A stretch of 64,000 nt of DNA from Octopus bimaculoides (taxonomy: Eukaryota), in contig NC_068982.1 of NCBI RefSeq assembly GCF_001194135.2, forward strand, positions 188,724,929-188,788,928, written 5' to 3'. A program made the position numbers and the translations under genes. The notes under the pieces were generated by a model. It saw only the letters and a list, made by a program, of their open reading frames with translations, was not told the origin of the DNA and did no database searches. Shown in pieces: positions 1 to 64,000 of the stretch (position 1 is its first letter; every line of letters begins with the position of its first letter).

Positions 1-147
1 TCTATTTTTACTTTTTTTTTTCGCTTATTTTCTTTTCAACCATGAACCTGATGCAACTTGAGAAAAATAGGGGATTCTTTTTTCATAAGGAACACAGCTA
101 GCTCTCTGTTCATTCTCCATCTATCTCCCATTATGTGTGTGCATATA

Positions 148-184
<37 letters not shown>

Positions 185-572
185 GATAGGTGCAGATGTG
201 ACTGTGTGACAAGAAGGTTTCTTCTCAACCACATGGTTCTGGGTTCAGTCCCACTGTGTGGCACCTTAGACAAATGTCTTCTATTAGAGCCCCAGGCCAA
301 CCAAAGCCTTGTCAGTGGATTTTGTAGACAAAAACTGAAAGGAACCTGGCATATATATATGTTTGTGTTTCTTTGTGGCTGTGTTTGTTCCCCACTACTA
401 CTTAATTTTCATTGTTGGTATGTTTACATCCCTGTTACCAATAGAATAAGTACAAGGCTTAAAAAAAAAGCACTGGGAGCTGATTCATCTGACTAAAATT
501 CAAAGCGATGCCCCAGCATGGCCACAGTCTAATAACTGAAATAAGATAAAATACATAGTGTGTGTGTGTATG

Positions 573-603
<31 letters not shown>

Positions 604-2114
604 ATCCTCATTGTTTAATGTCTGTGTATATGTATATATATATATCATTGTTTAATGGGTCAGATAGTTTGACTCAGGACTGGTGAGCCAGGAGGCTGCA
701 CCAGGCTCTAATCTGATCTGGCAAAGTTTCTACAGCTGGATGCCCTTCCTAACACCAACCACTCCAAAAGTGTAGTGGGTGCTTTTACGTGCCACCGGCA
801 CGAGGGTCAGTCTGGCGATTCTGGCAACGACCGCACTCAAAAGGGAGCCAGTCTGGTGGCACTGGCAACGACTGCACTTGAATGGTGCTTTTTTTATGTG
901 CCACCGGCACATGTGCCGGTAAGGCGACGCTGGCAACAATCGCGCTCGAATGGTGCTTTTTACGTGGCCCTGGCAACGATCATGCTTGGATGTGCTTTTA
1001 ATGTTCCACTGACACAAGTGCCAATCGACACGATCACACACACACAGACACACTCATGCACATCTCACCCATATCTATGTTAAGTCATATTGATACAATA
1101 CGTCAAACTAACTGTAAATAATTACCTTTTTACTCCATTTATATGAAAGAAACTGTTTAAATTTATGTGATTGATAAATTTAGAACAAAAAAAACTAGAA
1201 GTGTCTCAACTAAGAAATCTTAGTTAAAATAAAACCTCAAAATATTGTTATATTTGTCTTCAGAAACTCTTCTGACTGAGTGCAGAATGGTATAAATAGT
1301 TTTCCTGTTTGTAGTAAAGCATGTTTAGCAAATATAGCAGATTGCTGTGAAGTAGTTTGTACGCTGTAATACTACTATAGTTCCTGTGTCAGGTTGAAGT
1401 GAGCAGATACACACACACATACATCTATATATATGGAGGTGCAATGGCTCAGTGGTTAGAGTAGCAGACATGTGGATATAGGATCAGTTTCGATTCCCAG
1501 ACCGGCACTATGAGTGTTTATTCTTTTACTTGTTTCAGTCATTTGACTGCGGCCATGCTGCAGCACCGCCTTTAGTCAAACAAATCGACCCCAGGACTTA
1601 ATCTTTGTAAGCCTAGTACTTATTCTATCGGTCTCTTTTGCCAAACCGCTAGGTTACGGGAACGTAAACACACCAGCATCGGTTGTCAAGCAATGGTGGG
1701 GGAACAAATACAGACACAAACACACACATATGAGCTTCTTTCAGTTTCCGTCTACCAAATCCAGTCAAGGCTTTGGTTGGCGCGAGGCTATAGTAGAAGA
1801 CACTTACCCAATGTACCATGCAGTGGGACTGAACCCGGAGCCTTGTGGTTGGTAGGCAAGCTACTTACCACACAGCTACTCCTGTGTATATATATATATA
1901 TATATATATAAGGTTGAGGAGGGTATTGGATTTAACCAAACCCCGGAGGATACAGGTAATACCAAGTAAGTGCTGTATACCGATTAGTTTGCCCCAATCG
2001 TTGTATGAACAGGATTGGGTATTATAAGTCGTGTATTAGCGTGTGTATATGTAAATATATGAAAACAAAAGGATAAAGAGAGCAAAGGTAAGGTTGAAGA
2101 ATTTTATGGATAGA

Positions 2115-2163
2115 GTCTTACAGCTGTTTCTGGGAAGATCCAGTACTTCCCTTCATCGGAGAC
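2115..2163 (-). ncRNA. Hammerhead-like motif, inverted copy of 2962-3010
   Basis: Part of a 134-bp inverted repeat 2063-2196 / 2929-3062 flanking an N gap. Confidence 0.6.
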
Positions 2164-2961
2164 AGAAAAAATAAAGTTATCTATTATTATATCCATNNNN
2201 NNNNNNNNNNNNNNNNNNNNNNNNNNNNNNNNNNNNNNNNNNNNNNNNNNNNNNNNNNNNNNNNNNNNNNNNNNNNNNNNNNNNNNNNNNNNNNNNNNNN
2301 NNNNNNNNNNNNNNNNNNNNNNNNNNNNNNNNNNNNNNNNNNNNNNNNNNNNNNNNNNNNNNNNNNNNNNNNNNNNNNNNNNNNNNNNNNNNNNNNNNNN
2401 NNNNNNNNNNNNNNNNNNNNNNNNNNNNNNNNNNNNNNNNNNNNNNNNNNNNNNNNNNNNNNNNNNNNNNNNNNNNNNNNNNNNNNNNNNNNNNNNNNNN
2501 NNNNNNNNNNNNNNNNNNNNNNNNNNNNNNNNNNNNNNNNNNNNNNNNNNNNNNNNNNNNNNNNNNNNNNNNNNNNNNNNNNNNNNNNNNNNNNNNNNNN
2601 NNNNNNNNNNNNNNNNNNNNNNNNNNNNNNNNNNNNNNNNNNNNNNNNNNNNNNNNNNNNNNNNNNNNNNNNNNNNNNNNNNNNNNNNNNNNNNNNNNNN
2701 NNNNNNNNNNNNNNNNNNNNNNNNNNNNNNNNNNNNNNNNNNNNNNNNNNNNNNNNNNNNNNNNNNNNNNNNNNNNNNNNNNNNNNNNNNNNNNNNNNNN
2801 NNNNNNNNNNNNNNNNNNNNNNNNNNNNNNNNNNNNNNNNNNNNNNNNNNNNNNNNNNNNNNNNNNNNNNNNNNNNNNNNNNNNNGCACATCACACTCTT
2901 TACCACTTCATACTAAAAATATCCGCCTATGGATATAATAATAGATAACTTTATTTTTTCT

Positions 2962-3010
2962 GTCTCCGATGAAGGGAAGTACTGGATCTTCCCAGAAACA
3001 GCTGTAAGAC
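2962..3010 (+). ncRNA. Hammerhead-like motif with CCGAUGA core variant
   Basis: GUCU CCGAUGA A GGGAAG uacuggau CUUCCC A GAAA CAGCUG UA AGAC. Perfect stems I and II, 8-nt palindrome ACAGCUGU; identical inverted copy at 2115-2163. Confidence 0.65.
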
Positions 3011-3264
3011 TCTATCCATAAAATTCTTCAACCTTACCTTTGCTCTCTTTATCCTTTTGTTTATATATATATGGTGATTGTCTACTCCTTAAACAGAGTT
3101 TGACCACCTCCTGCACCTACACCTTAGCCCTTTCATGGCGTCTGATGTGGCTTTTTAAACCAGACAGTGTTTTGAAAAAACACCCACACAGATTGCACCT
3201 CTGATTTGCACTACCAATACCTGCAAGTAAGTTCTGCTCATTGTGGATCCTAACATGTCTTTTA

Positions 3265-3995
3265 AGAACTAGATGTAGTTGATAGCTCCCATTATCTAGA
3301 TCACCAAGTCAGTAGTGGGGGTGGGTGCACTGAAAGTGTAGCTGCCAGAATAAGAATAGCCTGGGCAAAGTTCAGAGAGCTCTTACCTCTGCTGGTGACA
3401 AAGGGCTTCTCGCTCAGAGTAAAAGGTAGACTGTATGACACATGTGTACGAATAGCCATGCTACATGGCAGTGAAACATGTGCTGTGACTGCTGAGGACA
3501 TGCGTAAGCTTGCAAGGAATGAAGCCAATATGCTCCGTTGGATGTGTAATGTCAGTGTGCATACCAGACAGAGTGTAAGTGTCTTGAGACAAAAGTTGGA
3601 CCTAAGAAGCATCAGTTGTGGTGTGCAAGAGAGACGATTGCGCTGGTTTGGTCATGTGGCGAGAATGGATGAGGATAGCTGTGTGAAAAAGTGCCACACC
3701 CTAGCAGTTGAAGGAACCTGTGGAAGAGGTAGGCCCAGGAACTGAGGTGGCACGTAAAAAAACACTATTTGAGCATGGCTGTTGCCAGTACCACCTGACT
3801 GGCCCTCATGCTGGTGGTACAGAAAAGCACCCACTACACTTTCGGAGTGGTTGGTTTAGGAAGGGCATCCAGCTGTAGAAACACTGCCAGATCAGATTGG
3901 AGCCTGGTGCAGCCATCCAGTTTGCCAGTCCTCAGTCAAACCGTCCAACCCATGCCAGCATGGAAAACAGACATTAAACAATGATGATGATGATA
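3265..3995 (+). mobile_element. 5'-truncated RTE-clade LINE: ORF2 C-terminus, 3' UTR and (TGA)n tail
   Basis: ORF 3395-3745 with upstream ARIRIAWAKFRELLPLL, MLHGSET, RRLRWFGHVARM, GRGRPR (RTE motifs). It runs into the gcacccactacact...ccaacccatgccagcatggaaa...tgatgatga tail found in many short copies. Confidence 0.9.
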
Positions 3996-4729
3996 TATAT
4001 TGTTATTATGTGTAAAAGTGTCGTAAGTCCAAAACGTTACTTTTTCAGAAAACGGAAAGTTTCACCATTCCATAGCAAAACCGTTGTACTCCACTTTGAC
4101 CATTTTTGATATCTTGGCATCTGAAGCAGCTGGAAATACACTAGTTTGACCAAAAGAACCAGTTATTGCAAGCATTTGGTCAATTTTGGACATATGACTG
4201 TTTAAAATAATAGCAATGATATATATATATATATATATATTTACACACACACACACATTCATGTATATATTTATATATATATAATACATATTATTTATGC
4301 ATTGTCACACATTGTGTTGTGCTGCTTGTGTCTGAAAATTACATTATTAAGAGTACACGTCAGTGGAATACTCAGCCACTTACATTATATTCAAGGAGTA
4401 AATAATAAAACACCTCAAAACTGATGGATGACCCTTTTACGTAGATATGTGGATACAGAAATATTTACATGCATATACATACATGCACATACACATTTGA
4501 ATACACATATTTGTGTGTGTGTTTGCATGTATATATTTTTTATCTTATCTTTTACTTGTTTCAGTCATTCGACTGTGCCCATGCTGGGGCACCATCTTGA
4601 GAAATTTTACTTGAACCAATCGACATCGCAATACTTATTATTATTTTAAAACCTGGTACTTATACTGTTGGTTTCTTTTGCCAAACAGCTTCATTACAGG
4701 GACATAAATACACCAACACAGGTTGTTAA

Positions 4730-5038
4730 CCCCTAAAGCACTGGGATTTGCACATACATAGCATGGACTGCTGAGAACATTTTATGCAAATGAGACTACC
4801 ATGCACACATAAAAAACAAAAATAGTTAAAATAACTTTTCTAGTATATAATGGTGGCAAGTTTTACATCATCTGAAAGGTCATTAGTTGAACTATTAGTC
4901 CTCTTGCATTCTGGGAGAGTTTGAGTGACATTAGGCCTTAACAAGTGTCCATAAATTAAATGCTTCTATCTGGGCCACGATCATGGCCTGTCGACCTGTG
5001 TCTGACGGATACGATCGTGGTCCGTTACACTTTATGTG
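4730..5038. mobile_element. TTAA-flanked insertion splitting a SINE
   Basis: Host SINE ggttgTTAA ... TTAAgtggtggtggg resumes exactly after the insert; TIRs imperfect (cccctaaag / ctttatgtg). Confidence 0.5.
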
Positions 5039-6294
5039 TTAAGTGGTGGTGGGGGGAAAGCACACACACATGACAGGCTTCCTTCAATTTCTGTTTATCA
5101 AATTCACTCACAAGGCTTTGGTTGGCCTGAGGCTACAGTAGAAGACACTTGCCCAAGGTGCTACATAGTGGGACTGAACCCAGAACAATGTGATTAGGAA
5201 GTCAGCTTCTTGCTGCACCCACCCATCGATGGCTCAGAATTGCACTACTTTGTTTCACAGAATTGGGAAAAACATTCCTGACCAAGTAATTTAGAATTTC
5301 CCCCCTCGGACTTCCCGGGAAACTTCAAGTAATGCCATTCTGAGTCAGACTTCCAATTAGACACAGAAATGAATCCCTGGTAACCTGCTGAGTACTTCTG
5401 TTTTTCTTTTGTTTTTTTTTAGTCACCTACCCGTCACTACCCNNNNNNNNNNNNNNNNNNNNNNNNNNNNNNNNNNNNNNNNNNNNNNNNNNNNNNNNNN
5501 NNNNNNNNNNNNNNNNNNNNNNNNNNNNNNNNNNNNNNNNNNNNNNNNNNNNNNNNNNNNNNNNNNNNNNNNNNNNNNNNNNNNNNNNNNNNNNNNNNNN
5601 NNNNNNNNNNNNNNNNNNNNNNNNNNNNNNNNNNNNNNNNNNNNNNNNNNNNNNNNNNNNNNNNNNNNNNNNNNNNNNNNNNNNNNNNNNNNNGAAGGAA
5701 AAGAAAAGAAAAAAGGTAAAAAAAAAAAAGGCAGACAAATGGGAAATCTAGAAAGATAAATTGTTGAGAATCTTATTTCAGGAATTAGTTTGTAGATCTC
5801 ATTCACATTTTTGTTTTGTTGTAATGTGCTGGAAGTTTTCTTTTACCAGAAAGAAAGATTTCTTTCAAGGATGCCAAAAAAAAAAAAAAAGAAAAAAAAA
5901 TCTTTTATTACTTTCTTCAATTTTTTTTTCTATCAACATTTTAAAATTTTGTCACACGTCTGAGGAAGAAAAAAATCGGAAATATTAAAAATGCCTTTTT
6001 TTTTTTCTTTTTGATTATGTGTTGTTATTTCTCATTACTATAATTATCATTATAATTGTTACATCACCTGGGGAATGGATTGTTAGACTTGAATTGAGGC
6101 ATTAAACAGCTGTACATCATTACACAGAGGCCATTCTTTTAATTGTCATTAGGACATGTTAATTAGTTTATAGGAGAGAATCAAAAGGTGTTATATTTAG
6201 TTTTTTTTTCCCTTTTTTGTTGTTGTCCATATGTGTGTGTGTGTAAAGAAATTAGAATGACAAAGGAATAAACAATTATGTTATGAACTTCATT

Positions 6295-6375
6295 AACTAA
6301 CAGTCGTTTCTGCTATGAGGTGCAATGCACTCATAATTGAATGCTTGAGTATCACCCTATAGCTTCATCAGAGTT
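6295..6375 (-). ncRNA. Hammerhead motif with extended stem II
   Basis: AACU CUGAUGA A GCUAUAGGGUG...CACCUCAUAGC A GAAA CGACUG UU AGUU; diverged relative at 12998-13078. Confidence 0.6.
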
Positions 6376-6577
6376 TTAAACATGAAGTGTTATATATGTA
6401 AATGTGTAGAAGCCATTGCAAATAAGAGGACTCTGTCAGTTAAAAATCAACCAGAATCAACAAGAAAATGAAGGAAAAAGGAATTAAGGAATTAAATAGA
6501 TTGAGCATGATGCAAATTATAAATTTAATCATTAAAATGAAATATCTATGTGACTGTAATATACACATAGGTTCATG

Positions 6578-6619
<42 letters not shown>

Positions 6620-7008
6620 CTTACAGATGTGTGTGTGAGTATATATATATATATATACACACATGTATATAATACATATTCTTATAGAGGAAGTTGCAGA
6701 GAGTAAAGCAGTTGACTATGTGCTGGCCCCTCTCTTAAAAGGAACAATCTCTCAGCCCCTTTTCATTTTGAGAGGATTCTCATTCTTGGGACTCCAATAT
6801 TACTCTTGTTCCACCTTGCTGAATTTCCCCTCCCTCTCTTTCTTTGTTTTCATATGATTACACATACACACACACACACATTGTAGTGTTGAGATTACAC
6901 TGTACTCAGACTCATGTGGGTTACTGATAGCATAACCAGCCCTATATTGAATTTTTACACTGTAATTCTGTATTGAGTACATTTTCTTGTTTATAGACTC
7001 AAATACAA

Positions 7009-7055
<47 letters not shown>

Positions 7056-7124
7056 GTGGAAGCCACTTTTGATCACTTTGAGCTGAAACCTGTTTGAAAA
7101 TAATAAAAATAACCAGGGTAATAT

Positions 7125-7422
7125 CAAGCAAGTAATTTTTCATAGAAGCCAGCTGCCACAGCTTTTCGTCTTGGTCAGTGCATTATTTCCTGCTGAAGAC
7201 CGATCTGAAACCCATTCAACTGAAGACAATCATCCTGGAAATAGGCAAGGCAGCTGAAACTAGCTCAAAGAGGCTATGGTTGGTGAGAGACGAGTGGAAC
7301 CCATCTGTCGGTGGAAACTATCTCAGTCCTCACTGCCCCATTCAGGTGAAGTGTACAGGCTAAAGGGTGAAATGCTTTGTGACCCTGAGATGCCTTCTGC
7401 TGTGACAATACAGAAGGGTTCT
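7125..7422 (+). mobile_element. 3' fragment of a HERO-like (R2 superclade, REL endonuclease) non-LTR retrotransposon
   Basis: FFIEASCHSFSSWSVHYFL...IILEIGKAAETSSKRLWLVRDEW resembles the recalled HERO C-terminus PIEVGCRGF...EAAEKASRWLWLKR; truncated by an N gap. Confidence 0.6.
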
Positions 7423-7939
7423 CNNNNNNNNNNNNNNNNNNNNNNNNNNNNNNNNNNNNNNNNNNNNNNNNNNNNNNNNNNNNNNNNNNNNNNNNNNNNN
7501 NNNNNNNNNNNNNNNNNNNNNNNNNNNNNNNNNNNNNNNNNNNNNNNNNNNNNNNNNNNNNNNNNNNNNNNNNNNNNNNNNNNNNNNNNNNNNNNNNNNN
7601 NNNNNNNNNNNNNNNNNNNNNNNNNNNNNNNNNNNNNNNNNNNNNNNNNNNNNNTGTGTATGTGTGTGTTTATAGAATTGTATATGCATAGATATATATT
7701 TTGTATACAAGGAGTGATATGTTAGAATGTTTTTTTTTTTTTGTTTCCATAAGTTTCTTTTTGGAATATCAAGAATGGAATGGAATAAAGAAAAGAAAAA
7801 AAAAGACAGGATATATTGTGCATCTCAAAAATACTTGTTGCAGATGTTTTCTTTTTCTTTTTTTTTTTGTTCACATGTGCCTTTAAAAGTGGTTGCATGT
7901 GTACCAACATGCATCGATGTGCGTGTGAGTTTCAGTTGG

Positions 7940-7974
<35 letters not shown>

Positions 7975-8939
7975 TGTACTTATTTATATTTGAGCAGAAA
8001 GGACAGCTCCTGCGCAGCCATCGAAACCCTTCTCTCAGTGCTTCAGAAAGACATAGGAAGAATGCTCAGAGTTATGTGGGCCCAACTAAAGGGACCCAAG
8101 ACATAGACTGTAGCATTAAACTGGGTGAGAAATTTCAATATGTGCAGGTTTTTAAAAAAAAATGTTTTAGTCGGGAAAGAAGGCAGGGTCCACTCCCTTT
8201 TACAGACTCCAGGAGACCAGTGAGACGGAGAGGCAAATATCATCAAACGGGCAGGTTAGTGTAGTTGCAGACTTCACGAAAGACACCCAAATGAAGGCGC
8301 TTGGCTAAGTGGTTAGGGTATTTAGCTCACAATCATAAGGTCGTGAGTTCAATTCTCAGTAGTGTATTGTGTCCTTGAGCAAGACACTTTATTTTACATT
8401 GCTCCAGTCCATTCAGCTGATAAAAATGAGTTGTACCTGTATTTCAAAGGGTCAGCTTTGTCACATCCTGCGTCACGCTGAATCTCCCCGAGATGTTAAG
8501 GATACGCGTGTCTGTGGAGTGCTCAGCCACTTGCACAATTAATTTCGCGAGCAGGTTGTTCTGTTGATTGAATCAGTTGGAACCCTTGTTATCATTGCTG
8601 ACAGAGGACCAGTTTAAAATGGTGCCAAAAGGGCCAGTTAGTGGTGTTAAAATTGGCAGCAGATTAAGTCAAGTAGACCAGGGTAGAATTTGAACTCAAA
8701 ATGCAAAGAGACAGCAAATACTGCAAGGAATCTTGGTCCAATGTTCTTAAGATTCCACCACCTTGGAAGGGTACATTTTTTTTTATTGACCCCCACCACA
8801 AAAAGAGGAATAAAGGCAAAGTTGACCATGGCAGGATTTGAACTCGGAACATAGTGTAAGGACAAACATTGCAACATGTTCCATCCAACTCTAATAATTT
8901 TCCCCCTAAAATTTCCTCAAACAAAGGTTTACAAATTGT

Positions 8940-9231
8940 ATTTGTGTGTGTGTGTATATAGTATGTGCTATGTGTGTATGTATGTATGTGTATATTTATA
9001 TATATACATATTGTATATATGTGATGTGTCTATATGTGTGTGTGTGTGTGTGTATATATATACATATTGTATATATAGTATGTGATGTGTCTATATGTGT
9101 GTGTGTATATATATACATATTGTATATATAGTATGTGGTGTGTCTATATGTGTGTGTGTATTATGTGGCGTGTCTATATATGTATGTGTGTATATATAGT
9201 ATGTGGTGTGTCTGTATGCGTGAGTGCATGC

Positions 9232-9282
<51 letters not shown>

Positions 9283-9480
9283 TACATAAATATTGTATAC
9301 ATAGTGTGTGTGTGTGTATATAGTATGCGGTGTGTCTATATATGTGTTTGGTGTATGTATATATATATAGTCTGTGGTGTGTTTGCATATGTATGCAAGT
9401 GTGTACATGTGCACACGTGTGTGTGTTGTCTGCGGCATATTTATGTGCATACATATGTGTATGCATGTAATTTTATTTTT
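8940..9480. repeat. Compound (TA)n/(TG)n minisatellite
   Basis: Recurring tatgtgatgtgtctatatgtgtgtg...tatatacatattgtatata units. Confidence 0.85.
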
Positions 9481-9609
9481 ACAGTGATTACATAGTGTGC
9501 TTATAATTCTGTGTGTGTGTGTGTGTGTGTGTGATTATGTGACGTGCTTGCTCATCTGCATGCATGCAATAACACTCTTACACAAACACATTTATTATTA
9601 CCAATGCCT

Positions 9610-9732
9610 TCCACATCATCATCGACATCGCCACAAATATCACAACCACTGCCACCACCACCAGCAGCAGCAGCAGCAGCAACATCGTTACCATCACCAG
9701 TCATTGGTATTATCGTCTTTGTCATCATCATC

Positions 9733-9764
<32 letters not shown>

Positions 9765-9790
9765 CATCATCACCATCACCATCAACAGTG
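9610..9790. repeat. (CAT)n/(CAG)n trinucleotide microsatellite cluster
   Basis: cagcagcagcagcagcag and catcatcatcat runs. Confidence 0.9.
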
Positions 9791-9892
9791 TCACGTTTCA
9801 CATTTCTTACTTTCAAAGGAATACACAACAGTTGTTGATTTGATCCAAAGATAGAAATCTGAGTTTTGTTTCCTTTCTTTGGTATGTGTGTA

Positions 9893-9923
<31 letters not shown>

Positions 9924-9946
9924 CAATTCACAAGAGGACATGTATA

Positions 9947-10005
<59 letters not shown>

Positions 10006-10246
10006 GTTTGCATTAATCCATAAATGTGCGTATACATGGTACCATTTCTTAATGCGTGTTTGTGTGAGTATATGTGTGTATCCATCTCTGTGTATAGACG
10101 AATATCTTTAATTTCCTTGTGTGTGTGTGTATATATACACACACACACTTATATGCAAGAGCATATTGAATATTGTGTATTTGCGTGTTCATGTAGCATT
10201 TTTCATGTGTATTATTAATCATCTGGCTAAGAATGTGTACTTTGGC

Positions 10247-10285
<39 letters not shown>

Positions 10286-10561
10286 GGTATTGATTGTGAG
10301 AAAATGTGTGAGGAGGGAGGGGGTGTAAAGTGTGTGTGTGGGGGGGGGAGATAAACAGATGTAATCAGCTGAGTGAAATCATTTCTATATTCATGGCAGC
10401 TGGTTGCTTCTCTCAGTACAATGAATGTAAATTCTCTCCCTCCTCCCCCACTCTACACACACACTCATAGATCTACAATACATCCTATTTAAGCATACAA
10501 ACATTCACACACGTGTTCATAATTATGGATCTACATTCTTCCTGTTTAAGCTTGTGTATAA

Positions 10562-10598
<37 letters not shown>

Positions 10599-11299
10599 TA
10601 CACATTATCATTTTATATCTGTTTTCTGTGCTTGTGTGGATAGGATGGGTTACTTTGGTCATCATCATCATCATCTAACGTCTGCTTTCCATGCTGGCAT
10701 GGGTTGGACAGTTTGACAGAAGTTGGCAAGCCGGACAGGTGTACCAGGCTCTAATTGTCTGTTTTGGCATGGTTTCTACAGCTGGATGCCCTTCCTAGCA
10801 CCAACCACTTTACAGAGTGTACTAGGTGCTTTTTATGTGGCACCAGCATGAGTGAGTCAGCAGATATTGAGAGGCATCACCCAGCAAGACAGCTCAGAAA
10901 ACTGCTTTCCCTTTTTTCATACAAACCCTACACAAACACAAACACACATGTATGTAGCAGTTGATCTATTTGAGCCAAAGGAACTATATTTTCATATCTA
11001 ATACTATCTGGCAACTCCAGAAAGAATCAGCATTCTATTTTTCATCAACATGAGGCCAGATTTGAACTCAGAATTTACAACACCAGGAAATCCACCACTC
11101 GGCTCACACTGTATCTATCAAACCCTTTCCTACCTCTGCCTAACATGATGATATTAGGCCTCGACTCGGAAGTATTGAATGTGTATGTGCATGTATGTTT
11201 GCGGGTCATTGCTGAAGAGATTATGAATGCATGTGCACACATACACAGGTGTGTATGTCTTTAAGTATATGCACCTTGTAAAAGTCTGGACATGCTTAC

Positions 11300-11470
11300 A
11301 AAATCAAAAAAACAACACAGCACCCATGACTTTTGGAAACCCTTTTTCACACTCAGAATTGCTGAAATAAGGAATAAACTACCAGCATTAATTGTTAGCT
11401 GTCAGGACTCTACATCCTTCAAAACTTCCATGGTTCTTGAAACTTGCTAACAACACACCTGATGCCTCTT
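11300..11470 (+). mobile_element. CR1/L2-group LINE 3' end remnant
   Basis: DFWKPFFTLRIAEIRNKLPALIVSCQDSTSFK matches the CR1-type terminal motif FFSxRVVxxWNxLP...SFK. Confidence 0.6.
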
Positions 11471-12898
11471 TTAAAGTCTCACTTTTCAATTCCTGCGCAT
11501 TATTCTATGTACTGTCATTGCACTATTGCCACCTTTTCTGAAGAGTTGTGGTGTACTTGGTTTTTTGAATCTCAGTTTCTCAAAATTGTTACTGAGACAG
11601 TTGGAATATAAACTAAGAAATCTCTCTCTATAATTAGCGGTATAAATCCTAGTTATATTATGGATGTTGTATTTGCAAATTTCTTGTTAGGTCACCATAA
11701 ATTATGTTAATGCCAGCTGTGCACATTGTTTCTTGATTCCAGATCACAATGTCTGGTCTGTTGTGCTTTACATTTTATATTTCTGTATGTGTAATCTACT
11801 CTTGTCATATCTGGGTGTTGCTGGAAAAAAAAAAAAAAAAAACGAAAAGAAAAATACAAAAGCCCCCACCCTACCCCTTCAGAAATAGAATAATACAAAA
11901 TATCTGTTTCAAATTTTGGCACAAGGCCAGCAATTTCAAGGGAGGGGGTAAGTCGATTACATCGACCCCAGTGCTTAACTGGTACTTATTTTACCGACCC
12001 GGAAAGGATGAAAGGCAAAGTCGACCTCAACAGAATCTGAACTGGGAACATAAAGACACAAAGCAATTTCCCCAGCATGCTCATGATTCTGTCAGCTTGC
12101 CCCACCTTTATATAAAACAATATATTAAAATCTGATATCATCGACACAAGACCACAAATTTTGAAGAGAATATATCGACAAATGTTTGACAGACTGCCCT
12201 CCTCCATTGAAGGAGGTGAAAGGCAAAGTTGACCCCAGCAACTTGGTATTGGGTGGTGGGTGGTGGGCAAAAGAAGGCAAAAACTGAATAGCCATGTTAA
12301 TAGAAATTCAATGCAGTTTTTTTTTTTTTTTTAGGTAAAATGTGATCCAAAGGAAAAATTTGCATACAATCAACATTTTTAGTTTCTGTTTTTTTTCTCT
12401 TTTTTTTTCATCTGTTAAAATTGCTGGAAACATCAATAGAAACAGATAGGAATAAAAAATAATATAAGTTTATACATGCACACACGCACACACAAACACA
12501 AGTATATGTTTATACGTACACACGTTTAGCCAGAAATGTGTATATTTGTGTCTATATGTGTATTATGTTTATAACATTTTATACATGTTTATATATACCT
12601 AAGTTTATACATGCACACATACACACAACACACACGTATATTTTATATACGTTCATGCATATTTATGTTTATACATGCATGCATTTATACATGCATGCAT
12701 TTATACATGGGTATACGTGTATACATTGTGATTTAAATGCAGTTCATGTGTGTGCATGCATGTGTGTGTGTGTGTGTGTGAGTAGCTATAGGTATGTGCT
12801 AACATAAACGGAAAAAAAGGTAACTGTTACATTTGCAGTTAAACATTTCTTGGGTTGTGGTGTCCAATAAGTAAAAAGATTAGTTGAGGTAAAGTTTC

Positions 12899-12932
<34 letters not shown>

Positions 12933-12997
12933 ACACACACATATATATAAGAAATTAGAATGACAATGGAGTAAGAGATTATGTCATCAACTTCATT

Positions 12998-13078
12998 AGC
13001 CTACAGCTGTTTCTGCAATAAGATGCAATGCGCTTGGAGCTGGATGCTCGTGTATCACCCTATAGCTTCATTGGAGTT
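12998..13078 (-). ncRNA. Degenerate hammerhead motif, relative of 6295-6375
   Basis: AACU CCAAUGA A GCUAUAGGGUG...UAUUGC A GAAA CAGCUG UA GGCU; lies in a 12950-13100 repeat homologous to 6245-6400. Confidence 0.45.
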
Positions 13079-13094
13079 TCAAACATGAAGTGCA

Positions 13095-13115
13095 ATATTA
13101 TTTTATATGTATATA

Positions 13116-13196
<81 letters not shown>

Positions 13197-13482
13197 CACA
13201 CGTGTTTAAGTATATGTAGTTTGTAGTTACTTCTATCCCTTAGTTTCCTGCTAGGATCCAAGAATTTGCATGCTGTAACCTTCTACAGACTCTGCCACAG
13301 TTACTGAAGCAAAAGTCAAGGTGGTTGTCATTTGGAATTATAAAGAGAAGATTAGCATGGACTCTGTGCAAGGATGGCATGCAAATTCATGAAGTGTTCC
13401 ATATTTTTGACTATGTAAATATTTTATCTCATATACACACATATACACTTTTGTACAAATATGTGTGTGCGTGTGCATATAT

Positions 13483-13539
<57 letters not shown>

Positions 13540-13651
13540 TATATAGATGTACAAAAACATGTTTCTGCATATACATGTGTTTGTGTGTGTGTGTACTGAT
13601 GAGTTAGCTACAAATTTTCTGTTTGGTACGTTTTTGTTAAATGTTTGTAAA

Positions 13652-13690
<39 letters not shown>

Positions 13691-13727
13691 CACATACACA
13701 AATATGTATGTATATATATACACACAA

Positions 13728-13780
<53 letters not shown>

Positions 13781-13787
13781 AATATGC

Positions 13788-13818
<31 letters not shown>

Positions 13819-13830
13819 CATGTATGTATA
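13095..13830. repeat. Long (TA)n and compound acacaaatatg(TA)n tracts
   Basis: Directly visible dinucleotide runs. Confidence 0.9.
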
Positions 13831-14367
13831 AATATACGTAAATGTGTGTATATATACATGTATATTTGTGTGTGTGTGTGAATACATGTGTATCAATGAA
13901 TGTCAGTGTTTTTATATCGTGTGTGTGTGTGTGTGTTCAATTTAGAACAGGAACTTTATTATATTCATTTCATTATCTGAATACATACATACATATATAT
14001 ATATATATACATACACACACACACACACCATATTTCTCTCTTTTAAAATGGATTTATAGATAGGAATTGCAGTTACAGAAAATTAAAAGAAAAAAATAGA
14101 TGAAAAAAAAAAGGAAGTCCCACAATGATGACTTTTATGTTTCAGAATGTGTGAAGTTTAATTATGTGTAAAACATTTAGTAATGATTAACATTTTAGAC
14201 TATTAGTAATTGTAAAATAATTGGAGTACAATTGCCATCATCATTATTGTCCTCGTCATTTTAGCATCCACTTATCTATGCTGATGCAGAAAAGTATATC
14301 TTATATCCAGTAAGGCCCTCTTTATGAAGCTCTATGAAATGATAGCAGTGATAAGTGTAAGCTTTAA

Positions 14368-14590
14368 CCCATTAAGTCTCACTGTCCTATAAATAGGACA
14401 CGAAATGAGAACATTAAATAAGCTATATCACGTTGTCTCAGTGTCCTATTTATAGGACACCGAGTATTTCCATTTCTACTTGAAGTAAAGGAGTTTTAAT
14501 AATTAATTTGTTCATTTTAACCTATTTTCAATCATCTGTAAAAATTTAAAAGTAATATTCAGAAATTTAAGTACTCTGGGACTTAATGGG
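14368..14590. mobile_element. piggyBac-like TTAA MITE, family 2
   Basis: TTAA|cccattaagtc ... gggacttaatggg|TTAA; close copy at 59279-59502. Confidence 0.85.
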
Positions 14591-15435
14591 TTAAATTTAT
14601 ACACTCACACACACACACCATAACATGCACATTCCCACGAGTAAAGTACATATTCACACACTTCTATACAATTGCCTATTTGTGTATGTGTAGTTGTATT
14701 TGTATACTAATGAATATACAGATGTGTGTGTGTGTGTTAAATTATACTCTTTCATAGTTGTACACTGCCCCCTCCCCCATCCCTACCTATCCTACTAACG
14801 GTGTTACCCTGTTACCTTACTAAATATATATTAATGTTTATTTTTATGTTCAGTTATAATTAAAACAATTTTGAATTAATCAGCTGGATTACTCTATCCT
14901 TTTTGTAGAGTACAAATTTTTTTGTTCTTAAGCAAAAATATTGACAATGACTAAAAACAGAAAATTCCCTAAATAACAAGTAATGAAACTGACCAGCTAA
15001 AACATACCACCTACTTACCTTTTGTGAACCCCTAGAATATTTAATTACAAAATGTAACATACTCAATTGCTAAGTTTCTAAATACTGGACTAAACTTTGA
15101 ACATTTGACCGTTACATTGTCAAATTTAATCTAATAAAAATTTCTCCAAAACACCTTTCCATAACAATCCACCCTACAACCTAATTACCACTCCACTCAA
15201 CCCCAAGGAAGATTTTAATTCAACAGATTGGATAAAGCCAAGATTAATGTCAATGCATCACTGTCCAATGATGGTTTAGCTGACTGAAACTTCGAAGTCA
15301 CTGTCAGTAATATGCTTGCTTAAGAATAACAAATATATATATATATACATATATATTGCATATATGTATATATTGTTTTATATATGTCTTTTGTGTGTGT
15401 GTGTGTGTGTATGTATGTGTGTGTGTATGTATGTA

Positions 15436-15478
<43 letters not shown>

Positions 15479-16060
15479 ATACACATACACATATATATGA
15501 ACTTCTCTTTTCACCACATAAACAAATAATATACAAGCAGATACAGTTTAAGAATGCATAGAATTTTTTGTTATATAACCATTAGGAATGTATTGTTGTA
15601 GTTGAAGATTTTTCTGACACGTCTGATATCTCTGGCATTATTTGGTATTTTCTGGTAAAATATTATAGTCCAAATATTTTCTTTAGACAAGATACACTGT
15701 AGTTTCTACGTTGGTACCGAAGTGAATATATTTGGTATATTTGATGGAATCATTTGTACACTATATATTATTGATGTTTCTATTATCGTCCACTGGTGGG
15801 ATGGAACATAAAGTTGACTTGAGAAGGAATTGAACTTAGAACATTGTGAGACCTAAGAGAAATGCTATAAAGCATCATGTCCAGTTCTATGTAATCATCT
15901 GTGTCATTATAGACTAACGATCAAATTGAAGTGCCAGAGAAAAATATGTAAATAAAAATAATTAAATATTAGATCAAAAGTTGTTGATGTAATTATAATA
16001 GTAATACTTATTATTAATGTTAATTTGAGTTAAAATAATTATAATAAACAACGATGATGG

Positions 16061-16280
16061 TTAATCAGTATCCTCCCATGGGGCAACAATGTTAAGTTTT
16101 GACGGAACACTTAGGACCAGGCAGGTTGTCGAGTCATCAGCTTCCGTGTCGGTAGAGCTGTTGCTTGGAACATGTCCGAAGCAGGGGCTTGGGACCTCGA
16201 GACATTTTCGTTGTGAACACCCCTGAGTTAGAACTGGTGGCAAACTCATACGGGCGGCTCCTGCTGCACCTGCTGCACAA
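16061..16280 (-). CDS. RGS9: Probable terminal exon of the long RGS isoform, ending IVAPWEDTD*
   Basis: GC-richer, non-repeat island with acceptor ttcttatcctcttttacAG. Phase 2 matches the 40856 donor. 72 codons CAAGAAGAARMSLPP...SKLNIVAPWEDTD then TAA; the end resembles the RGS9-2 VICPWE tail. Confidence 0.75.
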
Positions 16281-18080
16281 CTGTAAAAGAGGATAAGAAA
16301 TTTAGTCGCAAGAAAACACGCACACACATGCAAGAAAAAAAAAACAAAAAACAAAACTGCAGAGTTGGGAGGACGTGCAGCTGTGAAAATAATTGCCTCA
16401 ACAAAATGTCACCTTGAAGTGGTTGATATATCAACAAGAAAGAGCAGTCAAATCCCTCCTCATACTGGTTTCGAATTTTAGCACAAGGCCAACAAGTTTG
16501 GGGGAGGGGTTAAGTTGACTACATTGACCCCAGTGCTCAACTAGTACTTTATTTTATCAACTCCAAAAGGATGAAAGGAAGATCAACCTTGGTGGCGTTT
16601 GAACTCAGAACATAAAAACATGATATACTGCTAAGCATTTTGCCTGATGTGCTAATGATTCAGCCAGCTTGATGCCTTAGATCTCCCTCAAATATTACCA
16701 TTTTATAAAAGAACACATGGTATTCTTTTTACTATCACACTGTTTTTAGAAGATGGGAGTAATAATAAAAATTTATAAGAAATTGAAACAGAATTTGGGA
16801 ATAAAGGTGGAGTTTATTTATTTATTTTTTTTTTTAAGACTATAATTTATTCTTAGAAGTATCAGAGATTACATGTATCATGTGTGATGGTTGTAATGAT
16901 AAATATTTAATGAACACATTTGATGATGTAGTTCTAGATACAGTCTTCCTAAAAAAAAAATGATGGTCATAGTTGGCATGCCTTTGGTCACAGGTTAGCT
17001 TAGAGTCAACTTGGGTTGATGGGAACTAAACAATGTCAGAGCCTGCCATTTTAGCCAAAAAGCATTAGTGAAAAATTAAGGCATGGCTGTGTGGTAAGAA
17101 GTTTACATCTCAACCACATGGTTCCGGGTTCAGTCCTACTATGTGGCACCTTGGGGAAATGTTTTCTACTATATCCTTGGGCTGACCAAAGCCCTGTGAG
17201 CAGATTTGGTAGATGGAAACTGAAAACCTGTCATATATATGTATATATATATGATGGATTCTCCCGCTGTTAGATGACGTATCAGGGTTTGACTATTTCT
17301 TGCCGAACAACCACACAGATGATTTGTTTATAGGGATCAAATGTTTGTGTTCACATAAGCTCACTCCCTCCATCAAATTGACATTACCTGTACAGGTGCA
17401 ACAGGGTGCCACGTGTCAGATGCCGAAGTGATTGCAGAGCAATTGAAATGTAGTGCTTTGCTCAAGAACACAATGCAACGCCCAGTCTGGGAATTGAATC
17501 CATGATCTCGCAATCATGAGTGCAACACCTTAACCACTGAGCCATGCACCTTCACACACATCATCATCATCTTCTAGCATGTTTTTCATGCTGGCATGTG
17601 TTAGATGGTTTGACTGGAATTGTTAAGCCAGAGAGCTATACCAAGCTTGGTTTCTATGGCTGGATGCCCTTCCTAATGCCAGCAACTCCCAGGGTGTTGT
17701 ACGTGCCTTTTATGTGTCACATGTGTGTGTGTGTCCCTCACCACCACTTGACAACCAGTACTGGTGTGTTAACACCTTGTAACTTAGTGGTTTGGCAAAA
17801 GAGACCAATAGAATAAATAACAGGCTTTAAAAAGAAAATGATTACTGAGGTTGATCGATTTGACTAAAATTCCTCAAGGTGGTGCCCCAGCATGGCCACA
17901 GACTAATGACTGAAACAAATAAAAGATAAAAAATACTTTTATTTCTTTACAAGTTTCAAACCATCGGTCTGTGGCCATGCTGGGGCAACTGTCTTTTAAG
18001 GTATAATCATTCCAGTAATTATTTTCTGGGTGTACATTTTATTGACCCCAGAAGGAGGAAAAGCAATACAGGCCTCAGTA

Positions 18081-18155
18081 GGCATATGGTGTAGTGGTTA
18101 AGAGCGTGGGCTACTAACCCCAAGATTCTGAGTTCGATTCCAGGCAGTGACCTGA
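18081..18155 (+). mobile_element. tRNA-derived SINE head, same head as the 47.6-kb element
   Basis: ggcatatggtgtagtggttaagagcgtgggctactaaccccaagattctgagttcgattccaggcagtgacctg with A and B boxes, then (AAT)n. Confidence 0.75.
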
Positions 18156-18662
18156 ATAATAATAATAATAAGAAGAAGAAGGTACGACTATCTCGAGAAT
18201 ATTATTAGTGCACCACTGAAGCAGTGAAATTAAAAATGCTTTAATGACTTCCTTTAGGAAGAGCCGACAAAAATAAAAGTTAAGTCGAAAAAACCTATGC
18301 ATTTCCATATCCTGAAGATGGGGCTGAGATCCTTTAAAAACGTTGATTACAATAGATTTCAGAACTTTGTTATTTGAAACAAACTACGAAAGTCTGATAG
18401 GCAGATTTGAAGGAAGCCTGACGAGAAGATCAAATGAGAATATAGTCGACGCATATTAATAAATACACACGCTTATCAAATAAGTGAACCTCTGGATGAT
18501 TGGCAAACCAATTAGAAACAGCAGCTAAACTCCCTCAACACATCTTATTTTAAAAGTTGACAAGTGGATAATGGAGAGATTGTATAAAAATGAACAGGAC
18601 ATTTGTGGCTGGAATGCTGCTGGGTGATCAGAGCTGGCCTGGGGTTAAGCAAGAAAATGAGG

Positions 18663-19232
18663 AAGTGATTCTCAATTGGGGTTCATAAGCTCCTTGGTGG
18701 GGTCCATATAAGATTTTATTGCGAAAGGTTGGTTATACTTCTACAATACACAAAATACAGCAGAACCTCGCAGTACGAGTGCCCCAATATACGAGCCGAG
18801 ACTTGTGCAAATATTTGAAGTACGAGCGGAAATCTGCAGTACAAGCACACAAATCGTCCTATCTTTAAGGTAATTCAGTTAATAAAACCAGTTTACATAT
18901 TTCTTTTGCATTCTCTTTTTTTATAATTGTCATTTTACTTGTAACCATACCTTTTCTGTTTTTAAAACCCATAAAAAATTATTTTTGAGTGGGTTTTGGG
19001 GGCGGGAACGGATTAAGTATATTTTAGTTAATTTCAATGGGGAAAATTGATTTGTAAAATGAGTAAATCATAAGACGAGCTCAGTCATGGAACGAATTGA
19101 GCTCGTACTGCCGAGGTATCACTGTATTTTAACAATAACAATTTTTTTGAGCTTTGAATTGCTAGGAGGGTCCATTTGGGCAAAACAGAAATCAAAGGGA
19201 CCCATAGGTAAAAAAGCAGTTGAGAATCACTG
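18663..19232. mobile_element. hAT-like MITE hosting a nested pogo/Tigger-like MITE
   Basis: Termini agtgattctcaa...ttgagaatcactg; no clear 8-bp TSD. A related arm occurs near 56295. Confidence 0.5.
18758..19124. mobile_element. Tigger/pogo-like MITE
   Basis: TA|cagcagaacctcgcagtacgag ... ctcgtactgccgaggtatcactg|TA. Confidence 0.75.
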
Positions 19233-19983
19233 CTCTACATTTTAACTGCTAAAAATGAATCTCTCTCATACCATTCCCTACCGTTTTGAAATAAAAGGAA
19301 TCAGTCTACGGAGAGGCCAGTGAGTGAGCAGAGATGTAGGACTGTGAGGTTCCCTGTCAAGGATATGCTTACCTCTCTAGTGCTGATGTCATGGAAAATG
19401 CACCTACTATAAGGTGTGAAGTTTAGAGGGCCCTTAATCTTGTGAGAACCTGATACTTCTAGAATGCTCTGCAAAGTTGGTTGGTGTTAGGAAAAATATC
19501 TAGTTTCAGAAACCAAACCCAAAATGAGGCTTCTGAACAATGTAGATTGGTGATTCCCCTAATATACAAGCTGACTCTGTATACATGGTGACCTGTCCAA
19601 AACCCAGGCTTGTTTGGAAAGTAGCTTATAAAATGAAGATTGTGATGGTTTTGGGTGTACAAAATGATGAGATGATCATGGTTGGAATGTCTTTGATCAT
19701 AACTGTTGATGAGGACTAACTTGAGATCAAACAACTACCACTGTTGAAGGTAAGTTTAATGAAACTTCAGTAGTTAAGGGTATTAACAGGGTATAGATGA
19801 GTTATAAGAAAAGAACATCTGAGATCTTCAGGGAAGCTTTAATATAACAACTTCATATGATTCAAAATTTCTATAGGGATGCCTTGAGTTAGCAACAAGA
19901 ATATTCTCATCTGTTCTTGGCTCTTGTATTCCTATACTGATGCTGTACAGGAGTGAAATTCTTTGCAATCTAGAATTCTGCAA

Positions 19984-20602
19984 CAGGGTGTTCAAAAAGT
20001 CTCTCTGCAGTGAATTTTTTTTTCATCCTGCACATGCGCAACTTGGCTATCGCTGTGTGGGTGGCCAGGTGTCGACCATTGTCCCTCAGTCATTGTGTAC
20101 CCTTCAGCGTGTCGACATGCTAACCATTGAAGAAAATACGTTTTTAGTTGAATGGGTGTTTCAAGCTGGAAACAAATACACAGATACTGTGAAACAGAAG
20201 TACAGCGAAACTTTTCCAAATACTGTTGCTCCACATCGTGACACTGTGCAGGGTTTGATAAGAAAATTTAGAAATACAGGCTCAGTGGAAGACGCAGTAG
20301 GAGGCGGTAGGCCTATTGTTCTTTCAGATGAAACACTTTCCAATTTTTCTGATAAACTGTTGGCAAGCTCATCAAAGACCTTATGCAAATTGTCACAGGA
20401 AACTGAAATCATCCTAGGAAGTGCTCACACGGCAGTAAAAATGAAATTAAATTTTATGTTTCGAAAATGAAGGGCAACACTTTCAACACTTCCTCTAAAG
20501 TTTTTTAAAGTCTGATATATTCTTTTGTAGTCTTTATACCATCTTAGAAATATTTATTTTGCGATAAAATACTTACTGTGGAGAGACATTTTGAACACCC
20601 TA
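19984..20602 (+). mobile_element. Internally deleted Tc1/mariner-superfamily element retaining an HTH-encoding ORF (20117-20470)
   Basis: TIRs cagggtgttcaaaaagtctctctgcag / ctgtggagagacattttgaacacccta, TA on the right. MLTIEE...LIRKFRNTGSVEDAVGGGRP is a transposase paired-HTH with GRP linker; no DDD/E domain. Confidence 0.85.
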
Positions 20603-20974
20603 TACTATCATTCTATACATACTCTAAACATCCTTCATCTCCAAAATAAATAACCTAAGTGGGTTATTATGGGGTACAAACATTGGTGCTGGTACCACAT
20701 GAAAAGCACTGGTGATGGGGATCACATAGAAAGCATTCTGTACATGTTGTAAAGTGGTTGGCGTTAGGAAAGGCATCCAGCCATAGAAGCCATGCCAAAA
20801 CAGACAATGGAACCTGGTGTGTGGCTCCGGGCCTTGCCAACATGGAAAATGGATGTTAATCGATGAAGTTGATGCATAGCTGCACTGCAGCAGTATAGGC
20901 AAAACTCACTGACCACATGTCTGGAAAGAAATACCACCCACCCACCCGCTCCACTTTTTATGTGGCTTTTGCCC

Positions 20975-22250
20975 ATTACTGCAACTCTAGCAATACTTCC
21001 ATCTCAAAAGCAAAACCTGCCTTCGTCCATCGGTTCTTAAGCTCTCCATCTTCCTTAACAAAAGAATTTTTACCAGTTTTGCACAATCTTCCTATTCACA
21101 GCTCCTCAATCATAATGATTCACTTTGCAGGCCTTCAACCAAACTCGACCATATTCCCAAACACACCAAATGAAAAAAACACCTTGGTTAATTCAAAACA
21201 AGGCTACTGGTCCTGTCAGTTTCCCTTCTATTACCCAACAAACAGTATGTTTTAGTACTGACCCCTACCCTCATTAAATGCTTCAATCTTTCTCAGTTTA
21301 CAGCAATATATCAAAATTGCTAACGTGGCCGATGACAGTACTGCCTGATTGGCATTCGTGTCACAGGAACATTAAAAGCACATCCGAGCGTGATCATTGA
21401 CAGGGCCACGGATTGGCTCCTGTGCCTGTGACATGTGAAAAGCACCATTCAAGCGTGGTTGTTGTCATTGCCGCTGGACTGGGTCCTGCACAGATAGCAT
21501 GTAAAAAACACCTTTTGAGTGTGGTCGTTGCCAGAACTACCTGACTGGCCCTCATGCCATTGAAATGTAAAAGCACCCACTACATTCTAGGAGTGGTTGG
21601 CGTTAGGAAGGCCAGCCAGCTGTAGAAACTTTGCCAGATCAGATTGGAGCCTGGCACAGCCTTCTGGCTCACCAGTCCTCAAACCATCCAACCCATGCTA
21701 GCATGGAAAGCAGACGTTAAACAATGATGATGATGATGATATCCTGCTCTTTGGAACCATGATGTATTTCACCTCATCCCAAAGAAGAAACTTCTCCAGT
21801 GCTGCCATCTCTCCATTTGTTGCTCTCACAAAATGCAAAGGCAATGTTATCTATCATTTACTCCAGCATCTTAATTCACCCCCCAGCCTCTGACGACCAC
21901 TAACTACAGCTTCCAAAGTCAGATCTCCAAAAGATCTGGTCTGCTATGTCACTGACCAGTTATAGAATTTGGCAAAAGCAATGTGGTATTTGACATCATG
22001 ACGTCAGAGCATTTGATCTTGTCCAGCAAAAAGATTTTCCAGCCCAATTACTCATCTGTCTCTTATCTCTTGGATAAAATATTTCTCGTAAAATCATATT
22101 ATCACAGCGTGCATTGATGAGACTCTTTGTGACTCAGACTCTATCAACTCTAGTATACTCCAAGACTCAGTTATGTCGCTCTCGCTCATCTTATTGTATA
22201 CGATCAACTCTCTCACTGTCATCTCTAACATTGCTCAATCTGTTTTTTAA
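20975..22250 (+). mobile_element. Decayed CR1/Jockey-group LINE reverse-transcriptase remnant, interrupted by an RTE-tail repeat (21330-21745)
   Basis: Frameshifted RAFDLVQQK (cf. KAFDRVWHK) and SINSSILQDSVMSLSLILLY (cf. INSGVPQGSVLSPTLFLLF). Confidence 0.6.
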
Positions 22251-22285
22251 ATCTCACAACGAGAGATATTCAGCAACAGTACTTT

Positions 22286-22730
22286 GTGGTAAAGATTGTT
22301 TGCCAACATAACATGGCAGTCCTGGTTTAGGACTAATGTTGCTGTAATTTAGCCCCAGGAGACATCGCTATACGATACGATTTGTGTCCTTATATTTTTG
22401 AACAAGGGAATCTAGCACCCCCACTCAGTTGAATAGTAATTTTCTAATTTATAAATTAGTGACTAGTTGTCACTTTGAAAACTATATATTTTGAACAGGA
22501 ATTTGGCAGCGCCACCTCTAGCTGAACAATTACTCTGTGCTGATGAAGAGAAATAACCCAGAAATTGCGATACACAGATATTGTTTTGAGCTGAGTGGGG
22601 GTGCTAGATTCCCTTGTTCAAAAATATAAGGATACAGCCAGCTGGAGACGATGTCTCCGGTGGCTAAATTACAGCAACATTCGTCCTAAACCAGGACGGC
22701 CGTGTTATGTTGGCAAACAATCTTTACTAC
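22286..22730. mobile_element. Foldback element with about 140-bp inverted arms and a central hammerhead motif
   Basis: 22286-22428 is the reverse complement of 22591-22730 (gtggtaaagattgtttgccaacataac... / ...gttatgttggcaaacaatctttactac). Confidence 0.85.
22534..22578 (+). ncRNA. Minimal type I hammerhead ribozyme motif (Penelope-associated type)
   Basis: UCUGUG CUGAUGA A GAG aaauaa CCC A GAAA UUGCGA UA CACAGA. 6-bp stem I, full core, near-palindromic stem III (AUUGCGAU), one mismatch in stem II. Activity untested. Confidence 0.7.
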
Positions 22731-23098
22731 ATTGCTCAATCTGTCAGCAACTAGATACCACATCATCATCAAACATTTATTTTTCCATGCTGGCCAGCCA
22801 GAGAGCTGCACCAGTCTCCAACTGTCTGTTTTGGCATGAGTTCTAAGGTTGGAAGCCCTGCCTGGTGCCAACCACTTTACAGAGTCTAGTGAATGTTTTT
22901 CATGTGGCACCATCACAAGACAAAGACCTCTCAGCTGTGAGAGCTTTTTTCAGTTTCCATTGACCAAATCCACTCACAAGGCTTTGGTTGGCCTGAGGCT
23001 ACAGTAGAAGACATTTGCCCAAGGTGCCACACAGTGGGACTGAACCTGCAACCATATGATTGGGAAGCAAACTTCTTAGCACACACCCTAATGATGAG

Positions 23099-23135
<37 letters not shown>

Positions 23136-23179
23136 AAAAGTTCCAAGATCAAAAAACAAAACCTCTCTTTCCATGTAGC

Positions 23180-23690
23180 ATTCTCAGAGTTATTTGGATT
23201 TTTAATATTTTCGTCATATTTTTATTGATTTTTGCGAATAGATTGCAAGACTAAACCATTGTTTGCTTTAACAGATCAGCTTTGTTGTGAGCTGCAAGTT
23301 GATTTGCAGCAGATTTAGAAAAAGAGATAAGTTCAGCTTAAAATGGAAAAAGTATACGTCGTATCAGACTTACTTGCCAGAGTACATGTAGATTACTTTA
23401 CATTGCTTTTAATTCTCCAGCAAGTTTTATCTGCATTGATCTTCTTTTACCGATGCTTTGCAATTCATGTAACCACTTTCTTAGAACTGGATTTATTCTC
23501 TGACAAAATGCTTTGGATCCTCAACATTCAAATATCTAGACATTGAAAGTTTGTTATTAAGATGTTATTACAGATGAAATCTTAGATGAACTAAGCTGAA
23601 GAACTTTTGCGTTTCTCTTCCAACCTTTGTTCTTGGTTTTGTGTTCAAACCTTACTCCAGGAATCATGTTGTGTTCTGAGTTGAGCACAG
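23180..23690 (-). mobile_element. Possible decayed pogo/Tigger-like transposase remnant
   Basis: NPVLRKWLHELQSIG...MQIKLAGEL resembles a CENP-B/Tc5-type HTH; many stops. Confidence 0.35.
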
Positions 23691-23735
23691 TAATAGCTGC
23701 AGGGGCAGCAATGGCCATGTGGTTATGAAGTTTAA

Positions 23736-24045
23736 CCCTTGAGCATTGAAACCAGCCATATCTAGCCTTAGTATTTTACTTGTTTTATCTTCAAACCAGC
23801 CAGATCTGGCCTCTTGCACCTGACCTACAATATCATTCTAAAAATAAACAATCACATCTTTGAAATATCAAAGCCACAAAATAATGTATGATTAATTAAA
23901 AACATTATGAATAAATAAGCATTACGTTTAACCTTTAGCATGCTGTAGACGCATCATGTTGCCATACAAGTTTTCTCCCCTTTCAGTGCAACACAATGTG
24001 CTGAAGCATGCTAAAGGTTAACAGAATAATCTGAATGCTAAAGGG
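23736..24045. mobile_element. piggyBac-like TTAA MITE, family 1, carrying a nested 86-bp MITE
   Basis: TTAA|cccttgagcattg...ctgaatgctaaaggg; body interrupted at 23928-24021. Confidence 0.75.
23932..24017. mobile_element. 86-bp miniature piggyBac-like element
   Basis: TTAA|cctttagcatgct ... agcatgctaaagg|TTAA; perfect 13-bp TIR and TTAA duplication. Confidence 0.8.
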
Positions 24046-24069
24046 GTAGCAATGGATGTGGGGGTTATG

Positions 24070-25510
24070 TTATTCTATTGTCTCACTTCTTTCTTTAACT
24101 GCCAAGGTGGACTGTTACAGCCTCCCATATTGCACTTATTAGTTTTTATTGTGTTTACATGGTACTGGTGCTTTGTATGCAACCCAGTTTGAATTAAGGA
24201 TGTTCTGAAGGATACTACTGATGTCTCTGGAATCATAAAATGTGAACCAGTTGGGACCCTATAACTCAGTACAAAAGGAGTTTCTGTCAGAGCAAGCAGT
24301 TTAAAGGTGAAGGTGTCCTTTCTTCCTACCAATAAAGAAACAGCTTGGCAATGATCATAGCGTGATTAGAATTGCCTTAAGATTTTCTGATAGTGACGCT
24401 GATAACTTTCAGGAGCAGTGGTAAATAGCTTTGTCCATAGTTTTGTTACCTCTTGTGGAGAGGTGACTACTTGGGACCAGTTTGAGTCTAGCACTAAGTC
24501 AAGGAAATAATTTGTACTTTGTGGCCTATGAAAAGTTTCCTAACCAGTCTCTGAGTAATTGAAATCACCAGTGATAAAAATAAAATATGAGGCCTGATCA
24601 AAAACATAGTTATCTCGAGGATGTCAAAAAGCTGTGTATCTTGATGGTAGTTGGAGAAATGGAAAACAATTTCAAATAGAAGTATTGAATGTCCACCTTC
24701 CATACTGGCATGGGTGGGACAGTTTCACAAGAGCCGGCCAGGCAGAAGCCTGCACCAGACTTCTGTGACTGTTTTAGCAGGATTTTTACAGTTGGATGCC
24801 CTTCCGAAAACCCCAACCACTCAGTGGAGTGGACTTAGTGCTTTTTACGTAGTACAAACACAGGTGAGGTTAGTTTTGGCAAGGATTTTACGGCTGGATG
24901 CCCTTCTGAACACCAACCATTTTACAGTGCAAGACAAAAAACTTTCGGGGGAGGGGGAGGTGATCTTGTGTGACATGTTTATACAAATGCTGCAGAAAAA
25001 GAACTTCTTGCTGTGATTGGTTCAAATCATGGCAAAGAATTGCTGAAGAGCTTGGGTGACCAGACCATCGCACCACTCTGACAGCGATTAGAGGTGACTT
25101 TGCAAAACAAGTTGTAGCCAGCCATGCTAAAAACCATGTTATATAATTATGAATGGATCCACGTTTCCATACCTGTAAAAGACAGCAATCTATAACTGCA
25201 TCAAAGCCTATCATGACCCATAAATGATGGTGTAGTGTTCTTGTTTCCTGAGGCTTTGATATTGCTGTCCATTGTTTGTTTGATATCTAAAGTCCAGCTT
25301 GTATCTTTCTTCTATGTATCACCAGACTTAATAAATTTCTACATCTGTCCATAAACACATGGACTGGAACTCTTCCTTGACACCGAGGCAAGTCAGGCAT
25401 GGAAAGTACCAATTTGGTAGTTGGGCCATTTCCCAGAATCTATCCATCATAGAATTATAATGTATCTTCTTATGGCTTGAGATTGTTGGAAAGTTAGTGA
25501 CACATTGCAC
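24070..25510 (-). mobile_element. Possible highly decayed RTE-like LINE (endonuclease/linker region) with inserted RTE-tail repeat
   Basis: Weak, frameshifted resemblance only (TWIHS cf. TWMHPRS; linker-like helical segment). Confidence 0.3.
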
Positions 25511-25828
25511 TCTTTAGTGCTTAAACCAGCTTTAACTGACCCAGATATACTTGTTTTATGTTCAGATTGGCCAGGTTTGGCCTTTTACACCTACCCTACA
25601 ATGTCATTCTAAAAATAATCAGATCATTAAAATCTCAAAGATACAAATTAATGCATGATTAATTCAAAACAATGTGAATAAATAAATATATTTGACAGAG
25701 TAATCTGAATGCTAAAGGGTTTAGACAGATCGAAACCTAAAATTGATTGATTTGGCAGAGGCAGTGATCTTTATTGATCACAAAGTCAACAAATCCAATT
25801 TAATCGTGCAGACATTAAAAATAAAATA

Positions 25829-26384
25829 TGAGGCCTGATCAAAAAGTATCAGGACTGGCGCCATAAAAAGAAAGCTACAACACAAATTTGATGTTTGATC
25901 TCCTTCGAAGTAGTCCCTTTCTGAAGCCACACAAACTTTATCTGGCATCATTTCCATTGATGCAAGCATTCCTGGAACTCCTTTTTGGGATTTGCAAGCA
26001 GCTGCCTCATTGCAGTCTTTTGGATTTCCTTAATATCTTCAAATCTTGTTCCTTTCAAGTGGGATTTGATTTTGCCTTGGTTTCGGGGTCATAGCTGTAG
26101 ACCCACAATCCATCGCCTGTTAGGGCCGTTTTCAAAGAGTCTTCATCTTCCTCAACACATTCAAGGAGATCCTGAACAGCTGGAACTTGATCTTCTTCTT
26201 CTTGAGACAACCACACTCTACACACTTTACTTCAAAGCACTTCCATACACAACGGAAGAGAGCAAGAACATTATAACTCGCATAACAGAGTTCAAGTTCA
26301 GTCTGTGCCAAATGGCTTCACTCTGCATACTTTAGCCCCATTACCATAGCAACAGTCCTAATACTTTTTGATCAGACCTCCTCA
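25829..26384 (-). mobile_element. Internally deleted mariner transposon
   Basis: TA-flanked TIRs tgaggcctgatcaaaaagtatcaggact / agtcctaatactttttgatcagacctc. Minus strand retains LTGDGLWVYSYDPETK (first catalytic-D motif) and CVASERDYFEGD (mariner C-terminus). Confidence 0.9.
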
Positions 26385-28162
26385 TATCGGATGTGACTAA
26401 CAGTAATGATGAAATTAACAACTGATCACTTATCAAATTACCAACATATCATCATCATCGGTGTCGTTTAACGTCTGCTTTCCGTGCTGGCATGGGTTGG
26501 ACAGTTTAACAAAGGACTGGCAAGCCAGGAGGCTGCACTAGATTCCAATCTGATCTGGCAAGGTTTCTACAGCTGGATGCCCTTCCTAACGCCAACCATT
26601 CCAAGAGTGTAGTGGATGCTTTTTACATGCCACTGACTGGTGTCAGGCACTGGCAATGATCACACTTGAATGGTGCTTTTTACATGCCACCAGTACAGGA
26701 GCCAGTCAGGTGGTACTGGCATTGCTTTTTATGTGCCACAGGTACTGTCATCGGCTATGACAATGACTTCACTTGACTGAACAAGCCTTCACAAGCGTAG
26801 TTTATTGGCCAATGATATAAATAATGAATTCAAATCCACCTGCAAAAGGTTCTTTTGTGGATCTAAGGAAGATATTTAATTCAATACTTGCTGCTTTTAG
26901 TTTTGGTAAAGAGATTCAGAAATATTTGAGGGAAGTTACCTGTAATTGACTAGGTAATGTAATTTAACCCCAGGTCAAGTCAGATTGAATCAGATATTCT
27001 GATCAAAATCATCCCATCTTTTCTTTTCAAATATCATATATTGAATTTTAGATAACTTTTAAGACAGTAATGTGTGATTTAAGGGAAATCTGGTTGCTAT
27101 TTTTAACAGATTGAACAGCCATGCAGAAGCCCACTCGTCTGTTACTGCAGATTGACTCACATTCTAGCTAAGAGTGAATATATTTCTTATCTGCTTAATG
27201 CGATAAAACAAAAACAGAGTTAATTACTAACGCAGTTCTTACTAATTAAGGAAACTACTAATTAACTATAAATCAATTTACAAGTGGCTGTGTGGTAAGA
27301 AGTTTGGTTCCTAATTACATGGTTCCAGGTTCACTCCCATTGCATGGCACCTTGTGCAAGTGTCTTCTACTATAGCCTTTGGCCAACCAAAGCCTTGCAG
27401 GTGGATTTGGTAGATGGAAACTGAAAGAAGCCTGTTGTATATATATATGTGTGTGTGTTTACATTCTTGTAACTTAACAGTTTGGCAAAAGAGACTAATA
27501 AGTACCAGGCTTACAAAAAAAAAGTACTGTGGTTGATTTGTTAGAAAAAAAAGTTCTTCAAAGCAGTACCCCAGCATGGCCACAGTGTCCAATGACTGAA
27601 AGAAACAAAAAGTAAAAGATAACTATTGTATATTCCTGTAAGAATGATGGTGAGTTTAATGAAGACGGGATATTATTCTATCTGATTTAGCAATTTTAAT
27701 TTGACAAATGGTTCCTAGAGACACCCTTTGTCCCCCACCTTATAATAATTTAAGTGGCCCCTTTTCCATGGTCACTCAAATTAGATGATCCTACATTGAG
27801 GCAGTGCTTTCTTTCTACACTTGGATGCCCTTGTTGCCAACCTTCACCTGTTTTCAAACAAATTAATGTTTCTCCTAATCATTTGAACACAAACAGTTCA
27901 AGGGTCAGTCATTTTGCACAAGAAATCGTTGACAAATGGCAGTTTTTGTATGATGGCTTTGTTTACAATCACTGCACAAATATCAAGACACATTTGCACG
28001 TGCACACACACAACACACACAGACATGGCAGGCTTTGGTCTACAAATTTACCCACAATGCATTAATTTGGTGTAGGGCCATGCTGGAAAATACATCTCCC
28101 AAGGTGCTATGGGATTGAGCAAGAAACCTCACAGTTGAAAAACAAACTTCTTAGCTTGTAGG

Positions 28163-28470
28163 CACCTTTGAATCTATAGTTCTACCTATACCTATGGTCA
28201 TATCTGAGCCTATAGCTTTGCCTGTGCCTATAGCCATGTTTGGACCCATAACCCTACATGTGCTTTAAGCCATGTTTGAGTCTAGCCCTATCTGAGCCCA
28301 TATCCCTGCCTGTGCCTATTGTCATATTTGATCTTATAGCCTTGCCAATACCTATAGCCATGCTTGTACCTATAGCCCTGCACCTGCACCTATAGCCATG
28401 CTTGTGCCTATTGCCCTGACTCTGCACCTATAGTTGTGTTTGAGCCTATATCCATGTCTGCATCTATGAC
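28163..28470. repeat. Degenerate 18-bp minisatellite with 36-bp higher-order alternation
   Basis: About 16 units like cctatagccatgcttgta / gctataggcacaggcaaa (minus strand), built on an RYAGGY hexamer. Confidence 0.8.
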
Positions 28471-29430
28471 ATAATGTTGAAATAAAATACTTGGAAAAAA
28501 AATTGAAATGAAAATAAAATTTAAAAGATTTAAATATGGCAATAAAAGAAATAAATTGAATTTTCAGAAAATTCTCTATATAGATCATGTATAAAGTCTA
28601 ACCTGGTATTGTACTACAGTGTTAGTTGAGGAACACTCCCACCACGACCACCACTGTTAGATTGGTTGATGGTAATTTGGTAAAGAAGCAGTCAGCTTTA
28701 TGTAAATAAATCATTGATTGTTTTTGGAGCAGTGGGGTGGGGGGAATTGGTGATTCTAATGTTTCTTAAGAAGAATGGCAGTGTAGGGTGTGGCACTCTG
28801 CATTCTGCCAATTCCTTCATGTACTTTATTTTTTACTTTCTTTGTTTATCTTTCTCCAAATCTCTCCTCCTCCCCCTTACTCTTTGCCTCTCCCCTCTCT
28901 CTCTATCTTTATTGCTGGTTTTTACTTCAATATTTTCTATCTTTCTCCCTTTCTGCACACAGACACACATGCATATATGAGTCAAGCCTAATTGTGTTTA
29001 GCTGCATCACTACCCCTCCACGCCTATCTCTATATATATGACAGAGCAATAGTTTGAAATTTTGGCACCCATGCTGGTGGCACGTAAAGAGCACCACTCG
29101 AGCGTGGCCGACACCAATGTCAGTGGCACGTAAAATATACCATTTGATCATGTTCGATGCCAGTGCCACCTGACTGGTTCCTGTGCTGGTGGCACGTAAA
29201 AAGCATCATTTGAGCATGGTTGATGCCAGTACTACCTGATTGGGCTCCGTGCCAGTGACATGTAAAAAGCATCCACTACACTCTTGGGGCTGGTTGGCAT
29301 TAGGAAGGACATCCAGCTGTAGAAACATTGCCAAATCAAATTGGAGCCTGGTGTAGCCTCCAGGCTTGCCAGTCCTCAGTCAACCTGTTCTACCAGCATG
29401 GAAAGTAGATGTTAAACTATGATGATGATG

Positions 29431-31200
29431 ATAAGAAAATTCAAACATCACGAGAAATTATTTTGTAACTTAAAAACGTAAATGATTTATTTTATAATAT
29501 TTAATAATAAATGAATTACTTACATGTTTGCATTAATGCAGAATGCAAAAAAAAATCTTTCAAAATAATGCAGAATTTAAGCTACGTTCTCAGGTGAAAG
29601 TCTTTTTAAAATACTAAATCCTTAGCGTAACGTTATAAGAATGCAAAGTCAATATTTAAAAGATTATGGAAGACAATAATAATAAAATTGATATAAAATA
29701 TGATGATTGTCTAAGAAATGGAAGGGCATTTTAGTAATATAATTAAAAAGTAACTAGGAGATATTCTTAGTACATCAAAAGAAAAGATATATTTATTACT
29801 AAAAATCTAGAAAATAAATGATATTAAAAAATACTATTTAATAATAAGTGTGGTCAATGCCAGTGCCACCTGACTGGTCCCATGCTGGTGGCATGTAAAA
29901 AGCACCATCCGAACATGATTGATGCCAGGGCAGCCTGACTGGCTCCTGTCCTGGTGGCACATAAAAAGCACCATCCGAACATGATTGATGCCAGGGCAGC
30001 CTGACTGGCTCCTGTCCTGGTGACACATAAAAAGCACCCACTACACTCTCGGAGTGGTTGGTGTTAGGAAGGGCATCCAGCTGTAGAAACATGGCCAGAT
30101 CAGATTGGAGCCTGGTGCAGCCCTCTGGCTTGCCAGTCCTCAGTCAAACCGTCCAACCCATGCCAGCATGGAAAGCAGACATTAAATGACTACGTTGATG
30201 ATGAATTTTACATAATTAATTCCACCACCTTGACTATAATCCTAATAAACCTTCTTTCACATCTTCGGAAACTGTTTCATTAATTTATATCAATTTTATT
30301 CCCATTGTCTTCCATACTTTCTATGAATGTAAAAAAAATTTAATATTGTTCATATTTTCTTGTTGATATCAATCCTGATGTTTCATAAATATTGTCTCTA
30401 AATACTTTTACTTAATTTTAATTTGTTGTTGTTTTAAGATCTTTTATTTTCTAGATTTTTAGCACTAAATATATCTTTTTTTTTTTTATTGTACTAGTTA
30501 CGTTTAATTATGTAACTAAAATTCCCTTCCATTTATTAGACAATCATCATATTATTTTATATCAATTTTATTATTATTGTCTTCCATAATCTTTTAAATA
30601 TTGACTTTGCTTAGGCATCTAAGTAATTTGCAGCATGAAAAGTGTTCAAGCCATTTTAAAAATACACACAAAAACCATTAGATTCACTTCAATATTTAAA
30701 TTTAATTTGTGTCAAAATATTTTCGTTGCTTTGAGACCGCAACCTGATCATCATCATCATCATCATTCAATGTCTGCTTTCCATGCTGGCATGGGTTGGA
30801 TGGTTTGGCTAAGGACTGGCGAGCCAGATGGCTGCACCAGGCTCCACTCTGATCTGGCAGAGTTTCTACAGCTGGATGCCCTAAAATTCCGTGCTGCATC
30901 TCGGAATTTTGTCAGTGATCAGGTCGTGGTCTCAAACCAACGAAAATATTTTGGCAGATTAAATTTAAATGTTGAAGTGAATGTAATGGTTTTTTTGTAT
31001 GTTTTTAAATGGCTTATAAACACATTACACGCTGCAATTGTTTTCGTTTCACCACACGATCTCAGATCAGGTCACTTGCTATGCAAGTACATCTCTGTAA
31101 GTAATTTATTTATTATTAAATATGATAATATAAATTATTTACATGTTTTGAATTACAAAGTAATTTGTCGTGAAATTAGAATTTTCATATTGCTAAATAA
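29431..31200. repeat. Large AT-rich inverted-repeat complex interrupted by RTE-tail repeats
   Basis: 29643-29757 mirrors 30493-30611; 29431-29525 mirrors 31095-31195; inner hairpin 30685-30750 / 30916-30979. Confidence 0.75.
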
Positions 31201-32709
31201 AATTTCATCAAACTATTTCTCTGTCATTTATGACTTTATACCCTCCTTATTGTTTTCTCTTGTGTTGTACTATATATTCTATGTTTTGTAGAATGATACA
31301 TTAAAGAGCTTTTTTAATGAGTGCTACTGGATTACTTGAAGCCATATACCGCGGCTTGCCAATGCCAGTGCTGCCTTGACTGGCTCCCGTGCTGGTGCCA
31401 CGTAAAAAGAACCATCTGATCGTGGTTGATGCCAGCCCCCTCTGACCCCTGTGCTGGTGCCACGTAAAAAAGGCACCCACTACACTCTCGGAGTGGTTGG
31501 TGTTAGGAAGGGTATTCAGGTGTAGAAACTCTGCCAGATCAGATCAGAGCCTGGTGCAGTCTCCTGGCTTGCCAGTCCCCAGTCAAACCGTCCAACCCAT
31601 GCCAGCATGAAAAGTCGATGTTAAACAATGATGATGGTTATATATATACATACACACACACATATATATATATATATCCATACGTACACACACCCACAGT
31701 GCTCTAGCTTGGTCACAGTTCAAAGACTGAAACAAGAAAAGATAAAAAGAAAGTGTATGCATGACATCATCATCACTTAGCATCCAGTTTTCCATGCTGA
31801 CATGGGTTAGAAGGTTTGAGAGGCTGGCAGGCCAGAAGACTATGTGAAGCAGCTCTTGCATTGGCTTTTGGCACGATTTCTACAGCTGGATGCCCTTTCT
31901 AATGCCAGTCACTTTGTAGGATGCTTTGTATGTGGTACTGGCGCTAGTGAGGTTACCAAGTATCTCACAGGACAAGGCCCTTCCACTGAAGAGGGCAAGG
32001 TGGCTTTGTGTAAGGTGATGAGATGTTAAAGTGGGCTAGGGGAACAGGACCAGGTATCTTGCTGTAGGGGGCATACATAATTACCCCAGTTAGAAAAGAA
32101 AGAGGATGGTGTTGTGACATAGCCTCAAGTTACAAGATGAATAAAAGGGAGGGGGTGGGGATAAATAAGTTCATGGGTTTGAGTAAGTTTGTGTGGTTGC
32201 TGTTTAACCATGGGTTGATGGATTCAGGTATGATGTGTTGTTGTTTGTATTTAATGCAGGTTAGCTGTGATCCAGCAGACCTATGGGCAAATGAATATAA
32301 GCATGGCTGATTGGTTAAGAAGTTTGCTTCATAATCTTGAGATCTCCAGTTCAGTCCCAGCATGTGGTATGTTGGGCCATTTTTTAATTTTTTAACAACA
32401 GGTTTGACAGGAGCTGCACCCATTTCCATTGTTTATTTTGGTATGGCTACTACACCTGGGTGTCTTTCCAAATGCCAACCACTTTACAGAGTGTGCTGGG
32501 TACTTTTCATGTGGCACCAGCACCAATGCTTTTTATGTGACTTATAAATAGTAGTTTCAACTGGAAGGCCAGTTAGTGATTGACAAAGTCCTTAGTGAGT
32601 GATGCCAAGAAACCTGTGGACTTTTTGATCATTTTAGAAATGTGGTTTGTACAATGCAGACAATTATTGACAATAATGCCAGGGTCATGTTCACCAGTAG
32701 ACTTCTTAA

Positions 32710-32920
32710 CCCTTTAGTATTCAAAGCAGTCATATCCAGCCCAGTTATTCAGTTTTACATTCAAACTGGCCAGATCTGGCCTCTCACACCTACCCTACAA
32801 TGTCATTCTAAAAATAAGCAATCGCATCATTGGAATCTTTAAGCTGTAAGATGTTGCATGATTAGTTCAACACAATATGAATAAATAAGCATTACATTTG
32901 ACAGAGTAAGTCTGAATGGG
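32710..32920. mobile_element. piggyBac-like TTAA MITE, family 1
   Basis: TTAA|ccctttagtattc ... tctgaatggg|TTAA; internal sequence shared with 34942-35162. Confidence 0.8.
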
Positions 32921-33999
32921 TTAAGGTTGATGTGGATGGAGTTGGTAAATTCAAAGTTTTTTCCTCCTAAAATGATTTCAGTGCCCTTGTTCACAGCCAA
33001 CTTGAGTTGCCAATCAACAGTCCATTGCTATATTGTGTCCAGATCAGAAAGCAACATTTTGTAAAGTACCAATTTTCTTTTTTGTAAATATAGGCGCAGG
33101 AGTGTGGCTGTGTGGTAAGAAGCTTGCTTCCCAACCACATGGTTCTGGGTTCATTCCCACAGCATGGCACCTTGGGCAAGTGCCTTCTACTATAGCCTCG
33201 GGGCAACCAAAGCCTTGTGAGTGGATTTGCTATGTGTGTTTTTGCATCTGTGTTTGTCCCCCTATCCCCGCTCCCACCATCACTTGACAACTGATGCTGG
33301 TGTATTTATGTACCCCATAAGTTAGCAGTTCGACAAAAGAGACCAAAGAATAAGTCCTGGGGGCGATTTCTTTGACTAAAAAGGTGGTGCTCCAGCATGG
33401 CCACAGTCAAATGACTGAAACACGTAAAAGAATATAGTAGGATGTGATTTGAAGATTTGGCTGCTATTTCTTGCAAGTCAATAAGTTCCCACATTGGATC
33501 ATGCATCATAAAGTGAAGGTAATGGAAGAAATACATAGAAGATGGGTTATAATTATTTTCTTTCCTGTTTATTCTGTATAATTATTAGACTTGTCGTAGC
33601 CCCCTTTCGGACCCTTTAGGCCACAATTCTGATAATAAATTCATCTTTAAATTTCCTTATTGGCCTTTTTCTTGTATTCAATGGGGCATCATGAATCTAA
33701 ACGGATTTTTGTGTCATCAGAATAGGAGAATAGACAAGGACATCTGCAAGTGAGAGGAGACCAACCATCTCAAACCTAACTGAGGATGATTTGGGTGTAG
33801 AGTGTTATGACTTAGTTAGGCCTGGCAGACAGCACTTCGAAGTAGAAACTGATGTCTGTTAACATATAAGGTGTGTCTATTTGTGTGTTTATACTGACAC
33901 ACGCACGCCCACACAACACACACATTTATACCATATACATAAGCATACACACATATTTAAGTACTAATCTATATATATATCTATGTATGTAGATATGTA

Positions 34000-34034
<35 letters not shown>

Positions 34035-34941
34035 GCATGTATGTTATAGAAAGAGCAGCACATGCCATCTGATGTTCGGGCACAAATATAAGAAGCCCAA
34101 TGTACCCATCATGACTACCCATCTGGTAAGGGTACACCAGGCACATGCATCACAACCCTACGTGCACAAATGGTGACTTCATATGGAGTTAAACAGCGCA
34201 TGACCTTGCAGGTGGGGCCCAGTTAGAATCTTTTTCTTCAGACAGAATAGCCCATCCTGCTCAAAAGGTCTCTGAATAAGGGTTGTTTAAGGATGATAAA
34301 CACCCATGTTTCCAGGGATGAATTGTTCAAACCTCAAAGAATCCCTCACTAATCAGGGCAAATATGTTTTCCCCCCACCACTCCTACTCACGATCAGAGA
34401 CACATATTATCAACCAATAAGGGACATGCTCAACTGATTGTATCTATGTATGTATGTGTCTATCTGTGTATATATGCGCATACATATATGGAAATTTCTA
34501 AAGCAACTAGATTTCCAACAATTTCTATGAGTTTTCAGTTGTTTGACCACTCAGAAACTCTCCCCTACTGAATTACAGTCTAAAAGGCTGAGTATTCCAG
34601 ACACATGTGGAATTAATAATGTAATTCTCAGGCTGGATGTATGAGACATTTGTAATGCAGGTTCTATCTGATGTCCCTTCAAACAGTCTCTGTCTTCAGA
34701 GAGACTGGAGGTTCAGGTAAAGACATTTGTTCAAGGTACCACAAAGTTGGATTTGAACCCTAGACCTCATGATAGCAAAGCAAATTGAACAGTTTTTATT
34801 TTTTACTTGTTTCAGTCATTAGACTCCAGCCATACTAGAGCATCACCTTGATTTTTTAGTAGAATGAATCGACCCCACTTCTTCATTTTTTAAAGCCTGG
34901 TACTTATTCTATCAGTCACTTTTGCCAATCTGTTAAGTTAA

Positions 34942-35162
34942 CCCTTTAGCATTCAAACCGGCCATATCCGGCCAAAAGTATCCTGCCTGTTTTATGTTAG
35001 AACTAGCCAGATCTGGTCTCTCACACCAACCCTACAATATCGTTTTAAAAATTAGCAGCTACCTTATCAAAATCTCATAGCTACAAGATAATACATGATT
35101 AGTTCAAAGCAATGTGGATAAAAAAGCATCAATTTTGGCAGAATAATGTGAACACTAAAGGG
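34942..35162. mobile_element. piggyBac-like TTAA MITE, family 1, inserted in a SINE
   Basis: TTAA|ccctttagcattc ... actaaaggg|TTAA. Relatives at 23736-24045, about 25515-25720, 32710-32920 and 46859-47077. Confidence 0.85.
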
Positions 35163-35404
35163 TTAAAGGGACATAAATACACCAATGCTAGTTTGTCAAA
35201 CAGTAGTGGGGGACAAACACAAAGACACACAACAGGCTTCTTTCAGTTTCCATCTACGAAATCCACTCATAAGGTATTGGTCAGCTTGTAGCTATAGTAG
35301 AAGACAATAGCCTGAGGTGCTCTGCAGTGGGACTGAACCTGGAACCATGTGGTTGGGAAGCAAACTTCTTACTACACAGCCACACCTGCATCTACCCATG
35401 GTAT

Positions 35405-35448
<44 letters not shown>

Positions 35449-35907
35449 ATATACATATAATACACATACACGTGTGTGTGTATATGGATGTACACGTATG
35501 TGTATGCATGTGTGTATATATATATACACACATGTGATGCATGTGTGTGTAAGCGACAGTATAGCTATATAGAAATAAGCTAGATGGTTCCTGCTACTTT
35601 CATTGATAAGAAATGTTGAATTTCCATCATTTAAAGATAAGAATTGCAGGAATTAAGAACCATTCCTAAGATTGTTTCTCACCATTTTACAGAATTGCAG
35701 TATTTTTATGTCTTCTCTTCCCACTTTCTTTTTTCTTTCGTTTTTCTGTAGCAACCATTTTCCATTTTATTTCTTATATTTAAGATTTTTTTTCCTCAAT
35801 TCCCTGTCACAAACTAACTTAGATTACCAGCTGAAGTGTGTTTACTGCTTGTGATATATAATTATTATTTTGGGCTACTGCTACTAAAAAAATGTTGCCG
35901 GTGATGT

Positions 35908-35946
<39 letters not shown>

Positions 35947-36589
35947 AATGGCATGGCTCTGTGGGAAGAAGCTTGCTTCCCAACCACATGGTTATGGGTT
36001 CACCTTTTGCTAGTGTCTTCTATAGGCTCAGGCCAAACAAAGCCTTGTGAGTGGATTAAGCAGATGGAAACTAAAAGAAGCCCATCATGTGTATATATAC
36101 ATGTGTGTGTGTTTTTCTCCCCTACTACTCCTTGACTACCAGTGCTAACTCAACAGTTCGATAAAAGAGACTGATAGAATAAGTACCAGGCTTAAAAAAA
36201 GTATTAAGGTCAATTCATTCGACTTAAAGTTCTTGAAAGCAGTGCCCCAGCATGGCTGCCAATGTCCAGTGAATGAAACAAGTAAAAAATGAAATATACA
36301 AACACATATGTACATATATATGATCTTCACCATCATATTTTATAACTACTCTTCCATGTTTGCGTGGATCAAATGGAATTTGTTGAAGCAGATTTTCTAT
36401 GGTTGGACGCTCTTCTTGTTATTAATCTGCACTTGTTTCAAAGTAAGATAATATTTCCCCCATGACTGGACATGTTTACGTAGACAAACGAAAACCAAAA
36501 AGTACTGTTTGTATGTTTGTGACTGTCACAATAACCGTGAGATGTGAAGACAGGGAGACGCAATCACACACACACATGCACACAAGGGG

Positions 36590-36770
36590 CTGTTGAAAGA
36601 AAATACAGGAGAATCAGTCAGTTTATTCAACATATTCCCCTTTCATATTCATACACTTCTTGCAGCGGCTGCCATTGTTTCTAAGCCTTACAGAAGAATT
36701 CGGAAGGTTGAGCCTCCAACGATGTCTTTCTCAATACACTTAAAGCCAAAACCTTTGCAAAACCGCCTTG
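36590..36770 (-). mobile_element. Mariner transposase 3' fragment
   Basis: Minus strand RCKKCMNMKGEYVE* is a mariner C-terminal motif. Confidence 0.6.
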
Positions 36771-36866
36771 TGTATGTATATATATTTTTTTTTCTGTGAG
36801 TTAGAGGTTGGGAAATCAACCAACTGAGGGATAGTGCCTATCCAATATACTGCTGGNNNNNNNNNN

Positions 36867-36940
<74 letters not shown>

Positions 36941-37419
36941 TTTCTGTGAGTTAGAGGTTGGGAAATCAACCAACTGAGGGATAGTGCCTATCCAATATAC
37001 TGCTGGTAGCGTATCCAATTATTCATACCCAAATGCATGGAGGATCTCATTGCCACTTGGCACAAACAGCTGTAAGGAACTGTTCTTTTGCTCTTTTCTC
37101 TAATATTAACATGTAACACATAGTTACTACATGTGTATGTTTTTTTTCTAATGCTTTCTAATGCTTTGGAATAAATAAACACACTGGAATTGTCTACCGG
37201 ATGATGTATGTCGTTTTGTATCTCTCCATTTTCTAATTTGCTATATATATATATACATACATATATATATATATATCCCATAATTTAGTGTATCCTCAGA
37301 TTGGAACCTGGAGCAGCTCTCCAGCTGACCAGTTTCAGTTAATCCTTCTAACCCATGCTAGCATGGAAAGCAGATACTAAATGATAATGATGATGTTTTA
37401 TTTCGTTTTGTACTAATCA

Positions 37420-37660
37420 GCATCATTGTTTTAACATCCATTTTTGCATGATTGCATGGGTCAGATGGAATTTGTTGAGGTAGAAATCCACGGGTCAGAG
37501 TTTCTAAGGCAAGAAACTGACCTGTTTCCAAGCCAGCTAATATTTCCCTTTGGTCAGATGTTTTCCATAGAAAACTGGAAACAAGCATCACTTGTATGGT
37601 TATGATGGTCATTTACAATCATCATGTCATTTCAAGACAAGGGTACACATATACACATGC
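37420..37660 (-). mobile_element. Further RTE-tail-like retroposon family (H)
   Basis: catcatt...ccattttt/tgcatgggtcagatggaatttgttgagg...taatatttccc; relatives at 36325-36580 and 48375-48535. Confidence 0.6.
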
Positions 37661-38759
37661 ATGTGTGTGTGTGTATATATATATATATAAATATAAGGAC
37701 TGGCTTTTGTGCGGGTGGCACATAAAAGACACCATTTCGAGCATGGCCGTTTTCGTGCGGGTGACACGTAAAAGCACCCACTACACTCTCTGAGTGGTTG
37801 GCGTTAGGAAGGGCATCCAGGTGTAGAAACTCTGCCAAATTAGATTGGAGCCTGGTGTTGCCATCCGGTTTCACCAGTCCTCAGTCAAATCGTCCAACCC
37901 ATGCTAGCATGGAAAGCAGATGTTAAACGATGATGATGATGATGATGATGATAAATACAGGGTTGGCCAAAAGTCACCCGACAGTAAATCAAAATTCCAT
38001 ATATACTTAATATTCAATTTTATTTATTCATTCCAATTATGAATGTTTAATAATTGAATGCTGTGAGTTAAAATCACTGTCTTTTTTTTTTTCAACATTT
38101 GTCACNNNNNNNNNNNNNNNNNNNNNNNNNNNNNNNNNNNNNNNNNNNNNNNNNNNNNNNNNNNNNNNNNNNNNNNNNNNNNNNNNNNNNNNNNNNNNNN
38201 NNNNNNNNNNNNNNNNNNNNNNNTATATATATATATATATATATATTGTTGCCAGTACCGCCAGACTGGCCCTCATGCCGGTGGCATGTAAAAAGCACCC
38301 ACTACACTCTCGGAGTGGTTGGCGTTAGGAAGAGCATCCAGCTGTAGAAACTCTGCTAGATCAGATTGGAGTCTGGCGTAGCCACCTGGTTTGCCACTCC
38401 CCAGTCAAATCGTCCAACCCATGCTAGCATGGAAAGCGGACGTTAAATGATGATGAAATAAAAACATACACATACAAACATACACATATACAAACATACA
38501 AGCACACACACACACATATTTATTTATGTATGATAGACTTCTCTCAGTTTCCATCTACCAAATTCCCTCACAAAGCATTGGCTAGCCCTGAGCTATACAA
38601 GACACTTACCCAAGGTGCCATACAGTGGGATTGAACCCAAAGCCACATGGTAAGGAAGCAAGCTTCTAAACCACACAGTCATACTTGTGCTTATTATGTT
38701 ATTACCTATCCGTCTTTCCTTGTATAAATGACATTCACAGTTGGAACTAGGTTACAGTG

Positions 38760-39190
38760 ATCAGGTCATAGTTGTGTCAAAAAATACTTTGATTTGGAAT
38801 AATCTCCAAGAGAAAGTCATAGACAGGGATACTATTAGTTTAATGAGGATCATCTGCTATTTCAGTAAGGAATTTCACATGCAGTTAGGTGTCTATCCAG
38901 GCCTGGCTTTCATGCCCTCTTCAATTTATCAAAGTTTTCTTGGCCATAAGAGAAAAGTTTAAGTCTGGTTATCCATGAAACCTTGTTTATGTCAAAAACA
39001 GTTCTCACAGTTGGATGTGTCAGGGATTTAGAAAGTAACGAGCCAACTTGTAAGCAAAAGCTAGAATTAAGTAAGCCATAGCAAAGACAAAAAGTTTGAA
39101 TTAGCAGAAATGAAGAGTGGACTGATCTGCCATCTGGGAGCAGGTTTTGGTTGATATGTAGAAAAGGGATTGATTCTCTATGATGTATCA
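38760..39190 (+). mobile_element. Decayed RTE reverse-transcriptase remnant
   Basis: FSKEFHMQLGVYPG followed, after a frameshift, by EKFKSGYP*NLVYVKN (cf. SEEFEVKVGVHQGS...EFRTGCPWELLYADD). Confidence 0.55.
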
Positions 39191-40851
39191 ACATTGTCAT
39201 CGTTGTTTAATGTCCGCTTTCCATGCTGGCATGAGTTGGATGGTTTGAATGAGGACTGGCAAGACAGGAGGCCGCACCAGGCTCCAGTCTGATTTGGCAG
39301 TGTTTCTACAGCTGGATGCCCTTCCTAACACCAACCACTCTGAGAGTGTAGTGGGTGCTTTTTACGTGCCACTGGCATGGTAGCCAGTCAGGGGCTATTG
39401 GCCACAGCTACGATATTGGTTTTATTTGACTAAACAGGTCTTGTCAGTATAAAATATGTGTGCACAAGACAAGCAACAGGATCACAAGAAGGCTGATAAA
39501 GAAGAGCGCCTAGATAACAGTAGATTTATGATGAATGGCCTTCCAGCCTTGACCGTCCCATCTTTTTATTATATCAACTACTACAAAGTATCAGTTCTTA
39601 TAAGAGACAGATGGATGTGATTTGAGGCAGATCTGTCTGTTATTTTAAGCAAGTTTCCTCATAAACAGTTGGGAGGAATATATAAAAGTTACTCAGAGTT
39701 TGAGATTTGGTTGCTATATCTAGCACATTCCCTCAGCATGTTGTATAATGTGAAATTCTAATGATGTAATAAAACCACCTCATCACTGAATTACCTTTGA
39801 TCTTTTAATTGCTTCAGTCATTAGACCGTGGCCAGGCAGGGGCACCGAAGAATTTTAGTTGAATGAATTGACTCCAGCACATATTTTTTAAAGCCTGGTG
39901 CTTATTCTATTGCTCTCTTTTGCCAAACTGCTATGTTACTGGGATGTAACTACACCAACACTAATTTTCAAGGATGGGGGGGGGGGCAAACACACACATA
40001 TGTACACATACACACATGATGAGCTTCTTTCAGTTTCCATCTACCAAATCCACCCACAGGACTTTAGTCAGCCCAAGGTCATAGAAAATGATGCTTGCCC
40101 GAGGTGCCACATAGTGGGACTGAACCCTGAACCATATGGTTGGGAAACAAACTTCTTACTACACAACCACCCCATCACTGAATTATGAAGAAGCATGGCA
40201 TGTAGGAGGAGCTTGGTGGGGATTGCAAGAACTGAATCAATAACAGAAGAATAATGGTTAAACATGGAGACAATGGAACATGCCTTCACACCAAAAAAGG
40301 AAAGGGAAAAATGCAAATAAAAACTAACAAAAACGACAGTAACAACAACAACAACAAAATAGTTTTTTTTTTCACATTTAATAATAAATGATAATAAAAT
40401 AACAAAAAAAATAACAAGAATTATAAACACAAAAATTAACATCGAAAATAGTAAAAACAAGGAAACAGAACAAGTAACACACAAAGGATCTCTGTAATTA
40501 CAACAACTTGACAAAGAATTAGCATTGCCGCAATATAACAATCAAGATGATGATAATGATTACAGTAATTACATTATCATAACGAACAAACAAAATTAGA
40601 TAAATGAAAAAAAGGGTGAAAATAATTTTTTTTTTTAAATGCGACCAAAAACTGGTAGTTTGTGGCAGTAGTTAGAAATAAATGGGTTTATAAGAGGAAA
40701 AATTGGGTAAAAATGAGAAAAAATGCCAACAGAAATGATTAAAAGGGCATGATGCACAAAAAAGTGGGAGAAAAACCGTAAACAAAAACTGAAAAGAGGC
40801 CAAGTTGACTAAGTCCACGATTCCGTGTTTGTGAAGGAATGGTGCTTTTAG

Positions 40852-41032
40852 TTACTTGTATGCAGCTGTGTTATTTCCGAGATCCTTTAGGTTTCCAGTA
40901 CTATAGGAATGACACGGAGCGCCAGGAGCTCCAAGACCCATTTCGGAGTGGTCACTTGAGGTGCTACCTCTACGTTTCATGAGAGGGCTAGGGGTTGGGG
41001 TACGTTTTTTGGTACTTGTAAACGAGAAGAAC
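40852..41032 (-). CDS. RGS9: R7-family RGS exon after the RGS domain; ends at in-frame TAA (40852-40854) or splices at a donor after 40856
   Basis: Strong acceptor ttttttttctttgcAG; phase 2 continues the 50261 exon: (K)FFSFTSTKKRTPTPSPLMKRRGSTSSDHSEMGLGAPGAPCHSYSTGNLKDLGNNTAAY-K*. TAC AA|GTAACT offers a possible donor overlapping the stop. Confidence 0.85.
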
Positions 41033-42201
41033 CTGCAAAGAAAAAAACAAAAAGGAATTAAGAAAAATAAATAACAAAGAAAAACAAAAGACAAATTAGG
41101 TTTTTGTCTGTGAAAGTAAATTGTGTGTTTACACACATCATCATTTAACATCCTTCTTCCATGCTGGTATGGGTTGGATGGTTCGACAGGCGCTGGCAAG
41201 CCAGAGGAGTACACCAGGTTCCACTGTCTGTAATGGCATGGTTTTTATGGCTGGAAGCCCTTCCTAATGCCGACCCCTTTACAGAGTGGATTGAATGCTT
41301 GTATATTACCTTCAAAACATGGAGTAGATAAAACAGGGGACAACTGACGAAGGGAATGTTCTTTATGTTGCATGTCTCGTTTCTCTGTTTGTTTGTTTCT
41401 TTCATTGTTCAAAAAACATTCGTTTTCTATGTTTTTGCTTTTTATGTTCTCATTTCTCATTGTATCACCCGTGTGTGTGTGTGTGTGTGTGTGTGTCTGT
41501 CAGCCCTTTCACACTTACTTCGTTCTTTCCACTCTTCTTTCTTTCGTTCCCCCTTTCTCACATTTCTTGGCTTTCTCTTCATTCTCACCTTCCCTCCTCT
41601 TTCACTTCACTCTGTCCCTTTTCTTTTTTTCTCATCCCTCCCTAATTCTTCTATCCCTCTGCCTCTCTTCTCTTCACGTGACCGGTGTTCGGCCAAGCCT
41701 GACCTTTCTTTCTTGTTTCGACTATAATCCATGCAACATCTATATTCCTTCCCATGCCTGTCATCTCTTATGTCTCTGCCATAAGGCTTCACTTCCACAC
41801 ACACCAGCTTAATTTAATTCATCCTTAGTCAAAAGACACCTTTTGTTAATGTCCTTATTTGCATTTGGGTACCATTTCTCCATTTTTTTCTGTCCTTGTT
41901 TTCCTATACATTCGCTGCTTTCTTCCAAGGAATCTAGTGCTCTTAGCTTAATTTTTCCTTGGAGCAATCTCGAGTATAACCAGCTGAAATTGCAAAGATA
42001 ATCTGGAACTTGACTGAGGAAAGAAAACTCCGAATGACCTGTCCTTGTTCAATTTTTTATATTCCTTTTAATATATATATGTATCTGTGTGTCTGTGTGT
42101 GTATATATATATGTCAAAGTATATACTTTGATATATTGTATTGAAGATAATAAGGTGCTTTATAACACTATGTTTGAAACTGATTTACAATTAATCAAAA
42201 A

Positions 42202-42283
<82 letters not shown>

Positions 42284-43565
42284 GGGGAGAGAAACACACA
42301 TGATAGGCTGCCATTCAATTTCTATCTAAATTCACTGTATTGGTTGTCTTGGGGTCTATAGTAGAAGACACTTGCTCAAAGCACCACCCAGTGGGACTGA
42401 ACTCGAAACCACATTCTTGTAAAATGAGCTTCATAACCATAGATTAGTTTATTTACTTAATGATATTTCAAAGTCTGTTGTTGTTGTGGTTGTCGCTAAA
42501 AAACAGTTAATCTTAAAACTACATTTAAAAGTTTTTTTAAAGATAATGTTTAAATAAAAGACAAAAAAACCTTACAGATGAGTCTATCTACCCCCACCAA
42601 CCACTTTGCCTCTAGTATCATCATAACATTTTCCACTACCCACCCCCAAGAATGGTTCCGCCCACTTTGAGTATAACTGGTATAAAGAGTCGCTTATTGG
42701 TTACAAACTCCATTCAATAGTAGCTGTTTTTGTACTGTTGTTTGTTTTTGTTTCATATAGCTGGAATAGTTGTTGTTGTCAACTTTGTATCATGCACTAA
42801 TTAACCAAAGGCTGTTCCCCGAGCTGATATATTCGTTAAGCTAACGTCATCTGGTGAGCAGATTGGTGGGGGTGGTAGGGGTTGTCATTCATTCCATAGC
42901 TCGTTAACTTCCACACTCACATACATAACACATGCATGCAAACGCTGCATTCATGAGTACATATTCATACACACAGTTGCTAAAGCATACCTACACACAT
43001 GTGCATGTTCTTCTCTCATGTAACCCTCTAGTCATGTAGCATTCACACACAAAACACACACACACAGGTGTGGTTGTGTGGGCAAGTATCTTCTGCTATA
43101 GCCCTGGGTTGAACAAAGCATTGTTAGTGGATTTGATAAAAGAAAACTGAAAGAAGCCCATCATACATACGTACATATATAGACACACACACACACCTAT
43201 GTATGTTTGTGCTTGTCTCCTGCCACTGCAAAAGAGACTGAAAATACTAGATGTAGAAAAGTCCTGGTATTGATTTGTTTGACTAAATCTATCAAAGTGC
43301 TGCTCCAGCATGGCCACAGCCCAATGTGTGAAACAAGTAAAAGAAATACATATATGCAAGCATACATTTTTGTTTCTTTTATTTTCTTTTACTTGTTTCA
43401 GCCATTTGACTGTGGCCATGCTGGAGCACCGCCTTTAGTCGGATAAACCAACCCCAGGACTTATTCTATTGGTCTCTTTTGCCGAACTTCTAAGTTATGG
43501 GGACGTAAACACACCAATATCGGTTGTCAAGCAATGGTGGTGGGGACAAACACAGACACACAAAT

Positions 43566-43596
<31 letters not shown>

Positions 43597-44614
43597 CATA
43601 CATATATACACGACAGGTTTCTTTCAGTTTCCATCTACCAAATCCAGTCACAAGGCTTTGGTCGGCCTGAGGCTACAGTAGAAGACACTTGCCCAAGGTG
43701 CCACACAGTGGGACTGAACCCAGAACCATGTGTTTGGGAAGCAAGCTTCTTACTACACAGCCACTCCTGTGCCTATATATATATGCTCATACATATATGT
43801 ATGCACACACACACACACATCCTCCTTCCTACTTCTTCCTTTGGCCATCTCTCTCATATTCCCATTCTTGTATATATATATGCTGCAGGTTGTCCCTTTC
43901 CATATCCTTTCAGACACTCTGCTACTCTCAGACAGTCTTCTGTGATAAACAAAACAATGATGTCAAGGTAGGCATAACAAGAAACTGACCAGCTAAAACA
44001 TACCACCTACTTACATTCTTTTGTGAACCCCTAAAAGTTTCCATTACAAAAAAATAGACACTGCAGGTGCGGATGTGTGGTAAGAAGTTTGCTTCCCAGC
44101 CACACAAACCACAGGGTTACGGGTTCAGTCCCACTGTGTGGCACCTTGGGCAGGCCAACCCAAGCCTTGTGAGTGGATTTGGTAGACGAAAACTGAAAGA
44201 ATCCCGTTGTATATATATATATGTATTTGTGTGTCTGTGTTATCCCCCCACTATTATTTGACAACCAATGTTGGTGTTTATGTCCCCGAACCTTAGCGGT
44301 TCGCCAAAAAAGAGACTAATAGAATAAGTACTAGACTTATAAAGAATAAGTCCTAGGGTCGATTTGTTTGACTAAAGGCGGTGCTCCAGCATGACCATAG
44401 TCAATTGGCTGAAACAAGTAAAAGAATAAAAGAAAGAACACCCATTTATTAAGGATACTGGACTTTGTACCTTTTGACCTTAAATGCCAAATACCAATTT
44501 CTGTTTCCTGCCATTAATTCACCACTTTGCATTCTGACATGTTGAACTTGCTTTTTAGCCCCTTCTTTTATCTAATATGGTTTGTTCTCTTTATTAAAAT
44601 TTCATTTTCTAAAG

Positions 44615-44810
44615 GCGGCAGGCTGCCAGAGTCGTTAGTACGCCAGGTGAAATGCTTAGCGGTATTTCGTCTGTCTTTGCATTCTGAGTTCAAATTCCAC
44701 TGAGGTCGACTTTGCCTTTCATCCCTTTGGGGTCGATAAATTAAGTACCAGTCGCATACTGTGGTTGATCTAATCAGCTGGCCCCTTCCCCCAAAATTTC
44801 GGGCTGGTTT
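44615..44810 (+). mobile_element. tRNA-derived SINE (family D)
   Basis: ggcggcaggctgccagagtcgttag...ttctgagttcaaattcc...gtcgactttgcctttcatcc; copies at 11915-12100-, 16465-16680- and partials at 8660-8880- and 49890-50000+. Confidence 0.75.
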
Positions 44811-46858
44811 GCTATTCTTTTAATGTAAATACTTCTTGTTCATGAAAATTTAAATATTTCATCTCATTCCAGTTCTGGCTCACTTGCCTCAATGTTTTTC
44901 TCTCTTGGAAGTCTGCAGATTGTTTTTTTTTTATTCCCTCTTTCCTTATCATTCACCCATGTAAAACAAAGCAGTGCCCATCCTTTGCTGCTTCCTTTAT
45001 CCATCTTTTACAGCTTCTTGTCCTCTCACTTACACTACAGGTTCCGTCTTGCATCACTTTGGACACTCTGCTACCATCAAACTTTCTCTTTAATTTTGAA
45101 ATGGATCTTTGTTGGTTCTGATAACGAGTATCTGGTTGTTGAATCAGCATGTCACTGGTTGGGTATTCCACAGACACATGAATACCTGACCCAGCATGAT
45201 ATGTAATAAAGCTAGAATTTTATGAATTTCCAGTCTCTCAATCCATACATTAGGCTTCCATAGTTTCTGTCAACCCAGTTTGCCTCACAAAACTTTGGTT
45301 TGATCCTGAAGCTATGACAAAAGACATGTTTGCTCAAGATGTGACACAGAAAGATTGAACCCAGAATCATCTGACTGCAAAGTAAATTTCTAGTAAGACC
45401 ACATTCATTTTCTTTCTCTGGTCAGGTTTATATCCTTTTTCTGATCCCAGAGAGAGAATGTTTCTTCAAACAAATGATGTACTTTTTTATATCAAGGTTA
45501 AAATATGTATCCACTGAAAATACCTGCTTTTATACATTTCCTATCCTTAATACGACTCAAAGCTTCTTACCATATTCTTCATTTAACGTCTGCATATAAT
45601 ATATTATATATATANNNNNNNNNNNNNNNNNNNNNNNNNNNNNNNNNNNNNNNNNNNNNNNNNNNNNNNNNNNNNNNNNNNNNNNNNNNNNNNNNNNNNN
45701 NNNNNNNNNNNNNNNNNNNNNNNNNNNNNNNNNNNNNNNNNNNNNNNNNNNNNNNNNNNNNNNNNNNNNNNNNNNNNNNNNNNNNNNNNNNNNNNNNNNN
45801 NNNNNNNNNNNNNNNNNNNNNNNNNNNNNNNNNNNNNNNNNNNNNNNNNNNNNNNNNNNNNNNNNNNNNNNNNNNNNNNNNNNNNNNNNNNNNNNNNNNN
45901 NNNNNNNNNNNNNNNNNNNNNNNNNNNNNNNNNNNNNNNNNNNNNNNNNNNNNNNNNNNNNNNNNNNNNNNNNNNNNNNNNNNNNNNNNNNNNNNNNNNN
46001 NNNNNNNNNNNNNNNNNNNNNNNNNNTATATATATATATATATGTATGTACTGAAAATGCATATATACACATGCCTTGAAAAGATCTCTTCCGCACCCCA
46101 CCCCTCGGTTGTAGGGACTTAGATCAGGCATGCAGTTTAAGGCAGCCAGTCTCTTGACACACCTTCTGATCTGCACCTTCCCACCTTCCCAAGGGTGTAG
46201 CTACCCTGATTGTTAGACAGCAGCAGAAAAGATTTCTCAACGGGGGTCTGAAAACTTTTTTACACACATGGAGTAAGGAGACTTACTGACATGAAGTGTG
46301 ATGAGGGATACAAGACAGAATAATGAGGGAAGAGGCTATATGAAGATTTAATATAAACTAAATGATGGGGGTGGGGAGATCTCAAATATAGTTATTATAC
46401 ATCCTCATCTCAATCAATGCCATTATCATTTTTACATCTATATCGTTGCCAGGGCCACTGACTGGCTCCCATGCCAGTGGCATGTAAAAATGGAGCACCA
46501 TTTGAACGTGGCCGCTGCCAGTGCTGCCGGACCAGTTCCCGTGCAGGTGGCATGTAAAAAGCACCATCTGAGCGTGGCTGATGCCAGTACTGCCTGACTG
46601 GCCCACATGCTGGGTGTACAAGCACCCACTACTCTCGGAGTGGTTGGCGTTAGGAAGGGCATCCAGCTGTAGATTGGAGCCTGGTGCAGGCTTCTGGCTT
46701 GCCAGCCTTCAGTCAAACCGTCCAACCCATGCCAGCATTGGAAAGCGGATGTTAAACAACAATGATGATTGTTTGTCAATGCTTGAATGGGGGTTGACTG
46801 GGTTCTTTCCTCCACAATACTTTGTGACCAATCATCTCCTTCAGTCCTCACCACTTAA

Positions 46859-47077
46859 CCCTTTAGCATTCAGATTACTCTGTCCAATGTGTTGCTTATT
46901 TATTCACACTGTTTTGAATTACACATGCATCATCTTGTAGCTTTGAGATTTTGATGATGTGATTATTAATTTTAAGAATGACACTGTAGGATCGGTATGA
47001 GAGGCCTGATCTGGTTGGGTTGAACATAATACAGAGAGAATATTTGGGCCTGATATGGTTGGTTTGAAAACTAACGG
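46859..47077. mobile_element. piggyBac-like TTAA MITE, family 1 (opposite orientation)
   Basis: TTAA|ccctttagcattcagattactctg...; reverse complement of the family 1 body. Confidence 0.75.
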
Positions 47078-47434
47078 TTTCATCTCCATATTTTCTATAA
47101 TTCCTTTATTGTACTGTTCTAATCACATGGTGCATTCAACATGTATTCATAAATCTGACATCCTTCACATGCATTAGTATTACTCTTTCTTACTAGTGCA
47201 GTTTTTTCTCCTGCTCTACATCCATATCTGGCTTTTCTCTTTTGGCTTATTTGTGCTTTGTTTGCTTAAACACTTCACACCCAGCAAAGCATGCTGGGTT
47301 CATTTCCGTCCAAACTCTTCAAACTCTCTGCAACGAAGACCCATATCTTACAACCATGTAGCATTGCGCTTCTTAAACAAATGTCATACATTATTTACAT
47401 TTGATGGATATTTGTCCTCATCTTGTTTGTTGTT

Positions 47435-47480
47435 AACACAACGTTTCGGTTGATATACCCTCCAGCCTTCATCAGGTGTC
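47435..47480 (-). ncRNA. Minimal hammerhead ribozyme motif, sense to the RGS pre-mRNA intron
   Basis: GACAC CUGAUGA A GGCUG gaggguauau CAACC GAAA CG UU GUGUU. Stem I GACAC/GUGUU, palindromic ACGU stem III, one stem II mismatch. Confidence 0.65.
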
Positions 47481-47706
47481 TTGGGGAAATTTCAAACCTG
47501 GGTTCTCATTCTTAAGGTATTTTTTGATGTTATTATTATTATTATCCAGGTCACTGCCTGGAATCGAACTTGGAATCTTGGCGTAGTGGTTAAGAGCACA
47601 AGCTACTAACCCCAAAATTCTGAGTTTGATTCCAGGCAGTGACCTGAATAATAATAACATCAAAAAATACCTTAGGAATAAGAACCCAAGTTCGAAATAT
47701 CCCCAA

Positions 47707-47752
47707 GACCCCTGATGAAGGCTGGAGGGTATATCAACTGAAATGTTGTGTT
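47707..47752 (+). ncRNA. Degenerate hammerhead motif (second arm)
   Basis: GACCC CUGAUGA A GGCUG...CAACU GAAA UG UU GUGUU; CpG-type decay in stems II and III. Confidence 0.5.
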
Positions 47753-48117
47753 AACAACAAACAAGATGAGGACAAATATCCGTCAAATGTAAATAAATTC
47801 CTCATCTCTTAAATATAGAACTGAAATATCATACAATCCACCCTTAACTCTGACATGGACATCGTTTGTTACCAGCAGAAGCAATAGAATAACTCTCTAA
47901 ACATTTTGCACCCTTTTTTAAATTCCCGGTACAACACTCTGGGAACAAAACTATCAACTGCCTGAGTTTTTTTTAACATTTGAAAGAAATTATCTTGTAT
48001 GTACTCTTACTACTCACTGCATCTCCTACATTTGATGTCCACCTTCCCTGTTGCTGCCTCTGTGTGTGTAGTGACAGAAGCACTAATAATACCAAAAGGT
48101 AATATTTATCTCCCACT

Positions 48118-48346
48118 TAAAAGTTTATGTTGTGTTAGAACAGAGTACTGAATTCTTTACCATGAGAGAACCTCTCATATGGACTTGTGGTGCATATAAG
48201 CACTTGTGTTGATATTGCTGATGGGTAATAATTGTCTGCCATGGTTGAGATAAACACAGTGTTCATATACACTACAAGTCCATATGAGAGGTTCTCTCAT
48301 GGTAAATAACGCAGTATTACGTGTTCTAACACAACGTAAACTTTTA
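48118..48346. mobile_element. Hairpin MITE with about 92-bp inverted arms
   Basis: aaaagtttatgttgtgttagaac...ccatgagagaacctctcatatggacttg is mirrored by caagtccatatgagaggttctctcatgg...gttctaacacaacgtaaactttt. Confidence 0.8.
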
Positions 48347-50260
48347 TATATTATCTTATAAGGTGTAACTCCTTGACGTATCATTATGTAATGTCTGACT
48401 ATGAGGAAATATTTCTTTGCTTTGAAACGGGTGAGAATTGGCAACAGAAAGGGCATCCGGCCATACAAAATTCGCCTCAATAAACTTTATCAGAGCCGTG
48501 CAAGCATGGAGAAGTAGACATTAAAACGATGATAATTAGTTTTCTAAAAAGTTGCTTTGTACAGTAGTGTTTGCATAAGGACACGATTATTGATGTCTGC
48601 TGGTTGGCTGGTCATAACATGTTGAAGTGGAAGAGGAGGAAAGGGTCTGTGAAGGACAGTGGAGGGAGTTGTTAGTGTATATGTAGAGAGAGGGGGGGAG
48701 GGAGAACAACTGTTTGTGGTTTATGGATCTAATAACCTGACTAGGGGGGGGGGGGGGGGNNNNNNNNNNNNNNNNNNNNNNNNNNNNNNNNNNNNNNNNN
48801 NNNNNNNNNNNNNNNNNNNNGGGGGGGGGGGGGGTGAGGACAAATTTTACATTTGTGAATGAAGAGATGCTAAAGCTGATGCATTATCATCATCATAATT
48901 TAACATTGGTATTCCATGCTGGCGTGGACTGGACAGTTTGACAGGAGCTGGCAAGCTAGAGGGCCACACCAGAAAAATGTAGAACATTCTTGAATAAACA
49001 ACTAAACCATTATATTAAGGAGGAATTCTTAAGATTTTTGAGTTAATCACTAAATATTCAATTATTACAATCAAATTAGGGAAAACACACTTAAGTAATT
49101 GACTATTTAAATCAGGAATTTAGTTCTTATTAATTATTAAACCATTGCCTTGGCCGTTGAGTGCAAGCATGGCCGTGGGGTGCAAGAATGGCTGTAGGTT
49201 GAAGTAGTTTAATTGCCACTGACATGGTTTTGGGTTCTGCTCTATCATATTGCACCTTGGCCAAGTGTCTTCTACTACAGCCCTGAGCTGACCAAAGCCC
49301 TTTGAGTTGGTTTCATAGACAGAAACTGAAAGAAGCCTGTGTGTGTGTGTGTGTGTGTGTGTCTCAACATCACTTGATGGTTATGAGTATCACCATCATA
49401 CGAGCAGTGTCATTTGCTGCTCAACGGCCATAGAAAATCTGTCTCAAAGGAAAAGATGACATTAAAACATCATAATGTTTTCATGTGCTGAACCAGTGTT
49501 GAACCTGATGGACATTTTGTTCATAGGAGAGATAAACAGTGCCAAATGGTGTCAAGCAAATATGCAAGGCTACACACACACTTCATGTGTATGTGTTTAC
49601 TAGAAATTATATTCATTATCATGAAGTATATTTGCCACCTAAATGTGGTTAACCCTTAAAGGTTGATGCTATTGTAGCTTGTAGCCCCAGGAAGACACCT
49701 CCTCCAGCTGGCTATTGACACACTTTCTGTGTCCTAGCAGTATTTGCAAAGGGAAGTCAGCCTTCCCATCTCCAGCCTGACATGATACACATGGACCCGA
49801 GTTTCTGGGTATTGATCGGTCATCAATGTGTGACAACCACCAGATCAATATTAAGGTGATGAACTGGAAGAGTCATTACCACATGAGTCAAAATGCTTCA
49901 TGGCATTTTATTCGTTTTTACATTCTGAGTTTGAATTCTACCAAAGTTGATTCTGCCTTTCATCTTGGGGGTGGGGTTTCAATAAAATAAATCCCAGCAG
50001 AACATTGGGGAGGGGGTTTCAATGATTTCTCATCCACACAGTCACATGTGCGCATGCACACACACAGCCACACAAACTTGTATATCAAGCAGCTCTGCTA
50101 GATTATTTCCAAAAATGTGAAGAATTCTATATTGTCACTAAACTATCTCCTCCAATGTAGACTGACCAGAAGAAAAAATAAAAATAAATAAATAATAGAG
50201 CGAAAGAAAAAAAAAGGAAAATAAATAAAACAAGGCAAAATTTTTAAGAATAAAACTCAC

Positions 50261-50389
50261 TTTTTCTTGCTGGTTGGTTGTACAGCGTTGGCAAGTAAAG
50301 TTTTATATTCATCAGAACGAAGGAATCGTGCATAACTGTCCTTCTTCATGAGAGTATAGATATGACTTTGTGCAGGGTCGAATGTATAT
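50261..50389 (-). CDS. RGS9: R7-family RGS exon: end of RGS domain
   Basis: Absent from the ORF track; read by hand. Acceptor ttttattttgcAG, donor AA|GTGAGT; 129 nt, phase 2-2. (R)[42 protein letters not shown] contains the RGS LMKKDSYxRF motif. Confidence 0.97.
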
Positions 50390-50504
50390 CTGCAAAATAA
50401 AAACAAAAGGACATCACTATTGTTAGAGTGTTCTTCTCCTTTCTACAAACACACAAACTTGTCCAATCAACATGAATGTCACTGTACACGCCAAAAATCA
50501 TCAT

Positions 50505-50536
<32 letters not shown>

Positions 50537-53500
50537 TTGTCATTTTGCATCAGTCACGGGTAGTTGCTTGCTGTTGGTGAATGATAATGTATTTCTAGGG
50601 CTGCATGTAGACGTAATTAACACTCGGCATTGTTTAACGTCCGTTTTCCATGCTGGTATGGGTTGGATGGTTCGACTGGGGTCTGGAAAGCCAGGAGGCT
50701 GCACCAGGCACCAGTCTGATCTGATCTGGCAATGTTTCTACAGATGGATGCCCTTCCTAATGCCAACCACTCCAAGAGTGTAGTGGGTGCTTTTTACATG
50801 CTGCTGGCACAGGGGCGAGAGGGGGCTGGCATCGACCATGATTGGATGGTGCTTTTTACGTGCCACTGGCATGGGAGCCAGTCAAGGCGGTGCTGGCATC
50901 GGCCATGTTCAGATGGTGCTTTTTACGTGCCACTGACGCAGAAGCCAGTCGGGACGAGAGAGCTGGCATCAGCCACATTTGGATGGTGCTTTTTATGTGC
51001 CATGGCACGGGGACCACAACTACAATTTCCATTTGATTTGATTTTGATGTACTTGACTCAATAGGTCTCCTCAAGCACGGCATGTCACCCTATGATCCAA
51101 GGTACTTTTGAGTGGGCTGGTTATGCGACACTGGTGTAGGTTACAGCTGTGATCTCACTTTATTTGCTGGCTCCACAATATTAATTCACTGCACATAACA
51201 TCTCCCATGTTGGTCCTTTCACAAAAACAGTGACAATTACACACTGGGAGAGACATACCACTGGGATGTACAGTGATTCAACTGATATAGCAATCCATGG
51301 TTGGCCCCTCTCAACTGGAAAACTCACTCACTAAATTTGTGGTGACAAAATCTCTCTCTTCTCTCTGTCATTGGTGAATGAGAATGGAGATGTTGAGCAG
51401 CTGCCTCACCTTCTGTGATTCCCACCAAGAACCACCTTTATTTAAGGCCCAATGAGAAAGTTCTAGAAAGGTGAATCACACAATGGCCTGACACTGATTG
51501 GTCAGTTAATCTGCTGATCATATGAAACAAAAGTGGTCTCCTTGTGGTGTCTGCTCAGCTATCTAGTAATCTGGTTTCAAATTCGCTATGCATCCATGCC
51601 CACACTGACAATGGGTTGTCATGGTTGGAGTCAGCATATATTTGGTGGCATAACTCGCCTAGATGAGTCAGAAGAGATCCACATCTTGTACATATATTTT
51701 TAATGTTTGGCCTGGTGTCTAAGGCTGAATGCCCTTCCTAGCATCAACCATTTCACAGAGTGTATTGGGACCTTTGTTTTTGTTTGTGGCACCAACACTG
51801 GGGAGGTAACATCTTCGACAAAACTAAAGGGATCTCATGATCCTTTATAATAAAAACAGTTTTACATTAATCTGTCTTACTCTATACTTTTGAAGAGTAC
51901 AAATTTGTTATTTTTTAACAAGAATATTATCGACAGTGGCTTAGAAGTTTTGGCTGGCTAAGCCATCATCAGACAACACAATGATGGCTTAGCTGTCTGA
52001 AACTACAAAGTCATTACCAATATTATTCTTGTGTGTGTGTGTGTGTTTAAGATCGATCATGAGGTTACAGAATGCATATGTATATGTGTGTGGAGAGAGA
52101 GAGAGAGGGAAAACAGGTATGATAAAATGGTTAAGCAGTTTTCAATCATGGGTTGCTTTGTTCAATCTCCCTTCACAAACGTTTAGGAAATGGTATTCTC
52201 CCTCTCTCTCTCTCGGTGTAGCTGTGTGGTAAGAAGTTTGTGTCCCACTGCATGGCACCTTAAGCAAGTGCCTTCTATAACTTTGGGCTTGCCAAAGCCT
52301 TGTGAATGGATTTGATAGAAGAAAACTGAAAGAAATTTGTCATGTATGTATATAAATATATATATACATACACACGGCTTTATCTTATTCTGTCTAATAT
52401 ATATATGTGTGCATGTTTCTGTGTTTGACCCCCACCCCCACTTGACAACCAATGTCAGTGTGTTTATGTCTCTGTAACTTAGTGGTTCAGCAAAGGAGAC
52501 CAATAGAATAAGTACCAGGCTTAAATTAAAAATAATAAATTATAGACAAATATTCTTGCTACAGTTCCATCATCTCTTTCTAAAGAAGTTTGGCTTTGCT
52601 GGTAACCGAGATTCTTATAAGTTTGGGTATGTGTGTGTGTGTGATTCTGGTGGGAATTTTAGAGCTTGTGAGTGGCCAGCTGTTTGTAAAGTTTCTGGTT
52701 TTCTTAGTCATCTTTTGGGCAATCTATCACCTTTTAAATTTTAAGGTAGTCATGGCAGAATTGTATGTATTATGGGGCTGTCCTTTTTCTCCAAAGTGTG
52801 CGCTTCATTACATGTTTTGTGTGGAGACACTGAAAAAGGCACTTAAAACTGTGTACACCCACTGACTGCATGACTGAACGAAGTCTACTGACATCATTTC
52901 AGCTTCATGGCTGAGTGGTTCACAGTAGGAAGGGACCACAGCTGTTAGAAGCAATATATTTCTTCCAACAACTTATTCATGAAAACACACACACACACAC
53001 GTATGAGTGTGTCTATCTAGATCCTTTATCTTGTTTGTCATTGGACTGCAGTCATGCTGGAGCACCACCTTAAAGGCTTTAGTCTAAGAGTCATCATGTG
53101 ATGTCAAGAGTAAATATACATACACACAGCACCTTTTATGTTTTAATTGTTTCAGCCATTAGACTTTGGCCATGCTGCAGCACTGCATCGAAGAATTTTT
53201 AGTAGAATGAATCGATCCCCAGTACTTTATTTTTTTAAAATCCTGGTACTTACACTATTGGTTTCTTTTGCCAAACCACTAAGTTATGGAGACATAAACA
53301 CACCAACACTCGTTGTCAAGTGATGGTGGTGGGGAAAAAATACAGACAGACATACACATACACACATGCATGCTTCTTTCAGTTTCTGTCTACCAGTTGA
53401 AGACACTTGCCCAAGGTGCCATGCAGTGGGACTGAACCTGGAACCATATGGTTGGGAAGCAAACCTCTCATTACACAGCCACACCTGTGCCTGTAACAAG

Positions 53501-54067
53501 CTTCTTTCAGTTTCCATCCACAAAATCTGCTTACAAACTTTTGGTCAATCTGGGTCTTTAGAAGACACTTGCCCAAGGTACTGAGCAGTGGGTCTGAACC
53601 CAAGACCAAATGGCTGGAAGTAAGCTTCTTAATCACACAGCCAAATCTGTGCTTACAAGCCATACCTGCATCTATACTGTTTATGCTAATTAGGTGGTTG
53701 TGTAGTAAGAATTTTGCTTCTCAACCATATGGTCCCAGGTTCACTCCCAATATGTGCCACTTTGGGCAAGTGTTTTCTACTATAAACTTGTGAGTGTATT
53801 TGGTAGACAGAAACTGAAAAAAGCCTGTTGTTTGTATATGTGTGTGTGTCATTGTTCCCCCCCCCCNNNNNNNNNNNNNNNNNNNNNNNCGCTTGACAAC
53901 TGGTGTTGGTGTGTTTGCATCCCATAACTTAGTGGTTTGGGAAAAAAGACAAACAATAAGTACCAGGCTTTACAAAAAATTTTTTACTTATTTAATTGAA
54001 AATTCTTCAAGGTGGTGCCCCAGCATGGCTGCAGTCTAATGAATGAAACAAAAGATATAAAACTCAC

Positions 54068-54361
54068 CTGGATAGCTTCTTCTTGAGGTTTGCTTGCACT
54101 TCCTCCATTGTCTTACAATCAATGTTTATCTCACAGCGAGCACCACGTTCCAGAAAGTCTTCATAGATTTTCTCGACCTGACTTGCCACTTGAGACTGTG
54201 CACAGGACTTGAGGGTTTTACAGGCCAGCCAGAAGTGGATGTTTTCATGGCTAAACTCTTTCCTGAGAAACGATTCAAAGCAGACGAGTCCAGCTCTGTC
54301 CGAGAGTAATTCATGTAAGCCAAAGCTCCACATCTTAACCCGTTTTTCAGTTGGTTGATCA
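54068..54361 (-). CDS. RGS9: R7-family RGS exon: RGS domain core
   Basis: Acceptor tttttgttgccgtAG, donor AG|GTGAGT; 294 nt, phase 2-2. DQPTEKRVKMWSFGLHELL...FLRKEFSHENIHFWLAC...IYEDFLERGARCEINIDCKTME, closest to the recalled RGS9 pattern PTKMRVERW...FLKKEFSGENLGFWEAC...GARRWINIDGKTMD. Confidence 0.97.
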
Positions 54362-54924
54362 CTACGGCAACAAAAACGAAAAAACAAACAAGTTATATAT
54401 GGTGTGCCCTGGTGGCCAGTAATTTGCAAGGGAGATAATCATTTCTAGATAAATCTCAGCAGAATAAGAAATTTGAATTTTAAATGAAAGACCAGGGAAG
54501 AAGATGCATAGAACCAATAATGATCCTGATAGACTTTTATTTATCACAATCTAATTAGAAGGAAACAAAGAAACAGAAAAAAACATAGTGTTGGGGGTGG
54601 GGAATTAAGCAGTAGGAGGAAGTAATGGGCTGCACACCCCAGAATAAATGGTATGTTCAGCCAGGCTTCATGGTTACACAACTGCAATGGCATTGCCAGT
54701 GGCTCTCACTGCAGTAGCCACTCCATAGAATATATTTAATGTTTCTTTTTTTGCTTATTTATTATGAAGATCTTTAAATTTCTAGTCATAAATAATCATG
54801 TATAGCACCATGACATAATTTAAGGCAAATAAGTTAAACTAAATCAAATATTTTACAAAGCATGACATTTCTTATAAATGACAAACAATTAGTTTAGAAG
54901 ACATTCATGAAATAATAAAAATCA

Positions 54925-54966
<42 letters not shown>

Positions 54967-56497
54967 GGGAAGGACGAATATAAAAGGATTGATGACTTGT
55001 TGGATGTGATTTTACTGAAGCAACTTTCAGTGCAAAAGAGTCTGGCAATCAGGTGATTATATCACAAATGTTTAGGATCAATATGCAAGGCTGGAAGAAT
55101 GAAAAGAGTGTTTGAAACTTTTACTTTATCAAATTTCTGTTGAAATATGCTGCCTTTGTTTCATTTAATTTTGAAAATAATGAATCAAGAAAAATAACTT
55201 TGTTGTTATTAACCTGGTGTTTGGAACATAAATTATCATGGAATTTTGAAAGAGGGTTTTAATTTAGATCACTTTAATACTTTTGTTATCAAATTTCTAT
55301 TTTAATTTGGATCACTTAAACTGAAAGTTTATATCATTGAACCAAAGGCTGTTTTAAGCAGGTTCGTATTGTCACCTGTTGTTTGTTGCATGAGTTGAGC
55401 TGGCCAATGAGGATATAATTAGTTAGTTGGCTGCATGAATACTAATTGAAGCAAACCACGAACATTTGACTACATCTTTATTGCCGGACATAAAGATATT
55501 TGGTGTTGGCTATTTACAACGAACTGCATAAATGTTTGTTGACTGGGAGAGAGAGAGAGAGAAACTGTGCCGCATCTGTAGAAGTTATTTAGGAGACATT
55601 ATGTGAATGTTTAGGTTTAGTTCCGTCTGTCTAAGAACCTGGAGTTGTCTGTACAAATGTCTGGATCCACCTGGTGGTAAGAGTGGTGGAACATATTGCA
55701 CAGCCACCTTCAACACTCTGTGATTAATTGAGCAGCAAAACAGTCTTTTATAAGATACAAGAAAGAACATTCTAGAAAACCACATCATGTCACAGCTTCA
55801 TGCTGATTGGTCATCTAATCACTAAGATGGTTTGAATTTGGTGTCTGACTGATTATCTAGCATTTGAGGTTTCAAATCACCACCACAGTATCAAAAGAGT
55901 TAATCTTAGGTCTGTAACCTGTGAACATAATTATTCTCATTTGATTGGCTCTGCTATCAATTAGCCTCAATATCATCTAACCTTCATTACATGCCTTACA
56001 TAATTTTTAATTACTCCTCCTTTGTGTTTCTTTCTAATTAGAAGTCACTCTCTCAACGAAGCACCAACACATTGGTAATCAGTGTCACAAAAAGAGCCCT
56101 GAATACACTCTGCAAAGTGGCCACCCAGTGGCAGAAACCATTCCAAAATAGACACAGGGGCATGATGCAGTCTTTGGATCCATCAGATCCTGTCAAACCA
56201 TCCCGATTATGCCAGCATGGAAGAGGAATGTGAAAAATGATGTGAGTAAGCATGAAATTTTACATAAATGATAGCAGGTTCATTCCCACTGTGGAGTGGT
56301 TCTCAACCATTTTTTTTTACCTATGAACCCCCTTTAGTTCTTATTGTACTTGGTCGTGGTGGTGGTGGGGTTGAGACTTGTAACCATTCAATATCTAGAA
56401 AATTCCTATTATATTTTCATGATTAAATATTATTAGGAATTGCATAAAAGACTGTCTAAATATTTTGTGTTTTGTAGAAATATAATCAGTTTATTAA

Positions 56498-56909
56498 GGC
56501 GCAAGAGTGGCTGTGTGGTAAGAAGCTTGCTTACCAACCACATGGTTCCAGGTTCAGTCCCACTGTGTGGCACCTCAGGCAAGTGTCTTCTACTATAGCC
56601 TCGGGCCAATCAAAGCCTTGTGAGTGGATTTGGTAGACAGAAACTGTAAGAAGCCCATCGTATATATATATATATATATTGTGTGTGTGTGTACATGTTT
56701 GTGTGTCTGTGTTTGTCTCTCCCACCATCACTTGACAACCAGTGCTGGTGTGTTAACATCTCCGTAACTTAGCAGTTTGGCAAAAGAGATCGATAGAATA
56801 AGTACTAGGCTTACAAAGAATAAGTCCTGGGGTCGATTTGCTCAACTAAAGGTGGTGCTCCACCATGGCCACAGTCAAATGACTGAAACAAGTAAAAGAA
56901 GAAAAAAAG
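56498..56909 (+). mobile_element. Full-length tRNA-derived SINE (family A, CORE-like segment); most abundant family here
   Basis: A box tgtgtggtaag, B box ggttcagtccc, ggcacc(t)tgggcaagtgtctt CORE-like segment, central (TA)n/(TG)n, tail gactgaaacaagtaaaag. More than 20 copies, e.g. 186-552+, 1525-1885-, 27285-27620+, 33093-33430+, 35950-36290+, 39800-40170-, 43380-43770-, 44065-44435+, 52218-52530+, 53130-53490-, 53690-54060+, 58352-58800+, 59530-59900-. Possibly one of the described octopus OR SINEs; not verified. Confidence 0.85.
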
Positions 56910-57752
56910 TTTATTGCAGATAAATTTTAAATATTAAATGGAGCCGTCCCCAAGGGCCATATGGCCCGTTGTTGGGAACCACTAGTGTAGAACCTTGGGC
57001 AAGTGTTGTCTATCATAATCTCAATCAATACTTGTGTGTGAAATCTGGCAGAGACAGTGCAGAAATCCCTTGTATTGACAAAGAGCACAAAGGATTTAAT
57101 GGATAAAGTTGCAAACATTGAACTGAGAAGTCTGCAGCCTTATATGGTGCTGCCTACGACAACTCTCAAAAGACCTTGTCTACTTAGATGTTTGTATGTA
57201 CTGAGTGAAATTATTCCTGTAAGAATTATGTTCTGCTTAAGAAGAAGACCCATCAAGCCGAGCAAAATTGCAGTCGTGGCAGATACTGGTGTTACGCAAA
57301 TTGTCCCCGTGCCGGTGGCATGTAAATGTATCTCGGAAATGTCATGGAAATGGCACTTGTGCTGGTAGAATGTAAAAGCACCCATTATGCTCTCAGAGTG
57401 GTTGGCATTAGGAATGGCATCCAGCTGTATAAAGCCATGCCAAATCAGACTGGAGTCTGGTGCAGCCTTCCAGTTTACCAGCCCTGGTCATATCGTCCAA
57501 CCCATGCCATTATGGACAATGGACGTTTGATGATAATGATAAAGAAGAAGAAGGAAAAAAAACTTCAGAGTAAGATGAAGGGAAAACCATGTCAGAAATG
57601 TATGAGGAAAACTTTGTGGATATTCCACAGGATCAGCAGAAGTTAGGTTTAGCTTGAGATTTACTCTCTCAAATATTCTTTTACTTGTTTCAGTCATTAG
57701 ACTGCAGCCATGCTGGGGCACCACCTCTTTTGAATAATTTAAGATAACTCAC

Positions 57753-57866
57753 CAGTTTGAGCTTGCTGTCCAGGCTGTGGTATCATCAGTAATCCATGGA
57801 TTGGATGGATGAGGAGGACAGAAGAATGGATCAAAATCATGATATTGCTCTACCCGATTCTGATAG
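57753..57866 (-). CDS. RGS9: R7-family RGS (RGS9/11-like) exon: C-terminal half of GGL domain
   Basis: Acceptor ttctattttacAG, donor TG|GTGAGT; 114 nt, phase 2-2. Translates [37 protein letters not shown], with the GGL hallmark DP...PSNPWxxDD. Splices in frame to the 54361 exon. Symbol means RGS9/11-like; orthology not computed. Confidence 0.93.
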
Positions 57867-58500
57867 CTGTAAAATAGAAGAACAATCTCATTAATTCTAT
57901 AAAAAAAAACCAATATTCCACTGATTGATAAATGATATCAAATGTATAGATCGGTAGATTCCGTTTACCTTAACCTCTTATATATTTTGACTTTTTGATA
58001 GAAACAGTTTTTATTCTGCCTCTTTCTCTACTCCAACCCCTATTGAGGGGTCATTTTTGTTTGTCTTGACTGTGGTCATGCTGGAGCATGATGCAGCCCT
58101 TGGACCCATTGAGTCCTGTCAAACTGTGCAACCCATGGCAACAGGGAAGACAGACCTCCAATGATCATCAGGTATTGAGGTTTTTAAAGACAAGTCGTTT
58201 AGACTGGAATGATGACTACAAGTATTGCTAGAACAACAATGTTGAAATGAAATCTCAATGGGAAACACGTGTGTTTATTAGAATTTCATTACTTCAACAA
58301 CCACCACCACCATCATCATCATGACAACTATCATCATCATCACCACCATCAGGCGTGGCTGTGCAGTAAGAAGGTTACTTTTCAACCTCATGCTTCCAGG
58401 TTCAATCCCACTGTATGGCTGCCTAGGCATGTCTTCTACTATAGCCTTGGGCTGACCAAAGCCTTGTGAGTGGATTGGGTAGATGGAAACTGAAAGAAGC

Positions 58501-58535
<35 letters not shown>

Positions 58536-59278
58536 NNNNNNNNNNNNNNNNNNNNNNNNNNNNNNNNNNNNNNNNNNNNNNNNNNNTATATAATGTATGT
58601 GTGTCTTTATGTCTGTGCCCCACAAGTGCTTGACAACTGGTGTTGTTGGCGTGTTTTTGTCTCTAACTTAGTGATTCAGCAAAAGAGGCCGATAGAATAA
58701 GTACCATGCTTTACAAAAAGTACCAGAGTAAAATTCCTCAAGGCAGTGCTCCAGCATGGCCACAGACTAACGACTGAAACGAGTAAAAAATAAAAGATTC
58801 CCATCACACAAACCATCATCATCATCACCACCATTGTGCCATCGTACAACTGTCACCTGCGACCCCTACCAGCACATTAAAATCATGACGGCGATGATGA
58901 TGATGCCATTATTTATTAGTGCTAACAGCTTCAGGGATCCTGTCCTCTTTATTTCTGACACACCCATAAAACTACTTCAACCAATATTATCAGATCTCCA
59001 GAGGAGATTTGAATGTATTTCTTGTTGTTGCTGACATCATCATCATCATCATCACTGTCATTGTTATTCTTGTCTTAACACACTTTATTCCTCCCCAACC
59101 GGATCATGAATTAAACTCGTCTGCCATTCACCATAACGTCACTCATCCCAATCCCATGACTTAACCATTTCCTGGTGGATCCACTCACAGCACACAAAAC
59201 CCATTTCACCTGTCATCCATCTTCAATTTAAGTCACGCATGCAACTATCAATGGAGTTGTCTTGACCAAGATCTTTAA

Positions 59279-59502
59279 CCCATTAAGTCCCACTGCCCTA
59301 TAAATAGGACACTAAATGAAAACATTAAATAAGCTATATCACATTGTCTCCGTGTCCTATTCATAGGACACTGAGTATTTCCATTTCTGCTTGAAGTAAA
59401 GGGAGATTTAATTATTATTTTTTTCATTTTAACCTATTTTCAATCATTTGTAAAAATTTTGAAGTAATATTCAGAAATTTAAGAACTCTGGGACTGAATG
59501 GG
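59279..59502. mobile_element. piggyBac-like TTAA MITE, family 2
   Basis: TTAA|cccattaagtccc ... gggactgaatggg|TTAA; same body as 14368-14590. Confidence 0.85.
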
Positions 59503-60155
59503 TTAATATCCAACTATTCTGTTTTTAATATTTAATTTGACTGCAGCCATACTGGAGCACTGCCTTTAGTCAAAGAAATCAACCCCTGGACTTATTCTAT
59601 TGGTCTCTTTTGCTGAACTGTTAAGTTATGAGGATGTAAACACACCAACATTGGTTGTCAAGCAATGGGGGGGGGGGATAAATGCAGACACAAACCTATT
59701 CATATATATATATATATATATATANNNNNNNNNNGCGTGTGTGATGGGCTTCTTTCAGTTTCCATCTACCAAATCCACTCACAAGGCTTTGGTCAGCCCA
59801 AGGCTATAGTAGAAGACACTTGCTCAAGGTACCACACAGTGGGACTGAACCTGGAACCATGTGGTTAGGAAGCAAGACTTCTTACCACACAGCCATGCCT
59901 GTGCCTGGATGTATAGAAATAAATGTTTTACACACCCACCTTACCTTGTATGCCAGCAAATGTTTGCCCTGGTGTCACAATGGATGTTTTTATATAACTA
60001 TATAACAGATATATATACGTGCATACAGCATTGTTTATTTATATCTAGGTTTACATGAACTGTTATGTATACAAAAATATCAACCCAGAAATGAGTATAT
60101 ATATTTATATAATTACATCACACACGCATGTACTTTATACATTGTCATAATTAAG

Positions 60156-60241
<86 letters not shown>

Positions 60242-60994
60242 TACATGAATGTATGAAAACAGATGTATACATACATGTATATAAGTAAATATATGTGTGT
60301 GTGGATACAAATTATGCATACATATATATTTACGCAAACACACATACATATAGTTATACACCTGCATAAGTATATACATACAAAATATATTTATTTACAC
60401 AAAGATGCATAAGCACATGTTTTAATCTTTCTTCCATCTTGACACACTTAGAAACAATGAAACAGAAGCACCGACCAATACCAGATTCCTCAGAGTTGCT
60501 TTGTGAGTGTAAAATAAGATTATAAGTTGTCGGCTGATGCAAATGCCCCCCCCCCTTCCTCTCGGTCATTTTTTTTTTCTCCCCCTCTTACCTCTCTTCA
60601 TCCCTTTCACACCATGTGTGCATTTGTGCGTGTGTTTTTATCGTGTCTACCATCTCCTGTTGAGAGTAGTGACTTAGTAAAGTGTGCCTAATATATAATT
60701 GATATATCAGGCCATGATTTATGTGCTCAGAGGAAGGAGGAGGAGGGGAGGAAGGTTTCTTCTATGAACACACAGAAATATCTTTGCTTGAAAGTCTGTA
60801 ACTATGCACAATTGCACACACACATGCATGTAAATGTACGTGTGTGTGTGTGTGTGTACTGATAGATAGATGTATCTTTTATGTGCAACAGAAGTAGTAT
60901 TAAATTAAAATAAACACCTGTGTATCATACTTAATGTAGAACCATTGTGAAAGGCAAATTGTGGAATTCATCAAGAAATAATCTCATATGGACA

Positions 60995-61290
60995 TCGGAG
61001 ACCCTCCAAGGTACAAGTCCGGGCAAGGTTGTTTATGGAAGACCAGCAGTCACTCATGCATATCAACCTCCCCTCTCCACGCCACCAATCGCCCAAGATA
61101 AAGGCAAGGGCTGATACAGTCTGGCACCAGTGATGTCGCAACTCATTTCTACAGCTGAGTGAACTGGAGCAACGTGAAATAAAGTGTCTTGCTCAAGAAC
61201 ATGACATGCAGCTCAGTCTGGGAATCGAACTCACAACCTCATGGTCATAAGTTCAACGCTCTAACCACTGAGCCATGCGCCTTCACATAT
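60995..61290 (-). mobile_element. tRNA-derived SINE (family C)
   Basis: gcgcatggctcagtggttagagcg...gagttcgattcccagac...cttgagcaagacactttatttcac...; variants with different 3' halves at 8295-8620+ and 17270-17552-. Confidence 0.8.
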
Positions 61291-61710
61291 GGACATACTG
61301 ATTTAAAAACACAATTATATCATTAGTAGATGAAAATCATCTAACGGCAGTTGTGAGAATGCTTGATGTGCATTTTTGCCTCACTGGACTTTGTCAGCAG
61401 CATCTATCCACTGCTTTTTGCCATTTATCTGCATTAAGTATGATATACAGATGGTTGTTTTAACTTAATACTGTTTCTGTTGCATATAATGAATTTTTAT
61501 TCAGCCATGATGGTTAGTTGCAACACTAGTGATTTTTTTCAAGGTGCCACAGAAAAAGTACTCAATACGCTCTGTAAAGTGGCTGATATCAGGAAGGGCA
61601 TCCAGCTGTAGAAACCATGTCAAAATAGACAGTGAACCTGGTGTGGCTCCTGGCCTTGCCATCCCCTGTTGAACCATGCAACCTATGCCAGCATGGAAGA
61701 TGGACATTAA

Positions 61711-61932
61711 CCCTTTTGTTACCATATTTCTGTTGAGATGTTCTGTGTTTCTTTCACTTACTTTAAATATAACAAAGAATTTAGTAAAATAACTTAGTTA
61801 TCGTTCAGCTAGTGTTAGGAACATTAATTGTGACTAAGGTTTGGAGGAAGATTGTAATTCAAAACTTATGAAAACAAGACATTTTGTACTACAGAGCCAG
61901 AGCAGGCTTCAGCCGGGTTGGTAATGAAAGGG
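61711..61932. mobile_element. piggyBac-like TTAA MITE, family 3, inserted in an RTE-tail repeat
   Basis: TTAA|cccttttgttacca ... tggtaatgaaaggg|CTAA. Confidence 0.7.
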
Positions 61933-62424
61933 CTAAATGTCTCTCGTATTAGTAGCAACAAATTTTGTCTTAGTATTTTGCTTGCAAAGATTGTGCTGTT
62001 AGGAGAGAGTTGATCTGTATGAAGAATGATGATTGGTTGAAGATGTGCCAGCATGCAAAAGAAGAAAATCATAGAAAGAAATGGTAAAAGCATCACATGA
62101 TGCTGAATCTGTTGCAAGAGATGACAGAGAGAGCAACAAATGATGAAACATTCCGAGTAAATCCATGTTATGTTAATGGAAAAAAACAGAGGCAAAATGA
62201 TGACATATAATAAATGTAGATAAAAATTTATAAAAGAAGATGGGACGAACAGGTTTTAATCCCAACAATTATTTCTGTGCATTGGTAACAGCTGGTAGTT
62301 GCTGAGTTTTCCATATACTATTACATAAATTATTATATAAATAATTACATACATAAATATGATCCAATGATGGCATATGGTAGCTGGTAAATGTATAGGA
62401 GCTTTGAAATGCATGTTACGAGGT

Positions 62425-62897
62425 TGATGACAGTACTGCCTGATTGGCACTCGTGCCAGTGGAACATTAAAAGCACATCCGAGCGTGATCATTGCCAGGG
62501 CCATGGATTGGCTCCTGTGCCAGTGACATGTGAAAAGCACCATTTGAGCATGATCATTGCCAGCGTCACCTTACCGGCACATGAAAACAACATTTGAGCG
62601 TGGTCGTTGCCAATGCCGCCAGACTGGCTCCCGTGCAGGTAGCACGTAAAAAATACCTTTTGAACATGGTTGTTGCCTGAACCACCTGACTGGCCCTCAT
62701 GCTGGTGGCACGTAAAAGCACCCACTACACCCTCGGAGTGGTTGGCATTAGCAAGGGCATCCAGCTGTAGAAACTTTGCCAGATCAGATTGGAGCCTGGG
62801 TGCAGCCTTCTGGCTCACCAGTCCTCACTCGAACTGTCCAACCCATGCCAGCATGGAAAGCGGACATTAAACAACGACGATGATGATGATGATGATA
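62425..62897 (+). mobile_element. RTE 3'-UTR-derived repeat (family B) with about 60-65-bp tandem units and (TGA)n tail
   Basis: Same tail as the LINE at 3265-3995. More than 20 copies, e.g. 650-1030-, 10658-10855-, 21330-21745+, 26450-26760-, 29050-29430+, 29840-30205+, 31345-31635+, 37700-37950+, 39190-39400-, 46440-46770+, 50630-51030-. Confidence 0.85.
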
Positions 62898-64000
62898 AAC
62901 ATACATGAGGATGTAGCAGGAACAAGTGGCTGGGCAAAGAAGGAGAACAATTTTAATGTCCTCTATTTGGGACAGCAATTATTTAAGTGTATCTAATTAA
63001 GACAGCTGCTTCCTCTTTTAACAATTAACTCATTGACAGACACTCTTGTCATCAATTCCTATAGAAATATTGTAGATGGGAGTGGATGCTACATGGAGAG
63101 GCGTGGGTTTGTACGATTAGGTTATGTATCATGTCATCTGCTAAACATCAGTCACTGACTTTATATCACCAAACACATTGGTATGTCCATACTTACACAC
63201 AGAAATACATACATACCCATAAAAACATACACGCAGGCACATGTGGTGTATATAGGGAGGGTTTCCTAATATATGCACACACATACACATGTATAAATAA
63301 TTACTAGATTGAACTAAATTTTAAATATTTTGCTTTCCATTTCTTTGAAGTTAAAATGATAAACAATTTTAATACAACTTAAAATATATGCTCTTCATCA
63401 TGATGCCCACATCCTTGTGGGTTGACTAGGTCCGTATCAGCACAGAATCTCACCACTTATGGTTCTTTGTCATCTCTTTCTGTGAGACCCGGCATCATGA
63501 GATCAGATCTAATCAATTTTTCCCACTATTTCAATCTTCCTCAATATATTTACAAGTAACAGCATAAGTAGTAGTAGTATAAACAGTGATGAGTACTCAA
63601 TAAATAGTAGAGTAAAGTTATAATTGAAGTTGACCCCCTCCCTTGTTAAAAATGGAGAAGAGAAGATGTTAAAGTATATAAGAGAAGTTTAATTCATGCA
63701 GACAATCGTTTCGTACAGAGATATAAAAATCATGCAAATTCATGATTGAATTGAATTAATTAAATCAATTAAATTAATTATATGTGAATGTACTCTTCAG
63801 TGCAAGAAGCATAAACAAAATTTTTACAAAGGACTTAAGAAAGGAAGTAGCAGAATAGGATCTTGGAGATTCATATTTATCCTCATGAGAAAGAAAGAGA
63901 TGTGTTAGTCCAGTTAGGTATTAACTAAAACTAAAGGCTATAATGGTTATTTGAGAATATAAGTAAAAGAGGATTCAGAGACGTTCCCTCTATAGATGGG

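What the first reader, a model, noticed from the sequence alone, without database searches (positions are those of the whole stretch)
16061..41032. RGS9-1/RGS9-2-like alternative C-termini via a stop codon overlapping a splice donor
Seen: the exon ends TAC AAG TAA CT. Read-through gives a short protein (...AAYK*) followed by U-rich sequence with ATTAAA at 40377-40382. Using AA|GTAACT makes a 177-nt phase-2 exon that joins in frame to a phase-2 terminal exon 24.6 kb away. Established: vertebrate RGS9 makes a short retinal form and a long striatal form by alternative 3' processing. Inference: a cephalopod R7 RGS may use the same switch, either ancestrally or convergently, possibly retina versus brain.
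Basis: partly seen in the sequence, partly recalled or inferred. Interest (0 to 1): 0.7.

Follow-up and report, generated by a model that had tools for sequence, protein, structure and literature searches.

The report
Ordinary last intron of RGS gene
The exon and its far-away partner are the real, evolutionarily conserved last two coding exons of an R7-type RGS signalling gene, but the stop codon sitting on the splice site is an automatic by-product of the intron's reading phase, so there is no evidence for an RGS9-like short/long protein switch.

Summary
Every sequence fact in the finding holds. On the minus strand, a 177-nt exon (41032-40856) ends TAC AA|GTAACT. Read-through gives ...AAYK*. 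ATTAAA lies at 40382-40377. Joining 40856 to 16280 is in frame through TAA at 16063-16061. The join is strongly supported. Three compact orthologous gene copies from environmental and SRA assemblies (L001, L006, L007/L008) have the same exon order, phase-2 donor and phase-2 acceptor. Their terminal exon ends in the same LEVP...N[IV]VAPWE[DE] tail, 0.4-0.7 kb downstream instead of 24.6 kb. The "stop overlapping the donor" carries no information. Any phase-2 intron starting GTAA, GTGA or GTAG reads through into a stop. All four donors seen in this window do so, as do five of six orthologous donors; the exception starts GTATGT. A[AT]TAAA occurs about every 500 nt on this strand. What remains is suggestive only: this is the gene's weakest donor, it precedes a very large intron, and an unusually U-rich unique 0.68 kb follows it. 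No transcript data were reachable, so a short isoform is neither shown nor excluded. The two assembly gaps lie inside the intron and do not affect the frame. Orthologues also carry a 39-nt microexon that was not found here.

The parts
57753..57866 (-). Exon encoding the end of the GGL domain and the linker (…[28 protein letters not shown]…). Donor CTG|GTGAGT, phase 2. The 5' boundary is approximate: the acceptor is at 57866 or 57859.
   Evidence: matches RGS7 residues 287-316 (E=1e-8) and RGS9 residues 254-282. Conserved in L001 4399-4566.
54068..54361 (-). First RGS-domain exon, 294 nt, phase 2 at both ends. Donor CAG|GTGAGT. Read-through gives R then TGA.
50261..50389 (-). Second RGS-domain exon, 129 nt, phase 2 at both ends. 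Donor AAA|GTGAGT. Read-through gives K then TGA.
40856..41032 (-). The 177-nt penultimate coding exon, phase 2 at both ends. It encodes FFSFTSTKKRTPTPSPLMKRRGSTSS…HSYSTGNLKDLGNNTAAY. Conserved motifs are KRRGS.S and HSYSTGNL.
   Evidence: Homologues in L001, L003-L009.
40850..40855 (-). Donor GTAACT; with the exon's last three bases it reads CAA|GTAACT. It lacks G at -1 and at +5, so it is the weakest of the four donors in the window. The in-frame TAA is at 40854-40852.
   Evidence: No other donor-like GT with the same end phase exists in the exon: the only other internal phase-2 GTs are CTC|GTTTAC (41023) and TCC|GTGTCA (40915).
40175..40851 (-). Unique, unusually U-rich stretch at the start of the intron (T 0.44-0.58 per 100 nt). 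It ends where a SINE-like repeat begins.
40377..40382 (-). ATTAAA hexamer, followed by TGTG, an A10 run (40372-40363) and a (TTG)n/U-rich tract. It looks like a poly(A) site, but the hexamer alone is at chance frequency.
16281..40855 (-). Intron of 24,575 nt as assembled. It contains gaps at 38106-38223 and 36857-36866, many SINE-like repeats and a transposase-like ORF on the + strand.
   Evidence: No conserved or well-flanked extra exon was found.
16281..16365 (-). Long polypyrimidine tract and acceptor (…ttttgttttttgtttttttttttcttg…tttcttatcctcttttacag|).
16061..16280 (-). Terminal coding exon with a phase-2 acceptor. It encodes CAAGAAGAARMSLPPVLTQGCSQRKCLEVPSPCFGHVPSNSSTDTEADDSTTCLVLSVPSKLNIVAPWEDTD, followed by TAA at 16063-16061.

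Best explanation
The finding covers the last two coding exons of an R7-family RGS gene (GGL-RGS type, related to RGS6/7/9/11) on the minus strand. The 177-nt exon is an ordinary internal exon. Its phase-2 donor at 40856 is spliced across a lineage-expanded intron of about 24.6 kb to the phase-2 acceptor at 16280. The resulting protein ends in the conserved acidic tail …VPSKLNIVAPWEDTD. This long form is the ancestral and presumably main product.

The stop codon on the donor is not a device. In a phase-2 intron the first intron base G finishes the codon, and intron bases 2-4 (T-A/G-A/G in the donor consensus) form the next codon. That codon is TAA, TGA or TAG for most donors.

Shown here: exon boundaries, frames, and conservation of exon order, phases and tail. 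Inferred: that splicing is efficient. The U-rich stretch after the weak donor may act as an intronic enhancer of U1 recruitment, as known for TIA-1-type U-rich elements. That is established knowledge of the mechanism and was not tested here.
For: (1) R7 identity. The RGS domain matches RGS9 at E=2.6e-37, then RGS7 and RGS6. The [10 protein letters not shown] linker exon matches RGS7 at E=1e-8.

(2) Orthologous compact loci L001, L006 and L007/L008 carry RGS-A, RGS-B, the ex177 homologue and the terminal exon in the same order and on the same strand. Terminal-exon homology: LEVPS…KLNIVAPWE at E=1e-6 and E=5e-6. A further terminal exon (P0007/L010) reads TCLALAVPNKVNIVAPWEVSD*.

(3) The donor of the ex177 homologue is phase 2 in all eight loci. 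The terminal acceptor is phase 2 in all five loci where it is seen. Direct joins are open to a stop at the same place after APWE.

(4) Read-through stops follow directly at all four donors of the window and at L001, L003, L004, L006 and L007-9. They do not at L005, whose donor is GTATGT and which reads on for 32 codons.

(5) The ATTAAA is at chance frequency.
Against: The donor CAA|GTAACT is weaker than the gene's other three donors (all GTGAGT) and than all orthologous donors (GG|GTRAGK). The intron is about 40 times longer than in the compact orthologues. The first 0.68 kb of the intron is a unique sequence in the 0.5% tail for T content. It holds an ATTAAA followed by a GU-rich tract. Weak 5' splice sites and long introns are the features known to favour intronic polyadenylation (my knowledge of the literature on composite terminal exons). 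No RNA data could be consulted, so constitutive use of the donor is inferred, not shown.
Confidence: 0.78

Rival explanations
1. A true RGS9-1/RGS9-2-like switch. In some tissues the weak donor is skipped and the transcript is cleaved and polyadenylated about 0.5 kb into the intron (ATTAAA 40382-40377). This gives a short protein ending …AAYK without the NIVAPWE tail. Elsewhere the long form is made.
For: The gene's weakest donor, lacking G at -1 and +5. A 24.6-kb intron. A unique U-rich 0.68 kb directly downstream, with T=0.474 in the 0.5% tail. ATTAAA followed by A10 and (TTG)n, a plausible hexamer plus downstream element. A precedent in the same protein family (PMC3223194).
Against: The stop-on-donor is generic. 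The hexamer is at chance level. Read-through adds one residue and no conserved peptide. Orthologues keep the same stop only when the donor consensus dictates it. Their introns are 0.4-0.7 kb, and L001 and L006 have no poly(A) hexamer in them. No transcript evidence exists. The U-rich stretch is equally explained as a splicing enhancer or as plain intron composition.
Confidence: 0.17
2. The exon at 16280-16061 belongs to another transcript, and the RGS gene simply ends at AAYK*.
For: Only the large distance, and the lack of transcript data here.
Against: The same tail exon follows the ex177 homologue at 0.4-0.7 kb in three other gene copies, in the same phase. In all orthologues the ex177 homologue ends at a donor, not in conserved coding sequence.
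Confidence: 0.02
3. The join is real but not direct. One or more small cassette exons, such as the 39-nt microexon seen in orthologues, lie between 40856 and 16280. They may sit in an assembly gap or be too diverged to recognise.
For: A conserved 39-nt microexon, phase 2 at both ends (G-SS[GS]D[VLI]K…), with strong ag|GAG…|gtaagt sites lies in the corresponding intron. Its coordinates are L001 6634-6672, L006 3690-3728 and L007 688-726. Two gaps lie in the window's intron.
Against: No motif match, no BLOSUM-scored 39-nt candidate with good splice sites, and only two well-flanked small open exons in phase 2. Both of those lie in repeats. The gaps are flanked by (TA)n and are probably microsatellite. 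Because such an exon is a multiple of three bases, its presence would not change the frame or the C-terminus.
Confidence: 0.15

Closest known systems
Vertebrate RGS9 (RGS9-1 retinal short form, RGS9-2 striatal long form)
   Same: Same protein family (R7 RGS). The RGS domain's best solved-structure match is RGS9. The topology also matches: a post-RGS exon whose 5' splice site, if unused, leads to an early stop, and if used leads to a distal C-terminal extension. Tissue-specific short and long RGS9 forms are documented (PMC3223194).
   Different: In RGS9, read-through encodes a specific functional tail and both mRNAs are documented. Here read-through adds one residue, no transcript evidence exists, and the arrangement is the default for phase-2 introns. 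The C-terminal exons show no detectable similarity to any solved RGS chain beyond the RGS domain. The subfamily is ambiguous: the linker exon is closer to RGS7.
Composite terminal exons / intronic polyadenylation in metazoan genes
   Same: A weak 5' splice site, a very long downstream intron, and a U-rich region with a poly(A)-like hexamer. These are the features associated with this class (my knowledge of the literature).
   Different: These are only predisposing features. No cleavage site has been demonstrated.
C-terminal splice variation in RGS6/RGS7
   Same: R7 members with several alternative C-termini (PMC8805202 abstract). Here all exons seen are phase 2 at both ends and multiples of three bases, so skipping any of them, or including a microexon, keeps the frame.
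   Different: No variant has been observed for this gene. The point rests on exon arithmetic only.
Invertebrate R7 RGS proteins (C. elegans EGL-10 / EAT-16 type)
   Same: Expected orthology class for a protostome gene with GGL and RGS domains (my knowledge).
   Different: Not compared here.

Membership tests
R7 subfamily of RGS proteins | RGS domain of the R7 type | tested here: met
   the best PDB matches are RGS9 (E=2.6e-37), RGS7 (E=1.8e-33) and RGS6 (E=3.6e-33), ahead of the R4 members.
R7 subfamily of RGS proteins | GGL (G-gamma-like) domain upstream of the RGS domain | tested here: inconclusive
   Only the exon for the C-terminal end and linker lies in the window (about 57866-57753). It matches RGS7 residues 287-316 at E=1e-8 and RGS9 residues 254-282 at E=0.013. 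The body of the GGL domain was not located.
R7 subfamily of RGS proteins | N-terminal DEP and DHEX domains | not tested
   These exons are expected upstream of the window's end (beyond 64000).
R7 subfamily of RGS proteins | Obligate partnership with G-beta-5 | not testable with these tools
   Biochemical property.
RGS9-type alternative C-termini (short versus long form) | A 5' splice site whose non-use leads to an in-frame stop | tested here: met
   It is not discriminating: all four donors in the window and five of six orthologous donors have the same property.
RGS9-type alternative C-termini (short versus long form) | A specific, conserved peptide encoded by the read-through | tested here: not met
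   Read-through adds a single residue (K here, G in orthologues). In L005 it adds 32 unconserved residues.
RGS9-type alternative C-termini (short versus long form) | A functional poly(A) site downstream of the read-through stop | tested here: inconclusive
   ATTAAA at 40382-40377 sits in a U/GU-rich context. However, such hexamers occur every 496 nt, and 57% of random positions have one within 480 nt.
RGS9-type alternative C-termini (short versus long form) | Both mRNA forms observed, with tissue specificity | not testable with these tools
   No transcripts of this gene from the source species appear in the protein collections searched.

The most novel reading that the evidence does not exclude
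The giant intron, together with decay of the donor to CAA|GTAACT, may have created a lineage-specific intronic poly(A) site. The gene would then make a tail-less R7 RGS (…AAYK) in some tissues, such as photoreceptors, and the NIVAPWE-tailed form in others. That would be a convergent copy of the vertebrate RGS9-1/RGS9-2 switch.
Probability: 0.08. Interest if true: 0.5.

Novelty: new member of a known kind. Interest (0 to 1): 0.15.

Why it matters
As posed, the finding would be a convergent or ancestral isoform switch in a key G-protein regulator. The evidence instead shows an ordinary gene end. The work has three uses. First, it confirms a correct gene model across a 24.6-kb gapped intron. Second, it gives a general caution: a stop codon overlapping a donor is automatic for phase-2 introns and should not be scored as a sign of alternative termini. 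Third, it identifies a conserved invertebrate R7-RGS C-terminal tail (LEVP…N[IV]VAPWE[DE]), a KRRGS.S/HSYSTGNL exon and a 39-nt microexon. I did not find these described in the papers searched, and they could be functional docking or phosphorylation elements.

Tried and rejected
I used ortholog-guided tblastn instead.
Run with the exact terminal-exon translation, it gave only two weak hits. One (P0007) is a true terminal-exon homologue. The other (P0006, 4072 aa) was not examined and is probably spurious.
- The protein collection holds no copy of these exons from the source species or close relatives. Direct transcript or annotation evidence for either isoform was therefore unobtainable.
- The metagenome scan gave three more ex177 homologues, but their contigs end before any terminal exon.
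- The search for a window homologue of the 39-nt microexon was negative.
- Literature searches for the RGS9 exon-17 detail and for cephalopod R7 RGS found nothing specific.
- Alternative in-frame donors inside the 177-nt exon were considered and rejected. The only other internal GTs with end phase 2 are CTC|GTTTAC and TCC|GTGTCA, which do not look like donors.
- Alternative acceptors in the CAG-rich start of the terminal exon were rejected. By hand reading, they lie 8, 11, 17 and 20 nt in, and all are out of frame.
Full report
**What is in the sequence**

The gene runs on the minus strand. The 177-nt exon starts after …ctttgcag at 41032 and ends …GCA TAC AA at 40856. The next bases are GTAACT. 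Read through, the frame gives K and then TAA (40854-40852).

The distal exon starts after a long pyrimidine tract and …ctcttttacag at 16280. It stays open for 72 codons to TAA at 16063-16061. Both junctions are phase 2, so the join reads AA+T = N and the frame continues: …NNTAAY-N-CAAGAAG…KLNIVAPWEDTD*.

ATTAAA is at 40382-40377. Neither exon contains N. The two flagged gaps (36857-36866 and 38106-38223) lie inside the intron and are flanked by (TA)n runs. They affect only the stated intron length and the chance of a hidden small exon. They do not affect the frame.

**What gene it is**

Upstream in the window, on the same strand, are three more exons:

| Exon | Coordinates | Length |
|---|---|---|
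| Linker / end of GGL | about 57866-57753 | approximate |
| RGS-A | 54361-54068 | 294 nt |
| RGS-B | 50389-50261 | 129 nt |

The RGS domain's best solved-structure matches are RGS9 (E=2.6e-37), RGS7 (E=1.8e-33) and RGS6, ahead of all R4-type RGS proteins. The linker exon (…[21 protein letters not shown]…) matches RGS7 residues 287-316 (E=1e-8) and RGS9 residues 254-282.

This is therefore an R7-family RGS gene. Whether it is of the RGS9/11 or the RGS6/7 type is not settled. DEP and DHEX exons are not in the window. I could not verify that the organism is a cephalopod.

**Comparative test of the join**

The protein collection contained no copy of these exons from the source species. It did contain ORF fragments from environmental and SRA assemblies that span orthologous, compact genes. 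I fetched their contigs and added three loci from a metagenome scan. This gave eight loci with a homologue of the 177-nt exon (L001, L003-L009). Conserved motifs in that exon are KRRGS.S and HSYSTGNL.

In L001, L006 and L007/L008 the same strand carries a homologue of the distal exon. It lies 0.4-0.7 kb downstream and shares the motifs LEVP…, …VP… and N[IV]VAPWE[DE], with a stop at the same place. Support is E=1e-6 and E=5e-6 in the reciprocal search of the window. An exhaustive search of 1.8 billion representative proteins with the distal exon found one more homologue. It reads …TCLALAVPNKVNIVAPWEVSD* and lies on a Tara Oceans scaffold, again behind a phase-2 acceptor.

In every locus the donor of the 177-nt exon homologue is phase 2 and at the homologous codon. 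The terminal acceptor is phase 2 wherever it is seen, and the direct join is open. The idea that the 16-kb exon belongs to another transcript is close to excluded.

**Why the stop on the donor means nothing**

In a phase-2 intron the first intron base completes a codon, and intron bases 2-4 form the next codon. With a consensus donor (GT, then A or G, then mostly A) that codon is TAA or TGA. GTAG gives TAG.

All four donors visible in this window are phase 2, and all read through into an immediate stop. The linker exon gives W then TGA, RGS-A gives R then TGA, RGS-B gives K then TGA, and the 177-nt exon gives K then TAA.

The orthologous ex177 donors behave as follows:

| Locus | Donor | Read-through |
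|---|---|---|
| L001 | GG\|GTAAGG | 1 residue, then stop |
| L003 | GG\|GTAAGG | 1 residue, then stop |
| L004 | GG\|GTAGGT | 1 residue, then stop |
| L006 | GG\|GTGAGG | 1 residue, then stop |
| L007-9 | GG\|GTGAGT | 1 residue, then stop |
| L005 | GG\|GTATGT | 32 codons |

The stop follows the donor consensus and shows no sign of selection for a short protein. Read-through adds a single residue and no conserved peptide.

The poly(A) hexamer is also uninformative. A[AT]TAAA occurs 129 times on this strand, once per 496 nt. 57% of random positions have one within 480 nt.

**What is left in favour of a short form**

Three things are real:

- The donor CAA|GTAACT lacks G at -1 and at +5. It is weaker than the gene's other donors (all GTGAGT) and than every orthologous donor. 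No donor-like alternative GT with the same end phase exists in the exon.
- The intron is about 40 times longer than in the compact orthologues.
- The first 0.68 kb of the intron is unique sequence with T=0.474 and GC=0.28 over 500 nt. These are the 0.5% and 3.6% tails of the window, and the three other intron starts have T of 0.29-0.36. The stretch ends at a SINE-like repeat. The ATTAAA within it is followed by A10 and a (TTG)n/U-rich tract.

Weak donors and long introns are the known setting for intronic polyadenylation. U-rich sequence just after a weak donor is also the known setting for U1-recruiting enhancers. Both statements rest on my knowledge of the literature and were not tested here. 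These features leave a short isoform possible, at about 0.17 for any real polyadenylated form. The chance of a tissue-specific functional switch is lower. The features do not demonstrate either.

**An extra exon in the orthologues**

The intron between the two exons holds a conserved 39-nt microexon, phase 2 at both ends, with strong splice sites:

| Locus | Coordinates | Peptide |
|---|---|---|
| L001 | 6634-6672 | SSGDVKGDHAER |
| L006 | 3690-3728 | SSSDIKENHTSG |
| L007 | 688-726 | SSGDLKGADSGS |

I found no homologue in the window's intron by motif, by BLOSUM scoring of all open 39-nt windows, or by listing small well-flanked phase-2 exons. It may be lost, diverged, or hidden in a gap. Being a multiple of three bases, it would not alter the frame or the tail.

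**Comparison with the known**

Vertebrate RGS9 does make a short retinal and a long brain form (PMC3223194), and the topology here is analogous. Of the features that define that system, only the trivial one is met. The read-through peptide test is not met, the poly(A) site test is inconclusive, and the transcript test could not be run.

**Verdict**

This is a real and correctly modelled gene end. The proposed switch is unsupported and rests on a generic property of phase-2 introns. Interest is low. The side observations (conserved tail, phospho-like motif, microexon) are modest additions.

Noticed in passing
L001 6634-6672; L006 3690-3728; L007 688-726: A conserved 39-nt microexon, phase 2 at both ends (G-SS[GS]D[VLI]K…), with ag|GAG…|gtaagt sites. 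It lies between the ex177 homologue and the terminal exon in three compact orthologues. No homologue was recognised in the window's 24.6-kb intron.
   Followed up: partly
window 13315-13408 (+): Full-length match to U6 spliceosomal RNA (Rfam RF00026, 73 bits, E=1e-16), about 2.7 kb beyond the RGS gene's stop codon. Whether it is a gene or a pseudogene was not assessed.
   Followed up: no
window, more than 20 copies, e.g. about 40172-39860, 56507-56848, 53200-53485, 43460-43767, 17084-17225: A SINE-like repeat of about 300 nt (65-90% identity between copies), often next to (TA)n or (CA)n microsatellites and assembly gaps. One copy starts right where the U-rich unique stretch after the 177-nt exon ends.
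   Followed up: partly
window 19940-20470 (+): A 176-aa ORF inside the big intron. Its sequence (…FPNTVAPHRDTVQGLIRKFRNTGSVEDAVGGGRP…) looks like the helix-turn-helix N-terminus of a Tc1/mariner-type transposase. This is my impression and was not scanned against Pfam.
   Followed up: no
window 54361-54068, 50389-50261, 41032-40856: Every coding exon seen is a multiple of three bases and phase 2 at both ends. Skipping any one of them, including the 177-nt exon, would keep the reading frame. That arrangement is permissive for cassette-type C-terminal variants.
   Followed up: no
window 40985-40962 (KRRGSTSS) and 40912-40889 (HSYSTGNL); coordinates worked out by hand: Two motifs of the 177-nt exon are near-invariant across eight loci. 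KRRGS fits a basophilic (PKA/CaMK-type RRxS) kinase consensus, which is an inference only.
   Followed up: partly
window 40372-40363 and 40636-40626 (minus strand): Genomic A10 and A11 runs in the U-rich stretch. They would cause oligo-dT internal priming and could give false evidence for a polyadenylated short form.
   Followed up: no
L001 7341-7343 and L006 about 3149-3152: The stored gene calls P0003 and P0004 read TGA as W. They were therefore predicted with a non-standard genetic code on what are clearly animal contigs, so the calls run past true stops and splice sites.
   Followed up: no
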